Positions 1-32,000 of a DNA stretch of 32,000 bases are shown here, piece after piece. Origin of the DNA: Mycolicibacterium smegmatis. Lineage in GTDB: Bacteria > Actinomycetota > Actinomycetes > Mycobacteriales > Mycobacteriaceae. The position numbers and the translations under genes were made by a program. Position 1 is the stretch's first letter, and the number at the start of each line of letters is the position of its first letter. The stretch covers positions 4,920,001-4,952,000 of the forward strand of contig NZ_LN831039.1 in the NCBI RefSeq assembly GCF_001457595.1. The letters run 5' to 3'. The notes beneath the pieces are model-generated. The model had not been told where the DNA came from, ran no database searches, and worked only from the letters and a program-made list of their open reading frames with translations.

Positions 1-1
1 G

Positions 2-310
2 AACGCCGGGCAGTGCGGTTCGTGTTTCAACGGGACCGCGGCCATGGCCGCGGTGGCCACCGCACTGCGTGACGGCACCGCGACCGACGACGACGTGGCC
101 AGGCTCAAGCGCTGGTCGGTGGTGCTGCGCGGGCGCGGGGCCTGCGCGACGCTCGACGGTGCGTGCAATGTGGCGGCGAGCCTGCTCTCCGGTTTCGACG
201 ATGTGGTGCGGCGCCACCTCGACAACAACTGCCCGGTGTGCCGGTCCGGCCCGTTCACCGCGACACGCCCGTACGAGGTGGAACAACTGGAATCGGTGGT
301 GGCCGTATGA
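2..310 (+). CDS. C-terminal fragment of a NuoF-like Fe-S domain protein (NADH-ubiquinone oxidoreductase-F Fe-S binding region family); 5' end lies outside the window
   Basis: The frame is open from the window edge (..NAGQCGSCFNGT..RGACATLDGACN..NNCPVCRS..). By eye, the Cys pattern resembles the C-terminal cluster region of NuoF-like proteins, but the third Cys of a canonical CxxCxxC is not seen. The TGA at 308-310 overlaps the next ATG (ATGA). Confidence 0.5.
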   Translation, partial: NAGQCGSCFNGTAAMAAVATALRDGTATDDDVARLKRWSVVLRGRGACATLDGACNVAASLLSGFDDVVRRHLDNNCPVCRSGPFTATRPYEVEQLESVVAV

Positions 311-537
311 GAGTCAAACTGGACCGCACGATGTGCGACGGGTTCGGCCTGTGCGCCAGGCACGCACCCGAGTACTTCCCGCTCGACGACTGGGGTTATG
401 CGTCGCTGCACGGTGACGGCAACGTCGCCGAGGCCGACGAGCCCGCGGTCAAGCGCGCCCTGCTCGATTGCCCCGTGCACGCGATCATCGAGTTGCGCGA
501 GAAGCAGGCAACGCCCGCCGGCGAAACCACCAGCTGA
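307..537 (+). CDS. Single-cluster (3Fe-4S type) ferredoxin, 76 aa
   Basis: MRVKLDRTMCDGFGLC...DCPVHAI matches CxxFxxC(x)nCP. ATG 307 overlaps the upstream stop by 4 nt. The listed 163 start adds an Arg/Gly/Pro-rich prefix lying inside the upstream gene. Confidence 0.85.
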   Translation: MRVKLDRTMCDGFGLCARHAPEYFPLDDWGYASLHGDGNVAEADEPAVKRALLDCPVHAIIELREKQATPAGETTS

Positions 538-584
538 TAACGTGATTCTCTGCAGACGATAACCCGCTTACCACCGGAGCCGAC

Positions 585-2240
585 TTGTCACAGATCCCCG
601 GGCGTCCCCTGCCGACGGTCACCGCGCTCAACGAGTACTTCTGGACCGCGGGCCGTGACGGCGTGCTGCGCATCCAGGAATGCCGGTCGTGCGGCGCGCT
701 GATCCATCCCCCGCAGCCGATCTGCCGCTACTGCCGCAGCCACGATCTCGGCGTCCGCGACGTGTCCGGGCGCGCGACGCTCGCGGGTTTCACGGTCAAC
801 GAGCGGTTCGGATTCCCCGATATGCCACCGCCGTACGTGGTGGCCGAGGTTGCGATCGTCGAGGATCCGCGGGTCCGGTTGACCACCAACATCGTCGACT
901 GCGACCCGCAGTCACTCGAGCTCGGACAACCGGTGGAGGTGTCCTTCCAGCACATCGATGACGTGTGGCTTCCGGTGTTCACCCCGTCGGCGGACACCAC
1001 GCCCACCCCGGCTCCGGTCGAGGACATCGCACCGCAGGACATCGGCAAGTTCGTCCGCCCGATGCTCACCGAGGACAAGTTCGAGGATCATTCCGCGATC
1101 ACTGGCATCGGCATGTCGAGGATCGGCAGGCGACTCATGGTGCCGCCGCTGTCGCTGACCATCGAGGCGGCCGAACGGGCCGTCGCCGACGCCGGTCTGA
1201 CGCTCGACGACATCGACGGGCTGTCCACGTACCCGGGCCTCGACATCGCCGGCATGGGCGAGGGCGGCGTCTCGGTCCTCGAAGGAGCCCTCGGGTTGCG
1301 CCCCACGTGGATCAACGGCGGTATGGACACCTTCGGCCCCGGCGGATCGGTGATCGCGGCGATGATGGCGATCTCGGCCGGGCTCGCGCGCCATGTGCTG
1401 TGCTTCCGCACGCTGTGGGAGGCCACCTTCGGCCAACTGGTCAAGGAGGGCAAGATGTCCCCTCCGATGAGCGCGCGTACCAACAGCTGGCAGCAGCCTT
1501 ACGGTGCCACGTCGGCCGCTCACACGTTGGCGCAGAACGCCGGACGCCACTTCCACCGGTACGGCACCACGCGCGAGACGCTGGGCTGGATCGCGCTCAA
1601 CCAGCGGGCCAACGCCGCGCTGAATCCCACCGCGATCTACCGCGAACCGCTGACCATGGAGGACTACCTCTCGGCACGCACCATCACCACGCCGTTCGGT
1701 CTCTACGACTGCGACGTCCCGTGCGACGGTGCGGTCGCGGTGATCGTCTCGGCCGTCGACGCCGCGCGCGATCTGCCCAAACCGCCCATCAGGTTCGAGG
1801 CCGTGGGCACCCAGATCATCGAGCGCCTCGACTGGGACCAGACCACACTCACCCACGAGCCTCAGGTGCTCGGTCAGAGTGCCCACATGTGGTCGCGAAC
1901 CTCGTTGCGGCCCAGCGATGTCGACGTGGCCGAGCTGTACGACGGTTTCACGTTCAACTGCCTGTCCTGGCTCGAGGGCCTGGGGTTCTGCGGTATCGGC
2001 GAGGCCAAGGACTTCCTCGACGGCGGCAGGAACATCGCGCGTGACGGGATCATCCCGCTCAACACCCACGGCGGGCAGCTCTCGCACGGCCGCACCCACG
2101 GCATGGGGCTCATCCACGAGGCCGTCACGCAGTTGCGCGGTGAGGCGGGCGAACGGCAGGTCGAGGATGCTCGGGTGGCGGTCGCCAGCAGCGGCGGACT
2201 GACCCCCAGCGGTGTCCTGTTGCTGCGGAGAGACGACTGA
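585..2240 (+). CDS. Fusion protein: DUF35-type zinc-ribbon/OB-fold domain plus thiolase-like (SCP-x/Ltp-like) domain, 551 aa
   Basis: TTG start. The N-terminus carries a CRSC-x10-CRYC zinc ribbon followed by an OB-fold-like segment. A Pro/Thr linker (TPSADTTPTPAPVE) follows. The thiolase-like domain ends with NTHGGQLSHGRTHGMG. Confidence 0.85.
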   Translation: MSQIPGRPLPTVTALNEYFWTAGRDGVLRIQECRSCGALIHPPQPICRYCRSHDLGVRDVSGRATLAGFTVNERFGFPDMPPPYVVAEVAIVEDPRVRLTTNIVDCDPQSLELGQPVEVSFQHIDDVWLPVFTPSADTTPTPAPVEDIAPQDIGKFVRPMLTEDKFEDHSAITGIGMSRIGRRLMVPPLSLTIEAAERAVADAGLTLDDIDGLSTYPGLDIAGMGEGGVSVLEGALGLRPTWINGGMDTFGPGGSVIAAMMAISAGLARHVLCFRTLWEATFGQLVKEGKMSPPMSARTNSWQQPYGATSAAHTLAQNAGRHFHRYGTTRETLGWIALNQRANAALNPTAIYREPLTMEDYLSARTITTPFGLYDCDVPCDGAVAVIVSAVDAARDLPKPPIRFEAVGTQIIERLDWDQTTLTHEPQVLGQSAHMWSRTSLRPSDVDVAELYDGFTFNCLSWLEGLGFCGIGEAKDFLDGGRNIARDGIIPLNTHGGQLSHGRTHGMGLIHEAVTQLRGEAGERQVEDARVAVASSGGLTPSGVLLLRRDD

Positions 2241-2242
2241 CC

Positions 2243-3139
2243 GTGGCGAGTTCGGACGGGACCGACCGATCGGCGCCGCATCCCCGCGTCGTCCTCGCCG
2301 ACGGCGTCCCGATGTCGGCCCTGGTCGCCAAGGCGCCCGAACCGCGTGCGGTGGTCGTGGCGCTGCACGGCGGGGCGACCACGTCGGCGTACTTCGATTG
2401 CCCTGGCCACCCGGAACTCTCACTGCTGCACGCGGGTGTGGCGGCCGGTTTCACGGTCGTCGCCCTCGACCGCCCGGGATACGGCGCGTCCGCACCGTAC
2501 CCGGAGGCCATGGCGCGTCCCGAACAACGCCTGGCGCTGGTGTTCGGTGCACTCGAACGGATCGTGGGCACGCAGGACCTGTTCCTGTTGGGGCACTCGG
2601 TGGGTTGTGAGCTCGCCGTGCGGATGGCCATCTCCGGTGCCCGCGTCGTGGGTATCTCGCTGGCAGGAACCGGGCGCCGGTATCAGTCCGCGGGGCGCGA
2701 CATCCTCAAAAACGCGTCGTCCGACCACCGTCCGCGTGGTCTGCGGGAGCTGCTGTGGGAGCCGGCCCGGCTGTATCCGCCCGACGTGCTCGGCAGCGGA
2801 TTGTCCTCGGGCGGCGCCGCGTACGAGGGTGATGTGGTCAAAACCTGGTCCTGGCAGGACTTTCCGCAACTCGCCGCGCTCGTGAAGGTTCCCGCCCAGT
2901 TCATCGCCGGTGACCACGAGAACGTGTGGGAGGCCGGCACCGACGCGTTGGCGGCCATCGGTGCGATGTTCACCGCGTCGCCGCGCGTGGACGTCGAGGT
3001 GCTGCCCGAGTCCGGCCACAACCTCAGCGTGGGCCACACCGCGGCCGAATATCACCAGCGGGTCTTGTCATTCGCCGCCGAGTGCCTGGATGTTCGGGCC
3101 ACCCGCGCCGGCACCGATGTGGAAGTGGAGGCAGGTTGA
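2243..3139 (+). CDS. Alpha/beta-fold hydrolase, 298 aa
   Basis: GTG start 3 nt after the upstream stop. It has the nucleophile elbow GHSVG, HGG near the N-terminus and a C-terminal ESGHN His motif. Confidence 0.85.
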   Translation: MASSDGTDRSAPHPRVVLADGVPMSALVAKAPEPRAVVVALHGGATTSAYFDCPGHPELSLLHAGVAAGFTVVALDRPGYGASAPYPEAMARPEQRLALVFGALERIVGTQDLFLLGHSVGCELAVRMAISGARVVGISLAGTGRRYQSAGRDILKNASSDHRPRGLRELLWEPARLYPPDVLGSGLSSGGAAYEGDVVKTWSWQDFPQLAALVKVPAQFIAGDHENVWEAGTDALAAIGAMFTASPRVDVEVLPESGHNLSVGHTAAEYHQRVLSFAAECLDVRATRAGTDVEVEAG

Positions 3140-3957
3140 TGCGAGTCGGATTCATCGGTCTGGGCAGTCAGGGGGCGCCGATGGCCCGCAGGATCGTCGA
3201 AGGCGGATTCGAGACGACACTGTGGGCGCGCAGGCCCGCATCGCTCGAGCCGTTCGCCGACACGGCCGCCAAGGTGGCGGGCACCCCGGCCGAACTCGCG
3301 GCGGCCAGCGATCTGGTGTGCCTGTGTGTGGTGGGCGACGACGACGTCAGAGAGGTCCTGGGTGGTGAGACGGGTGTGTTGGCCGGCCTGGCACCGGGCG
3401 GGATCATCGCGATCCACTCGACCGTGCACCCCGACACGTGCACCGAACTCGCGAAACAGGTTGCCGAAAAGGGTATTTCGCTCATCGACGCCCCGGTCAG
3501 CGGCGGTGAGCCCGCCGCCAAGGCAGGCACACTGCTGGTGATGGTCGGCGGTGACGAGGACATCGTGGACAAGGTCCGTCCCGTCTTCGCCACCTACGCC
3601 GATCCCATCGTCCGTCTCGGCGGCGTCGGCAGCGGTCAGGTCGCGAAAATCCTCAACAACCTGCTCTTCAGCGCCAATCTCGGGGCCGCGATGAGCGCGC
3701 TCGAACTCGGTGAGGCCCTCGGTGTCCCTCGCAACGCGCTGTGTGAGGTGATCACGCGCGGCTCGGCCAACAGCAAGGCACTGGGCAGCATCGCGATGTT
3801 CGGCGGCACGCTCGACAATCTCGCACCCATCGCCGGTGCGTTGCTGCAGAAGGACTGCAGGCACGCCGCAAGCCTGGCCGACGCCGCGTCGGCATCCCAG
3901 GGCGCGGTGTTCGACGCGGCCGACGAGGCCCTCCGCCTCATGGACGTCCCGCGCTGA
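3139..3957 (+). CDS. NAD(P)-dependent beta-hydroxyacid (3-hydroxyisobutyrate/6-phosphogluconate-type) dehydrogenase-like oxidoreductase, 272 aa
   Basis: MRVGFIGLGSQGAPMA is a Rossmann GxGxxG motif. DAPVSGG and the NNLL helix motif are present. The ATG shares one nucleotide with the upstream TGA (TGATG). Confidence 0.85.
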   Translation: MRVGFIGLGSQGAPMARRIVEGGFETTLWARRPASLEPFADTAAKVAGTPAELAAASDLVCLCVVGDDDVREVLGGETGVLAGLAPGGIIAIHSTVHPDTCTELAKQVAEKGISLIDAPVSGGEPAAKAGTLLVMVGGDEDIVDKVRPVFATYADPIVRLGGVGSGQVAKILNNLLFSANLGAAMSALELGEALGVPRNALCEVITRGSANSKALGSIAMFGGTLDNLAPIAGALLQKDCRHAASLADAASASQGAVFDAADEALRLMDVPR

Positions 3958-4748
3958 TGCGTATCGGTTTCCTCGGTGCCGGGCGCATGGGCGCCCCCAT
4001 GGTGCAGCGGCTCACCGCGGCAGGACACGATGTCCACGCACTCGGGCGCACGGACGAGAAACGAACCGCGGTAGCCGGATTGGGAGCCACACCCGTGGCC
4101 GCCGCCGCGGACGCCGTGCGCGACGCGGACGTCGTGATCGTATGCGTGTTCACCGACGAGCAGGTGCGCACTCTCTGCACGGATACTCTGCTCGACGCCA
4201 TGGCGCCGGGTGCGGCGCTGGTGCTGCACACGACGGGAAGCCCGCGCACGGCCGAGGACATCGCCGCACGCGCTGTGGACCGCGGCGTCGCGGTCGTCGA
4301 TGCGCCGGTCAGCGGAGGGCCGCACGACATCGCGGCCGGGTCGGTGACGGTGTTCGCCGGCGGCGACGCCGACGTCGTCGAGCGCGTCCGCCCCGCACTG
4401 GTCGCCTATGCCGAACCGCTCCTGCACGTCGGGCCGCTCGGCTCGGGCCAGCGCGTCAAGCTCGTCAACAACACGATGTTCGCGGCCCAGATCGGTGTGG
4501 TGGCCGAAGGCGTGCGACTGGCCCGTGAACTCGGTGTCGATGAGCCGACGGTGCTGTCAGCCCTCACGCACGGCAGCGCCGCGAGCCGTGCGCTGAGCGG
4601 GATCGCGGCGACCGGATCGGCCGAGGACTTCAAGGTCAGGGTCGGTGAGTTCATCGGCAAGGACGTCGCGGTGGTCCGCGCGACAGCCGCGGATCTCGGC
4701 GCCGACCTCGGGCTCCTTGACCATGCCGTCGACGCGGCACTGCGGTGA
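3957..4748 (+). CDS. Second, paralogous NAD(P)-dependent beta-hydroxyacid dehydrogenase-like oxidoreductase, 263 aa
   Basis: It has MRIGFLGAGRMGAPMV, DAPVSGG and KLVNN. A TGATG overlap joins it to the upstream paralogue. Confidence 0.8.
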   Translation: MRIGFLGAGRMGAPMVQRLTAAGHDVHALGRTDEKRTAVAGLGATPVAAAADAVRDADVVIVCVFTDEQVRTLCTDTLLDAMAPGAALVLHTTGSPRTAEDIAARAVDRGVAVVDAPVSGGPHDIAAGSVTVFAGGDADVVERVRPALVAYAEPLLHVGPLGSGQRVKLVNNTMFAAQIGVVAEGVRLARELGVDEPTVLSALTHGSAASRALSGIAATGSAEDFKVRVGEFIGKDVAVVRATAADLGADLGLLDHAVDAALR

Positions 4749-4812
4749 TCTGATTCCTGTCCGTGACCCGGCATTTCGTGCTTTTCGACCACTGCCGGAC
4801 GCATTACTGTTA

Positions 4813-4842
4813 GCGTTACAGTTCATTCGGTTCACGTAACGC
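4813..4842. promoter_or_regulatory. Operator-like dyad GCGTTAC-N16-GTAACGC upstream of P450-1
   Basis: Perfect 7-nt inverted arms are separated by exactly 16 nt, in an AT-rich patch about 47 nt upstream of ATG 4889. The same architecture recurs at 14081-14108 and 27200-27228. Confidence 0.4.
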
Positions 4843-4888
4843 CTCGCACAGCACTTCGGGCACCGGCCCCGCCGCGGAGGAGGAGCAT

Positions 4889-6091
4889 ATGACCACGCCC
4901 CAGATGATCTTCGATCCGTTCTCCGAGGAGTACTTCGAGAACCCCTTCGACATCTACCGTCAGATGCGCGACGACGCCCCGCTGTACTACGACTCCGAGC
5001 AGGACTTCTACGCACTGTCCCGCCACGAGGACGTCGCGGCCGCGCTGAAGGACCACGAGGCGTTCTCGTCGTCACGGGGATGCGACCTGGCGATGGTGAA
5101 GGGCGACGAACCGCCGCAGAAGTCGATCATCTTCATGGATCCGCCCGAGCACCGGCACATGCGCAGCCTGCTCAACAAGGCGTTCACACCGCGCGCGGTG
5201 CAGGCGCAACGCGACACCGTCGTCGAACAGGTCGAGCACTATCTCGGGCAGATCGACTCCGACGAGTTCGACGTCGTGCAGGATTTCTCGGGCCCGTTCC
5301 CGGTCGAGGTGATCACCCGCATGGCCGGCGTCGAGCCGGAATACCGCCAGCAGGTGCGGCACTGGATCGACACGAGCCTTTCGCGCGAACCCGGCCAGGT
5401 CGCATACTCCGAGGCCGGGATGAAGGCCAACATCGACACCGCGATGTACTACTACTCGCTGGTGCAGAAGCGCCGCGAGAACCCGCAGGACGACATGATC
5501 AGCCGGTTGATCGCCGCCGAGATCCCCGGTGAGAACGGGGAGATGCGCCGTCTCGACGACGTCGAGATCACCGGCTTCGCAACCCTTCTGGGTGGCGCGG
5601 GCGCCGAGACCGTCACCAAGCTGATCGGCACGGCAATGGTGACGTTCGCGAAGTTCCCCGACCAGTGGCAGAAGCTGCTCGACGACCGCAGCAAGGTGCC
5701 CGCGGCGGTCGAGGAACTCCTGAGGTACGAGGGACCCGTGCAGTACAACGTGCGCTACACGCTCAAGGAGGCGCGCGTGCCCAGCGGCACCATCCCGGCA
5801 GGCAAGCCGGTGTTCCTGCTCAAGGCGTCAGCCAACCGCGACGAGCGGGCGTGGACCGATCCCGACGTCTTCGACATCGACCGCGACCGCACCGAGGCGC
5901 AGAACCTCGGCCTCGGTTACGGCATCCACAGCTGCCTCGGCGCCGCACTCGCGCGTCTGGAGAGCACGATCGCCCTGGAGCGGCTGCTCGACTTCATGCC
6001 GCGCTACGAGGTCAAATGGGACGGCCTGCAGCGCGTCCACATGCAGAACGTCGCAGGCTACTCCCATGTGCCGGTGAAGGTGTTGCGTTGA
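4889..6091 (+). CDS. Cytochrome P450 (P450-1), 400 aa
   Basis: Strong SD (GGAGGAGGAG) lies before the ATG. It has the I-helix GGAGAETV, ExxR (ELLRYE) and the heme loop LGYGIHSCLGAALA. Confidence 0.95.
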   Translation: MTTPQMIFDPFSEEYFENPFDIYRQMRDDAPLYYDSEQDFYALSRHEDVAAALKDHEAFSSSRGCDLAMVKGDEPPQKSIIFMDPPEHRHMRSLLNKAFTPRAVQAQRDTVVEQVEHYLGQIDSDEFDVVQDFSGPFPVEVITRMAGVEPEYRQQVRHWIDTSLSREPGQVAYSEAGMKANIDTAMYYYSLVQKRRENPQDDMISRLIAAEIPGENGEMRRLDDVEITGFATLLGGAGAETVTKLIGTAMVTFAKFPDQWQKLLDDRSKVPAAVEELLRYEGPVQYNVRYTLKEARVPSGTIPAGKPVFLLKASANRDERAWTDPDVFDIDRDRTEAQNLGLGYGIHSCLGAALARLESTIALERLLDFMPRYEVKWDGLQRVHMQNVAGYSHVPVKVLR

Positions 6092-6291
6092 TGACCAAGA
6101 AGATTCACGTCGACTTGGGGCTGTGTGAGAGCAACGGCGTCTGCATGGGCGTCATCCCCGAGGTGTTCGACCTCGACGAGGAGGACTACCTGCACGTGCT
6201 CTCCGACGAGGTGACCCCGGAAAACGAGGCCCGCGTGCGCGACGCCGTGCGGCAGTGCCCGCGCCAGGCCATCTCGATCGACGAAGAGTGA
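6091..6291 (+). CDS. Single-cluster (3Fe-4S type) ferredoxin, 66 aa
   Basis: MTKKIHVDLGLCESNGVC...QCPRQAI matches CxxNxxC(x)nCP. The ATG shares one nucleotide with the P450 stop (TGATG). Confidence 0.9.
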   Translation: MTKKIHVDLGLCESNGVCMGVIPEVFDLDEEDYLHVLSDEVTPENEARVRDAVRQCPRQAISIDEE

Positions 6292-6313
6292 TCCCGCGCT
6301 AACGCGCGATCAC
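6288..6313. terminator. Hairpin spanning the stops of two convergent genes; candidate bidirectional terminator
   Basis: gtgatcccgcg-ctaa-cgcgcgatcac forms an 11-bp stem with one mismatch. On the + strand it is followed by cgTTTTg. Only 7 nt separate the two convergent stop codons. Confidence 0.45.
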
Positions 6314-7210
6314 CGTTTTGCCGAAACCCTCGATGGTCTCGAGCGCGTGCGCCAGGCTGTCCCCCGGGATCGTGACGTGCAGCCAGGTCACGCCGAGCGC
6401 GGCGAGTTGGTCGACGCCCGCGAGGTAGGCGTCGGCGTCGAAATCGTCGTCACCGGGGTTGCCGCCGTCGAAGTTGGTGAACACGATGTCCACCGTCGAC
6501 GGGTCGCGTTGGGCGGCATCGAGTTTGGTCCGCAGATCAGCGATCCCGGCTGTGAGCCTCTCGATCGAGTCGATCGCGGCGGTACCCGCGGTCTGCGCAA
6601 GCCCGGGCGGTGCGGCGAACGGGCACCAGCCGTCGCCGTGCCTGGCGACGCGCGCCCTGGCGGCCGCGGTGTTGCCGCCGATCCAGATCGGTGGCGGGTT
6701 CACCGGGCGGGGGTGCGCGGTGACGCCCCTGGCACTGAAATGCTTTCCCTGGTAGGTGAAGTCATCGGTGGTCCAGATGCCGCGGATGACCTCGAGGGAT
6801 TCATCGAACAACTCGGTGCGTTCGTCGAACGTCACCCCGAGTGCGGCGAACTCGCGTTTGAGGTAACCCACCCCGACCGCGAGCGTGAACCGCCCGCCCG
6901 AGAGCAGGTCGAGTGTCGCACCGGATTTGGCCACCACGAACGGGTTGCGGTACGGCAGCACCACGATGTTGGGTACCAGCCGCAGGGTGGTGGTCTGCGC
7001 GGCGGCGTACGCCATCGCCACGAACGGGTCGACGGCGTCGTGCCCACCGGCATCGAGCCAACGTTGTGACGGCGCCGGGTGATCGGTGAAGCCGAACCCG
7101 TCGAAACCGGCGGCCTCGGCCGCTGCTGCCACCGCCGCCACGCCGGACCCGCTGACGAGGTCCGGGTGGTAGGGGTGGCTGTGCATCGGGTGTGTGATGC
7201 TGTAGCGCAC
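6299..7210 (-). CDS. LLM-class (luciferase-like) F420-dependent oxidoreductase family protein, 303 aa
   Basis: GTG start. TIM-barrel LLM signatures are present (..FGFTDHP.., LLSGGRFTLAVGVGY, PIWIGG). The family assignment is by eye. Confidence 0.8.
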   Translation of the reverse strand: MRYSITHPMHSHPYHPDLVSGSGVAAVAAAAEAAGFDGFGFTDHPAPSQRWLDAGGHDAVDPFVAMAYAAAQTTTLRLVPNIVVLPYRNPFVVAKSGATLDLLSGGRFTLAVGVGYLKREFAALGVTFDERTELFDESLEVIRGIWTTDDFTYQGKHFSARGVTAHPRPVNPPPIWIGGNTAAARARVARHGDGWCPFAAPPGLAQTAGTAAIDSIERLTAGIADLRTKLDAAQRDPSTVDIVFTNFDGGNPGDDDFDADAYLAGVDQLAALGVTWLHVTIPGDSLAHALETIEGFGKTVIAR

Positions 7211-7225
7211 GGCCGGGCCCCTGGC

Positions 7226-7516
7226 TCAGGACGAAAAGCCCGAGAGGATGACCCCGTTGCAGTCGGCGACACTCTGCCGGATCTTGGCGGCGGCCTGGTA
7301 GGCGTCGGAGAAGTACCACTCGCGGGCGGCCTCGACCGACGGGAACTCCAGCACCACGGTCTGGGTGCCGTGCCAGGTGCCCTCGACCACCTCGGCCTTC
7401 TGGTCGACGGCGAGGATCGTCGCGCCTCCCATGGTGGGACCCGCGGCCTTCGCGTACTCGGCCATGCCTGCCGGGTCCTTGATGTCCTCGGTGATGATCA
7501 CATAGCCCTTGGGCAC
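7226..7516 (-). CDS. DUF1330 family protein, 96 aa
   Basis: GTG start with AAGGAG about 10 nt upstream. MPKGYVIITEDIKDP...FPSVEAAREWYFSDAYQ is typical of DUF1330. Confidence 0.75.
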   Translation of the reverse strand: MPKGYVIITEDIKDPAGMAEYAKAAGPTMGGATILAVDQKAEVVEGTWHGTQTVVLEFPSVEAAREWYFSDAYQAAAKIRQSVADCNGVILSGFSS

Positions 7517-7558
7517 AGTTCGAGTCTCCTTGTCGGTGAAGCGGATTGAGGTGGTGGA

Positions 7559-7747
7559 TCAGAGTTTGTGGATCGCGCTCTCGGGACAGCAGTCGATGGC
7601 TTCCCGGACTGCGGCCTCGTGCTCGGCGGGGACCTCCCCGGCAGCGGCCACCGCCCAGCCATCGTCGGACAGTTCGAAGACCTCCGGGCACAGTGTCAGG
7701 CACATGCCGTGGCCTGCGCACCGGTCCTCGTCGACGGCGACCTTCAT
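7559..7747 (-). CDS. Single-cluster (3Fe-4S type) ferredoxin, 62 aa
   Basis: MKVAVDEDRCAGHGMC...DCCPESAI matches CxxHxxC(x)nCP. The ATG overlaps the P450-2 stop (ATGA). Confidence 0.9.
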   Translation of the reverse strand: MKVAVDEDRCAGHGMCLTLCPEVFELSDDGWAVAAAGEVPAEHEAAVREAIDCCPESAIHKL

Positions 7748-9021
7748 TTCACATCGAACTCCAGGTGCAGGTGGGTGAGCCCACGCAGGATGAACGTCGG
7801 GATGTACTTGTAGTCCCGATTGGCCGCCGGACCGTGGTGTTCCTCGGAGATCCGGATGTCGGTGGTGCGGTCGAGCAGTCGCTCCAGTCCGACGCGGGTC
7901 TCGGCACGGGCCAGCGGCGCGCCCGGGCAGCTGTGGATGCCACGGCCGAACGCCAGATGCTGGCGGGCGTTCTTGCGGGCCGGGTCGAAATCGTCGGGGT
8001 TCTCGAACCGGCGCGGGTCCCGGTTGGCCGCGCCGTTGACCACCATGACGGTACGGCCCGAGGGCAAGTCCTTGTCCCCCACCGTGACCGGGCAACGGGA
8101 GAGCCGGAAATCGCCCTTGACCGGACTCTCGTGGCGCAGCGCCTCTTCGATGAAGTTCGGCAACAGGCTGCGGTCCTCGCGCACCATCTTCTGCACGTCC
8201 GGCCGGTCTCCCAGTACCTTGAGCGCGGTGCCGAGCAGTCGGACCGTGGTCTCCTGACCCGCCGAGAAGACATTGGTGGCCACCCGTGCGACGTCGCCGG
8301 GGCTCGGGGTGGTGCCGTCTGGGAACAGTGCGGTGGCCATCCCCGTGAGGATGTCCTCGCGAGGGTTACTGCGCCGGTCCTCGATGTACGCCTCGAACTG
8401 GCCGTAGAGGAATTCCAGCGGGCTGTGCGACAGCGACTCGTCACCGGTGCTGCCCACGCCGCCGCCGGAGTTCTGCGAGATGCCGTCGACGAACGCGTTG
8501 CGGTCCTCGGCGGGGATGCCCAGCAGGTCCGCGATCACCAGCAGGGTGAACGGGCTGGCGAAGCCCTTGATGAACTCGCCCTTGCCCGGCGCCAGGAAAT
8601 CGTCGAGCACCTCGTCGGCCAGCTGCCACATCGCGTCCTCGTTCTCCTTGAGGCGCTTGGGCGTGATCAGCCGCATCATCAGCGAGCGGTGGTTGGTGTG
8701 CACCGGCGGGTCCAGGGTGGGCAGCTGATCGCTGAACGGCAGCTCGTCGCGGTGCTTCTCGATGAGTTCGGCGACGTCGTCGCGGCCCTCCAGCGGCACC
8801 GGGAAGCCGGGGAACGGCCCGGTGACCGAGGTGCATGAGGAGAAGCTCTTCTCGTCGTTGTAGACCGAGACAGCCTCCTCCCAGCCGGTCACCATGGTCA
8901 CCCCGTAGTGATCCTCGGACTGCACGGGGCACTTGTCCCGCAACGCGTTGAAATACGGGTACGGGTCGTCGACCAGCCGGGGGTCCTTGAACCAGTCGAT
9001 ACCGGCGGGATCGATCGCCAT
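7744..9021 (-). CDS. Cytochrome P450 (P450-2), 425 aa
   Basis: It starts at MAIDPAGIDWF. It has the I-helix SAGQETTV, ExxR (EALRHE) and the heme loop FGRGIHSCPGAPLA. The upstream 58 codons of the listed ORF lie in AT-rich promoter DNA. Confidence 0.92.
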   Translation of the reverse strand: MAIDPAGIDWFKDPRLVDDPYPYFNALRDKCPVQSEDHYGVTMVTGWEEAVSVYNDEKSFSSCTSVTGPFPGFPVPLEGRDDVAELIEKHRDELPFSDQLPTLDPPVHTNHRSLMMRLITPKRLKENEDAMWQLADEVLDDFLAPGKGEFIKGFASPFTLLVIADLLGIPAEDRNAFVDGISQNSGGGVGSTGDESLSHSPLEFLYGQFEAYIEDRRSNPREDILTGMATALFPDGTTPSPGDVARVATNVFSAGQETTVRLLGTALKVLGDRPDVQKMVREDRSLLPNFIEEALRHESPVKGDFRLSRCPVTVGDKDLPSGRTVMVVNGAANRDPRRFENPDDFDPARKNARQHLAFGRGIHSCPGAPLARAETRVGLERLLDRTTDIRISEEHHGPAANRDYKYIPTFILRGLTHLHLEFDVK

Positions 9022-9055
9022 ATGTGTCACTCCGTTTCCTGACGGACTCAGACGT

Positions 9056-9074
9056 ATGAGAACGTGCCTCTCAT
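9056..9074. promoter_or_regulatory. Operator-like dyad ATGAGAA-CGTGC-CTCTCAT (GAGAA-N5-TTCTC family, one arm mismatch)
   Basis: It lies 35 nt upstream of the P450-2 start, in the divergent gap shared with the EBP-like gene. It is related to the sites at 23722, 30522, 31322 and 31524. Confidence 0.45.
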
Positions 9075-9170
9075 TGTTGAGTATTACATTTCCACAGCGC
9101 CGCTTCGCCGTCAACGAGGGCAAACGCCTGATCGTTCCGCTCAACATGCCACATTCGGAAACGGGATTCT

Positions 9171-9198
9171 CCAATGTTGTGCATTCGCTCAACATTGG
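9171..9198. promoter_or_regulatory. Perfect 9-nt inverted repeat CCAATGTTG-N10-CAACATTGG
   Basis: It is seen directly in the sequence, about 57 nt upstream of ATG 9255. Related CTCAACA(T/A)TG copies occur at 9072-9081 (reverse orientation) and 9140-9149. The 10-mer CGCTCAACAT is repeated at 9138-9147 and 9186-9195. Confidence 0.4.
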
Positions 9199-9254
9199 CT
9201 GGTCGAACGCATATCGTCAGCTCAGTTGCCGCCGCGGCACGGACAGGACACGCC

Positions 9255-10034
9255 ATGACATCCGACATCGCGACACCGGCCCCGACCGCCGGCGAACCCG
9301 ACCTGGCCCGTCCCTGGGCACCGCACCGCCGCAAGGCCTACGTCGCCCTCACTGCGATGACCGGTTTCGCCTTCACGATCGCGGTCGTCGGGGTCGGCAC
9401 CGGTCTGCTGCCGCCCACCTTCACCGTCGACGTCATCGCCAACCTGGCGTTCGGCCTGCCGGTGATCGTGCTGCCGCTGGTCTACTTCTGGACCGGCCGG
9501 GGTGAGCAGCGCTCGCGTCTGCAACGCGCCTCGGAGCTGACGATGATCTACCTGCCCTACACCGCGGGCAGCCAACTCGGCTACGAGACCATCTTTCTGA
9601 TCGGCCATCCGATGAACTGGTGGACACCGACCACCGACCCGGGCTGGAAGTGGCTCTGGTGGCAGTACGGCCTGGCCGACACCCGCTACACCAGTGGCAA
9701 CGCCTGGATCTTCGGGCTGGAACTGGTCGGCGTGGTGACCGGCACGCTGCTGTTCATCGTGTGGATCCGCTTGATGCGCAGCGATTTACCGGTCGAGTCC
9801 CGGATCAAGAGCCTGTGGCTCGCCTTCACCGGATGCGCGATGCTGATCAGCAGCACCGCGGTGTACTTCCTGTCCGAGGTGCGCGCCGGGTTCGACGACA
9901 TCGGTCAGGGGGCCTTCGGGCTCTGGTTCAAATTCATCGCCGAGAACGTGCCGTTCATGATCCTGCCGTTCTTCGCCCTGATCGCGATGTATCGCCAGAT
10001 CGACCATCTCAGCCGCCGGGCAGGCCCTCGGTAG
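9255..10034 (+). CDS. Polytopic membrane protein resembling the EBP / EXPERA family (emopamil-binding protein, sterol delta8-delta7 isomerase-like), 259 aa
   Basis: It has several hydrophobic segments. LWWQYGLADTRY, GLELVG and YFLSEVRAGF...GLWFKF parallel human EBP LWKEYAKGDSRY, CMETIT and YFLTEHRDGF...LYFWFYF (human sequence recalled from memory). The start is uncertain (ATG 9255 preferred; 9174 possible). Confidence 0.7.
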   Translation: MTSDIATPAPTAGEPDLARPWAPHRRKAYVALTAMTGFAFTIAVVGVGTGLLPPTFTVDVIANLAFGLPVIVLPLVYFWTGRGEQRSRLQRASELTMIYLPYTAGSQLGYETIFLIGHPMNWWTPTTDPGWKWLWWQYGLADTRYTSGNAWIFGLELVGVVTGTLLFIVWIRLMRSDLPVESRIKSLWLAFTGCAMLISSTAVYFLSEVRAGFDDIGQGAFGLWFKFIAENVPFMILPFFALIAMYRQIDHLSRRAGPR

Positions 10035-10056
10035 CTCACACCGGGGTAGCTCACAC
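10030..10056 (+). repeat. Tandem direct repeat GGTAGCTCACAC x2 (15-nt period)
   Basis: Copies lie at 10030-10041 and 10045-10056. The first copy contains the TAG stop of the EBP-like gene. The repeat lies 65-90 nt upstream of the TetR-A start. Confidence 0.5.
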
Positions 10057-10120
10057 AGACCGACAGCGGCGGCTTGGTTGGACACTGGTCAGCTGTGCCG
10101 ATGCGCGGTACGGTGCGCAG

Positions 10121-10780
10121 GTGGTCGCATCACCGCGCAACACCGAAGCTGACCGGGGTCAGCGCCGGGCGACCTTCCAGCGCGCCAACTCCCACACCAC
10201 CAAGCAGATGCTGGTCCATGCGGCCATGGCGTTGTGGCGGACCAACGGCTACGCCAACACCACGGTGGCCGAGATCTGCCGGGGCGCCGGGGTCTCCAAG
10301 GCGTTGTTCTACTTCTACTTCCCGCGTAAGGAAGACGTGCTCTTCGAGGTGGGCGTGATGTCCACCCGCTCAGCCCAGCGCACCATCGCGAAGCTGCTGG
10401 CCGACGACTACGACGTCATGACCGTCGTCGGCGCCGCACTGACCGCCCTGGAACGCTCGATGAGCAGCAATCCGCGCGAGTTGGTCATCGAGACCATCCT
10501 GGAGGGGTACCGGCACGAGCACCGACTGCTGGCCACGGGAGAGAACCGTCCCGATCTGGACGGCGGCATGTTCACCACCCTGTTCGCCCGCGCGGTGGCC
10601 GACGGCAAACTTCCCGCCGGCACCGACACCGACCGCCTGGTCCATCTGGCCATGATGATGGTCAGCGAGGGCGCCCGGCATTGGGCCGCAGGCGCTTTCG
10701 GCGCCCGTTCCTTCGCCGACGTCGTCGCCTCCGACATCGCCACCCTGATCGCAGGCAGCACCGGACGAAGGAGACCGTGA
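10121..10780 (+). CDS. TetR/AcrR family transcriptional regulator (TetR-A), about 219 aa
   Basis: The HTH region is TKQMLVHAAMALWRTNGYANTTVAEICRGAGVSKALFYFYFPRKEDVL. GTG 10121 is the first start in frame that keeps helix 1, but the start is uncertain. The stop overlaps the next ATG (TGATG). Confidence 0.75.
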   Translation: MVASPRNTEADRGQRRATFQRANSHTTKQMLVHAAMALWRTNGYANTTVAEICRGAGVSKALFYFYFPRKEDVLFEVGVMSTRSAQRTIAKLLADDYDVMTVVGAALTALERSMSSNPRELVIETILEGYRHEHRLLATGENRPDLDGGMFTTLFARAVADGKLPAGTDTDRLVHLAMMMVSEGARHWAAGAFGARSFADVVASDIATLIAGSTGRRRP

Positions 10781-12081
10781 TGGCATGGGATTTCGAGACC
10801 GACCCGGAGTTCGCCGAACTCCTGGACTGGGTGGACACCTTCGTCCGCGACGAAGTCGAGCCGCTGGACCTGGTGTGGCCGCATCTGCAGTTCACGCCTC
10901 TGAACGAGGTACGCCGGCAGGTGGTGGACCCGCTCAAGGAGCAGGTGCGCCGAAAAGGCCTGTGGGCCACCCATCTCGGCCCCGAACTCGGTGGTCAGGG
11001 ATACGGGCAGCTGAAATTGGCGCTGCTCAACGAGATCCTGGGCCGGTCGCAGTGGGCGCCCATCGTGTTCGGCTGCCAGGCACCCGATACCGGCAACGCC
11101 GAGATCATCGCGCACTACGGCACCGAGGAGCAGAAGCAACGCTATCTGCGGCCCCTGCTCGACGGTGAGGTGTTCTCCTGTTATTCGATGACCGAGCCGC
11201 ACGCGGGCGCGGACCCGACGCTGTTCACCACGCGCGCCGTCCGCGACGGGGACGACTGGGTGATCAACGGCTGGAAGTTCTTCTCCTCCAACGCCGCCAC
11301 CGCGTCGTTCCTCATCGTCATGGTCGTCACCAACCCCGATGTCAGCGCCTATCAGGGCATGTCGATGTTCCTGGTGCCCACCGACACCCCCGGCGTCGAG
11401 ATCGTGCGCAACGTCGGCCTGTACGGCGAGCGCGACAACGAGGGATCGCACGCGCTGATCCACTACGACAACGTGCGGGTACCCGCCGAAGCTCTGCTGG
11501 GCGGTGAGGGGCAGGCGTTCGTCATCGCCCAGACCCGCTTGGGCGGCGGGCGAATCCACCACGCCATGCGCACGATCGGCCTCGCACGCAAGGCGCTCGA
11601 CATGATGTGCGAACGCGCGCTGAGCCGCAAGACACAGGGAAGCCGTCTGTCCGACAAGCAGTTCGTGCAGGGCTACATCGCCGACTCGTATGCGCAACTG
11701 CTGCAGTTCCGGCTGATGGTGCTCTACACCGCGTGGGAGATCGACAAGTACAACGACTACAAGTTGGTCCGCAAGGACATCGCCGCGGTCAAGGTCGTCA
11801 TGCCGACAGTCCTGCACGACATCGCATGGCGCGCGATGCAGGTGCACGGCGCCCTCGGTGTCACCAACGAAATGCCGTTTCTCGGGATGGTCACAGGCGC
11901 GGCCGTCATGGGCCTGGCCGACGGCCCCACCGAAGTGCACAAGACCACCGTGGCCAAGCAGGTGCTGCGCGACCACGAGGCCACCGAGGACACCTGGCCG
12001 ACCGAATGGATACCCCGCAAGCGCGAGGAGGCGCGGGCCAAACTCGCCGACTACCTGGACAACGAGGTGGGCAATCTGTGA
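10780..12081 (+). CDS. Acyl-CoA dehydrogenase family protein of the FadE2 / ACAD10-11 C-terminal-domain type, 433 aa
   Basis: It has MAWDFETDPEF..., SMTEPHAGADPT and TRLGGGRIHHAMR, which I recall as characteristic of this subfamily. It is translationally coupled on both sides. Confidence 0.88.
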   Translation: MAWDFETDPEFAELLDWVDTFVRDEVEPLDLVWPHLQFTPLNEVRRQVVDPLKEQVRRKGLWATHLGPELGGQGYGQLKLALLNEILGRSQWAPIVFGCQAPDTGNAEIIAHYGTEEQKQRYLRPLLDGEVFSCYSMTEPHAGADPTLFTTRAVRDGDDWVINGWKFFSSNAATASFLIVMVVTNPDVSAYQGMSMFLVPTDTPGVEIVRNVGLYGERDNEGSHALIHYDNVRVPAEALLGGEGQAFVIAQTRLGGGRIHHAMRTIGLARKALDMMCERALSRKTQGSRLSDKQFVQGYIADSYAQLLQFRLMVLYTAWEIDKYNDYKLVRKDIAAVKVVMPTVLHDIAWRAMQVHGALGVTNEMPFLGMVTGAAVMGLADGPTEVHKTTVAKQVLRDHEATEDTWPTEWIPRKREEARAKLADYLDNEVGNL

Positions 12082-13103
12082 GCGCACCGGACATCGACAC
12101 CCCGCGCCTCGCCGAGTGGATGGACGGCGCGGGGCTGCCGGGCAAGGGTGAGCCGCTGACCGCGCGCTTCCTGTCCGGCGGTACGCAGAACGTCATCTAC
12201 GAACTGCGCCGCGGCGACGAGCGCTGCGTGCTGCGCATGCCACCCCCGGGCGCGCCGCCCGACCGCGACAAGGGCATCCTGCGCGAGTGGCGCATCATCG
12301 CCGCGCTCGACGGCACCGACGTGCCGCACACCGAGGCCGTCGCCATGTGCGAGGACCCGAGCGTGCTCGGTCGGCCGTTCTACCTGATGGGGTTTGTCGA
12401 GGGGTGGTCCCCCATGGATCGGCACGGTGTGTGGCCCGAACCTTTCAACAGCGACCTGGGTACCCGCCCCGGCCTGAGTTATCAACTGGCCGAGGGCATC
12501 GCGCTGCTGTCCAAGGTCGACTGGCGCGAGCGGGGGCTGGCCGACCTGGGACGCCCCGAAGGTTTTCACGACCGGCAGGTCGATCGCTGGATCGCATTCC
12601 TCGAACGGATAAAACGCCGCGAGCTACCCGGCTTGAAGGTCGCCACCGACTGGCTGCGGGCGCACAAACCGCTCGACTACATCCCCGGCCTCATGCACGG
12701 CGACTACCAGTTCGCCAACGTGATGTACCGGCACGGCGCCCCCGCCACACTGGCCGCCATCGTCGACTGGGAGATGGGCACCGTCGGTGACCCCAAACTC
12801 GACCTCGCCTGGATGGTGCAGAGTTGGCCGACCGGCGAAGACACCGGCGGAATGGATTACGTCGACATGCGTGGCATGCCCGCACGTGACGACGTCGTCG
12901 CCCACTACGCCGAGGTGTCGGGCCGTCAGGTCGACGATCTGGACTACTACCTGGTGTTGGCCAAGTGGAAGCTCGCGATCGTGCTGGAGCAGGGTTTCCA
13001 GCGTGCGGGCGACGACGAGAAGCTTCTTGCGTTCGGACCGGTGGTGACAGGCCTGATGGCCTCGGCGGCCGAACTGGCCGAATCGACCGACTACCGGGGC
13101 TGA
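12078..13103 (+). CDS. Phosphotransferase (APH/choline-kinase fold) family protein of the ACAD10-11 N-terminal kinase type, 341 aa
   Basis: The GTG start overlaps the ACAD stop (GTGA). It has the catalytic loop LMHGDYQFANVMY (HGDxxxxN) and the metal-binding IVDWE. Confidence 0.87.
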   Translation: MSAPDIDTPRLAEWMDGAGLPGKGEPLTARFLSGGTQNVIYELRRGDERCVLRMPPPGAPPDRDKGILREWRIIAALDGTDVPHTEAVAMCEDPSVLGRPFYLMGFVEGWSPMDRHGVWPEPFNSDLGTRPGLSYQLAEGIALLSKVDWRERGLADLGRPEGFHDRQVDRWIAFLERIKRRELPGLKVATDWLRAHKPLDYIPGLMHGDYQFANVMYRHGAPATLAAIVDWEMGTVGDPKLDLAWMVQSWPTGEDTGGMDYVDMRGMPARDDVVAHYAEVSGRQVDDLDYYLVLAKWKLAIVLEQGFQRAGDDEKLLAFGPVVTGLMASAAELAESTDYRG

Positions 13104-13104
13104 C

Positions 13105-14079
13105 GTGCGCGCAGCCGTCTGCCCCCGGTACGGGCCACCCGAGGTAGTCCGCGTCGAGGAGTTGCCTGCGCCTGAACTCGGGCCCGATCAGGTGCGGGTG
13201 CGTGTCGGTGCTGCCGCGGTGAACTTTCCCGACGTGTTGCTCGTGGCCGACAGGTACCAGGTGACCGTGCCCGTGCCGTTCGTCCCTGGCAGTGAATTCT
13301 CCGGGGTGGTGACCGAGATCGCCGACGGTGTCACGGATTTCGTAGTCGGCGACCGGGTGGTCGGTACCGCAATGCACGGCGCGTTCGCCGAGGAGGTGTG
13401 TGTCGACGCATCCTGTCTGCAGCGCGCCGTCGAGCGCCTCGGCGACCGTGGCGCCGCCGCGTCCGGCGTCGCGCACCGCACCGCGTTCCACGCGCTGCGG
13501 TCGGTCGCCCGGGTCTCCACGGGCGACGACGTTGTCGTGCTTGGCGCGGGCGGCGGCGTCGGCCTGGCCGCGGTGCAGCTCGCCGCGGCACTCGGCGCCC
13601 GGGTGACCGCGGTGGCGTCGTCAACCGAAAAACTCGATGCCGCAGCACGATACGGTGCACACCACCTCGTCGACCACACAGCCGGTTCACTCCGCGCGGC
13701 ACTGCGCGACGCCGTTCCCGGAGGGGCCGACGCGGTGCTCGACCCGGTCGGCGGCGATCTCTCCGAACCCGCGTTGCGCGCGTTGCGCCGCGGCGGGCGG
13801 TTCGTCACCATCGGCTTCGCGTCAGGCGCCATCCCCCGGATACCACTGAACCTCGTGCTGGTGAAGGGCGTGCAGATCCTGGGCTTCGCGTTCCAGGACG
13901 TGCCGCCGGAGGAATTCGCGCGCAACGAATCCGAGCTCGGCGAACTGCTGGCGTCCGGCGCCGTGACGCCGCACATCGGTGCGGTCTATCCCCTCGCCGA
14001 GGTCGCTGCCGCGCTGCGGCATGTCGCCGAGGGACGCGCCGTGGGCAAGGTGGTCCTGGACGTCTCTGGCGTCCGATGA
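13105..14079 (+). CDS. MDR-superfamily NADPH:quinone oxidoreductase / enoyl reductase-like protein, 324 aa
   Basis: GTG start 1 nt after the upstream stop. It has VNFPDVL, PGSEFSGVV and the nucleotide motif VLGAGGGVGLAAVQLA. Confidence 0.87.
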   Translation: MRAAVCPRYGPPEVVRVEELPAPELGPDQVRVRVGAAAVNFPDVLLVADRYQVTVPVPFVPGSEFSGVVTEIADGVTDFVVGDRVVGTAMHGAFAEEVCVDASCLQRAVERLGDRGAAASGVAHRTAFHALRSVARVSTGDDVVVLGAGGGVGLAAVQLAAALGARVTAVASSTEKLDAAARYGAHHLVDHTAGSLRAALRDAVPGGADAVLDPVGGDLSEPALRALRRGGRFVTIGFASGAIPRIPLNLVLVKGVQILGFAFQDVPPEEFARNESELGELLASGAVTPHIGAVYPLAEVAAALRHVAEGRAVGKVVLDVSGVR

Positions 14080-14080
14080 G

Positions 14081-14108
14081 GTTTACAGTCGTCGCAGTGA
14101 GCGTAAAC
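14081..14108. promoter_or_regulatory. Operator-like dyad GTTTAC-N16-GTAAAC upstream of P450-3
   Basis: Six-nt inverted arms are separated by exactly 16 nt, and the spacer begins AGT as at 4813-4842. It lies directly after the stop of the MDR gene and about 100 nt upstream of ATG 14206. Confidence 0.4.
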
Positions 14109-14205
14109 TCACGCATCCTTGATCTGCGTCACCAGACCTGCTAAGCAAGTGCTCAGAACAAGACGGTCAGTTCAGAAAATGCCGCCCTTCGACGACGGAG
14201 TCCCG

Positions 14206-15396
14206 ATGGCCAAGCCCAGCACCAGTGCCACACCAGACCTGTACTACGACCCGTACAGCGTGCAGCTCAACATGGAACCGCACGAGGTGTTCGCGCGGAT
14301 CCGCGAAGAGGCGCCGCTGTACTACAACGAGCAGCACGACTTCTACGCGCTGAGCCGGTACCACGACGTCAACAAGGCCGTGATCGACCACGAGACGTTC
14401 ATCTCGGGCCGCGGCGCGCTGCTCGAGCTCATCAAGAGCGGCATGGAGATTCCGCCCGGCACCCTGATTTTCGAGGATCCGCCGATCCACAACATCCACC
14501 GCAACCTGCTGTCGCGGATGTTCACGCCGCGCAAGGTGCTCGCGCTCGAGCCCCAGATCCGCGAATTCACCACCCGCTGCCTGGACGCGGTGGCCGGCTC
14601 GGACACGTTCGACTTCGTCAACGATCTCGGCGAGCAGATGCCCATGCGCGTCATCGGCATGCTGCTGGGCATCCCCGAGGACCGCCAGCGCGCCATCACC
14701 GACCACGGCGAGCAGACGCTGCAGGGCACGACAGTCGATTCCCTGGCCACCGGTGAGGTGTTCGCGGAATTCATCGACTGGCGCGCCGAGAACCCGTCGG
14801 ACGACATCATGACCGACCTGCTCAACGCCGAGTTCGAGGACGAGACCGGCACGGTGCGCAAGCTGCGCCGAGACGAGTTGCTGCTGTACCTGACCGTGAT
14901 CGCCACCGCGGGTTCGGAAACCACGACGCGCGCGCTGGGCTGGGCGGGCAAGACGCTGGCCGACCACCCCGATCAGCGCCGCGACCTCGTCGAGAACCCG
15001 GCGCTGATCCCGCAGGCCATCGAGGAACTGCTGCGCTGGGAACCGCCTGCCCTGCAGATCGCCCGCTACGTCACGCGCGACGTCGAGTACTACGGCAAGA
15101 CCGTGCCCGCGGGGTCGGCGATGCTCATGCTGGTCGGGGCGGCCAACCGCGACCACAGGCGTTTCCCGCCGAACGGCGACGTGTTCGATATCCACCGGGA
15201 GCAGTTCTCGCACATGACTTTTGGTGCGGGCACGCACTTCTGCATGGGCAACGCGCTGGCCCGGCTCGAACTGCGTGTCGCACTCGAGGAAATACTCAAG
15301 CGCTTCCCCGAGTGGGAGGTCGACTGGGACAACGCCAGGCCCTCGGAGACCGCCGCGGTACGCGGCTGGGCGGCCATGCCAACGTTCGTGCGCTGA
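14206..15396 (+). CDS. Cytochrome P450 (P450-3, paralogue of P450-1), 396 aa
   Basis: GGAG lies 5 nt before ATG 14206; alternative starts are 14179 and 14119. It has the I-helix ATAGSETT, ExxR (ELLRWE) and the heme loop FGAGTHFCMGNALA. The N-terminus APLYYNEQHDFYALSRYHDV parallels P450-1 APLYYDSEQDFYALSRHEDV. Confidence 0.92.
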   Translation: MAKPSTSATPDLYYDPYSVQLNMEPHEVFARIREEAPLYYNEQHDFYALSRYHDVNKAVIDHETFISGRGALLELIKSGMEIPPGTLIFEDPPIHNIHRNLLSRMFTPRKVLALEPQIREFTTRCLDAVAGSDTFDFVNDLGEQMPMRVIGMLLGIPEDRQRAITDHGEQTLQGTTVDSLATGEVFAEFIDWRAENPSDDIMTDLLNAEFEDETGTVRKLRRDELLLYLTVIATAGSETTTRALGWAGKTLADHPDQRRDLVENPALIPQAIEELLRWEPPALQIARYVTRDVEYYGKTVPAGSAMLMLVGAANRDHRRFPPNGDVFDIHREQFSHMTFGAGTHFCMGNALARLELRVALEEILKRFPEWEVDWDNARPSETAAVRGWAAMPTFVR

Positions 15397-15409
15397 CCGC
15401 CCTGTCGCG

Positions 15410-15913
15410 TCAGCTGGCGGTGATCAGGTCGGCGGGCACCGAGCGGCTGAGCATGGTGCCGGTGCGGAACGCCTCGGTGCTGCCGACGGAGCCGGCGTCG
15501 GGGTGATTGGCCGCGGTGAGCGCCTGGGCCTTGAACGCGCGTGCGGCAGCGGACAGTTCGTGATGGGCGGGACAGACGCGCAGGTCTGACGGACACTCGT
15601 CGCCCCACAGCGTGACCTCGGTGAGGCCCTGCTCCAGCGCGCCGAGCACACCGTGGCGCACACGCTTGTCGGTGTTGAACAGATCGGCCGCGACCGCGAC
15701 GGTCTGCGGGTGCGGACGGTCCTGCCACGACCTGAGCACGCTCTCGAGGTCCATGGCCTCGACACCGAGGATCTCCAAGGGGCGCACGTTCTCGTCGCGG
15801 TCGATCAGCACCGTGACGTCCCAGCCGGCCATCACCCGGTCGACGAGCCAGCCTCCCGCGTACCGCACCGCGTCGATCACGCACGGGGCGACCACATCGA
15901 GTCGATACCTCAT
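15410..15913 (-). CDS. Hypothetical protein, 167 aa, translationally coupled to TetR-B
   Basis: The ATG overlaps the TetR-B stop (ATGA). Codon usage is consistent with its neighbours. I recognise no domain (MRYRLDVVAPCVIDAVRYAGGWLVDR...). Confidence 0.6.
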   Translation of the reverse strand: MRYRLDVVAPCVIDAVRYAGGWLVDRVMAGWDVTVLIDRDENVRPLEILGVEAMDLESVLRSWQDRPHPQTVAVAADLFNTDKRVRHGVLGALEQGLTEVTLWGDECPSDLRVCPAHHELSAAARAFKAQALTAANHPDAGSVGSTEAFRTGTMLSRSVPADLITAS

Positions 15914-16527
15914 GTCAGCTCGATCTCGCGGGCCAACATCTCGGCGTATCCCTTGAATACGTCCTGCAGCGGCAGTGAGGGATCGAGTAACCATGAGGTC
16001 TCCATTCCGTTGACGAAGGCGAGAATTTCCACGGCCTTGATGACCGGGTCGAAGTCCGGGCGATAGCGGCCACTGTGCTGGCCGCGGCGAATGATGTCCG
16101 CGACGATGTCGCGCGCATCCTGCTGACGTTTCAGCAAACGATCGTGCAGTGGTGCATCCGGCTGGATGTTCTCCACCAGCAGCACCGTGAACGTACCGAC
16201 CAACTCGGGTGCCCGGACGAACCGTTCGGCCACCCGCTTGATCTCGTCGGCAAGGTCACCGGACCGGTCGGCGTGTGCATCGTCGTCGAGATCCCTGGCG
16301 TCGAGCACCGCGTTGAGGAGGTGCTCCTTGGATTCGAAATGATGCAGCAGACCGGCCGTGGTGACCCCGGCCTCCTTGGCGATCTGAGCGAGTGAGGTGT
16401 TGCGCCACCCGTTGCGGGCCAGCAGCCTCTCGGCGACCGAAAGGATGCGCTGCCTGCGGTCTTCGCCCTTGGCGAGCAGGGTCTCGTAGGGTCTGGCAGC
16501 CTCGGCCTGCCCCTGGGGTGGCGTCAC
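15910..16527 (-). CDS. TetR/AcrR family transcriptional regulator (TetR-B), 205 aa
   Basis: GTG start with GAAGGAG 5 nt upstream. The HTH region is RRQRILSVAERLLARNGWRNTSLAQIAKEAGVTTAGLLHHFESKEHLL. Confidence 0.85.
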   Translation of the reverse strand: MTPPQGQAEAARPYETLLAKGEDRRQRILSVAERLLARNGWRNTSLAQIAKEAGVTTAGLLHHFESKEHLLNAVLDARDLDDDAHADRSGDLADEIKRVAERFVRAPELVGTFTVLLVENIQPDAPLHDRLLKRQQDARDIVADIIRRGQHSGRYRPDFDPVIKAVEILAFVNGMETSWLLDPSLPLQDVFKGYAEMLAREIELT

Positions 16528-16541
16528 TGAACTCCTTCGTC

Positions 16542-16577
16542 CAAACCAACCTAGTGAACACACAGTAGGTTGGTTTG
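16542..16577. promoter_or_regulatory. Perfect 12-nt inverted repeat CAAACCAACCTA-N12-TAGGTTGGTTTG; candidate TetR-B operator and/or terminator of the upstream ACAD operon
   Basis: It is seen directly in the sequence and abuts the TetR-B ribosome-binding site. It lies about 67 nt downstream of the ACAD stop on the minus strand. A second 7-nt dyad, TGTGACA-N30-TGTCACA, is at 16583-16626. Confidence 0.5.
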
Positions 16578-16643
16578 CACGGTGTGACAAGGGTCTCAAC
16601 GGGAATAAATTCGGGCCTGTGTCACATAACGCACACCCGCAGG

Positions 16644-17792
16644 CTACAGGCCCAGCGACTTCGCGATGATGACTTTCATGACCTCGCTGGTACCCGCGTA
16701 GATCCGGGCGACGCGGGCGTCGGTGTACAGCCTGGCGATGGGGTACTCCATCATGTAGCCGTACCCGCCGAACAACTGCAGGCAACGATCGACCACGCGC
16801 GCCTGCATCTCGGTGCAGAACAGTTTGACGCGCGCCGCGTCGGCCCCCGACAGCTCGCCGTCGACGTGCAGCGCCACCGCGCGGTCGAGCATGGCCTGGG
16901 CTGCCTCGACCTCCGCCGAACACGCCGCCAGCTCGAACTTGGTGTTCTGGAAGGACGCCACGGGTGTGCCGAATGCCTTGCGGGTCTTGGTGTAATCGAT
17001 CGCCGCGTCGATCGCCGAGCGGGCCTGGGCCACCGAACCGACGGCGACCGTGAGGCGCTCCTGGGCCAGGTTGTGGCCGAGGTAGCTGAACGCCTCGCCC
17101 TCCTCCCCCAGCACGTTGGCCACCGGCACCCGCACGTCGGTGAACGACAGCTCCGCGGTGTCCTGCACCTTGCAGCCCATCTTCTCCAGTTCACGGCCGC
17201 GGCTGAAGCCCGCCATGCCGTCCTCGACCACCAGCAGCGTCAGCCCCTTTCGGCGGTTATCCGGATCGGTCGACGTACGGGCCACCACGACAACCAGATC
17301 CGCCTGGATACCACCGGTGATGAAGGTCTTGGCGCCGTTGAGGACGTAGTGGTCCCCGTCCCGCACCGCGGTGGTGCGCACGCCCGCGAGATCCGATCCG
17401 GTCCCCGGCTCGGTCATCGCGATCGCGGTCAGCAGTGTGCCCGCCGCCAGACCGGGGAACCACCGCTGCCGCTGCTCGGTGTTGGCGTAGTGCAGGAAGT
17501 ACGGCAGGATCACCTCGAGCTGGGTGCGGACCGTGGACAGCGTGACCAGGGCCCTGGCGGCCTCCTCCTGAAGCACGACGTTGTAGCGGTAGTCGGGAAT
17601 GCCTGCGCCGCCGTACTCCTCGGGGATGGCCATGCCGAGCATGCCCAGTTCACCCATCTGCTTGAACACGTCGCGCGGCATGCGTCCGGCCTTCTCCCAT
17701 TCGGGATAGGCCGGGACGACTTCCTTCTCGATGAAATCCCGCGCCAGCGTGCGGAATGCCTCGTGATCCTCGGTGAACAGATTCCGCTGCAT
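16644..17792 (-). CDS. Acyl-CoA dehydrogenase, 382 aa
   Basis: It has MTEPGTGSDLAG, NGAKTFITGG and a C-terminal IYAGTSEVMK. AGGAGG lies upstream of the ATG. Confidence 0.93.
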   Translation of the reverse strand: MQRNLFTEDHEAFRTLARDFIEKEVVPAYPEWEKAGRMPRDVFKQMGELGMLGMAIPEEYGGAGIPDYRYNVVLQEEAARALVTLSTVRTQLEVILPYFLHYANTEQRQRWFPGLAAGTLLTAIAMTEPGTGSDLAGVRTTAVRDGDHYVLNGAKTFITGGIQADLVVVVARTSTDPDNRRKGLTLLVVEDGMAGFSRGRELEKMGCKVQDTAELSFTDVRVPVANVLGEEGEAFSYLGHNLAQERLTVAVGSVAQARSAIDAAIDYTKTRKAFGTPVASFQNTKFELAACSAEVEAAQAMLDRAVALHVDGELSGADAARVKLFCTEMQARVVDRCLQLFGGYGYMMEYPIARLYTDARVARIYAGTSEVMKVIIAKSLGL

Positions 17793-17804
17793 CAGCCGGC
17801 CCTC

Positions 17805-18953
17805 CTAGCCGAGAAGTTCGACGATCGTGGCGTTGGCGGTGCCACCGCCCTCGCACATGGTCTGTAAGCCGTACTGAATCCCGTTGTCGCGCATGTGGTT
17901 GATCATGCGGGTCAGCAGCACCGCGCCGGATGCGCCCAACGGGTGCCCGAGCGCGATGGCGCCGCCGAGCGGGTTGAGCTTGGCCGGGTCGGCGCCGGTC
18001 TCGGCCTGCCATGCCAGCGGCACGGGCGCGAACGCCTCGTTGACCTCGAAGACGCCGATCTCGTCGAGCCGGACCCCGGCCTTGTGCAGCACCTTCTCGG
18101 TGGCCGGGATGGGGCCGGTGAGCATGAGCACCGGGTCGGCGCCCGCGACCGCGCCCGCGCGGTACCGCACGATGGGTGAAAGACCCATCGCGACGGCATT
18201 TTCCGCGGTCATCACCAGCAGGGCGGCCGCGCCGTCGGAGATCTGTGACGAATTGCCCGCGTGGATGACGCCGTCGTCTTTGAACGCGGGCTTGAGGTTG
18301 GCGAGTTTGTCGACCGTGGTCCCCCGGCGCACGCCCTCGTCGGCGACCACGGGGTCGCCGTCGTCGGGGAACACCGTGATCATCTGGGTCTCGAAGGCGC
18401 CGCTGTCCTGCGCGGCCGCGGCGCGTTCGTGCGACGCCACCGAGTATTCGTCGAGTTGCGTGCGGGTGAAGCCCCACTTCTGCGCGATCATCTCGGCCGA
18501 GATGCCCTGGTTGAACGAGAAGTCGCGATACCGGTCGATCACCTTGGGCCCGTATGGCATCCCGGTGGCGCGGGCGGCGCCGAGCGGTACGCGGCTCATC
18601 ACCTCGACACCACCGGCGACCACGACGTCCTGCTGGCCCGACATCACGGCCTGCACCGCGAAGTCCAGCGCCTGCTGGCTCGATCCGCAGGCCCGGTTGA
18701 CGGTGGTTCCGGGTATGTGTTCGGGCCACCCCGCGGCCAGCACCGCGAACCGGCCGATGTTGCTCGACTGGTCGCCCACCTGCGATACGCAGCCCCAGAT
18801 GACGTCGTCGATGATGTCGGGGCCGATGCCGGCCTTCTCCACGAGCGCATTGAGGACCAGTCCCGACAGATCGGCGGCATGCATGCCGGACAGGCCGCCG
18901 TTGCGCTTGCCGACGGGCGTGCGCACGGCTTCGACGATGACGGTTTCACGCAT
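17805..18953 (-). CDS. Acetyl-CoA C-acyltransferase (thiolase), 382 aa
   Basis: MRETVIVEAVRTPVGK. It has the nucleophile loop VNRACGSSQQA, GHPLGASGA and CEGGGTANA. The ATG lies 8 nt inside the upstream CoA-transferase gene. Confidence 0.93.
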   Translation of the reverse strand: MRETVIVEAVRTPVGKRNGGLSGMHAADLSGLVLNALVEKAGIGPDIIDDVIWGCVSQVGDQSSNIGRFAVLAAGWPEHIPGTTVNRACGSSQQALDFAVQAVMSGQQDVVVAGGVEVMSRVPLGAARATGMPYGPKVIDRYRDFSFNQGISAEMIAQKWGFTRTQLDEYSVASHERAAAAQDSGAFETQMITVFPDDGDPVVADEGVRRGTTVDKLANLKPAFKDDGVIHAGNSSQISDGAAALLVMTAENAVAMGLSPIVRYRAGAVAGADPVLMLTGPIPATEKVLHKAGVRLDEIGVFEVNEAFAPVPLAWQAETGADPAKLNPLGGAIALGHPLGASGAVLLTRMINHMRDNGIQYGLQTMCEGGGTANATIVELLG

Positions 18954-20214
18954 GGGACTGCTCCGATCTTGTTTGCATCGCGGGGCCGACCGCGCCCTGT
19001 TCGCGCAGCGAGGCGATCTCCTCGGCGGACAGGCCGATGTCGGCCAGGATGTGATCAGTGTGCTCGCCCAGGCCGGGTACCGCACCCATCGGCATCTCGT
19101 AGCCGGCGATCACGGGCGGCGGCAGCAGCGCGGCGATCTCGCCCTTGGGCGTGGCGACCTGGCGCCAGCGGTCACGGTCCTTGAGGTGCTGGTGTGCGAT
19201 GACCTCGCTGGGCCGGTTGAACCGCGAGTTGCCGATGCCCGCCTCGTCGGCGATCTGCTGGATCTCGGCGAGATCGTGCTGCGCGCACCAGGTTCCGATG
19301 GCCTCGTTGAGCACGTCGCGGTGCGCGCAGCGGTCGGAGTTGGTGGCGAAACGCGGATCGTCGGCGAGATCGGGGCGGTCGATGATCTCGCGTGCCAGCC
19401 GCTGCCACTCCCGGTCGTTGGTGGTGCCGAGGACGACGGTCTGATCGTCCCGCGTGCTGAACGCGCCGTACGGAGCGACAGCCGGCGAGCTCATGCCCAG
19501 CGGCTGCTGGTCGACGCCCGAGTGCTGCGTGTAGGTCAGTGGGTAGCCCATGATGTCGGTCATGGTGTCGAACAGGCTGACCGCGACCGCGGGCGCGGCG
19601 CCGTTCTCCGGCCGGCGCAGCCTCCCGATGAGCAGCGCCATGATCGAAAGCGCGGCATACAGGCCCGTGGAGATGTCGGCGACCGGCGGCCCCGGCTTGG
19701 CAGGCATGTCCGGGTGGCCCGTGACGGCGCACGCGCCGGACTCGGCCTGCACCAGCAGGTCGTACGCCCGTTTGTGGGACAGCGGTCCCCCGCTGCCGTA
19801 TCCGTCGATCTCGACCGGGATCACCTGCGGGTGTCGCTCGGCGAGATCGGCCGGTGCCAGGCCCATACGGGCCATCGCGCCCGGCGCGAGGTTGGACACC
19901 AGGGCATCGGCGGTGTCCAGCAGCTTGTGCAGCACGTCCATGCCGCCGGGGGTCTTGAGGTCCAGCGTGATGGACTCCTTGCCGCGGTTGGCCCAAACGA
20001 AGTGCGCGGCAAGGCCGCCGGGCCCGAGGACCACGTCGTCGTAGTCACGCGCGAAGTCCCCGCCCTTGGGGTTCTCCACCTTGATCACGCGCGCACCGAA
20101 GTCGGCGAGCACACGGGTGCACATGGGCGCCGACACCGCCTGTTCGAGCGCGACGACCGTGAACCCGGCGAGTGGCCCCGACTTCTCCGGGGTGTCCTTC
20201 GGCATACCCGTCAC
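18946..20214 (-). CDS. Family III (CaiB/BaiF) CoA-transferase, 422 aa
   Basis: It has LAGFTVVALEQAVSAPMCTRVLADFGARVIKVE and AYDLLVQAESG. The GTG start overlaps the SDR stop (GTGA); an alternative ATG is at 20205. Confidence 0.9.
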   Translation of the reverse strand: MTGMPKDTPEKSGPLAGFTVVALEQAVSAPMCTRVLADFGARVIKVENPKGGDFARDYDDVVLGPGGLAAHFVWANRGKESITLDLKTPGGMDVLHKLLDTADALVSNLAPGAMARMGLAPADLAERHPQVIPVEIDGYGSGGPLSHKRAYDLLVQAESGACAVTGHPDMPAKPGPPVADISTGLYAALSIMALLIGRLRRPENGAAPAVAVSLFDTMTDIMGYPLTYTQHSGVDQQPLGMSSPAVAPYGAFSTRDDQTVVLGTTNDREWQRLAREIIDRPDLADDPRFATNSDRCAHRDVLNEAIGTWCAQHDLAEIQQIADEAGIGNSRFNRPSEVIAHQHLKDRDRWRQVATPKGEIAALLPPPVIAGYEMPMGAVPGLGEHTDHILADIGLSAEEIASLREQGAVGPAMQTRSEQSHA

Positions 20215-20969
20215 ATAACCATGCCGCCGTCGACCGGCAGTACCTGGCCGGTGATGTACGACGCGGCATCCGACGCCAGGAACACGAACGCCCCGGCCAC
20301 CTCCTCGGCGTCGGCCCAGCGCTTGAGCAGGATGCGGTTCATCATGTTGGCCGCGAACTTCTCGTTGGTGCGGATGGTCTCGGTCATGGGTGTCGCGGCC
20401 AGCGGCGCCAGCGCGTTGACCATGATGTTCCTGGGCGCCAGTTCACGTGCGAGCGATTTGGTGAAGCCGATGAGGCCGGCCTTGGCCGCCGAGTAGTTGA
20501 CCTGCCCCAGCGTGCCGGTGATGCCCGCCGACGACGTGACGTTGATGATGCGCCCGGTGCCGTCGGTGGCCAGGTGCGGCAGCGCGGACTGCGTGACGTG
20601 GAACGAGCCCATGACGTGGACGTCGAACGTCCGCCGGAACGTCTCGTCGGTGAGTTTGGGGAACATCGCCGGTGCGGTGACGCCTGCGTTGTTCACCAGG
20701 ATGTGCAGCGTGCCCTGCCCCAGGGCGGCGGCGCGTTCGGCGGCCGCGACCGCGGCGTCGCGGTCGCCGACGTCGAGCGCTGCGCTGTCGGCCTTGCCGC
20801 CTGCGGCATTTATCCGCTCGGCCACGGTGCGGGCGGCCTCACCGTCGATGTCGGTCACGAGCACCGCCGCACCCGCGGCGGCCAGGGCCTCGGACACCGC
20901 GGCGCCGATGCCGCAACCGGCACCGGTCACCAGCGCCGAACGTCCGGTGAGGTCGAAATAGGTTCTCAT
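20211..20969 (-). CDS. Short-chain dehydrogenase/reductase (FabG / 3-hydroxyacyl-CoA dehydrogenase-like), 252 aa
   Basis: It has TGAGCGIG, NNAG and the Ser...YSAAK catalytic motifs. GAGGAG lies upstream. Confidence 0.93.
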   Translation of the reverse strand: MRTYFDLTGRSALVTGAGCGIGAAVSEALAAAGAAVLVTDIDGEAARTVAERINAAGGKADSAALDVGDRDAAVAAAERAAALGQGTLHILVNNAGVTAPAMFPKLTDETFRRTFDVHVMGSFHVTQSALPHLATDGTGRIINVTSSAGITGTLGQVNYSAAKAGLIGFTKSLARELAPRNIMVNALAPLAATPMTETIRTNEKFAANMMNRILLKRWADAEEVAGAFVFLASDAASYITGQVLPVDGGMVM

Positions 20970-20985
20970 CGAAGCGAAGATCTCC

Positions 20986-22194
20986 TCAGTAGCTCTTGGG
21001 CAGACCCAGCACGTTGGCGCCGAGGAAGTTCAGGATCATCTCCTGGCTCACGGGCGCGATCTTCATGAGACGCGACTCCCGGAAGAACCGTGAGATGTTG
21101 TACTCCTCGGAATAGCCCATCCCGCCATGGGTCTGCAGAGCACGGTCGGCCGCGGCGAATCCCGCGTCGGCGCACAGGTATTTGGCCATGTTCGCCTCAC
21201 GCCCGCACGGTTTGCCGTTGTCGTAGAGCCACGTGGCCTTGCGCAGGACGAGTTCGGCGGCGTCGAGGCGCGCGAGCGAATCGGCAAGGGGGAACTGAAT
21301 TCCCTGGTTCATGCCGATGGGACGGTCGAACACGACACGATCGTTGGCGTACTTCACCGCACGGTCGAGCGCGACCCGGCCGATACCGAGTGCCTCGGCC
21401 GCGATCAGCATGCGCTCGGGGTTGAGTCCGTGCAGGATGTAGCCGAACCCCTTGCCCTCCTCGCCGATCCGGTGTTCGACAGGAACCCGCAGATCGTCGA
21501 TGAACAACTCGTTGGAGCTCACGGCGTTGCGGCCCATCTTGTTGATGGGCCGGATGTCGACGTGGTCGCGGTCGAGATCGGTGAGGAACAGCGACAACCC
21601 TTCGGTGGGCTTGCCGCCCCGCTTCTCGACGTCCTCGCGGCTCTCGGTGCGCGTCAGCAGCAGGATCTTCTCGGATTCGAGGGCCTTGGAGATCCACACC
21701 TTGCGGCCGTTGATCACATAATCCGCGTCGGGGTGGTCGCCGTCACGCCGCGCGAACGTGGTGATACGTGAGGTGTCCAGGCCGGCACCGGGTTCGGTGA
21801 CGCCGAAGCACACGTGCAGATCACCGTCGACGATCCGCGGCAGGGTCTCGGCCTTCATCTCGTCGGACCCGTAGACCACCACCGGTTGCATGCCGAAGAT
21901 CGACATGTGGATCGCGCTCGCGGCGTTCATGCCACCTCCGGACCGTGCCACCTCCTCGGCGAGAATCGTCGCCTCGGTGATGCCGAGACCGTGCCCGCCG
22001 TACTGCTCGGGGATGGTCATCCCGAGCCAGCCGCCGCCGGCGATGGCGTCGTAGAACTCCTGTGGGAACTCGTGCGCCTGATCCTTCGTCATCCAGTAGT
22101 GGTCGTCGAACTTGGCCGCCAGTTCCGCAACGGAACTGCGGATCAGTTGCTGATCCTCGGTGAGCTCGAAGTTCATCCCGCCCGACACGTACAT
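20986..22194 (-). CDS. Acyl-CoA dehydrogenase, about 396-402 aa
   Basis: It has MNFELTEDQQLIR..., GVTEPGAGLDTS and NGRKVWISKA. The start is ambiguous (ATG 22194 with AGGAG only 3 nt away, GTG 22188, ATG 22176). The listed 862-aa ORF is an out-of-frame read-through of the upstream gene. Confidence 0.87.
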   Translation of the reverse strand: MYVSGGMNFELTEDQQLIRSSVAELAAKFDDHYWMTKDQAHEFPQEFYDAIAGGGWLGMTIPEQYGGHGLGITEATILAEEVARSGGGMNAASAIHMSIFGMQPVVVYGSDEMKAETLPRIVDGDLHVCFGVTEPGAGLDTSRITTFARRDGDHPDADYVINGRKVWISKALESEKILLLTRTESREDVEKRGGKPTEGLSLFLTDLDRDHVDIRPINKMGRNAVSSNELFIDDLRVPVEHRIGEEGKGFGYILHGLNPERMLIAAEALGIGRVALDRAVKYANDRVVFDRPIGMNQGIQFPLADSLARLDAAELVLRKATWLYDNGKPCGREANMAKYLCADAGFAAADRALQTHGGMGYSEEYNISRFFRESRLMKIAPVSQEMILNFLGANVLGLPKSY

Positions 22195-22217
22195 GTGCTC
22201 CTGGTTCTCTTGTCGAT

Positions 22218-23513
22218 TCAGTCCCGTGCGCCCGAGACCGCTTTGGCGTTGGTCTGGAAGTCGGCGAAGCTGGCGCCGGTCTTGTCCTTCTTGCTGAGCG
22301 CCCGGATCGAGACGTCGTGGCCCTCGGCGGCTTTGCGCAGCGCACCGACGTTGGCCTGCTCCTTGGGCACGTGGGCGAACGGGTCGAAGTGGTAGAGCCG
22401 CATGGCGTTCTCGTGGGTGATCTTGTTGATCTCGTCGTCGGGCACGTCGTAGGTGTCGAACACCGCCGACAGTTCCTCGGGCGCGCCCGGCCACATGGAA
22501 TCGCTGTGCGGGTAGTCCATTTCCCAGCAGATGTTGTCGATGCCGATCATGTGGCGGTTCTTCACCCCGACCGGGTCGGAGATGAAGCACGTCATGAAGT
22601 GCTCGCGGAACACCTCGCTGGGCAGCTTGCCGCCGAAGTTCTGGTGGGTCCACGTCGAGTGCATCTCGAAGGTGCGGTCCACGCGGTCCAGGAAGTACGG
22701 GATCCACCCGGTGCCGCCCTCGGACAGTGCGATCTTCAGCGTCGGGAACTCCTTGATGGGCGCCGACCACAGCAGGTCGGCCGCGGCCTGCACGATGTTC
22801 ATGGGCTGCAGCGTGATCATGACGTCCATCGGCGCGTCGGGTGCGGTGATCGCCAGCTTGCCCGACGACCCGATGTGCACGTTCATCACGGTCTCGGTGT
22901 CCACGAGCGCCTGCCACAACGGGCGCCAGTACTCCAGGTCGTGGAACGACGGATAACCCAGCGTCGAGGGATTCTCGGTGAAAGTCAGTGAGTGCACACC
23001 TTTTTCGGCCACCCGGCGCACCTCGGCGGCGGCCAATCCAGGATTCCAGATCGCCGGGATCGCCATCGGGATGAACCGGCCCGGATTCGAGGCGCACCAC
23101 TCGTCGATGTGCCAGTCGTTGTACGCCTGGACCAGGGCCAGCGAGAACTCCTCGTCGTCGGTGGCGAACAGGCGCGCGGCGAAACCGGGGAACGACGGGA
23201 AGTTCATGGTCGCCAGCACGCCACCGGCGTTCATGTCCTTGACCCGCTCGTTCGGGTCGTAGCAGCCCTTGCGGATCTCGTCGAGGCCCTGCGGTTCGAG
23301 GCCGTACTCCTCCTTCGGCCGGCCCGCGACGGCGTTGAGCGCGACGTTGGGGATCACGGTGTCGCGGAACTGCCAGGTATCCGAGCCGTCGGGGTTGTGT
23401 ACCAACCGCGGTGCCTCGTCGCGGTACTTGGCGGGCAGATGATTCTTGAACATGTCCGGTGGCTCGATGATGTGGTCGTCCACGCTGATGAGGATCATGT
23501 CGTCTTTGTTCAT
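22218..23513 (-). CDS. Amidohydrolase_2 (ACMSD/PF04909-like) metal-dependent hydrolase family protein, 431 aa
   Basis: GGAG lies 7 nt before ATG 23513. It has MNKDDMILISVDDHIIEPPDMF, VQAYNDWHIDEW, and the MNVHIGSS, EGGTGW and MDYPHSD motifs. Confidence 0.87.
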   Translation of the reverse strand: MNKDDMILISVDDHIIEPPDMFKNHLPAKYRDEAPRLVHNPDGSDTWQFRDTVIPNVALNAVAGRPKEEYGLEPQGLDEIRKGCYDPNERVKDMNAGGVLATMNFPSFPGFAARLFATDDEEFSLALVQAYNDWHIDEWCASNPGRFIPMAIPAIWNPGLAAAEVRRVAEKGVHSLTFTENPSTLGYPSFHDLEYWRPLWQALVDTETVMNVHIGSSGKLAITAPDAPMDVMITLQPMNIVQAAADLLWSAPIKEFPTLKIALSEGGTGWIPYFLDRVDRTFEMHSTWTHQNFGGKLPSEVFREHFMTCFISDPVGVKNRHMIGIDNICWEMDYPHSDSMWPGAPEELSAVFDTYDVPDDEINKITHENAMRLYHFDPFAHVPKEQANVGALRKAAEGHDVSIRALSKKDKTGASFADFQTNAKAVSGARD

Positions 23514-23700
23514 GACTGCTCTCCGTTCCGGCGAAGGGTTGCGGACTTCGACCATGCGGCACGGCGCACCGCACACGCTTCTCTCTGTCAGGAAACTATC
23601 TTCTCCATAGACGAGAATCAATGTCTGATGTCGCTGACGAGCATCTTCAGCCTGGTCACGCGCACACGCGAGCAGTTGCCATTGACCATCGGCCGAAAAG

Positions 23701-23740
23701 ATGGAAACCTGTTAGTCGTAAATGAGAACCTGATTCTCAT
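23701..23740. promoter_or_regulatory. Tandem operator-like sites: degenerate ATGGAAACCTGTTAGTCGT followed by the dyad ATGAGAA-CCTGA-TTCTCAT
   Basis: The 7-nt perfect arms are at 23722-23740. The adjacent 19-mer at 23701-23719 is 13/19 identical to it. An everted TTCTC-N7-GAGAA lies at 23601-23617. All are in the 281-nt divergent gap between the amidohydrolase operon and the CMD/Rieske operon. Confidence 0.5.
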
Positions 23741-23794
23741 GGACGAGAGTTGAAGCTGACAGCAGCAGCGTGAGCGCCGAGAGGAGAGCCGTCC

Positions 23795-24325
23795 GTGCGC
23801 CTGACCCCATTGCCCGCCGACGAGTGGGACGACGAGGTACGACTGGCGCTGTCGGTGATGCTGCCCGAGGAGCGACTGAACCCCGAGGGCGCGGGCACCG
23901 CGTTGTCCACGCTGGCCCGCCATCCGCGGCTCACCAAGGCGTTCCTGCGGTTCAGCAACCACCTGCTGTTCCGCTCCACCCTCGACCCACGCCTGCGCGA
24001 GCTCGCGATCCTGCGTATCGCGCGCAGGCGCAACTGCGAGTACGAGTGGGCCCACCACGCGTTCATCGGCAAGGCCGAGGGCCTCACCGACGACGACATC
24101 GACGGCATCGGCCGTGGCGTGGTGTCCGACCCCTTCGACCAGGTCGTGATCGACGCCGTCGACGAACTCGACGAACTGTCCACGATCTCGGACCCCACGT
24201 GGGCCGCGCTCGGCGAGAAACTCGACGACCGCCAGCGCATGGACCTGGTCTTCACCGTCGGCGGCTACGGCCTCATGGCCATGGCCTACAACACCTTTGG
24301 CATCGAACCGGAATCCGGCCACTGA
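23795..24325 (+). CDS. Carboxymuconolactone decarboxylase (AhpD-like) family protein, 176 aa
   Basis: GTG start with GAGAGGAGAG upstream. It has the core RRNCEYEWAHH. Confidence 0.78.
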   Translation: MRLTPLPADEWDDEVRLALSVMLPEERLNPEGAGTALSTLARHPRLTKAFLRFSNHLLFRSTLDPRLRELAILRIARRRNCEYEWAHHAFIGKAEGLTDDDIDGIGRGVVSDPFDQVVIDAVDELDELSTISDPTWAALGEKLDDRQRMDLVFTVGGYGLMAMAYNTFGIEPESGH

Positions 24326-24360
24326 GCCCTGAACGGCTCGACAGAGAAAGTAGGTAGAAA

Positions 24361-25704
24361 GTGGCGCATTTCCCGAAACCAGCTGTCGGCAGCTGGACCG
24401 AGAACTGGCCCGAACTGGGCACCGCCCCTGTGGATTACACCGACTCCATCGACCCGGAGCAGTGGAAACTGGAGCAGCAGGCCATCTTCCGCAGGACCTG
24501 GCTGCATGTGGGTCGTGTGGAGCGCCTGCCCAAGACCGGGAGCTACTTCACCCGCGAGATGCCATCGGTGGGCAAGGGCACGTCGATCATCGTCGTCAAG
24601 GACAAAGACGGTGCCGTGCGGGCGTTCTACAACATGTGCCGGCACCGCGGCAACAAGCTCGTGTGGAACGACTACCCCGGCGAAGAGGTCTCCGGTACGT
24701 GCAGGCAGTTCACGTGCAAGTACCACGCGTGGCGCTACGCGCTCAACGGTGACCTGACGTTCATCCAGCAGGAGGACGAGTTCTTCGACGTCGACAAGGC
24801 CGACTACCCGCTCAAGCCCGTGCGGTGCGAGATCTGGGAAGGGTTCATCTTCGTCAACTTCGACGACGACGCCATGCCGCTCGAGGAGTACCTCGGCGAG
24901 TTCGGGCAGGGCCTCAAAGGTTATCCGTTCCACGAGATGACCGAGGTGTACAGCTACCGCGCCGAGATCAACTCGAACTGGAAGCTCTTCATCGACGCGT
25001 TCGTCGAGTTCTACCACGCCCCGATCCTGCACATGAAGCAGGCGACGCCCGAAGAGGCCGCCAAGCTGGCCAAGATCGGCTTCGAGGCGCTGCACTACGA
25101 CATCAAGGGCGACCACTCGATGATCTCGTCCTGGGGCGGCATGAGCCCGCCGAAGGACCTCAACATGGTCAAGCCGATCGAGCGCATCCTGCACAGCGGT
25201 CTGTTCGGCCCGTGGGACCGTCCCGACATCAAGGGCATCCTGCCCGACGAGTTGCCGCCCGCGGTCAACCCGGCCCGTCAGCCCACGTGGGGCCAGGACA
25301 GCTTCGAGTTCTTCCCCAACTTCACTCTGCTGCTGTGGGTTCCGGGCTGGTATCTGACCTACAACTACTGGCCGACCGACGTCGACAAGCACATCTTCGA
25401 GTGCAACCTGTACTTCGTCCCGCCGAAGAACACCCGTCAGCGGCTCGCGCAGGAACTCGCGGCCGTGACGTTCAAGGAGTACGCGCTGCAGGACGCAAAC
25501 ACGCTGGAGGCCACGCAGACGCAGATCAACACGCGCGCGGTGACCGAGTTCCCGCTGTGCGACCAGGAGGTGCTGCTGCGCCACCTGCACCACACGGCGC
25601 ACAAGTACGTCGATGCCTACAAGGCCGAACTGGCGGAGAAAACCCAGAAGGCCGAGTCCAACGGGTCGGCCGTCACGAGCGAGAAGGACGCCGCGCATGT
25701 CTGA
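24361..25704 (+). CDS. Rieske [2Fe-2S] non-heme-iron oxygenase, alpha (catalytic) subunit, 447 aa
   Basis: The Rieske ligands are CRH...CKYHAW. The mononuclear-iron region is NWKLFIDAFVEFYHAPILH. Confidence 0.9.
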   Translation: MAHFPKPAVGSWTENWPELGTAPVDYTDSIDPEQWKLEQQAIFRRTWLHVGRVERLPKTGSYFTREMPSVGKGTSIIVVKDKDGAVRAFYNMCRHRGNKLVWNDYPGEEVSGTCRQFTCKYHAWRYALNGDLTFIQQEDEFFDVDKADYPLKPVRCEIWEGFIFVNFDDDAMPLEEYLGEFGQGLKGYPFHEMTEVYSYRAEINSNWKLFIDAFVEFYHAPILHMKQATPEEAAKLAKIGFEALHYDIKGDHSMISSWGGMSPPKDLNMVKPIERILHSGLFGPWDRPDIKGILPDELPPAVNPARQPTWGQDSFEFFPNFTLLLWVPGWYLTYNYWPTDVDKHIFECNLYFVPPKNTRQRLAQELAAVTFKEYALQDANTLEATQTQINTRAVTEFPLCDQEVLLRHLHHTAHKYVDAYKAELAEKTQKAESNGSAVTSEKDAAHV

Positions 25705-26044
25705 CACCACCACAGAACGCCTGCTGCCCGAGGAGTTCGCCTACCTCGAGCGGTTCTCCGACTGGATCCTGCCGACCGAACCCGAGCGCTACGCCAAGCG
25801 GCTGTCGTCGTCGATGGAGGAGATGCAGGAGCTCTACGACGTCGGGATGGCCCGCCTCGAGGAGGTCATGACCTACCTCGACGCGCGATTCCCGTTGCAC
25901 GGCATGCCCGATGACGCCAAGCGCCTCATGCACCTCATGCAGTCGGTGGTGATGGTGAGCTTCCCGGTCGAGGTGTGGAAGCAGCCGCGTGTCCTCGACA
26001 GCGGGGCCGCGTGGGTCGAGATCGTCAGGGAGCCGGTGGTGTAA
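25697..26044 (+). CDS. Hypothetical 115-aa protein, translationally coupled to the Rieske oxygenase
   Basis: The ATG lies 8 nt inside the oxygenase gene (ATGTCTGA). Codon usage is native-looking. I recognise no domain (MSDTTTERLLPEEFAYLERFSDWILPTEPERY...). Confidence 0.6.
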   Translation: MSDTTTERLLPEEFAYLERFSDWILPTEPERYAKRLSSSMEEMQELYDVGMARLEEVMTYLDARFPLHGMPDDAKRLMHLMQSVVMVSFPVEVWKQPRVLDSGAAWVEIVREPVV

Positions 26045-26046
26045 GG

Positions 26047-27267
26047 GTGCTGACCCTCAAAGCTGCGGGTCTCGTCGACGTCGACACCGGGGAACTCATC
26101 CGCCCCGGTGTCGTGCGCGTCGAGGGCGACCGCATAGTCGGCATCGGCGGCCCGGCCGAAGGCGAGGTCATCGACCTCGGGGATGCCATCCTGCTGCCCG
26201 GCCTGATGGACATGGAGGTCAACCTCCTCATGGGCGGGCGCGGTGAGAATCCCGGGCTGTCGCAGGTACAGGACGATCCCCCCACCCGTGTGCTGCGCGC
26301 CGTGGGCAACGCGCGCCGCACGCTGCGGGCCGGTTTCACCACCGTGCGCAACCTCGGCCTGTTCGTCAAGACCGGCGGTTACCTGCTGGATGTCGCGCTG
26401 GGCAAGGCGATCGACGCGGGGTGGATCGACGGACCGCGCGTGATCCCGGCAGGCCACGCGATCACCCCGACCGGTGGACACCTGGATCCCACGATGTTCG
26501 CCGCGTTCATGCCCGGCGTGCTGGAACTGACCGTCGAGGAGGGCATCGCCAACGGCGTCGACGAGATCCGCAAGGCCGTGCGCTACCAGATCAAGCACGG
26601 CGCACAGCTGATCAAGGTGTGCTGTTCGGGCGGTGTGATGTCACTGACCGGAGAGGCCGGGGCACAACACTATTCGGACGAAGAGCTGCGTGTCATCGTC
26701 GACGAGGCACACCGGCGCGGGTTGCGGGTCGCCGCACACACGCACGGCGCCGAGGCCGTCAAACACGCGATCGACTGCGGCATCGACTGCATCGAACACG
26801 GCTTCCTCATGGACGACGAGGCCATCGAGATGATGGTGGCGCACGACCGGTTCCTGGTGTCGACGCGTCGGCTCGCCGAGTACATGGACGTCTCCAAGGC
26901 GCCACCGGAGCTTCAGGCCAAGGCCGCCGAGATGTTCCCCAAGGCGCGCACGTCGATCAAGGCCGCGTACGAGGCCGGCGTCAAGATCGCTATCGGCACC
27001 GACGCCCCGGCCATCCCCCACGGCCGCAACGCCGACGAACTGGTCACGCTGGTGCAGTGGGGCCTGCCGCCTGCGGCCGTGCTGAAAGCGGCCACCGTGA
27101 CCGCGGCCGAGTTGATCAACGTGACCGACCGCGGCCGCCTCGCCGAAGGCCTGCTGGCCGACATCATCGCGGTGCCGGGCAACCCGCTGGAAGACATCAG
27201 CGTTACACAAAACGTAGACTTTGTAATGAAAGGCGGTAAGGTCTTCCGCAATGACAAAGCCAACTGA
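26047..27267 (+). CDS. Amidohydrolase-superfamily protein (imidazolonepropionase/prolidase-related TIM barrel) with a non-canonical first metal motif, 406 aa
   Basis: GTG start 2 nt after the upstream stop. It has LLPGLMDMEVNL (ExN where HxH is expected), LIKVCCSGG, AAHTHG, IEHG and IGTDAP. Confidence 0.87.
   Translation: MLTLKAAGLVDVDTGELIRPGVVRVEGDRIVGIGGPAEGEVIDLGDAILLPGLMDMEVNLLMGGRGENPGLSQVQDDPPTRVLRAVGNARRTLRAGFTTVRNLGLFVKTGGYLLDVALGKAIDAGWIDGPRVIPAGHAITPTGGHLDPTMFAAFMPGVLELTVEEGIANGVDEIRKAVRYQIKHGAQLIKVCCSGGVMSLTGEAGAQHYSDEELRVIVDEAHRRGLRVAAHTHGAEAVKHAIDCGIDCIEHGFLMDDEAIEMMVAHDRFLVSTRRLAEYMDVSKAPPELQAKAAEMFPKARTSIKAAYEAGVKIAIGTDAPAIPHGRNADELVTLVQWGLPPAAVLKAATVTAAELINVTDRGRLAEGLLADIIAVPGNPLEDISVTQNVDFVMKGGKVFRNDKAN
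27200..27228. promoter_or_regulatory. Operator-like dyad GCGTTAC-N16-GTAATG embedded in the 3' end of the amidohydrolase gene
   Basis: The left arm is the same 7-mer and the spacing the same 16 nt as at 4813-4842. One position of the right arm differs (GTAAT vs GTAAC). It lies 22 nt upstream of ATG 27251, in a locally AT-rich coding tail. Confidence 0.35.
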
Positions 27268-27694
27268 CGCCCCGACACGCACCGAGGATCTCGTCGAGAT
27301 CCAGCAGTTGCTCGCGAAGTATGCGGTCACCATCACCCAGGGCGACATCGACGGTCTGATAAGCGTTTTCACGCCCGACGGCACCTACAGCGCGTTCGGC
27401 GAGACGTACACCCTCAACCGGTTCCCGGTGCTCGTCGACGCAGCGCCCAAGGGCCTGTTCATGACCGGCACGGCGCTCGTGGACCTGGTGCAGGGCGCTG
27501 ATACCGCCACCGGGACCCAGCCACTGTGCTTCATCGAGCACTCCACGCACGACATGCGCATCGGCTACTACCGCGACACGTATGAGCGCACGGCCGACGG
27601 CTGGCGCCTGAAAACCCGTTCCATGACGTTCATCCGGCGTAACGGCGACCACGACCACGGCCGTCCGCACGCCATCGGCAGGCCGGAAGCTTAG
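27251..27694 (+). CDS. SnoaL-like / NTF2-fold protein, 147 aa
   Basis: It has EDLVEIQQLLAKYAVTITQGDIDGLISVFTPDGTY...YRDTYERTADGWRLKTR. The start overlaps the upstream gene by 17 nt. Confidence 0.75.
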   Translation: MTKPTDAPTRTEDLVEIQQLLAKYAVTITQGDIDGLISVFTPDGTYSAFGETYTLNRFPVLVDAAPKGLFMTGTALVDLVQGADTATGTQPLCFIEHSTHDMRIGYYRDTYERTADGWRLKTRSMTFIRRNGDHDHGRPHAIGRPEA

Positions 27695-28816
27695 ATGACC
27701 GAACTCCACGACCCCACCGCATTCCGCACGGCGCTGCAGGACTGGCTGGGCCGGACCGACCTCACGCCACCCGAGGACCATTCGCTCGAAGCGCACATGA
27801 CCCAGTTCCGCCGGGTACAGCGCGCGCTGTACGACGCAGACTTCGGTCGCTACGGCTGGCCCGAGACCGCCGGTGGGCTGGGTGGCCCGGACGTGCTGCG
27901 CGCCATCGTCGGCGAAGAGATCGTGGGCCGGCGATTGGCCGAACCCGGTCCGTGGTCGATGCTGGAGGTGCTCGCGCCGACCATGATCGACTACGCCCAC
28001 CCCGAACTCGCCGCCGAGATGGTGCCGAAGCTGCTGCGCGGCGACGAACAGTGGTGCCAAGGGTTTTCCGAACCCGGAGCGGGCAGCGACCTCGCCTCGA
28101 TCACCACGCGCGCCACCCAGAAGGGTGACAAGTGGATCATCAACGGCCAGAAGGTGTGGACGAGCTTCGCGCAGTTCTCGCAACGGTGCATCCTGCTGAC
28201 CCGCACCGGGGACGCAGGCACCCCGAACCACCAGGCGATCACGGCGTTCTTCGTCGACCTCGACACACCCGGCATCACCGTGCGGCCGTTGCGCACCATG
28301 CACGACGTCGACGAATTCTGCGAGGTGTACTTCGACGACGTCGAGGTCGACGCGGGCCGCATGCTCGGAAACCCCGGCCAGGGTTGGCAACTCGCGATGG
28401 CCCTGCTGCCGTACGAGCGCTCGACATGCTTCTGGCAGCGCATCGCGTACCTGTACTCGCGGTTCGACGCGCTCATCGAGGCCGTCAAACGCCAGGGCCA
28501 GGTCGTCGATTCGGATCTGGGCGAGGTCTACCTGGCCCTGCACACCGTGCGCTGCCGGTCGGCGGCCACACAGCGCAGACTCGCCGAGGGGCACAAGCTG
28601 GGTCCGGACACCTCGATCGACAAGGTGCTGCTGGCCAACGCCGAACAACTGCTCTACGACACGGCCCGCAATCTGTTGCCCGGCGTGATCGAACTCGAGG
28701 ATTCCGAATGGCGCACCGAGTACCTGTACTCGCGCGCGGCCACGATCTACGGCGGTACCGCCGAGGTGCAGCGCAACATCATCGCGCACCGCCTACTGGA
28801 CCTCCCGAAGGGATGA
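27695..28816 (+). CDS. Acyl-CoA dehydrogenase, large (alpha-type) subunit of a probable heteromeric ACAD, 373 aa
   Basis: The ATG lies directly after the upstream TAG. It has FSEPGAGSDLAS, NGQKVWTSFA and IYGGTAEVQRNII. Confidence 0.87.
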   Translation: MTELHDPTAFRTALQDWLGRTDLTPPEDHSLEAHMTQFRRVQRALYDADFGRYGWPETAGGLGGPDVLRAIVGEEIVGRRLAEPGPWSMLEVLAPTMIDYAHPELAAEMVPKLLRGDEQWCQGFSEPGAGSDLASITTRATQKGDKWIINGQKVWTSFAQFSQRCILLTRTGDAGTPNHQAITAFFVDLDTPGITVRPLRTMHDVDEFCEVYFDDVEVDAGRMLGNPGQGWQLAMALLPYERSTCFWQRIAYLYSRFDALIEAVKRQGQVVDSDLGEVYLALHTVRCRSAATQRRLAEGHKLGPDTSIDKVLLANAEQLLYDTARNLLPGVIELEDSEWRTEYLYSRAATIYGGTAEVQRNIIAHRLLDLPKG

Positions 28817-29628
28817 CGGACATGGACGCCGAATCGCTAGGCCTGCTGGAAGAGACGCTGCGCAAGACCATGCTGTCGGCGTCCGGCGCGAAGCTCGACG
28901 CCGCGCTGGCCGAACTGGGCTGGGCCGAGATGCTCAGCGACATGCCCGAGGTCGCCATGCCGCTGGTGTTCCGGCTGCTGGGCGAAACCGGTTCACACGC
29001 CTCGGTTCTCAACGACGTGCTGCTGGAGACCATCGGCGGGCTGCCGGGCGGCACTCCGCCGATGCCGTATGCGGGTGGTGGCTGGGTCGTGTGGGAGCGC
29101 AGAGACAGCACGGACAGCGCAGACAGCGCCAACCCCACGTTGGGCGGGCTGCCGCTGCGCAAGGTGCCTGACGGGCAACTGCTGCGGATCTCGGAGGCCC
29201 GCAGGGCCCTGGGCTGGTGGCTCGTCGGCTCGGCACGCGCGATGCTGGCGCTGGCGCGTCAGCACGCGATGGACCGCGTGCAGTTCGGCGCGCCGATCGC
29301 GACGTTCCAGGCCGTGCGTCACCGGCTCGCCGAGACGCTCGTGGCCATCGAGGGCGCCGAGGCGACCCTGAGCCAGCCCAACGCCGACAACGTCGACCTC
29401 ACCTCGCTTTTGGCCAAGGCCGCCGCGGGCAAGGCCGCGCTGACCGCGGCCAGGCACTGCCAGCAGGTGCTGGGCGGCATCGGTTTCACCGCAGAACACG
29501 AGTTGCACACCCACGTCGAGCGGGTGCTGGTGCTCGACGGATTGCTGGGCAACGCACGCGAACTCACGCGCAAGGCCGGATCGGGTATGCGCGCCAGGGG
29601 CACCGCGCCGCGCATGGCGCAGGTCTAG
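28813..29628 (+). CDS. Acyl-CoA dehydrogenase-like small (beta-type) subunit, 271 aa
   Basis: The ATG overlaps the upstream stop (ATGA). It has a C-terminal ACAD helical domain (RVQFGAPIATFQAVRHRLAE...GGIGFTAEHELH) and a short N-terminal part. Confidence 0.8.
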   Translation: MTDMDAESLGLLEETLRKTMLSASGAKLDAALAELGWAEMLSDMPEVAMPLVFRLLGETGSHASVLNDVLLETIGGLPGGTPPMPYAGGGWVVWERRDSTDSADSANPTLGGLPLRKVPDGQLLRISEARRALGWWLVGSARAMLALARQHAMDRVQFGAPIATFQAVRHRLAETLVAIEGAEATLSQPNADNVDLTSLLAKAAAGKAALTAARHCQQVLGGIGFTAEHELHTHVERVLVLDGLLGNARELTRKAGSGMRARGTAPRMAQV

Positions 29629-29640
29629 CTTCACGCCGCA

Positions 29641-29659
29641 GGCGCCGGGGCATGGCGCC
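29641..29659. terminator. Short GC hairpin between convergent genes
   Basis: GGCGCC-ggggcat-GGCGCC lies in the 31-nt gap between the stops at 29628 and 29660. There is no clear U-tract. Confidence 0.3.
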
Positions 29660-30481
29660 CTACTTGATGTTGGCCTTCATTTCCTCGATGTCGACCAGCA
29701 CCGGCCAACCGCTGACGCTCAGCGCGTTGCCGTGCCCGGTCTGGTGGATGTCGAAGACCGATTGGATGGCCGCGTAGAAGCCCTGCACGTCGAGTGTCTG
29801 GTTCACGGCCCGCTTGGCCTGGCGCAGTGCGAACGGCGGCATCGTGGCGATCTGTTCGGCCAGCTCGCGGGTCTGCGCGTCGAGTTCGTCACGCGCGACG
29901 ACGCGGTTGACCATGCCGGTGCGCTCGGCCTCCTCCGCCGTCAGCGCGCGCCCGGTGAACAAAATCTCCTTGGCCTTGCGCGGGCCGAGTTCCCACGTGT
30001 GACCGTGGTATTCGACGCCACCGATGCCCATGAGCGCCACCGGGTCGGAGAACAGCGCGTCGTCGGACGCCAGGATCAGATCACACGGCCAGCACAGCAG
30101 CAGACCACCCGAGATGCAGCGCCCCTGGACGGCCGCGATCGACGGCTTGGGCACGTTGCGCCAGCGCAGCGTGTAGTCGAGATAGCGCCTGGCCTCGTGC
30201 TGGATGATGAATTCCAGTGAGATCTTCTCGGGCACTTCACCACCGCCACGCAGATCGTGCCCGGCGGAGAAGTGCTTTCCGTTGGCCCGCAGAATGATGA
30301 CCTTGACCTCGTTGTCCTCGGCGGCCCTGGTCCAGGCCGCGTCGAGTTCGTCGAGCAGTTCGGGGTTCTGCGCGTTGGCGGCCTCGGGGCGGTTGAGCGT
30401 GATGGTCGCGATCGAGTCGGCGACGCCGTAGTCGATGTACACGTGGGTCCCTTCGGGGCGCCGGATGCAGGACGGGTGCAT
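29660..30481 (-). CDS. Crotonase-superfamily (enoyl-CoA hydratase/isomerase family) protein, 273 aa
   Basis: It has IATITLNRPEAANA, HFSAGHDL and AAVQGRCISGGLLLCWPCDLILASDDALFSDPV. The start is ATG 30481, with an alternative GTG at 30442. Confidence 0.88.
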   Translation of the reverse strand: MHPSCIRRPEGTHVYIDYGVADSIATITLNRPEAANAQNPELLDELDAAWTRAAEDNEVKVIILRANGKHFSAGHDLRGGGEVPEKISLEFIIQHEARRYLDYTLRWRNVPKPSIAAVQGRCISGGLLLCWPCDLILASDDALFSDPVALMGIGGVEYHGHTWELGPRKAKEILFTGRALTAEEAERTGMVNRVVARDELDAQTRELAEQIATMPPFALRQAKRAVNQTLDVQGFYAAIQSVFDIHQTGHGNALSVSGWPVLVDIEEMKANIK

Positions 30482-30521
30482 GAGAGGGCCTTCTTCTCGA
30501 AGACCTTCTAGGATTCCCGTG

Positions 30522-30540
30522 CCGAGAATACTATTCTCGG
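30522..30540. promoter_or_regulatory. Perfect 9+9-nt palindrome CCGAGAATA-C-TATTCTCGG (GAGAA-N5-TTCTC family); candidate TetR-C autoregulatory operator
   Basis: It is centred in the 113-nt divergent gap between the crotonase gene and TetR-C. Confidence 0.6.
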
Positions 30541-30594
30541 TATACGAAAGTTACAATCTCCGACACGTTGGCCGCGAGGGGGTCTGGGACCACT

Positions 30595-31323
30595 ATGGCA
30601 AGGCGTTCTCCGGTACAGTCGATCCATGCTCTCCCGACTCGACAAGCATCTGAGCCGTCCGTGACCAGCGCCGGCGAAGAACCCGCATGGAAGCAGCGGG
30701 CGGTCGAGCGGTCGATCAAAACCGCGAAGTTGCGCGCCGCCCAGCGAGTACAGCGCTTCCTGGACGCCGCCCAGGCGATCATCATCGAAAAAGGCAGCAC
30801 CGACTTCACGGTGCAGGAGGTCGTCGACCGCTCCCGGCAGTCACTGCGCAGCTTCTACCTGCAGTTCGACGGTAAGCACGAACTGCTGCTCGCACTCTTC
30901 GAGGACGCGCTGAGCCGCTCTGCCGACCAGATCCGCGCCGCGACCGCGAGCCATTCGGACCCATTGGAACGTCTCAAAGTGGCCATCCAGCTGCTGTTCG
31001 AGTCGTCCCGGCCGGATCCGGCCGCCAAGCGGCCGCTGTTCACCGACTTCGCACCGCGCCTTCTGGTGTCCCATCCGTCCGAGGTCAAAGTCGCGCACGC
31101 GCCGCTGCTGGCCCTGCTCACCGAGTTGATGGAAGAGGCGGGCGAGGCCGGCCTCCTCCGCGAGGGCATCAACCCGAAGCGCATGGCCGCGATGACGATG
31201 CAGACCGTCATGTTCGTCGCGCAGTCGAGTGGCGGGGCCGACGAGTCCACGCCCAATCCCATCACGGCCGACGAGGTCTGGGACTTCGTCGCGCACGGCT
31301 TCTCAGCCGATCCGCCCGCCTGA
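30595..31323 (+). CDS. TetR/AcrR family transcriptional regulator (TetR-C), 242 aa (251 aa if TTG 30568 is used)
   Basis: The HTH region is RFLDAAQAIIIEKGSTDFTVQEVVDRSRQSLRSFYLQFDGKHELL. It has a long N-terminal extension. Confidence 0.85.
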   Translation: MARRSPVQSIHALPTRQASEPSVTSAGEEPAWKQRAVERSIKTAKLRAAQRVQRFLDAAQAIIIEKGSTDFTVQEVVDRSRQSLRSFYLQFDGKHELLLALFEDALSRSADQIRAATASHSDPLERLKVAIQLLFESSRPDPAAKRPLFTDFAPRLLVSHPSEVKVAHAPLLALLTELMEEAGEAGLLREGINPKRMAAMTMQTVMFVAQSSGGADESTPNPITADEVWDFVAHGFSADPPA

Positions 31324-31336
31324 GAACCACGTTCTC
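31322..31336. promoter_or_regulatory. Perfect dyad GAGAAC-CAC-GTTCTC overlapping the TetR-C stop codon
   Basis: It is seen directly in the sequence and has the same GAGAA-N5-TTCTC architecture as the other sites. Confidence 0.5.
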
Positions 31337-31463
31337 CGCGCGTCAGAAGCCATTACTCCTTGGGCGTGATGCCGGTCACGGGAATGGTTTCTCCGACCGA
31401 TCCCTTTCCGCCGCCCGCACAATTTCGACAACGCATGTTGCCATTCTTTTCTGTTGTGCAGTC

Positions 31464-31480
31464 GCTCAGCATTGCTGAGC
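31464..31480 (+). terminator. Small hairpin GCTCAGC-att-GCTGAGC followed by a T-rich tract
   Basis: A 7-bp stem with a 3-nt loop is followed by atgTGTTGTG. It lies 140 nt downstream of the TetR-C stop. It is a weak terminator candidate. Confidence 0.3.
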
Positions 31481-31523
31481 ATGTGTTGTGAAGCGTCCGT
31501 TTCGCTGCTCTGGACAGCGATGC

Positions 31524-31542
31524 ATGAGAACCTGATTCTTGC
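31524..31542. promoter_or_regulatory. Operator-like site ATGAGAACCTGATTCTTGC (GAGAA-N5-TTCTT)
   Basis: Its first 16 nt are identical to 23722-23737. It lies 132 nt upstream of the SDR start at 31674. Confidence 0.45.
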
Positions 31543-31673
31543 TGTGAGAGAGCAATGATGCCGAAAACGAGTCTGTCGTTGACACCGTGGGTACGCCGGT
31601 GACAGAGTGCTGAGCAGGTGCACAGTTTCGTCGATCGGCACCGGCATACCGAGCTACAGAACAGAGGTAACCA

Positions 31674-32000
31674 ATGTCTGGACGGGTGGAAGGCAAGGTC
31701 GCATTCGTCACCGGCGCGGCCCGCGGCCAGGGCCGTAGTCACGCACTGCGGTTGGCGCAGGAAGGCGCCGACATCATCGCCATCGACATCTGCGGCCCCA
31801 TTCGCCCCGGCGCCGAAACCGCCATCCCGGCATCGACATCCGATGACCTTGCCGAGACCGCGAACCTGGTGAAGGGACTCGACCGCCGCGTCGTCACCGC
31901 GGAGGTGGACGTGCGCGACGCCGCGGCCATCAAGGCCGCTGTCGACAGCGGTGTCGAGCAGCTCGGCAGGCTCGACATCATCGTCGCCAACGCCGGCATC
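31674..32000 (+). CDS. 5' part of a mycofactocin-coupled-type SDR oxidoreductase (carveol-dehydrogenase-like subfamily); runs off the window
   Basis: AGAGG lies upstream of the ATG. MSGRVEGKVAFVTGAARGQGRSHALRLAQEGADIIAIDICGPI...ANAGI is a signature I associate with that SDR subfamily. The frame is open to the window end, and it is not in the supplied ORF track because there is no stop. Confidence 0.82.
   Translation, partial: MSGRVEGKVAFVTGAARGQGRSHALRLAQEGADIIAIDICGPIRPGAETAIPASTSDDLAETANLVKGLDRRVVTAEVDVRDAAAIKAAVDSGVEQLGRLDIIVANAGI

Follow-up and report, generated by a model that had tools for sequence, protein, structure and literature searches.

Three split inverted repeats in a degradation island

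The window analyzed here is a 32,000-nt stretch of the Mycolicibacterium smegmatis genome (NZ_LN831039.1:4920001-4952000). It contains three copies of the inverted repeat TTAC-N16-GTAA, referred to as N16 sites, among the following genes and features.

4782..4816, plus strand: putative P450-1 promoter, with cTTTyCG-N17-TACyGT and TAGCGT conserved in orthologues
4804-4812 and 4816-4824, plus strand: tandem units TTACTGTTA and TTACAGTTC, 12 bp apart
4813-4842, no strand: site 1, GCGTTAC-N16-GTAACGC, a perfect 7-bp inverted repeat
4889..6091, plus strand: P450-1 (Pfam p450), downstream of site 1
6091-6291: ferredoxin ORF, after P450-1
10121-10780: TetR-A, first in the operon ending shortly before site 2
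14081-14108, no strand: site 2, GTTTAC-N16-GTAAAC, in the gap between a Zn-dehydrogenase gene and P450-3
14206..15396, plus strand: P450-3 (Pfam p450), likely start ATG 14206 with GGAG 8 nt upstream
15910-16527: TetR-B
16535..16577, minus strand: candidate operator of TetR-B itself, AACCAACCTA-N11-TAGGTTGGTT, not part of the N16 element
23724, 30524, 31322, and 31527: KstR-like GAGAAY-N3-RTTCTC sites, a separate system of the island
27200-27228, no strand: site 3, GCGTTAC-N16-GTAATG, within the last 23 codons of an amidohydrolase gene
27251-27694, plus strand: SnoaL_4 (Pfam), downstream of site 3
27695-28816, plus strand: acyl-CoA dehydrogenase (Pfam), downstream of site 3

The sequences and coordinates of the three sites were exactly as described in a first-pass annotation, as were the AGT that starts the first two spacers and the 22 nt between the 3' edge of site 3 and the SnoaL ATG at 27251. 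Site 1 occupies the 140-nt gap before P450-1, with its 3' edge 46 nt ahead of the start codon. Site 2 begins 2 nt past the Zn-dehydrogenase stop codon and lies 98 nt ahead of the likely P450-3 start. Site 3 is contained in the amidohydrolase ORF (25975-27267), at its 3' end, a point missing from the annotation. The description of P450-1 and P450-3 as clear paralogues was overstated, as the proteins are 38% identical in an alignment that starts at residue 9 and are paralogues in the broad sense only. P450-1 resembles its nearest solved structures in no more than the general P450 fold.

Frequency and conservation of the sites

The genome-wide count proposed as a check on the pattern gave 10 copies of TTAC-N16-GTAA in the 6.98-Mb genome, 3 of them within the window, against a mean of 3.7 copies per genome for each other spacing between 0 and 40. 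Taken post hoc, the clustering in the window has a Poisson p of 1.5e-5. When all 4-mer inverted repeats with spacings of 0 to 30 were counted in 32-kb bins, at least 51 of 436 bins (at least 12%) contained some combination of repeat and spacing at p <= 7.6e-6. Since at least that many bins cluster as strongly with some motif, clustering alone is insufficient, and we rejected it as proof of function. Genome scans allowing one mismatch were uninformative (210 matches at N16 versus 145 to 211 at other spacings). The case for function is carried by the conservation of site 1.

Alignment of orthologous promoters bore out site 1 fully and the other two sites in part. The exact TTAC-N16-GTAA precedes the P450-1 orthologue at 19 of 19 syntenic loci in the genus, the site being retained in 18 of 24 same-genus genomes. 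The sole invariant columns of this alignment are the eight arm bases, TTAC (4816-4819) and GTAA (4836-4839), and the spacer is free to vary. The arm had been given as GTTAC; its TTAC core is invariant, the G/C bases on its flanks vary, and the arm is better described as TTAC followed by a purine. In the 19 orthologues the element is thus a dyad inverted repeat conserved in sequence rather than in pairing, as in a TetR-type operator. A transcript hairpin serving as a processing, stability, or attenuation signal is hardly credible here: a 7-bp stem of -7.9 kcal/mol can be drawn at site 1, but its loop would be 16 nt, the z-scores for folding range from -0.95 to -1.19, and covariation does not exceed that of shuffled controls. 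All four core pairs are constant, and the outer pairs erode with no compensating changes. Structured RNA was rejected on the unstable fold, the lack of compensatory changes, and the absence of any Rfam match within the window.

Site 1 abuts conserved -10-like hexamers. The putative P450-1 promoter consists of a -35-like TTTTCG (4782-4787) followed after 17 nt by a -10-like TACTGT (4805-4810), or by TAGCGT (4811-4816); a simple sigma-70 scan over this region predicted no promoter. By inference only, the palindrome would fall at about +1 to +25 of the P450-1 transcript. Two other elements were considered at site 1 and set aside. A SigD-type ECF sigma reading of the right arm (GTAACG as -35) does not fit a symmetric element, and by eye no conserved -10 partner lies 16 to 17 nt downstream. 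A TetR-B half-site, AACCAACCT, occurs in the site 1 spacer of genomes G011 and G022 only and is absent in the other 17, and it is therefore treated as coincidence.

Site 2 overlaps a sigma-70-like promoter (TTTACA 14082-14087, 16 nt, TAAACT 14104-14109), which matches consensus at 9 of 12 positions, and it may be read equally well as -35 and -10 elements. The closest relative, G018, has an exact N16 site in the same, otherwise unalignable, gap, and G020 has a similar site (TTACAGTCG...) there; the recurrence is limited to these two genomes, and the G024 gap has no counterpart. The whole pattern could in principle be the promoter itself, a TTtACA -35 and a (G)TAAnnT -10 set 16 nt apart, with the symmetry reflecting RNA polymerase. 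Besides site 2, such an arrangement is found at genomic position 2706946, where the reverse strand reads TTTACA-16-TAAACT directly before a start codon, and at thiolase sites of Mycolicibacter, which read TTTACA-16-TAAGGT 6 nt before the ATG. The final T is the most conserved position of the -10 element, however, and at site 1 the hexamer in that place reads TAACGC, TAACGG, or TAAAGG, with the final T in 1 of 19 orthologues. It is also missing at site 3 (TAATGA) and at site 2 of G018 (TAATCC). The core of a SigA promoter (TANNNT 16 to 18 nt after the -35) is present at site 2 and absent from sites 1 and 3, where the promoter scan was also negative. Finally, both arms are equally invariant, while the mycobacterial -35 box is usually less so. 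A promoter origin for the pattern as a whole is accordingly improbable. The site at 2706946 was dropped as a regulon member because membership in a separate family of promoter-like cassettes is more likely.

At site 3, rare codons ending in A or T are packed exactly over the element. Its codons (GTT ACA CAA AAC GTA GAC TTT GTA ATG AAA) have a GC3 of 3/10, and 10-codon windows of this kind make up 0.27% of all windows in the genome. The site requires the two rarest valine codons, GTT (4.2%) and GTA (2.5%). It is complete in 4 of 21 genomes, among orthologues only in G018, G024, and G009. The wobble T of the left arm is found in 14 of 20 orthologues (the left arm in 15 of 21 genomes) and the A of the right arm in 3 of 20.

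These distributions bear on whether site 1 alone is functional, with sites 2 and 3 arising by chance or as by-products of a promoter and of Val-Thr and Val-Met coding. Such clustering is common once every motif is tried, the spacing at site 3 is set by the reading frame, 17 of 20 orthologues have lost the right arm of site 3, and G024 lacks site 2. Against this, the motif can be fixed independently by the site 1 orthologues, and two further matches in the same 32 kb then have a p of about 1.4e-4. Site 2 recurs in the unalignable gap of G018, and site 3 needs the two rarest valine codons and lies in a rare-codon run of a kind making up 0.27% of windows. We regard a functional site 1 with two spurious companions as very unlikely.

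Candidate regulators

The first-pass annotation had offered three possible readers of the sites: TetR-A, TetR-B, or a regulator encoded outside the window. TetR-A heads the operon whose end immediately precedes site 2, but its orthologue occurs in 7 of 24 same-genus genomes, compared with 18 for site 1. It is missing from 11 of the 18 site 1 genomes, and seven genomes that are 99 to 100% complete keep site 1 without it. TetR-B is syntenic with P450-1, 1 to 6 kb away, in nearly all site 1 genomes; G013 (93% complete) has site 1, with no TetR-B detected. In 18 genomes TetR-B is preceded by a different, conserved 33-bp palindrome, whose sole copy in the window is at the TetR-B promoter. TetR-B is disfavored because of this distinct conserved palindrome, and TetR-C, which has a different operator of its own, is likewise disfavored. 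No TTAC-type site was found upstream of TetR-A or TetR-B, and neither protein has a helix-turn-helix sequence related to those of the TTAC-linked TetR pair described below. There is, in our estimate, little chance that TetR-A or TetR-B binds the sites, though slightly more than that site 1 stands alone.

An outside regulator fits best of the three options, and the candidates are two TetR proteins that are paralogues (55% identical) and are encoded 2.5 Mb from the window, so that any control would be exerted in trans.

2376682-2377437: TetR pair member 1, MSMEG_2225 by primer mapping, TetR_N + TetR_C_1
2392751-2393491: TetR pair member 2, TetR_N + TetR_C_1

Coordinates were mapped through published primer and gene sequences because this genome is not collinear with that of mc2155; near the window the offset amounts to about +8.32 kb. 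A literature search on the motif string, MSMEG_2225, and its neighbors found no relevant publication. FdmR was considered as the regulator and dropped; no motif for it appears in papers citing the FdmR study.

The canonical operator of the TetR pair is predicted to be a 9-bp core, TTACnGTAA, usually in two copies 12 bp apart. In the surroundings of 80 homologues of the pair from other genomes, 661 kb in all, TTAC-Nk-GTAA (k = 10 to 22) occurs 16 times at N16 and 14 times at N13, with 0 to 1 occurrence at each other spacing. The same sequence contains 54 copies of TTACnGTAA and 63 cases of TTAC followed by TTAC at 12 bp. The exact N16 site is present at only 12 to 16 of the 80 TetR-flanking loci and is confined to a few related lineages. 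In M. smegmatis, three of the six exact TTACnGTAA sites lie inside the 30-kb cluster of the TetR pair. Two of the seven N16 sites outside the window fall in the same cluster, before thiolase and aldehyde dehydrogenase genes.

Site 1 carries a further mark of this family. The tandem units at 4804-4824 correspond in degenerate form to the double operator TTACnGTAA-N3-TTACnGTAA, and the unit at 4804 is the only one in the window within one mismatch of TTACnGTAA; the exact core is absent from the window. The pattern TACnGT-N6-TACnGT occurs 10 times in the genome, versus 0 to 2 times at other periods, with six copies in the TetR cluster (2.374-2.401 Mb) and one at site 1 (TACTGT-N6-TACAGT at 4805). 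Sites 2 and 3 lack this 12-bp period. In three other genomes, P450-1 paralogues (58 to 64% identity) lie beside paralogues of the TetR pair, and the promoters of these TetR-adjacent genes carry TTACnGTAA or TTACnGTTA tandems. The family was detected in every one of the 16 site 1 genomes whose completeness reaches 78% and in no genome of the four lacking the P450-1 locus, a co-occurrence among relatives that is confounded by shared ancestry.

The N16 sites could instead be real operators read by another regulator with TTAC-type half-sites, one distinct from both the TetR pair and the TetRs of the window. In the N16 sites, the inner halves agree with TTACnGTAA at only 1 to 2 of 4 bases and are poorly conserved. 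The geometry is not canonical for the pair, and half-site centers 20 bp apart are too distant for one TetR dimer, as judged from TetR-DNA complexes. TTAC/GTAA at N4, N6, and N18 marks other promoters in the genus; therefore, the half-site serves more than one system. On the other side stand the enrichment of N16 over other spacings beside homologues of the pair, the two N16 sites within the pair's own cluster, and the 12-bp tandem signature at site 1. We consider another such regulator unlikely, although less so than any alternative discussed above. We take TTAC-N16-GTAA to be a protein-binding operator rather than an RNA element or a chance repeat and, with slightly better than even confidence, assign it to the regulon of the TetR pair.

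The conserved orthologous promoters and the motif enrichment near one TetR family also uphold the earlier proposal of functional sites belonging to a second regulatory system distinct from GAGAAY-N3-RTTCTC. The island shows wiring by at least three separate predicted repressor systems, whose marks are GAGAAY-N3-RTTCTC, the palindrome peculiar to TetR-B, and TTAC-N16-GTAA.

Operator geometry and predicted control

The operators of the TetR pair in the MSMEG_2225 region have the TTAC/GTAA half-site in common with the window sites and share the 12-bp tandem with site 1, and N16 sites occur in that cluster as well. They differ in geometry: the half-sites of canonical TTACnGTAA are 5 bp apart, whereas the window sites keep only the outer half-sites, with centers 20 bp apart. 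Among known systems, QacR-IR1 is comparable in geometry, and no sequence relationship is claimed. Its long palindrome is reportedly bound by a pair of dimers. The likeness is that of a 24- to 30-bp palindrome too long for one dimer, with its distal ends most conserved; the difference is that the inner bases are specific and conserved in IR1, while the spacer is free in the window sites. The candidate repressor has its best PDB matches in TetR class A (E = 2e-15) and SimR (E = 1.6e-9), at low similarity. SimR and classical TetR(A/B/D) are thus its nearest solved relatives, with no operator likeness claimed.

In the proposed mechanism, the two outer half-sites (TTAC plus purine), retained with centers about two helical turns apart, would each anchor one dimer, either as two dimers or as a dimer of dimers. 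Positioned at the -10 element or immediately past it, the TetR dimers would prevent transcription of P450-1 and P450-3, and repression of the SnoaL/acyl-CoA dehydrogenase pair would act from within the gene ahead of it. The repressor would come off in response to a ligand. A more specific version, in which a single TetR family recognizes its 4-bp half-site in two arrangements, compact at its own genes and split by N16 at remote targets, as a distinct binding mode, is tentative and seems to us doubtful. If true, the split form would represent two half-anchored dimers or a bridging tetramer, the in-gene site 3 would override codon preference, and the repressor pair would bring a P450/acyl-CoA dehydrogenase island 2.5 Mb away under common control with its own pathway.

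Control of lipid or terpenoid degradation islands by TetR-type repressors is familiar in mycobacteria from KstR and KstR2, whose islands, like that of the window, contain P450s, acyl-CoA dehydrogenases, and thiolases. The KstR and KstR2 operators (TnnAACnnGTTnnA and AnCAAGnnCTTGnT) are unlike TTAC-N16-GTAA, and neither consensus is present in the sequences of sites 1 to 3. If the assignment to the TetR pair is correct, three transcription units of a degradation island would answer to a repressor pair in another 30-kb catabolic cluster, and two orphan pathways would be joined into one regulon. The ligand of the pair should then induce both clusters and would therefore provide a handle for finding the substrate. 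The N16 sites are most likely an ordinary gene switch, previously undescribed. The split half-sites and the in-gene site with its forced rare codons would be minor curiosities for TetR-DNA recognition, the general principles of which are unchanged.

Gene setting of the three TTAC-N16-GTAA sites

Three split palindromes of the form TTAC-N16-GTAA are present before the P450 genes P450-1 and P450-3 and a SnoaL/acyl-CoA dehydrogenase (ACAD) gene pair, with exactly the coordinates and sequences assigned to them in the first-pass annotation. The flanking genes were identified by a Pfam survey.

3957-4748, NAD-binding dehydrogenase
4813-4842, site 1, GCGTTAC-N16-GTAACGC
4889-6091, P450-1
13105-14079, Zn-dehydrogenase
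14081-14108, site 2, GTTTAC-N16-GTAAAC
14206, ATG, likely start of P450-3
25975-27267, amidohydrolase gene, overlapping the SnoaL start at 27251
27200-27228, site 3, GCGTTAC-N16-GTAATG

Site 1 occupies the 140-nt gap between the NAD-binding dehydrogenase and P450-1, which is 38% identical to P450-3. Site 2 starts 2 nt after the Zn-dehydrogenase stop codon and ends 98 nt before the likely P450-3 start. Site 3 does lie upstream of the SnoaL ATG, as had been noted, but it is not intergenic, falling within the last 23 amidohydrolase codons. The genome is a single 6.98-Mb contig of 67% G+C. Of 10 RACE primers published for M. smegmatis mc2155, 9 have an exact match in it, but the matches are displaced, which identifies an M. 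smegmatis strain whose layout is not collinear with that of mc2155.

TTAC-N16-GTAA occurs 10 times genome-wide, 3 of them inside the window, while the 39 other TTAC/GTAA spacings (0 to 40, N6 left out) average 3.7 copies per genome and a dinucleotide shuffle of the window predicts 0.01 copies. Because the motif was chosen after looking, a post-hoc correction was made by scanning the genome in 32-kb bins for every 4-mer inverted repeat at spacings of 0 to 30. Clustering at p <= 7.6e-6 turned up in at least 51 of the 436 bins, compared with p = 1.5e-5 for TTAC-N16-GTAA, and clustering alone is therefore no proof. The earlier argument that identical spacing together with a reused 7-mer is unlikely to be accidental cannot stand on clustering by itself and is carried instead by conservation. 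When the motif is fixed independently via site 1, finding two further copies in 32 kb has a Poisson probability of ~1.4e-4, with the other spacings as background.

Conservation of arms and spacing

A 601-nt query around site 1 was used to collect syntenic loci from same-genus genomes. All 19 loci that have the dehydrogenase-P450 junction contain an exact TTAC-N16-GTAA, 34 to 49 nt before the P450 start. Their spacers differ widely, the eight arm bases are the only invariant columns of a 40-column alignment, and the orthologues do not keep the flanking G/C bases by which the stem is longer here. Alignment of orthologous P450-1 promoters, proposed in the first pass as a check, thus finds the site conserved throughout. 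Pair counting detected no covariation in the site 1 arms beyond shuffled controls, RNA folds were unremarkable (z about -1), and an Rfam scan of the window returned no matches. Invariant arms, fixed spacing, and a free spacer are the predicted product of sequence-specific DNA recognition by a symmetric protein, and from these comparisons we conclude that arms and spacing are under selection.

In G018, the closest relative, the orthologous gap holds an exact N16 copy of site 2, although the DNA around it cannot be aligned. G024 has no site 2, and the G020 gene is preceded by a similar site (TTACAGTCG...). The complete site 3 is kept only in G018, G024, and G009. Rare codons make it up: among Val codons, GTT accounts for 4.2% and GTA, which appears twice, for 2.5%; the Thr codon ACA, the Gln codon CAA, and the Phe codon TTT account for 6.4%, 12.7%, and 4.6% of their respective sets. 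Only 0.27% of the genome's 10-codon windows are as poor in G/C-ending codons. The last 113 amidohydrolase codons include 16 that end in A or T, 7 of them within the 11 codons of site 3. The left-arm wobble T (27204, in the Val codon GTT, forming CGTTAC) is retained in 14 of 20 orthologues, versus ~14% retention at other nearby A/T wobble positions; the right-arm A is retained in only 3 of 20. The rare GTT survives even in genomes that have lost the right-arm GTAA, and many genomes without this GTAA have GTCA in its place.

Site 2 doubles as a good sigma-70-type promoter match (TTTACA-16-TAAACT), and the same reading stands directly before a start codon at genome position 2706946 (reverse strand) and at some Mycolicibacter thiolase sites. 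At site 1, 18 of 19 orthologues lack the last T of the would-be -10 element, and a promoter scan made no call at sites 1 and 3. Directly against the left arm stands a conserved TANNNT hexamer (TAGCGT/TAC at P450-1 and TACGAT/TTAC at the thiolase gene), which would locate the palindrome near +1 to +25, a common position for a repressor. Supplementary data of Martini et al. (2019) include a + strand transcription start site at mc2155 4918877, with a value of 20 that is presumably a fold change; it is attributed to MSMEG_4820 and runs antisense to MSMEG_4821. Approximate mapping puts it at ~7197-7209 (+) of the window, between the luciferase-like and DUF1330 genes.

TetR regulators encoded in the window

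The first-pass annotation had proposed a second regulator, possibly one of two TetR proteins, TetR-A or TetR-B, or a regulator encoded outside the window. The comparisons bear out a second regulator, but it is probably neither of these.

10121-10780, TetR-A
15910-16527, TetR-B
16535-16577, - strand, 33-bp palindrome upstream of TetR-B, AACCAACCTACTGTGTGTTCACTAGGTTGGTT, preceded by GACCCTTGTCACA; equivalent to AACCAACCTA-N11-TAGGTTGGTT
30595-31323, third TetR, behind a GAGAAT-N3-ATTCTC site
23724, 30524, 31322, and 31527, (AT)GAGAAY-N3-RTTCTC(AT) palindromes, one of them shortly before the third TetR gene; half-site at 9058

Only 7 of 24 same-genus genomes gave a TetR-A orthologue, fewer than the 18 that retain site 1, so TetR-A is not the general reader. 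TetR-B is syntenic with P450-1 nearly everywhere, which would suit a reader of site 1, but it has a different conserved palindrome of its own, and one 93%-complete genome has site 1 with TetR-B undetected. The 33-bp palindrome is near-identical before the TetR-B orthologue in 18 genomes, has its sole window copy there, and is probably a private autoregulatory operator. No TTAC-type site lies upstream of TetR-A, TetR-B, or the third TetR. At 10040-10064, a direct repeat, GGTAGCTCACAC, is present in two copies; it precedes the TetR-A start codon (GTG 10121) by 57 nt and is a candidate TetR-A site. The (AT)GAGAAY-N3-RTTCTC(AT) palindromes are presumably the island's "first" operator, and the GAGAAY-N3-RTTCTC motif also precedes many P450-3-like paralogues in other genomes.

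A distant TetR pair and related motifs

Seven N16 copies lie outside the window, and three of these are intergenic and adjoin TetR genes (genome coordinates).

2375407, between enoyl-CoA hydratase and thiolase genes; the adjoining convergent TetR is MSMEG_2225 by primer mapping
2394809, divergent gap between a P450-TetR operon and an aldehyde dehydrogenase gene
2706946, divergent gap adjoining a kinase-TetR operon

The TetRs near the first two copies (the TetR pair) share 55% identity, and the genome encodes no others of their type; in the PDB they match TetR class A and SimR best. We examined 80 loci around homologues of the pair in other genomes (661 kb in total). For TTAC-Nk-GTAA with k = 10 to 22, N16 occurs 16 times, N13 14 times, and each other spacing 0 or 1 time. 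The N16 matches are immediately upstream of the thiolase gene adjoining the TetR, and the N13 matches, TTACTGTAA-N3-TTACAGTAA, are upstream of the P450-TetR operon. In the same loci, there are 54 copies of TTACnGTAA and 63 cases of TTAC recurring after 12 bp. Of the six exact TTACnGTAA copies in this genome, three are in the cluster around the TetR pair (~2.37 to 2.40 Mb): both TetR transcription units have one upstream, and the third is in another intergenic gap; with at most one mismatch, 9 of 161 units fall within a 34-kb stretch of it. In one intergenic gap of the cluster (2399724-2399756), TTAC occurs three times in steps of 12 bp (TTACGGAAGAAGTTACAGTAGCGATTACC), and the GTAGCG linker there resembles the site 1 linker GTTAGCG.

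Site 1 reads TTACTGTTA-gcg-TTACAGTTC...GTAA, and by its sequence its left portion is a degenerate version of the 12-bp tandem operator. TACnGT-N6-TACnGT has 10 genome copies, versus 0 to 2 at other periods of 9 to 16 (12 excepted); six are in the cluster and one is site 1. Among P450-1 orthologues, the N16 arms are kept in 19 of 19 and the tandem signature in 11 of 19; therefore, the split palindrome is the primary feature there. In three other genomes, a P450-1 paralogue (58 to 64% identity) stands beside a paralogue of the pair's TetR, and the promoters at these loci carry TTACnGTAA or tandem TTACnGTTA units. One TetR paralogue beside a P450-1 paralogue (L173:3399-4072, G017 contig 19) matches as two pieces in different frames and is probably frameshifted or an assembly error.

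These patterns show an association, at the level of sequence, of the motif with one TetR family and that family's own cluster. The family is found in 16 of 16 site-1-keeping genomes of at least 78% completeness and in 0 of 4 genomes lacking the P450-1 locus. This co-occurrence counts as supportive and no more, since the genomes are related and so not independent. A serious rival is that a different protein with a similar half-site reads the sites. We infer instead that the TetR pair binds sites 1 to 3. Since 20 bp separate the half-site centers, more than one TetR dimer can span, each site would take two dimers or a tetramer, anchored chiefly on the outer half-sites. Binding would repress P450-1 and P450-3, as well as SnoaL/ACAD from an internal start, and a ligand would free the repressor. 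The three sites most likely belong to a previously undescribed TetR-type regulon and have a mildly unusual split geometry; we found no publication on the TTAC-N16-GTAA motif or the TetR-pair genes.

Other spacings occur elsewhere in the genome. TTAC-N6-GTAA has 20 copies versus ~4 at other spacings (e.g., 813222, 813247, 394478, and 2233063), among them two that lie in tandem at a distance of 25 nt and two with the identical sequence TTACTCCAGAGTAA, and resembles the motif of a separate regulon. Upstream of the P450-3 family, TTAC/GTAA half-sites often occur with other spacings: a paralogue 60 kb downstream has TTAC-N18-GTAA (TTACGCGCATAACCACCGCTGTGTAA; L051:1738, genome about 4992850), conserved in G018 (L052:1416), and other paralogues have GGTAACTTACGCGGGTAAG. 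TTTACA-N15-GTGTCACGC elements at 2710555, 2713817, and 2725265 cluster in a 20-kb region, and the exact N16 copy at 2706946 appears to belong with them rather than with the sites of the window.

Follow-up and report, generated by a model that had tools for sequence, protein, structure and literature searches.

A 15-base palindrome, GAGAAY-N3-RTTCTC, recurs at seven promoter regions of a lipid-degradation gene island in M. smegmatis, all within the 32-kb stretch of DNA that we analysed as a whole (the window). From a comparison of orthologous loci, we consider it probable that this dyad is the operator of TetR-C, a TetR-type regulator encoded within the island, which would thereby repress and co-induce most of the genes around it. 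A literature search found no published work on the dyad.

Distribution and conservation of the dyad

The window contains three exact matches to GAGAAN5TTCTC (at 23724, 30524 and 31322) and six with at most one mismatch, among them the sites at 9058 and 31526, which have one each. Dinucleotide-preserving shuffles gave expectations of 0.00 and 0.44, respectively, and none of 100 shuffles reached three exact or six near matches. With a weight matrix derived from orthologous sites of the dyad, six sites in the window scored at least 15, against 0.02 expected. The original prediction had listed five sites, all in non-coding gaps or straddling a stop codon. Each of these was re-found with the right position and sequence, and their placement is borne out, as all seven sites that we now count fall within the non-coding fraction of the window (1,568 bp, 4.9%). 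The count itself was too low, however: a strong site at 536-550, which extends the regulon to position 536, and a degenerate but conserved one at 23591-23605 had been missed.

Two finer details of the prediction also proved correct, namely a 9+1+9 palindrome, CCGAGAATA-C-TATTCTCGG, and a 16-mer, ATGAGAACCTGATTCT, common to 23722-23737 and 31524-31539. Identical 16-mers are what copies of a repeat would be expected to share, and the dyad might in that case bind no protein at all: it could be a repeat that arose by chance, a mobile or REP-like element of small size, or part of a shared promoter element. We give this very little credence. The dyad occurs far above chance, and site alignments across species (extended consensus tGAGAAY-N3-RTTCTCa) show conserved arms around three variable central bases, with unrelated flanks. 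The sites are conserved in sequence and orthologous position across about 85 genomes, and a search of the whole window matched no RNA family. Nor is the dyad itself a promoter element, because it is placed differently with respect to the -10 and -35 from one promoter to another.

Phylogenetic footprinting of the orthologous gaps, which had been put forward as a check, was run on the best 80 orthologous TetR-C loci (1.54 Mb in total), and the dyad is kept at orthologous promoters in both fast- and slow-growing species. Five orthologous non-coding positions hold 314 of the 330 dyad matches in these loci; the other 16 each carry one mismatch and compare with about 21 expected by chance. One position, 70-72 bp upstream of the TetR-C start, is occupied in 80 of 80 loci, and the others that recur are the gap between the CMD and amidohydrolase genes, the TetR-C stop codon, and the region before a downstream short-chain dehydrogenase (SDR) or P450 gene. 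Four further species (M. goodii, M. branderi, M. thermoresistibile and M. angelicum) retain the sites at 9058 and 536 before their CYP150 and DUF35-thiolase orthologues, although the neighbouring genes are rearranged. The comparison covers one family, the Mycobacteriaceae, with conserved synteny, in which co-occurrence of regulator and motif is inseparable from shared ancestry. The 80 best genome loci and the 120 best protein clusters include no member of the M. tuberculosis complex.

Candidate operators and predicted target units

We designate the sites O1 to O7, given here without strand. O1 (GATAACGTGATTCTC, 536-550, matrix score 15.0) begins in the TGA stop codon of a ferredoxin gene (535-537), 34 bp before a DUF35/thiolase-like gene, a position kept in M. 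goodii (L084) and M. angelicum (L087). The predicted target unit behind it (585-4748, plus strand; domains here and below by Pfam) encodes a DUF35/thiolase-like lipid-transfer protein (MSMEG_4814), an alpha/beta hydrolase (MSMEG_4815) and two 3-hydroxyisobutyrate-dehydrogenase-like proteins, and P450-1 (4889-6091) may be co-transcribed with it. Locus tags follow mc2155 coordinates in the supplement of PMC4881515.

O2 (GAGAACGTGCCTCTC, 9058-9072, score 17.6) lies 36 bp upstream of the P450-2 ATG (9021, minus strand). Its predicted target unit (6299-9021, minus strand) comprises P450-2 itself (7744-9021), a CYP150-type enzyme by the name in source annotations, with a small ferredoxin, a DUF1330 protein and a luciferase-like monooxygenase, in the same gene order as in M. 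goodii. In four species, the O2 orthologue sits about 25-30 bp upstream of the annotated P450 start and comes right after a conserved TTGACS...TGGAAA block. The EBP-like gene, also assigned to this site by the original prediction, is probably not a target; M. goodii, M. branderi and M. angelicum have no such gene at the corresponding place, and another inverted repeat is closer to the gene than the 9058 site is.

O4 (GAGAACCTGATTCTC, 23724-23738) is the best match in the window, with a score of 29.7, and is matched exactly in 72 of 80 loci. The CMD gene starts 56 bp downstream of it, and a conserved TTGACC-N14-TGGAAA block stands immediately before it; O4 and O2 follow a TTGACS...TGGAAA block at equal distance. 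The predicted target, the CMD/Rieske operon (23795-29628, plus strand), encodes a CMD-family protein, a Rieske oxygenase alpha subunit, a 115-aa protein, amidohydrolase-1 (MSMEG_4842), a SnoaL-like protein and two acyl-CoA dehydrogenase subunits. This same site had been thought to serve the opposing six-gene operon as well (16644-23513, minus strand, with the amidohydrolase start as annotated in L081), a predicted target that encodes amidohydrolase-2, an acyl-CoA dehydrogenase, an SDR (MSMEG_4835), a family III CoA-transferase, a thiolase and a second acyl-CoA dehydrogenase. That operon does have an operator, but the operator is its own: the degenerate O3 (GGAAACTATCTTCTC, or GAGAAGATAGTTTCC on the minus strand; 23591-23605). 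Most other species have GAAAACTAGCTTCTC or GAAAACTATCTTCTC at this position, a 15-species alignment shows almost no variation in GAAAAYTAKCTTCTC and the adjoining GAGAATCAA, and the orthologues score 12-23 in other species where detected. O3 overlaps the predicted, conserved -10 of the operon's promoter, TAGTTT (23598 to 23593), whose predicted -35 element is TTGATT (23621 to 23616).

O5 (GAGAATACTATTCTC, 30524-30538) forms the inner part of a perfect palindrome of 19 bp, CCGAGAATACTATTCTCGG. In the TetR-C promoter it lies over the -35 position and is followed by a -10, TACAAT (30552-30557), that is invariant in an alignment of 14 species. On its other side is the divergent crotonase gene (MSMEG_4846; 29660-30481, minus strand; Pfam and NCBIfam), 42 bp away if the long start at 30481 is used or 81 bp if the short start at 30442 is used, and probably co-regulated through O5. 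O6 (GAGAACCACGTTCTC, 31322-31336, score 17.9) starts, as had been described, in the TetR-C stop codon (TGA, 31321-31323) and is present in 45 of 80 loci. It heads no gene in this genome; in many other species, the orthologous site stands before a gene for an acyl-CoA thioesterase or a P450, which is absent here. O7 (GAGAACCTGATTCTT, 31526-31540, score 22.6) is 133 bp upstream of the start of the last predicted target, an SDR (31674-32000, plus strand) that is cut by the window end and has a full length of 281 aa, the complete gene having been read from L081. An SDR-side site occurs in 69 of 80 loci. The sites originally placed before P450-2, the CMD/Rieske operon, the crotonase and TetR-C pair, and the SDR are all conserved at orthologous promoters.

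The operators overlap or adjoin conserved promoter elements. In a generic scan for sigma-70 promoters, the four intergenic stretches examined yielded no canonical one, and the promoter positions are therefore drawn from conservation only. Their arrangement fits repression, with O5 on a -35, O3 on a -10 and, in alignments of slow growers, the O7 orthologue exactly filling the 17-bp spacer between TTGCCG and TAATAT. In M. smegmatis a second strongly conserved promoter-like block, TTGACA-18-CAGAGT, occupies 31579-31608.

The transcription start implied by this TTGACA/CAGAGT block would lie about 80 bp downstream of O7, an atypical distance for a repressor site.

TetR-C could conceivably bind but act at some sites, such as the SDR promoter and the stop-codon sites, as an activator, a roadblock or a looping partner. 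O7 is 39 bp upstream of the TTGACA, O6 and O7 are 204 bp apart, and O1 and O6 are at the 3′ ends of upstream genes, as such a role might have it. We nonetheless regard this as improbable: the slow-grower orthologue of O7 is in a repressor position, TetR-family activators are rare, and O6 may be a leftover, since a thioesterase or P450 gene follows it in other species. In published M. smegmatis RNA-seq, MSMEG_4814, 4816, 4835, 4842 and 4846, which represent four of the predicted units, had values of 0 on androstenedione and of 8-20 units on cholesterol, against hundreds for housekeeping genes. These low values fit a tightly repressed set.

TetR-C as the candidate binder

TetR-C (30595-31323, plus strand; 242 aa, probably MSMEG_4847) carries a TetR helix-turn-helix domain (PF00440, E = 2.2e-7, 31.0 bits against a cut-off of 24), an assignment that is precomputed for all 120 homologues listed. 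The annotation of M. smegmatis includes exactly this protein. Across fast- and slow-growing Mycobacteriaceae it is unusually constrained, being 84-94% identical, with nearly all of residues 29-108 invariant. An AlphaFold2 model of moderate confidence (pLDDT 72.5, pTM 0.64) is all-helical, with ten helices, and gave 267 Foldseek matches with E ≤0.001 and target-normalised TM-scores of up to 0.82. All 50 of the matches listed are TetR-family or putative TetR-family regulators, and the best include acyl-CoA-responsive FadR proteins. The protein is thus predicted to have a TetR fold, preceded by an N-terminal extension of about 50 residues that includes an invariant basic helix.

A palindrome at a fixed distance from a regulator's own start is the usual signature of TetR autoregulation. 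The O5 dyad, the -10 TACAAT and the Shine-Dalgarno sequence stay with TetR-C when the upstream neighbour changes; the dyad holds its position where a divergent acyl-CoA dehydrogenase replaces crotonase and where no crotonase is detected. The comparative evidence, which includes the dyad fixed before TetR-C in every locus, supports the earlier choice of TetR-C as the likeliest binder, still a prediction from sequence.

The dyad could instead be genuine but bound by TetR-A, TetR-B or a factor encoded elsewhere, with TetR-C merely a target. The island does encode these two further TetR proteins, and TetR-B comes immediately after the operon that O3 precedes. TetR-B, however, has a different long palindrome, AACCAACCTAcTGTGTGTTCAcTAGGTTGGTT, between the preceding gene and its start, conserved in four species, and what lies upstream of TetR-A is another repeat in the window and another palindrome in M. 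goodii. Neither gene has a GAGAAY site beside it in the window, each protein is only about 20% identical to TetR-C, and the strongest and most conserved palindrome is tied to the TetR-C start irrespective of neighbours. Another binder is therefore unlikely in our judgement, although less so than the other alternatives considered here. With operators at promoter elements and different repeats at the other two TetR genes, TetR-C is likely to be an autoregulated repressor of about seven units. The broader proposal of a single regulator tying the locus together holds for most units but not for all: neither the TetR-A operon (10121-15396) nor the TetR-B pair (16527-15410) has a dyad site, and the P450-1 unit (4889-6291) and the EBP-like gene have none of their own.

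Proposed mechanism and relation to known regulons

We infer the binder, its repressor action and its ligand alike. In the proposed model, a TetR-C dimer would bind the seven operators, at or beside core promoters, and hold silent TetR-C and crotonase, the CMD/Rieske operon, the six-gene amidohydrolase operon, the CYP150 operon, the DUF35-thiolase operon and the downstream SDR. A metabolite of the pathway, in all likelihood a CoA thioester, would bind the C-terminal domain and release the repressor, so that oxygenases and beta-oxidation-type enzymes are induced together. The ligand is probably an acyl-CoA, a guess by analogy with the FadR-like fold neighbours and from the functions of the targets.

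Mycobacteria encode dozens of TetR regulators, few of which have a known operator or regulon. The present analysis offers a candidate operator, a named candidate repressor and a set of about 30 predicted target genes in a model organism amenable to routine knock-outs and gel shifts. It would join seemingly unrelated enzymes, namely oxygenases (CYP150, the Rieske enzyme and the luciferase-like monooxygenase) and those of beta-oxidation type, into one pathway with a common substrate. Without the repressor, a set of genes that is almost silent should become active and thereby reveal the substrate. It is possible, if somewhat against the odds, that TetR-C and GAGAAY-N3-RTTCTC define a further large, unrecognised regulon of lipid, terpenoid or steroid-like catabolism alongside those of KstR and KstR2, joining to one substrate the CYP150 P450, the Rieske oxygenase, the SDR that the original prediction called mycofactocin-type, and two beta-oxidation-type operons.

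The closest parallel is KstR (Rv3574/MSMEG_6042), whose regulon covers mycobacterial cholesterol and lipid catabolism (Kendall et al. 2007, PMC1995591). Like the proposed TetR-C, KstR is a highly conserved, autoregulated TetR repressor, and its motif was found by the same route, with footprinting at its own promoter and then a motif scan (PMC1995591). Both systems place a short palindrome at many P450, acyl-CoA dehydrogenase, crotonase and thiolase promoters, and the half-sites are alike (TAGAAC in KstR, GAGAAY here). The KstR core, TnnAACnnGTTnnA, however, spans 14 bp with two central bases, whereas the dyad spans 15 bp with three between AAY and RTT, a difference in spacing that could separate two regulons with similar half-sites. 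The targets here, which include a Rieske oxygenase, a CMD-family protein, two amidohydrolases and a CYP150 P450, also differ from the known KstR steroid genes. We rejected membership of the KstR regulon, as the core is absent from the window, and TetR-C as a KstR orthologue, as PDB KstR chains match it only at E = 0.005-0.007, within the DNA-binding domain. KstR2 recognises AnCAAGnnCTTGnT, and its regulon was rejected too; the single match in the window has one mismatch and lies within a gene, against 0.26 expected.

Apart from its spacing and targets, the proposed arrangement is routine TetR autoregulation with dispersed operators. TetR-type FadR proteins of Bacillus subtilis, B. halodurans and Thermus thermophilus are repressors of beta-oxidation genes released by acyl-CoA. 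They are among the closest solved structures to TetR-C by sequence and fold, but are only 15-22% identical and lack its added N-terminal extension; identity with FadR itself was rejected, as TetR-C scored 26.8 bits on the NCBIfam equivalog model NF053878, whose cut-off is 200. The classical TetR operator is a 15-bp palindrome with an odd centre (PMC4482099), the same geometry as the dyad. As proposed for TetR-C, one TetR dimer occupies this site in a divergent promoter region that includes its own gene; TetR/tetO controls one efflux gene, whereas here seven dispersed operators serve catabolic operons, and the sequences are unrelated. MftR (MSMEG_1420) is a mycobacterial TetR-type repressor of mycofactocin genes released by long-chain acyl-CoA, with an operator, T-N2-GGCA-N5-TGCC-N2-A, in a 27-bp footprint upstream of mftA (PMC8728441). 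Its regulon was rejected on the unrelated operator sequence and different locus. TetR-C is divergent from crotonase or an acyl-CoA dehydrogenase, and not from mftA.

Operator-like sites in the window and at orthologous loci

The window has a G+C content of 66.8% and, by Pfam and NCBIfam, encodes a dense island of lipid-catabolism type. Its oxygenases are three P450s with small ferredoxins, a Rieske oxygenase and a luciferase-like monooxygenase. Acyl-CoA dehydrogenases and short-chain dehydrogenases occur alongside a thiolase, a crotonase, a family III CoA-transferase and a DUF35/thiolase-like lipid-transfer protein, and the island also has two amidohydrolases, a CMD-family protein and three TetR genes, TetR-A, TetR-B and TetR-C. 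An Rfam search of the window returned no RNA family. The original prediction held that a recurrent dyad, GAGAA-N5-TTCTC, ties this locus into one regulon, with TetR-C (30595-31323, plus strand) as its binder. On rechecking, its five sites stood in both coordinates and sequence, as did a common 16-mer, ATGAGAACCTGATTCT, a 19-bp perfect palindrome around 30524 and the overlap of a dyad with the TetR-C stop codon. The total was too low, as we found seven sites, at 536-550, 9058-9072, 23591-23605 (degenerate), 23724-23738, 30524-30538, 31322-31336 and 31526-31540. All lie within the non-coding share of the window, which amounts to 1,568 bp (4.9%) on the best gene map. The overlooked site at 536-550, GATAACGTGATTCTC, begins within the TGA stop of a small ferredoxin gene, 34 bp upstream of the DUF35/thiolase-like gene. 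There and at the end of TetR-C, the stop codons (535-537 and 31321-31323) double as the first bases of an extended motif (TGAGAAC and TGATAAC), so that coding sequence and operator overlap.

Exact matches to GAGAANNNNNTTCTC occur three times in the window, at 23724, 30524 and 31322, and allowing one mismatch gives six, the extra ones being 536, 9058 and 31526. Dinucleotide-preserving shuffles gave means of 0.00 and 0.44 matches per window, respectively, and the observed counts were attained in 0 of 100. With a weight matrix built from the sites of orthologous TetR-C loci, six window sites scored at least 15 versus 0.02 expected; the adjoining 9 kb downstream gave none.

Phylogenetic footprinting of 80 orthologous TetR-C loci (up to 10 kb per side, 1.54 Mb in total) showed that the motif is kept at orthologous promoters. 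Matches to GAGAANNNNNTTCTC with at most one mismatch lay 70-72 bp upstream of the TetR-C start in every locus (80 matches, 80/80). The gap between the CMD and amidohydrolase operons held the main site in 72 loci (72 matches) and a second site, GAAAAYTAKCTTCTC, in 39 (39 matches); the TetR-C stop codon had 53 matches in 45 loci; and positions farther downstream, preceding an SDR or a P450, had 70 matches in 69. At least part of the absence of upstream sites is explained by 15 of the 80 loci ending less than 10 kb upstream. All other positions together gave 16 matches in 15 loci, each with one mismatch, against about 21 expected from the shuffle rate, which places the motif at background level outside orthologous promoter positions. 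The consensus is tGAGAAY-N3-RTTCTCa, and the autoregulatory site is longer, GAGAATA-N-TATTCTC.

Sites far from TetR-C are also kept. We located orthologues of the P450 at 7744-9021 (P450-2), named CYP150 by source annotations, in M. goodii, M. branderi, M. thermoresistibile and M. angelicum. In all four, a site lies about 25-30 bp upstream of the annotated start, directly 3′ of a conserved TTGACS...TGGAAA block, although the upstream neighbours vary among these loci. The DUF35/thiolase site is kept in both loci that include the gene start. At the M. angelicum locus (L087), a good match, TTGAGATTGGGATTCTCGT (13202-13216, score 16.6), falls within the annotated 5′ end of an HSP70-like gene and may mark an additional target or a mis-called start codon.

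The surroundings of TetR-C differ between species. In many, its divergent neighbour is a 391-402-aa acyl-CoA dehydrogenase, and an acyl-CoA thioesterase and a 400-aa P450 follow downstream, with motif sites in the gaps before them. Loci L013, L014, L017 and L061 show such neighbours, absent here, in the stretch from about 1.3 kb upstream to 3 kb downstream of the TetR-C gene; by comparison, M. smegmatis seems to have a reduced arrangement.

Promoter architecture

A generic promoter and terminator scan found no canonical sigma-70 promoter near the sites, and the promoter assignments below rest on conservation. In an alignment of 14 species, the TetR-C operator is followed 13 nt downstream by an invariant TACAAT (30552-30557), such that the operator covers the −35 position; a conserved GAGGGGG ribosome-binding site precedes the ATG, and DNA farther upstream is unconserved. 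A terminator-like hairpin, GCTCAGCATTGCTGAGC, with a T-rich tail lies at 31464-31480, between the two operators downstream of TetR-C.

The divergent amidohydrolase and CMD/Rieske operons had been assigned one common operator; instead, each side of the 281-bp gap has its own, so the two do not share one. On the CMD side, the main operator (23724-23738) comes after a conserved TTGACC-N14-TGGAAA block. On the amidohydrolase side, minus strand, TTGATT (23621 to 23616), TAGTTT (23598 to 23593) and the 17 nt between them hardly vary, and the degenerate operator GAGAAGATAGTTTCC (23605 to 23591, minus strand) overlaps this −10 element. If a working −10 has to be preserved, that would account for this operator departing from the consensus alike in most species.

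The CMD and CYP150 promoters have a common layout of TTGACS, 14-15 nt, TGGAAA, 15 nt and operator, found in the window at 23682-23711 and 9080-9110 (minus strand) and in L084-L087 (M. goodii to M. angelicum) at about 9910-9960. Neither promoter has a canonical TANNNT −10 at the expected distance, perhaps because the −10 is unusual or an alternative sigma factor is used.

At the SDR gene downstream of TetR-C, the operator in slow growers exactly occupies the spacer of TTGCCG-17-TAATAT; in M. smegmatis, the −10 element matching TAATAT is degenerate. The SDR operator is followed, 39 bp farther downstream, by another block under strong conservation, TTGACA-18-CAGAGT (31579-31608). This block belongs to a leader segment (31566-31612), AAACGAGTCTGTCGTTGACACC...GGTGACAGAGTGC, kept in 11 fast- and slow-growing species, among which TTGACAC and GTGACAGAGT are invariant. 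The block could be a second promoter or a site for another factor. Taken together, the operator positions fit repression by promoter occlusion, with the SDR promoter of M. smegmatis ambiguous in this respect.

TetR-C as the candidate binder

TetR-C is probably the protein that binds the dyad. Its own site, about 71 bp upstream, is retained where an acyl-CoA dehydrogenase replaces the crotonase as divergent neighbour, and where crotonase was undetected. Among the protein matches listed, which were filled with relatives of 84% identity or more, TetR-C shows 84-94% identity throughout Mycolicibacterium and Mycobacterium, and residues 29-108, comprising the DNA-binding domain and the preceding basic helix, are nearly all invariant. 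An identical protein is annotated in Mycolicibacterium smegmatis, and one recovered genome locus is 99.6% identical to the window. The protein has a TetR helix-turn-helix domain and a predicted all-helical TetR fold (pLDDT 72.5). Its closest solved relatives include the acyl-CoA-responsive FadR proteins, EthR2, YvdT, AibR and KstR2; it falls far below the cut-off of the FadR equivalog model. We infer that TetR-C acts as a repressor and that an acyl-CoA would release it. Comparing its recognition helix with those of solved TetR proteins yielded nothing on DNA specificity.

TetR-C also has an N-terminal extension of about 50 residues (residues 1-55, window 30595-30750). Residues 1-29 are predicted to be disordered, and an invariant, strongly basic helix, EPAWKQRAVERSIKTAKLRAAQRVQRF, spans residues 30-55 and runs on into helix 1. 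Speculatively, this helix might make extra DNA contacts, fitting the conserved T and A beside the dyad.

The closest analogue is KstR (PMC1995591), a conserved TetR repressor that controls its own gene and whose short palindrome marks the promoters of many lipid-catabolic genes. The KstR core, TnnAACnnGTTnnA, has two central bases, whereas the dyad here has three; the KstR motif is absent from the window, sequence comparison rejected TetR-C as a KstR orthologue, and the KstR2 motif had no convincing match in the window. The MftR operator differs from the dyad; for Rv0158, the one published motif found, YGGCGGBGMCGGCGG, is GC-rich and unrelated; and FdmR is described as controlling fadE5, which is absent from this locus. 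A possible identity of TetR-C with M. tuberculosis Rv0674 was dropped, as papers mentioning Rv0674 gave nothing useful.

Searches with the exact site sequences gave one irrelevant literature match. In the searchable literature, which covers few subscription journals, no publication on TetR-C or its motif was found, which does not prove that there is none; that on CYP150 with TetR and on locus tags MSMEG_482x-487x contained nothing about TetR-C. By locus-tag numbering, TetR-C would be MSMEG_4847, a tag missing from the supplements of a mycobacterial TetR survey that starts from M. tuberculosis genes (PMC4482099).

Extent of the proposed regulon

Coordinates in a published supplement place window positions at the mc2155 position minus 4,911,674. 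This maps MSMEG_4814 to 585-2240, MSMEG_4835 to an SDR (20211-20969), MSMEG_4842 to an amidohydrolase (26047-27267) and MSMEG_4846 to the crotonase. In M. smegmatis RNA-seq, MSMEG_4814, 4816, 4835, 4842 and 4846 measured 0 in androstenedione and 8-20 units in cholesterol, with typical housekeeping genes in the hundreds, and MSMEG_4835-4843 is one of the clusters that the authors name as cholesterol-induced when compared with androstenedione (PMC4881515). The values for predicted targets fit a tightly repressed, co-varying set, as weak evidence, given the low counts and the 1,852 genes scored as up-regulated in one of two cholesterol comparisons (PMC4881515).

The predicted system, a TetR repressor with operators dispersed over a catabolic island, is of a familiar kind. 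The regulon of the original prediction is supported overall with TetR-C as binder, less the TetR-A and TetR-B modules, which lie outside it, and P450-1, which has no site of its own. The EBP-like gene, also put forward as a target, is probably not one. This gene (9255-10034, 259 aa) has a weak EXPERA/EBP superfamily match below cut-off (PF05241, E = 0.0079, 17 bits) and is missing at this position in M. goodii, M. branderi and M. angelicum; 57 bp upstream of it is an inverted repeat, CCAATGTTGTGC / GCTCAACATTGG (9171-9198).

TetR-A and TetR-B are each about 20% identical to TetR-C. Upstream of TetR-B (16527-15913, minus strand), the 116-bp gap after the preceding gene contains a different long palindrome, AACCAACCTAcTGTGTGTTCAcTAGGTTGGTT (16538-16581), conserved in four species and nearly identical in M. 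goodii, M. branderi and M. angelicum. It is probably TetR-B's own operator, separate from the GAGAAY dyad. TetR-A (10121-10780, plus strand), hidden within a mechanical open reading frame (9620..10780), heads an operon continuing with an acyl-CoA dehydrogenase, an APH-type kinase, a zinc alcohol dehydrogenase and P450-3. A TetR adjoining CYP150 in M. goodii had been considered as a TetR-C paralogue and was rejected, being 22% identical to TetR-C; at 65% identity to TetR-A, it is the orthologue of the latter. Upstream of TetR-A, at 10030-10056, GGTAGCTCACAC occurs twice as a tandem direct repeat; M. goodii instead has a palindrome, GCGACACCA...TGGTGTCGC = GCGACACCAGGACGTGGTGTCGC (L084, about 9886-9908).

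Follow-up and report, generated by a model that had tools for sequence, protein, structure and literature searches.

A divergent bacterial member of the EXPERA/EBP superfamily is encoded at positions 9255–10034 (+) of the window, the 32,000-nt stretch of the Mycolicibacterium smegmatis genome analysed here. Profile comparisons place this 259-aa membrane protein with six helices in a small, mostly mycobacterial clade, which carries Gln in place of the catalytic His of emopamil-binding protein (EBP; Gln-type actinobacterial clade). Judged from its residues and gene context, the protein probably remodels the products of oxygenases within the membrane and makes no sterols, because the catalytic His is missing and the gene lies in a lipid-degradation cluster beside P450s.

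When a family profile built from 34 homologues was searched against all PDB sequences, human EBP (6OHT) was the sole real match (E 9.5e-5). An hhalign comparison of a 27-sequence bacterial alignment with 22 vertebrate EBPs, including one sequence 100% identical to human EBP, gave a probability of 99.0% (E 3e-18) over 200 columns spanning all five EBP helices. Both results bear out the initial annotation, which had called the protein an EBP/EXPERA homologue from the sequence alone. The Pfam EBP profile (PF05241), against which that annotation proposed to check the protein, agreed in part: the single sequence scored below threshold (E 0.0079, 17 bits vs a gathering score of 25.7), but the match (residues 133–245) covers profile positions 4–113 of 113, the profile–profile match is strong, and 25 of 40 diverse relatives match PF05241 (E up to 0.01; best E 1.7e-25). 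Searched singly against the PDB, the sequence recovered villin only (E 0.13), a chance match, and the only NCBIfam hit, to the carotenoid hydratase CruF (E 0.003, 17 bits vs a cut-off of 300, over 52 residues), is noise. The plasmid collection yielded no homologue.

Every EBP motif block quoted in the initial annotation is present and aligned as claimed in the profile alignments. LWWQYGLADTRY (residues 134–145) pairs with EBP LWKEYAKGDSRY; GLELVG pairs with CMETIT, which sets Glu156 on EBP Glu122; YFLSEVRAGF..GLWFKF pairs with YFLTEHRDGF..LYFWFYF; and SQLGYE pairs with IHLVIE, which sets Gln107 on His76 and Glu111 on Glu80. The accompanying label “eukaryote-type” is misleading, because the closest relatives belong to a Gln/Glu-type clade of bacteria, with eukaryotic EBPs confined to the tail end of the search results. 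Recent transfer from eukaryotes was rejected on the same ground and on a GC3 of 0.87, like that of the neighbour genes. Nor had the family gone unnoticed: homologues already bear the name “emopamil-binding protein” in NCBI and UniRef, and mycobacterial EBP homologues are mentioned in two earlier papers (PMC9903846, PMC4818103). The literature searched contained no functional study of any bacterial EXPERA protein, in agreement with the statement that no bacterial EBP-family protein has been functionally characterised.

The open frame extends from 9174 to 10034, with the start of the 259-aa protein (MTSD...) at 9255. The longer ORF starting at 9174 was rejected because independent gene calls on public assemblies with the identical 259-aa protein (GCA_029221935.1 and others) and the N-termini of homologues agree on 9255, so that the ORF initially reported corresponds to the called gene. 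An AF2 model of the protein (pLDDT 92.7) has helices at residues 23–48, 56–78, 88–117, 130–146, 150–173, 180–210, and 219–256, that is, six long helices and a short loop helix carrying WQYGLADTRY. The six helices from residue 56 on match the aligned EBP segments, namely the five helices and loop helix of human EBP (PDB 6OHT, 6OHU; profile comparison), whereas helix 23–48 is extra, giving six long helices against five in human EBP. Lys and Arg are unevenly distributed (15 in even loops vs 3 in odd loops), and by the positive-inside rule the model predicts a six-TM protein with both termini cytoplasmic. This predicted orientation agrees with that of human EBP, in which the C-terminus is inside and the Trp-rich loop outside. 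Foldseek searches of the PDB with two models (pLDDT 75 and pLDDT 93) returned no significant match, presumably a failure of sensitivity with an all-helical membrane protein; the fold match is therefore structurally unconfirmed, and the null result was not counted against homology.

Catalysis by human EBP runs from protonation through a carbocation to deprotonation and uses Glu80 and Glu122; His76 is its proposed proton donor, the His76Ala variant is inactive, and Trp196 stabilises the cation via a cation–pi interaction (PMC6549186). Equivalents of the Glu80/Glu122 pair, Asp108, and Asn193 are present and conserved in the window protein as Glu111, Glu156, Asp142, and Asn231. Among 120 close homologues (60–90% overall identity), Q107, D142, R144, Y145, E156, E208, and E230 are identical in all, E111 is kept in 119, and N231 in 117; in a wider set at 14–55% identity, D142 never varies, and 37 of 40 sequences have E111, E156, and N231. 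The protein, ∼20% identical to human EBP, differs from it at several other positions. The replacement of His-x3-Glu by Gln-x3-Glu, first read by eye, is confirmed by the alignment of Gln107 with His76, a position occupied by Gln in 120/120 close homologues. Trp196 is replaced by Phe234 (104 Phe and 16 Tyr among the 120), so that an aromatic residue is retained; of 40 relatives at greater distance, 35 keep Trp here. Thr126 is replaced by Val, and Met192 by Glu230, which is new and invariant. Since Gln107 is no proton donor and His76Ala kills human EBP, catalysis here would require another acid.

The window holds a conserved catabolic supercluster, in which three P450–ferredoxin pairs and a Rieske oxygenase are joined by dehydrogenases, a hydrolase, and β-oxidation-type CoA enzymes. 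As initially described, the EXPERA gene stands head-to-head with a P450–ferredoxin operon across a 233-nt gap (9022–9254; P450 start at 9021), and Pfam matches together with a TIGR03619 score above cut-off upheld the proposed content of that operon. Its first gene encodes a CYP150-family P450 (7744–9021, −; Pfam p450), whose closest solved relative is CYP150A6 (PDB 6DCD, E 3.2e-151). A small CxxHxxC ferredoxin (CAGHGMC; 7559–7747, −; Pfam Fer4_15 and Fer4_13) overlaps the P450 stop by 4 nt, followed by a DUF1330 protein as third gene (7226–7516, −; Pfam E 2.2e-29) and an F420-dependent luciferase-like oxidoreductase (LLM; 6299–7210, −; TIGR03619, 283.6 bits vs a cut-off of 166.9). A second P450, P450up (4889–6091), and a CxxNxxC ferredoxin (6091–6291) lie on the opposite strand (4889–6291, +). 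On the other side, genes for an acyl-CoA dehydrogenase (10780–12081, +), an APH-family kinase (12078–13103, +; 4-nt overlap with the former), and an MDR/quinone-oxidoreductase-type reductase (13105–14079, +), all three identified by Pfam and NCBIfam, precede the third P450 of the locus (14206–15396, +; Pfam p450 E 5.8e-31). The locus is rich in CoA enzymes, as had been noted, and by annotation these are of β-oxidation type. Among the annotated genes of the window, none encodes an oxidosqualene cyclase, a squalene epoxidase, or CYP51.

The two P450–ferredoxin units resemble the CYP190A3/Fdx7 and CYP150A5/Fdx8 cluster of Mycobacterium marinum (PMC6237146), with a CYP150 beside a CxxHxxC ferredoxin and a second P450 beside a CxxNxxC ferredoxin, although the M. 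marinum cluster has CYP150A5 and the window P450 is nearest to CYP150A6 among solved structures. With its His-type ferredoxin Fdx8, M. marinum CYP150A5 hydroxylates the cyclic isoprenoid β-ionone (PMC6237146); by analogy, the CYP150 partner offers a hint as to the substrate here.

On residues and gene context, we put at even chances the proposal that the protein is an acid–base enzyme of the membrane, taking no part in sterol biosynthesis, that would act on the lipophilic substrate of the pathway or its oxygenase product through protonation by the Glu pair. The substrate would probably be alicyclic, isoprenoid-like, or steroid-like. The Glu pair would protonate a double bond or an epoxide formed by an oxygenase, a carbocation-like state would be held in the aromatic cavity, and a double-bond isomer, rearranged product, or diol would be released to the downstream dehydrogenases and CoA enzymes. 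Proton-initiated isomerisation or epoxide opening on a P450 product would be a reasonable reading. The closest functional analogy to an EXPERA gene linked with P450 operons lies in plants, where the EBP-family melianol-oxide isomerases ISM1 and ISM2 of limonoid/quassinoid biosynthesis rearrange an epoxide supplied by the P450 CYP88A154 (PMC9999417). These enzymes likewise act directly after a P450, by proton-initiated cationic chemistry on an epoxide. The likeness is one of function: ISM1 and ISM2 are eukaryotic, biosynthetic, and recent duplicates of a plant sterol isomerase (45–53% identical to At8,7SI). More tentatively, the bacterial EXPERA clade with Gln or Glu at the position of the EBP His might as a whole comprise membrane-embedded partners of catabolic P450, Rieske, and FMO-like monooxygenases; its members would act on alicyclic terpenoid-like or steroid-like lipids, either opening or rearranging the epoxides made by the oxygenases or moving double bonds in the rings.

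It is unlikely, though far from negligible, that the protein is instead a non-catalytic lipid binder, handing substrate to or from the soluble P450s or serving in uptake or sensing. The models for such a role, sigma-2 receptor/TMEM97 and TM6SF2, are EXPERA members without known enzymatic activity and without the EBP His that bind sterol-like ligands through acidic residues, so that conserved acidic residues also occur in EXPERA proteins of this kind. They share the Pfam superfamily of the window protein but come from eukaryotes and have four helices or carry the EXPERA domain twice, and both were absent from the family-profile matches in the PDB. Loss of the proposed catalytic His in every close homologue and the weakening of Trp196 to Phe/Tyr favour binding, as does the occurrence of several EXPERA paralogues per genome in varied contexts, and a membrane protein beside soluble P450s that need lipophilic substrates would be consistent with it. 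The four buried charged or polar residues and the invariant Glu230, however, are strictly conserved at 60–90% overall identity, which fits chemistry better than neutral-lipid binding. Moreover, the only EXPERA members with a characterised P450 partnership are enzymes (PMC9999417).

Gene neighbourhoods bear on whether the protein belongs to the pathway at all. The genome search gave 137 hits. A P450 adjoins the EXPERA gene at 31 of 73 species-level loci, and at 54 of 73 a P450, Rieske, or LLM gene is no more than four genes away, counts that are not independent observations because many of the loci are orthologous. P450s occur around the gene in at least four different arrangements. A divergent CYP150 orthologue, 89–95% identical among close relatives, stands 176–320 nt from the EXPERA gene in ∼24 genomes; the conserved linkage to the P450 operon anticipated at the outset thus holds at about one third of species-level genomes, with other arrangements in the remainder. 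Within the CYP150 operon, DUF1330 recurs at the equivalent position in 18 loci, and the F420-LLM gene is found at its operon position only in the window's own species (L001–L004), a lineage-specific addition. Elsewhere the EXPERA gene adjoins a Rieske oxygenase and an aldehyde dehydrogenase gene, or closes a P450up–ferredoxin operon. At the nine loci of the latter arrangement (type B: L032, L040, L052, L063, L066, L067, L069, L081, and L085), it follows the P450up–ferredoxin pair on the same strand, with a P450 78–84% identical to P450up. At L042, L046, and L072, EXPERA paralogues are followed closely by convergent P450s that are 58–64% identical to the third P450 of the window. The acyl-CoA dehydrogenase–APH–reductase block lies 0.2–8 kb downstream of the EXPERA gene in >35 loci, and a 19%-identical homologue is also followed by APH, LLM, and ACAD genes. 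The neighbourhoods of four further relatives, P0179 (which looks eukaryotic), P0197, P0237, and P0261, contained nothing informative.

We regard it as improbable that this is a membrane protein unrelated to the pathway, placed near P450s by their high density and the frequent rearrangement of the region. The region is indeed mosaic, in that the CYP150 module and the TetR–ACAD–APH block come and go between species, and of the 76 loci at which an EXPERA ORF is called (a set that includes three repeats of the window's own locus), 19 have no oxygenase within four genes. Against coincidence, the EXPERA gene remains in the same supercluster while the flanking modules change, it is operon-terminal after P450up–ferredoxin in the nine type B genomes, where the pair ends 4–105 nt before the EXPERA match, and homologues at 19–22% identity in other bacteria again adjoin Rieske, FMO-like, or P450 oxygenases.

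More distant homologues have FMO/BVMO-like monooxygenase, Rieske oxygenase, or squalene epoxidase and CYP51 genes as neighbours. The last setting is that of the His-type relative P0206, a distant family member (E 8.5e-9) encoded between squalene epoxidase and CYP51. Bacterial His-type EBP homologues (e.g. at locus L096, and those of myxobacteria) are also P450-adjacent EXPERA proteins and have the same Glu, Asp, and Glu residues, with Asn in most (Thr in P0206); unlike the window protein, they retain both His-x3-Glu and Trp196, score above the Pfam threshold, and are flanked by squalene epoxidase/CYP51, the setting of the canonical role, into which the window protein does not fit. EBP homologues of sterol-producing myxobacteria have been assigned a delta8-delta7 isomerase role in silico (PMC10152446). 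That assignment, the CYP51-linked relative, superfamily membership, and the equivalents of Glu80, Glu122, and Asn193 lend some colour to the sterol delta8-delta7 isomerase role raised in the initial annotation, but a true EBP orthologue acting on sterols made or scavenged by the bacterium is highly improbable, because His76 is absent in 120/120 close homologues and its replacement by Ala inactivates human EBP (PMC6549186), Trp196 is Phe/Tyr, the CYP51-linked relative is only distant, the annotated genes of the window include none for sterol synthesis and are all of catabolic types, and the partner P450 is a CYP150 rather than a CYP51. Human EBP, by comparison, serves sterol synthesis in the ER, whereas the window protein has a bacterial catabolic context.

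The clade is cheap to test, being small, present in culturable soil mycobacteria, and tied to defined P450–ferredoxin operons, one of which includes a CYP150, a family with known test substrates. EXPERA proteins such as EBP, the sigma-2 receptor, and TM6SF2 are medically important, and nearly all work on them is eukaryotic; for bacterial members, we know of no function beyond presumed sterol synthesis. If the window protein is an enzyme without the canonical His, it would illustrate the rewiring of the EBP cavity towards new carbocation chemistry and would supply a membrane step so far missing from the breakdown of terpenoid, steroid-like, or polycyclic compounds by mycobacteria; if it is a binder, it would serve as a bacterial model of ligand recognition of the sigma-2 type. 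Should the clade indeed partner monooxygenases in this way, a bacterial EXPERA protein would for the first time have an enzymatic function and the fold a catabolic role, and the plant P450-plus-ISM logic of epoxidation and rearrangement would have its counterpart in bacteria.

The 233-nt intergenic region (9022–9254), common to the EXPERA gene and the CYP150 operon, contains two palindromes that are candidate repressor operators and are conserved in most of 12 aligned orthologous intergenic regions. One, GAGAACGTGCCTCTC (9058–9072), adjoins the P450 start, and its GAGAA and TCTC are invariant columns of that alignment. The other, CCAATGTTGTGC-attc-GCTCAACATTGG (9171–9198), is an inverted repeat with 12-nt arms, 92% complementary, located ∼57 nt ahead of the start codon of the EXPERA gene and kept as ATGTTGAGCGTTCGCTCAACAT in the orthologous loci L005–L026. 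A scan of 9022–9254 revealed neither a sigma-70 consensus promoter nor an intrinsic terminator. A TetR-family regulator (10121–10780, +; Pfam TetR_N), a candidate binder of the palindromes, is encoded 87 nt downstream of the EXPERA gene, with no terminator predicted between the two, and the same gene order recurs at a 30%-identical homologue (L093). This downstream TetR protein probably controls both divergent units via the two conserved palindromes.

The open frame at 9174–10034 on the forward strand yields, from a Met at 9255, the 259-aa EXPERA protein (9255–10034); this Met lies where the N-termini of homologues align, and gene calls in GCA_029221935.1 and many metagenome assemblies include the identical sequence. 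The nearest named genomes by identity (90–91%) are Mycobacterium sp. Root265 and Mycolicibacterium frederiksbergense, and because GC3 (0.87) is similar to that of neighbouring genes, a recent foreign origin is not suggested. NCBI and UniRef already name homologues “emopamil-binding protein” (EBP), and mycobacterial EBP homologues are mentioned in PMC4818103 and PMC9903846. In some genomes there is more than one EXPERA paralogue, as in one MAG (L038 and L064), at times close by (L022 and L024, ∼13 kb apart on one contig), echoing a clinical Mycobacterium isolate reported to have three EBP homologues in a single genomic island (PMC4818103).

Searched as a single sequence, the protein matched the Pfam EBP profile PF05241 below threshold (17 vs 25.7 bits, E = 0.0079), yet the match spanned profile positions 4–113 of 113 (residues 133–245); NCBIfam and single-sequence PDB searches returned only noise. 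Against all PDB sequences, a profile of 34 mycobacterial homologues had human EBP (6OHT) as its sole real match (E = 9.5e-5; residues 128–241 aligned with EBP 99–209). An hhalign comparison of 22 EBPs with 27 bacterial relatives gave a probability of 99.0% and E = 3e-18 over 200 aligned columns, pairing query residues 46–256 with human EBP ∼20–222, all five EBP helices included; the human reference sequence was checked against a database protein (100% identical, full length). PF05241 was matched by 25 of 40 full-length representatives (14–55% identity; best E = 1.7e-25), and the family is small, as only 148 of 1.84 billion representative proteins reach E ≤ 0.001 in an exhaustive profile search. 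Together, the whole-profile PF05241 match, the PDB profile match and the hhalign result establish, at the sequence level, the EBP/EXPERA homology proposed in the initial annotation, whose by-eye motif alignments, including SQLGYE against IHLVIE, were recovered by the alignment tools.

AF2 modelling reached pLDDT 75 with a shallow alignment and 92.7 (pTM 0.86) with 71 sequences, the latter model placing helices at 23–48, 56–78, 88–117, 130–146, 150–173, 180–210, and 219–256. By hhalign mapping, helices 2–6 and a short loop helix correspond to EBP TM1–5 and the H1 helix, and helix 23–48 is extra relative to EBP. Because Lys and Arg are concentrated in even loops (4, 4, 3, and 4, vs 0, 2, and 1 in odd loops), both termini are predicted to be cytoplasmic and the Trp-rich loop outside, an orientation matching EBP's lumenal H1. 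This topology agrees with the average of six transmembrane regions in actinobacterial PF05241 proteins (PMC9903846).

For human EBP, Long et al. proposed His76 as the proton donor to C9, Trp196 as the residue stabilising the C8 cation, and Glu80, with support from Glu122, as the base that takes the C7 proton; replacing either His76 or Glu80 with Ala abolishes activity, and Asn193 forms part of the lining of the site (PMC6549186). The hhalign mapping pairs His76 with Gln107 and Glu80 with Glu111, bearing out the earlier reading of His-x3-Glu as Gln-x3-Glu, and further pairs Asp108 with Asp142, Glu122 with Glu156, Thr126 with Val160, Met192 with Glu230, Asn193 with Asn231, and Trp196 with Phe234. 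Across 120 homologues of 60–90% identity, Gln107, Asp142, Arg144, Tyr145, Glu156, Val160, Glu208, and Glu230 are invariant, Glu111 is kept in 119 and Asn231 in 117, and position 234 is Phe (104) or Tyr (16). Among 40 distant relatives, Asp142 is invariant, Glu111, Glu156, and Asn231 are each kept in 37, Trp196 is retained in 35, the His76 position holds Gln (15), His (15), or Glu (4), and Glu230 is confined to the immediate clade of the window protein. Judged by this mapping and these counts, the protein belongs to a Gln/Glu-type clade, its acidic pair is kept under strong constraint, and the canonical His-initiated mechanism, as written, cannot apply. We found no mention of the His-to-Gln clade or the extra helix in the searchable literature.

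The fold family, the strictly kept buried acidic pair, and recurrent monooxygenases of several classes lead us to favour an enzyme, in which the acidic pair would start proton-driven, carbocation-type chemistry on a lipophilic intermediate. Mammalian EBP has been reported as part of the cholesterol-5,6-epoxide hydrolase. By analogy, a direct precedent for an EBP-family enzyme acting on a P450-made epoxide comes from plants, where the isomerases ISM1 and ISM2 of this family rearrange the epoxide that the P450 CYP88A154 produces (PMC9999417). Given the evidence for an enzyme, this precedent, and the epoxide-hydrolase role, we put at about an even chance that the window protein acts on a P450 product, whose double bond would shift or whose epoxide would open or rearrange. 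The main rival, a non-catalytic binder or hand-off protein, draws on analogy with the sigma-2 receptor; set beside the strictly kept acidic pair, it seems possible though doubtful.

The surrounding genes form a large catabolic supercluster, which would act on some hydrophobic substrate. As initially described, the EXPERA gene stands head-to-head with an operon on the reverse strand comprising a CYP150-family P450 (7744–9021; best solved relative CYP150A6, PDB 6DCD, E = 3.2e-151), a CxxHxxC ferredoxin (CAGHGMC, 7559–7747) overlapping it by 4 nt, a DUF1330 protein (7226–7516), and, at its end, an F420-dependent LLM protein (6299–7210; TIGR03619). Also upstream are a second P450 with a CxxNxxC ferredoxin (4889–6291, forward; ferredoxin 6091–6291, CESNGVC), a DUF35–thiolase fusion, a hydrolase, and two NAD-binding dehydrogenases. 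The CYP150 ferredoxin shares its motif with Fdx8 of M. marinum, which supports CYP150A5 in hydroxylating beta-ionone at C4, and the Asn-type and His-type ferredoxins mirror Fdx7 and Fdx8 of the CYP190A3/CYP150A5 cluster (PMC6237146); CYP150 is also linked to pyrene degradation (PMC10301208). Downstream come a TetR regulator, an acyl-CoA dehydrogenase (ACAD) and APH-family kinase overlapping by 4 nt (10780–13103, forward), an MDR reductase, and a third P450, then another TetR, ACAD, thiolase, CoA-transferase, and SDR, and farther on Amidohydro_2, CMD, Rieske oxygenase alpha subunit, Amidohydro_1, and SnoaL-like genes (22218–27694), ACAD, enoyl-CoA hydratase, and TetR. In many genomes the ACAD–APH pair accompanies the EXPERA gene, and APH directly follows a 19%-identical homologue (L089); the pairing is reminiscent of the split form of ACAD10/ACAD11 and of the LvaA/LvaC 4-hydroxyacyl-CoA module.

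The 233-nt gap contains the palindromes GAGAACGTGCCTCTC (9058–9072) and CCAATGTTGTGC-attc-GCTCAACATTGG (9171–9198), both kept in most orthologous intergenic regions aligned; they probably serve as operators of one of the TetR regulators, and a repressor-controlled divergent promoter region common to both sides is plausible. Neither a sigma-70 consensus promoter nor an intrinsic terminator turned up in the gap or between the EXPERA and TetR genes.

We fetched 80 species-level genome loci, located neighbour orthologues by tblastn, and clustered the called neighbours. The window layout (type A, ∼24 loci) has a divergent CYP150–ferredoxin–DUF1330 set at 176–320 nt and TetR–ACAD–APH–reductase downstream; the F420-LLM gene is limited to the window's own species (L001–L004), and since the remaining type A loci all lack it there, it is a recent gain rather than a core operon member. 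In type B (nine loci), the orthologue of the upstream P450–ferredoxin pair comes directly before the EXPERA gene on the same strand (gaps 4–105 nt), and genes corresponding to window 15.4–19 kb come after it; the window layout thus looks like type B plus two extra modules on either side of the EXPERA gene. A conserved ∼167-aa protein without a Pfam match (15410–15913, reverse) is a repeated type B neighbour, directly downstream of the EXPERA gene. Type C (at least 12 loci) has an aldehyde dehydrogenase immediately upstream, divergent from Rieske oxygenase, amidohydrolase, and MarR genes of the families found at 22–27 kb in the window, with the TetR–ACAD–APH block 3–8 kb downstream. As the Rieske oxygenase and Amidohydro_1 families of window 22218–27694 directly adjoin the EXPERA paralogue there, the differing contexts look like rearrangements of one supercluster.

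Other P450 arrangements are co-directional (L017, L019) or convergent (L042, L046, L047, L072). A P450 is adjacent in 31 of 73 loci, and 54 have a P450, Rieske, or LLM gene at most four genes away, counts that overstate independence as the loci are partly orthologous; the stronger case for linkage is how varied the arrangements are. The expected synteny with the P450 held in part; 19 loci lack an oxygenase within four genes. A coincidental placement beside oxygenases appears unlikely. In the searchable literature we saw no mention that the gene's place within a catabolic P450/Rieske supercluster is conserved.

Oxygenases also accompany some distant relatives. The gene after P0214 encodes an FMO/Baeyer-Villiger-like monooxygenase, and the one after P0150 (30% identical) a TetR. 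P0393 (244 aa, in the 90%-identity cluster of P0245, which shares 19% identity with the window protein) is divergent from Rieske oxygenase, FAD-binding dehydrogenase, SDR, NAD-binding dehydrogenase, and CMD genes and followed by APH, LLM, acyl-CoA synthetase, and ACAD, a gene set strikingly like the window's. The His-type P0206, between a squalene-epoxidase homologue and CYP51, has a canonical sterol-synthesis context, unlike the window, a contrast not found in the searchable literature; myxobacterial EBP homologues have been given a sterol-synthesis role in silico (PMC10152446). On the short metagenomic contig L096 (1251–4544), overlapping or near-abutting co-directional genes for a squalene-epoxidase homologue, a His-type EBP, and CYP51 look like a compact bacterial sterol-synthesis operon. 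With no sterol-synthesis genes among the annotated genes of the window and Gln107 at the His76 position, a true sterol delta8-delta7 isomerase is very improbable.

In type C loci such as L034 (11418–12614), a divergent TetR is paired with an AveC-like “spirocyclase” membrane protein (PF17198, E = 5e-98). Genes for a CbbQ/NorQ-type AAA ATPase and a VWA protein recur beside EXPERA paralogues.

Follow-up and report, generated by a model that had tools for sequence, protein, structure and literature searches.

Overlapping genes for an ACAD10/ACAD11-type flavoenzyme and an APH-fold kinase in Mycolicibacterium smegmatis, predicted to act on 4-hydroxyacyl-CoAs

Described kinase and flavoenzyme systems

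In the lva pathway of Pseudomonas putida, 4-hydroxyvaleryl-CoA is converted via 4-phosphovaleryl-CoA to pentenoyl-CoA/3-hydroxyvaleryl-CoA (PMC12440821, PMC11342911, PMC6692424), with LvaA, together with LvaB, as the kinase and LvaC as the ACAD. The LvaA/LvaC and ACAD10/ACAD11 chemistry given in the initial annotation of the locus described here agrees with these publications. In mammalian ACAD10 and ACAD11 (8v3u, 8v3v, 2wbi) the kinase and flavoenzyme halves are fused. In the proteobacterium Burkholderia pseudomallei they are separate proteins, the kinase Q63VL0 and the ACAD Q63VL1, each of which replaces the matching ACAD10 domain in the conversion of 4-hydroxyhexanoyl-CoA to hexenoyl-CoA in vitro (Paquay et al. 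2024, PMC11342911). Their consecutive accessions suggest that the two genes are adjacent. The P. putida and B. pseudomallei systems were compared by their published descriptions.

[quoted passage not shown] Among the papers searched, none on the M. smegmatis ACAD and kinase genes was found.

Gene structure and control region of the M. smegmatis operon

The window is a stretch of 32,000 nucleotides of M. smegmatis (contig NZ_LN831039.1, positions 4,920,001 to 4,952,000). It contains an operon with the gene order tetR-ACAD-kinase-MDR on the (+) strand, which is followed by a P450 gene, and the gene calls agree with the order given initially. The following features were assigned:

10074-10098, (+) strand: operator-like imperfect palindrome TTGGTTGGACACTGGTCAGCTGTG, 5′ of tetR, from 13 aligned mycobacterial upstream regions
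10109-10114, (+) strand: −10-like hexamer TACGGT, 6 nt 5′ of the tetR GTG, with a conserved T-A-n-n-G-T block
10121-10780, (+) strand: TetR-family regulator, 219 aa, first operon gene (Pfam TetR_N, 9.6e-15)
10780-12081, (+) strand: ACAD, 433 aa, ATG at 10780, TGA at 12079-12081
12064-12069, (+) strand: Shine-Dalgarno-like GAGGTG for the kinase, within the ACAD coding end
12078-12081, (+) strand: GTGA overlap of kinase start and ACAD stop, read from the junction sequence
12078-13103, (+) strand: kinase, 341 aa, GTG at 12078, TGA at 13101-13103
13105-14079, (+) strand: Zn-free MDR reductase of the quinone-oxidoreductase/enoyl-reductase type, 324 aa (AAVNFPD, PGSEF, GAGGGVG)
14082-14109, (+) strand: promoter-like TTTACA-16-TAAACT in the MDR-P450 gap, a consensus match only
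14206-15396, (+) strand: cytochrome P450, 396 aa; among solved structures CYP130 is nearest (2e-59)

Re-reading of the sequence confirmed the coordinates, the GTGA overlap and the motifs RIHHAMR, HGDYQFAN and DWE of the initial annotation. The overlap points to translational coupling of ACAD and kinase. The tetR stop codon (10778-10780) shares one base with the ACAD ATG, and the MDR start codon (GTG, 13105) lies one base past the kinase stop. For the kinase, GTG 12078 is the sole in-frame start between 12048 and the first residues aligned with 9o56 and 3dxp (residues 5-14); the start placed 14 codons downstream in some public annotations would truncate the region homologous to these structures. 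The additional ORFs of the opposite strand and the remaining frames are artefacts typical of high G + C DNA, and no Rfam family matched anywhere in the window.

The palindrome, which reads TAGTTAGACAnnCGTCAACTAT at the aligned site in other mycobacteria, is a putative TetR binding site, and the operon would be under TetR control. The position of TACGGT suggests a leaderless operon transcript, and the promoter-like site behind the MDR gene suggests that the P450 gene is a separate transcription unit.

In comparison with the lva operon, the order is ACAD before kinase with a 4-nt overlap, the regulator is of the TetR family instead of the sigma-54 regulator LvaR, and a Zn-free MDR is present instead of the SDR LvaD. 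An LvaB-like small partner, an LvaE-type acyl-CoA synthetase, a lactonase and transporters were likewise not among the operon gene calls. The lack of an evident source of the substrate would speak against the proposed function.

Assignment and active sites of the two proteins

The ACAD was matched by the Pfam ACAD N, M and C domains (1.5e-13 to 3.5e-29). Its top PDB matches are ACAD11 (8v3u, 1.1e-80; 2wbi, 7e-80) and 4hr3 (4e-79), whereas the best ordinary ACAD reaches only 3.5e-44. The identity to the ACAD domain of ACAD11 is 43-44%, and the distinguishing residues of the subfamily are all present:

11074-11097, (+) strand: CQAPDTGN, residues 99-106, specific to ACAD10/11/LvaC; P102 corresponds to ACAD11 P463
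11530-11571, (+) strand: QTRLGGGRIHHAMR, residues 251-264, from the alignment to ACAD11 structures; RIHHAMR forms residues 258-264
11920-11922, (+) strand: codon of the catalytic Asp D381 in LADGPTEVH, corresponding to ACAD11 D753
11980-12078, (+) strand: C-terminal tail of about 33 aa, WPtEhlP..r.aAraK.A.ylE.EvGNL, specific to this ACAD clade

By alignment, R253, H261 and R264 correspond to R626, H634 and R637 of ACAD11, which bind the phosphate as the triad of its 'HCMR' motif (HAMR in M. smegmatis), and R258 corresponds to R631, a general ACAD Arg. D381 stands where classical ACADs carry Glu; the ACAD11 structure 8v3v is a D-to-N mutant and differs solely at the equivalent position. In ACAD11, phosphate elimination is lost on mutation of the residues equivalent to R253, H261, R264 and D381 (PMC12440821). 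R253, R258, H261 and R264 are unchanged in all 81 orthologous sequences, as is D381 in all 79 sequences compared, and two ordinary ACADs encoded in this window align without R253, H261, R264 and CQAPDTGN. ACAD10/11-type motifs are given in the supplement of PMC11342911: the B. pseudomallei motif FNCNAPDTGN...QGR.LGPG is of the same kind as CQAPDTGN...QTRLGGG in M. smegmatis, and LvaC, like the M. smegmatis ACAD, has the catalytic Asp together with active-site motifs unique to ACAD10/11 homologues. The C-terminal tail has no counterpart in ACAD10/11, and the alignments to ACAD11 and 4hr3 (415 aa) stop short of it; a HAD domain is absent from the M. smegmatis pair. Judged by these residues, the protein is clearly an ACAD-fold flavoenzyme of the ACAD10/ACAD11/LvaC (FadE2) type, as initially annotated, and a predicted 4-phosphoacyl-CoA phosphate-eliminating enzyme.

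The kinase was matched by Pfam APH (PF01636, 3e-28), and its PDB matches are 9o56 (3e-44), 3dxp (3e-39) and the ACAD11 kinase domain (3e-25). Its AlphaFold model (pLDDT 95) superimposes on 3dxp with TM 0.82/0.85. The following residues are kept:

12234-12236, (+) strand: R53, conserved beta3 Arg
12282-12287, (+) strand: R69-E70, conserved alphaC pair
12570-12590, (+) strand: DRQVDRW segment; R166 corresponds to ACAD11 R176, a modelled CoA contact
12696-12719, (+) strand: catalytic loop HGDYQFAN, residues 207-214; D209 and N214 correspond to ACAD11 D220 and N225
12765-12773, (+) strand: DWE metal-binding motif, D230-W231-E232

These features place the protein in the ACAD10/11-N-like family of APH-fold small-molecule kinases, as a predicted 4-hydroxyacyl-CoA kinase. 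The initial reading holds here with a caveat: the best solved relatives (9o56, 3dxp, ACAD11) are ACAD10/11-kinase-like, but the protein forms an HGDYQFAN clade of its own outside the ACAD10/11 subclade proper, with only 28-31% identity to characterised members, and carries FAN for the LDN of ACAD10/11 and Gln (Q211) for the Lys/Arg of the clade of ACAD10/11, 3dxp and 9o56. It differs in this from Q63VL0, for which a closer relationship to ACAD10/11 was reported, with identities of up to 51%; LvaA likewise has only about 29% identity to the ACAD10/11 kinase domains. The low identity would count against the proposed activity, as would Gln211, which takes the position of the catalytic-loop Lys that was reported as essential in the C. 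thermarum kinase.

Conserved neighbourhood, proposed function and alternatives

For the synteny analysis, 80 loci with ACAD orthologues, mostly from Actinomycetota, were searched for the kinase within 6 kb. It was present in 67-68 of them, including Mycobacterium, Nocardia, Rhodococcus, Frankia, Actinomadura and Acidimicrobiia among others, and was not found within this distance in 12, of which 4-5 are incomplete. In 51 loci it lies directly downstream of the ACAD gene, almost always with the junction C(T/A)(G/A)TGA, five times as CTATGA with ATG in place of the GTG start; the overlap is therefore more than chance. TetR genes with 64-73% identity are located directly 5′ of the ACAD gene in most mycobacterial loci. 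The MDR gene, third in the module after ACAD and kinase, is likewise conserved, co-occurring with the ACAD in 48 of the 80 loci and also present in the Bacillales operons that carry the 9o56 kinase. In Nocardia, Rhodococcus and Frankia an enoyl-CoA hydratase gene is located between kinase and MDR; SDRs, acyl-CoA synthetases and TetRs are recurring neighbours, and genes of acyl-CoA metabolism surround the pair throughout.

The P450 gene adjoins the module but does not belong to its conserved genes. By tblastn, close copies turned up in few Mycolicibacterium loci, in 4 of them with 86-90% identity, downstream and on the same strand, and the 90%-identity cluster of the P450 includes slow-growing mycobacteria, e.g., M. 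intracellulare. Given these observations and the promoter-like site of the P450 gene, the initial suggestion that the pair serves the catabolism of P450-hydroxylated acyl chains is unsupported; the conserved partner is the MDR.

Taken with the directly observed gene structure, family and subfamily assignment, active-site conservation and synteny, it is likely that the pair carries out ATP-dependent phosphorylation of 4-hydroxyacyl-CoA and subsequent FAD-dependent phosphate elimination to 2-enoyl-CoA. The two proteins would be co-translated from the putatively TetR-controlled operon, one as a free-standing 4-hydroxyacyl-CoA kinase and the other as the flavoenzyme that works with it. The kinase would phosphorylate the 4-hydroxyl with ATP, and the ACAD-fold enzyme would take up the 4-phosphoacyl-CoA, gripping the phosphate by R253, H261 and R264. 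D381 would serve as the base and FAD as a transient redox cofactor in the elimination of phosphate, and the resulting 2-enoyl-CoA could be used by ordinary beta-oxidation. The MDR probably supplies the kinase substrate by NADPH-dependent reduction, e.g., of 4-hydroxy- or 4-oxo-2-enoyl-CoA; 4-hydroxy acids, gamma-lactones, 4-oxo acids and lipid-peroxidation products are candidate substrates.

It is unlikely, though conceivable, that this chemistry serves a CoA ester that is bulky or branched and carries a hydroxyl group, e.g., the side chain of a steroid or terpenoid after hydroxylation by a neighbouring P450. The window forms a catabolic island with three P450s with ferredoxins, a Rieske oxygenase, several further ACAD-like genes, a ChsH2/DUF35-like plus thiolase-like gene, a thiolase and a CoA-transferase, and ACAD11-type enzymes have a large substrate cavity, owing to the E-helix proline, here P102 (PMC10925408). 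The kinase fold also resembles that of the 25-hydroxysteroid kinase 9fsg (TM 0.68; phmmer 1.3e-9), which by the PDB titles of 9fsg and 9ft5 phosphorylates the 25-hydroxyl of a steroid. However, the identity to this APH-fold enzyme is only 20-22%, compared to 28-31% for ACAD10/11-type kinases, and the likeness is an analogy only. The phosphate that it introduces is later eliminated to an alkene; this kinase does not act on a CoA ester and is not known to have an ACAD partner. Moreover, P450/steroid-type neighbours are kept with the pair in few Mycolicibacterium species only (tblastn), and the conserved neighbours are MDR, enoyl-CoA hydratase, SDRs and acyl-CoA synthetase.

We regard it as improbable that the kinase is an acyl-CoA-activated lipid-alcohol kinase for 1-O-alkylglycerol or monoacylglycerol, with the ACAD as a separate dehydrogenase for bulky acyl-CoAs. 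The P102 cavity would suit such a dehydrogenase, and the closest solved kinase relative, 9o56 (3e-44, 31% identity), has chimyl alcohol kinase activity in vitro (preprint PMC13596139), which by analogy would speak against 4-hydroxyacyl-CoA kinase activity. Yet the M. smegmatis kinase lacks the catalytic-loop Lys essential for alkylglycerol activity, the two genes are translationally coupled and syntenic, and the ACAD retains the invariant triad and catalytic Asp, which are sensible only with a phosphorylated acyl-CoA. The C. thermarum operon itself contains an ACAD10/11-type ACAD (QGRLGPGRIHHCMR, CSAPDTGN), two SDRs, an enoyl-CoA hydratase, a thioesterase and an MDR with 35% identity to that of M. 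smegmatis, and the Virgibacillus operon is alike, so acyl-CoA chemistry is the conserved context even there. The C. thermarum operon differs from that of M. smegmatis in three genes between kinase and ACAD and in a PF04029 phosphatase-like gene after the kinase.

An aminoglycoside or macrolide resistance phosphotransferase located beside the ACAD by accident is very improbable, despite public labels such as 'phosphotransferase family protein' and 'aminoglycoside phosphotransferase' and a weak match to capreomycin phosphotransferase (8e-07; 3.9e-4 in the PDB search), given 12-19% identity and TM 0.5-0.7 to APH(2''), APH(3'), APH(4), APH(9), capreomycin (Cph) and Mph structures in contrast to 28% and TM 0.82-0.85 for 3dxp, an NCBIfam score of 28.9 against a cutoff of 390 and the conserved coupling to the ACAD.

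The initial description of the pair as a split, coupled, LvaA/LvaC-like counterpart of ACAD10/ACAD11 is thus supported by the ACAD subfamily residues, the kinase relatives and the synteny. The two proteins match the two halves of ACAD10/ACAD11, kinase and flavoenzyme, as separate polypeptides, and their most likely role is to channel 4-hydroxy fatty acyl-CoAs into beta-oxidation. The pathway has already been shown in Pseudomonas, Burkholderia and mammals, and the M. smegmatis pair would be an expected further member.

Operon structure and flanking genes

[quoted passage not shown] In public databases the products are named 'acyl-CoA dehydrogenase family protein' and 'phosphotransferase family protein', respectively. 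The window comes from Mycolicibacterium smegmatis, and an identical ACAD protein is encoded on GCA_029221935.1. The surrounding operon has the order tetR-ACAD-kinase-MDR(-P450).

Features of the operon and its upstream region (window positions)
10074-10098, + strand: operator-like palindrome upstream of tetR, conserved in 12 mycobacterial orthologous loci as TAGTTAGACAnnCGTCAACTAT
10109-10114, + strand: -10-like TACGGT, 6 nt before the GTG start codon of tetR (10121)
10121-10780, + strand: tetR, first gene, its stop codon overlapping the ACAD ATG by one base
10780-12081, + strand: ACAD gene, ATG at 10780 to TGA at 12079-12081, 433 aa
12078-13103, + strand: kinase gene, GTG at 12078 to TGA at 13101-13103, 341 aa
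13105-14079, + strand: MDR reductase gene, starting one base past the kinase stop codon
14206-15396, + strand: P450 gene, starting 126 bp beyond the MDR end

The overlap of the ACAD and kinase genes is preceded by a Shine-Dalgarno-like site (GAGGTG). In some public records the kinase start is placed 14 codons later. Due to the lack of any alternative in-frame start in the window sequence ahead of residues 5-14, which are already covered by the alignments to the structures 9o56 (a kinase of Caldalkalibacillus thermarum) and 3dxp (an ACAD10/11-kinase-like protein), the start was assigned to the GTG at 12078. The junction C(T/A)(G/A)TGA is kept in almost all syntenic loci with the kinase directly downstream. 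In five loci it reads CTATGA, with ATG in place of GTG, which supports the start codon of the kinase as well as translational coupling.

The palindrome and the -10-like hexamer six bases before the GTG suggest a leaderless, autoregulated operon with its promoter upstream of tetR. Directly upstream of this promoter, a 259-aa Trp-rich multi-pass membrane protein is encoded (9255-10034), for which no Pfam or NCBIfam match was found and which had a tblastn match in one of the 80 related loci of other genomes (L015). Its stop codon is straddled by the direct repeat GGTAGCTCACAC, present twice, four bases apart, at 10031-10058. A 167-aa protein, for which no Pfam match was found, and a second TetR are encoded convergently to the operon (15410-16527, minus strand). 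Both also occur after the MDR or kinase gene in most mycobacterial loci, in Rhodococcus zopfii (L037) and in an Actinomycetes MAG (L029), so that the module may be flanked by two TetR regulators. An Rfam search of the window gave no RNA family match.

The stretches 585-9021 and 16644-31323 of the window form a dense catabolic island, in which two adjacent ACAD-like ORFs at about 27695-29628 are candidates for a heteromeric steroid-type ACAD.

Genes of the catabolic island
ChsH2/DUF35-like and thiolase-like gene, alpha/beta hydrolase, two NAD-binding dehydrogenases
Two further P450s, each with a small ferredoxin
LLM oxidoreductase, DUF1330 gene
Thiolase, family III CoA-transferase, SDR
Four further ACAD-like ORFs
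Two amidohydrolases, Rieske oxygenase alpha subunit (24361-25704), enoyl-CoA hydratase, fourth TetR

Classification of the ACAD and the kinase

The ACAD has the three-domain fold of its superfamily (Pfam Acyl-CoA_dh_N, 1.5e-13; _M, 1.5e-20; _1, 3.5e-29). Against all solved structures, the best matches were mouse ACAD11 (8v3u, 1.1e-80), human ACAD11 (2wbi, 7e-80) and 4hr3 (4e-79), whereas the best conventional ACAD structure reached only 3.5e-44. ACAD10/11 and LvaC are distinguished by a catalytic Asp (ACAD11 D753) instead of Glu (Rashan et al., PMC12440821). By alignment, this residue is D381 in LADGPTEVH, the only position at which the D-to-N mutant structure 8v3v differs. In ACAD11, R626, H634 and R637 on one helix ('HCMR' motif) bind the 4-phosphate, and their mutation abolishes phosphate elimination (PMC12440821). 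The aligned residues are R253, H261 and R264, with the motif reading HAMR, and R258 corresponds to the general ACAD Arg, R631. For ACAD10, ACAD11 and the LvaC proteins of Pseudomonas and Burkholderia, the Paquay supplement (PMC11342911) lists a CxAPDTGN motif with the E-helix proline. In the window ACAD it reads CQAPDTGN (residues 99-106), and the proline (ACAD11 P463) is retained.

R253, R258, H260, H261, M263 and R264 are invariant in the 80 orthologues from other genomes (R253, H261 and R264 in 81 of 81 sequences), and each of the 79 complete orthologue sequences has D381. R253, H261, R264 and CQAPDTGN are absent from two conventional ACADs of the window (16644-17792 and 20986-22176, minus strand). 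NCBIfam holds no model for the ACAD10/11/LvaC subfamily, and all NCBIfam matches of the ACAD are far below cutoff. In every sequence criterion that was examined, the ACAD agrees with this subfamily, and its initial assignment to the FadE2/ACAD10-11 group is supported by the structure matches, D381, the R253/H261/R264 set and CQAPDTGN. A further conserved trait of the ACAD clade is its C-terminal tail of some 33 aa (11980-12078; WPtEhlP..r.aAraK.A.ylE.EvGNL), before which the alignments with ACAD11 and 4hr3 stop. The kinase may dock on this tail, which is retained even in those of the orthologous loci (L004-L083) that have no adjacent kinase gene.

The kinase has the APH fold (PF01636, 3e-28), and its best solved relatives are 9o56 (3e-44), 3dxp (3e-39) and the ACAD11 kinase domain (3e-25). 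Its AlphaFold model (pLDDT 95.2) matched 3dxp in Foldseek with an E-value of 1.7e-24 and TM-scores of 0.82/0.85. In the structural ranking, 3dxp and Rv3168 (3ats) are followed by the 25-hydroxysteroid kinase (9fsg/9ft5) with TM-scores of 0.68-0.71. This enzyme also readies a hydroxyl for elimination through phosphorylation.

Across 66 aligned family members, D209 and N214 (the catalytic Asp and Asn), the metal-binding DWE from D230, the beta3 Arg R53, the alphaC pair R69-E70 and R166 are invariant or nearly so. R166 corresponds to ACAD11 R176, an Arg modelled to hold CoA. R69, equated with the alphaC Arg modelled for CoA, was matched by its position beside the Glu, the ACAD11 residue being numbered R86 in the paper and 83-84 by the PDB chain count. 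The catalytic loop reads HGDYQFAN in 63 of the 67 syntenic kinases, with Gln211 at the place of the Lys/Arg in the motif H-x-D-x-(K/R)-L-(D/N)-N of ACAD10/11, 3dxp and 9o56. For 9o56, the catalytic-loop Lys K216 was reported to be essential (preprint PMC13596139). Due to this loop and an identity of only 28-31% to characterised proteins, the kinase is placed in a sister clade within the family and not in the ACAD10/11 clade proper. Its distance from ACAD10/11 is about equal to that of LvaA, which is about 29% identical to the ACAD10/11 kinase domains (PMC11342911). The kinase agrees with its family in the fold, D209/N214/DWE and the linkage to the ACAD, but not in the catalytic-loop Lys/Arg of the ACAD10/11 clade.

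Gene neighbourhoods in 80 loci

For the comparison, one genome per species was scanned using an alignment of the window ACAD with mouse and human ACAD11. This yielded 80 loci with ACADs 64-90% identical, from Mycobacterium, Nocardia, Rhodococcus, Frankia, Actinomadura, Amycolatopsis, many Acidimicrobiia, a few Dormiibacterota, Binatia and one deltaproteobacterial MAG. Kinases were counted by tblastn and hmmsearch; a GC3-based gene caller dropped around half of them because their ORFs reach back into the ACAD gene ahead of them.

Kinase and MDR genes in the 80 loci
Homologous kinase within 6 kb of the ACAD: 67-68 loci
Kinase directly downstream on the same strand: 51 loci
Kinase divergent, immediately upstream: 5 loci
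Loci in which no kinase was found: 12-13, four or five of them truncated
MDR reductase present: 48 loci

The MDR gene directly follows the kinase in 20 loci and the ACAD in 10, and in about 10 loci of the Nocardia, Rhodococcus and Frankia type an enoyl-CoA hydratase is inserted before it. SDRs, luciferase-like oxidoreductases, conventional ACADs, TetRs, acyl-CoA synthetases and CoA-transferases also recur in the neighbourhood. For the upstream TetR, tblastn against the 80 loci gave matches in mycobacterial loci only. In the same search, four Mycolicibacterium loci showed a closely similar P450 (86-90% identical), encoded downstream in the same orientation. The P450 gene is preceded by a separate promoter-like site, and its 90%-identity cluster includes slow-growing mycobacteria, e.g., M. 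intracellulare. The idea that the P450 belongs to the pathway was dropped because of its limited synteny with the pair, this promoter-like site and its separate distribution. The SDRs near the pair form a loose cluster, with which the window SDR (20220-20957) shares only 28-35% identity; no LvaD analogue is claimed at this locus.

[quoted passage not shown] As to the small kinase partner LvaB, no additional small gene was called in or between the operon genes, whose overlaps leave no space for one. Judged from sequence, the pair would work like LvaA/LvaC without belonging to the lva operon type.

Proposed pathway and alternative substrates

In the probable reaction sequence, deduced by homology, the kinase would phosphorylate a 4-hydroxyacyl-CoA, and the ACAD-fold enzyme would eliminate the phosphate by transient redox of FAD to give a 2-enoyl-CoA. 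Such phospho-elimination was shown for LvaA(B)/LvaC, a Burkholderia pseudomallei pair and ACAD10/11 (PMC12440821, PMC11342911, PMC6692424). In the MDR (AAVNFPD, PGSEF), the residues that bind zinc in alcohol dehydrogenases are missing, and the protein is similar to quinone oxidoreductases, acryloyl-CoA reductases and PKS enoyl-reductase domains. It would reduce a C=C bond, e.g., that of a 4-hydroxy- or 4-oxo-2-enoyl-CoA, to provide the saturated kinase substrate, which is the weakest step of the model.

A tentative extension, possible at best, is that ACAD, kinase and Zn-free MDR ene-reductase make up a conserved three-gene cassette, which occurs in Actinomycetota and in rearranged form in Bacillales, often together with genes for an enoyl-CoA hydratase, an SDR and an acyl-CoA synthetase. 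The cassette would form a complete route for 4-oxo- or 4-hydroxy-2-enoyl-CoAs derived from lipid-peroxidation products (e.g., 4-hydroxyalkenals) or unsaturated gamma-lactones, with the MDR making the kinase substrate. The Gln-type (HGDYQFAN) kinase and tailed ACAD clades would then act as a dedicated complex with a substrate range unlike that of LvaA/LvaC and ACAD10/11.

Action of the pair on a bulky hydroxylated steroid or terpenoid CoA ester is unlikely: the window is a P450-rich island, ACAD11-type enzymes have a large cavity (PMC10925408) and the kinase fold resembles the 25-hydroxysteroid kinase, but the conserved neighbours give this substrate class no support. Less probable still is a 1-O-alkylglycerol kinase, an activity described in a 2026 preprint (PMC13596139) for ACAD10 and prokaryotic homologues including 9o56. 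The 9o56 gene itself, however, is located in a C. thermarum operon (L084, 2601-11449) with an ACAD10/11-type ACAD (QGRLGPGRIHHCMR, CSAPDTGN) that is 44% identical to the window ACAD. This operon also encodes two SDRs, an enoyl-CoA hydratase, a 4HBT thioesterase, a second ACAD and an MDR 35% identical to the window MDR, and a similar locus in Virgibacillus halodenitrificans (L086, 2926-12210) has an acyl-CoA synthetase and a 3-hydroxyacyl-CoA dehydrogenase in addition. Acyl-CoA catabolism as the context of the 9o56 kinase family across phyla weakens the alkylglycerol explanation for the bacterial proteins. An antibiotic-resistance phosphotransferase is very unlikely, as antibiotic kinases score far below 3dxp against the kinase model.

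In the operon of the 9o56 kinase, a PF04029 gene (2-phosphosulfolactate-phosphatase-like) immediately follows the kinase gene. In P. citronellolis, a phosphatase-family gene was reported to adjoin the lvaA homologue.

Split bacterial pairs have already been shown biochemically (PMC11342911), so the pair is not a new kind of system. The new points are modest and comprise an actinobacterial clade whose kinase is divergent and whose ACAD is tailed, the conserved MDR partner and the acyl-CoA context of the 9o56 kinase. In the literature that was searched, no study of these genes in mycobacteria was found. With 4-hydroxyacyl-CoA phospho-elimination, generically annotated genes of a tractable model mycobacterium and of many other Actinomycetota are given a specific, testable function, and the recurrent MDR points to an undescribed pathway step. 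If the assignment is true, the phospho-elimination route extends to a second major bacterial phylum. The divergent kinase clade would furthermore join the dispute on the substrates of ACAD10-type kinases, 4-hydroxyacyl-CoAs or alkylglycerols, for which it is relevant that the kinase crystallised as an alkylglycerol kinase has its gene in an acyl-CoA operon that includes an ACAD10/11-type ACAD.
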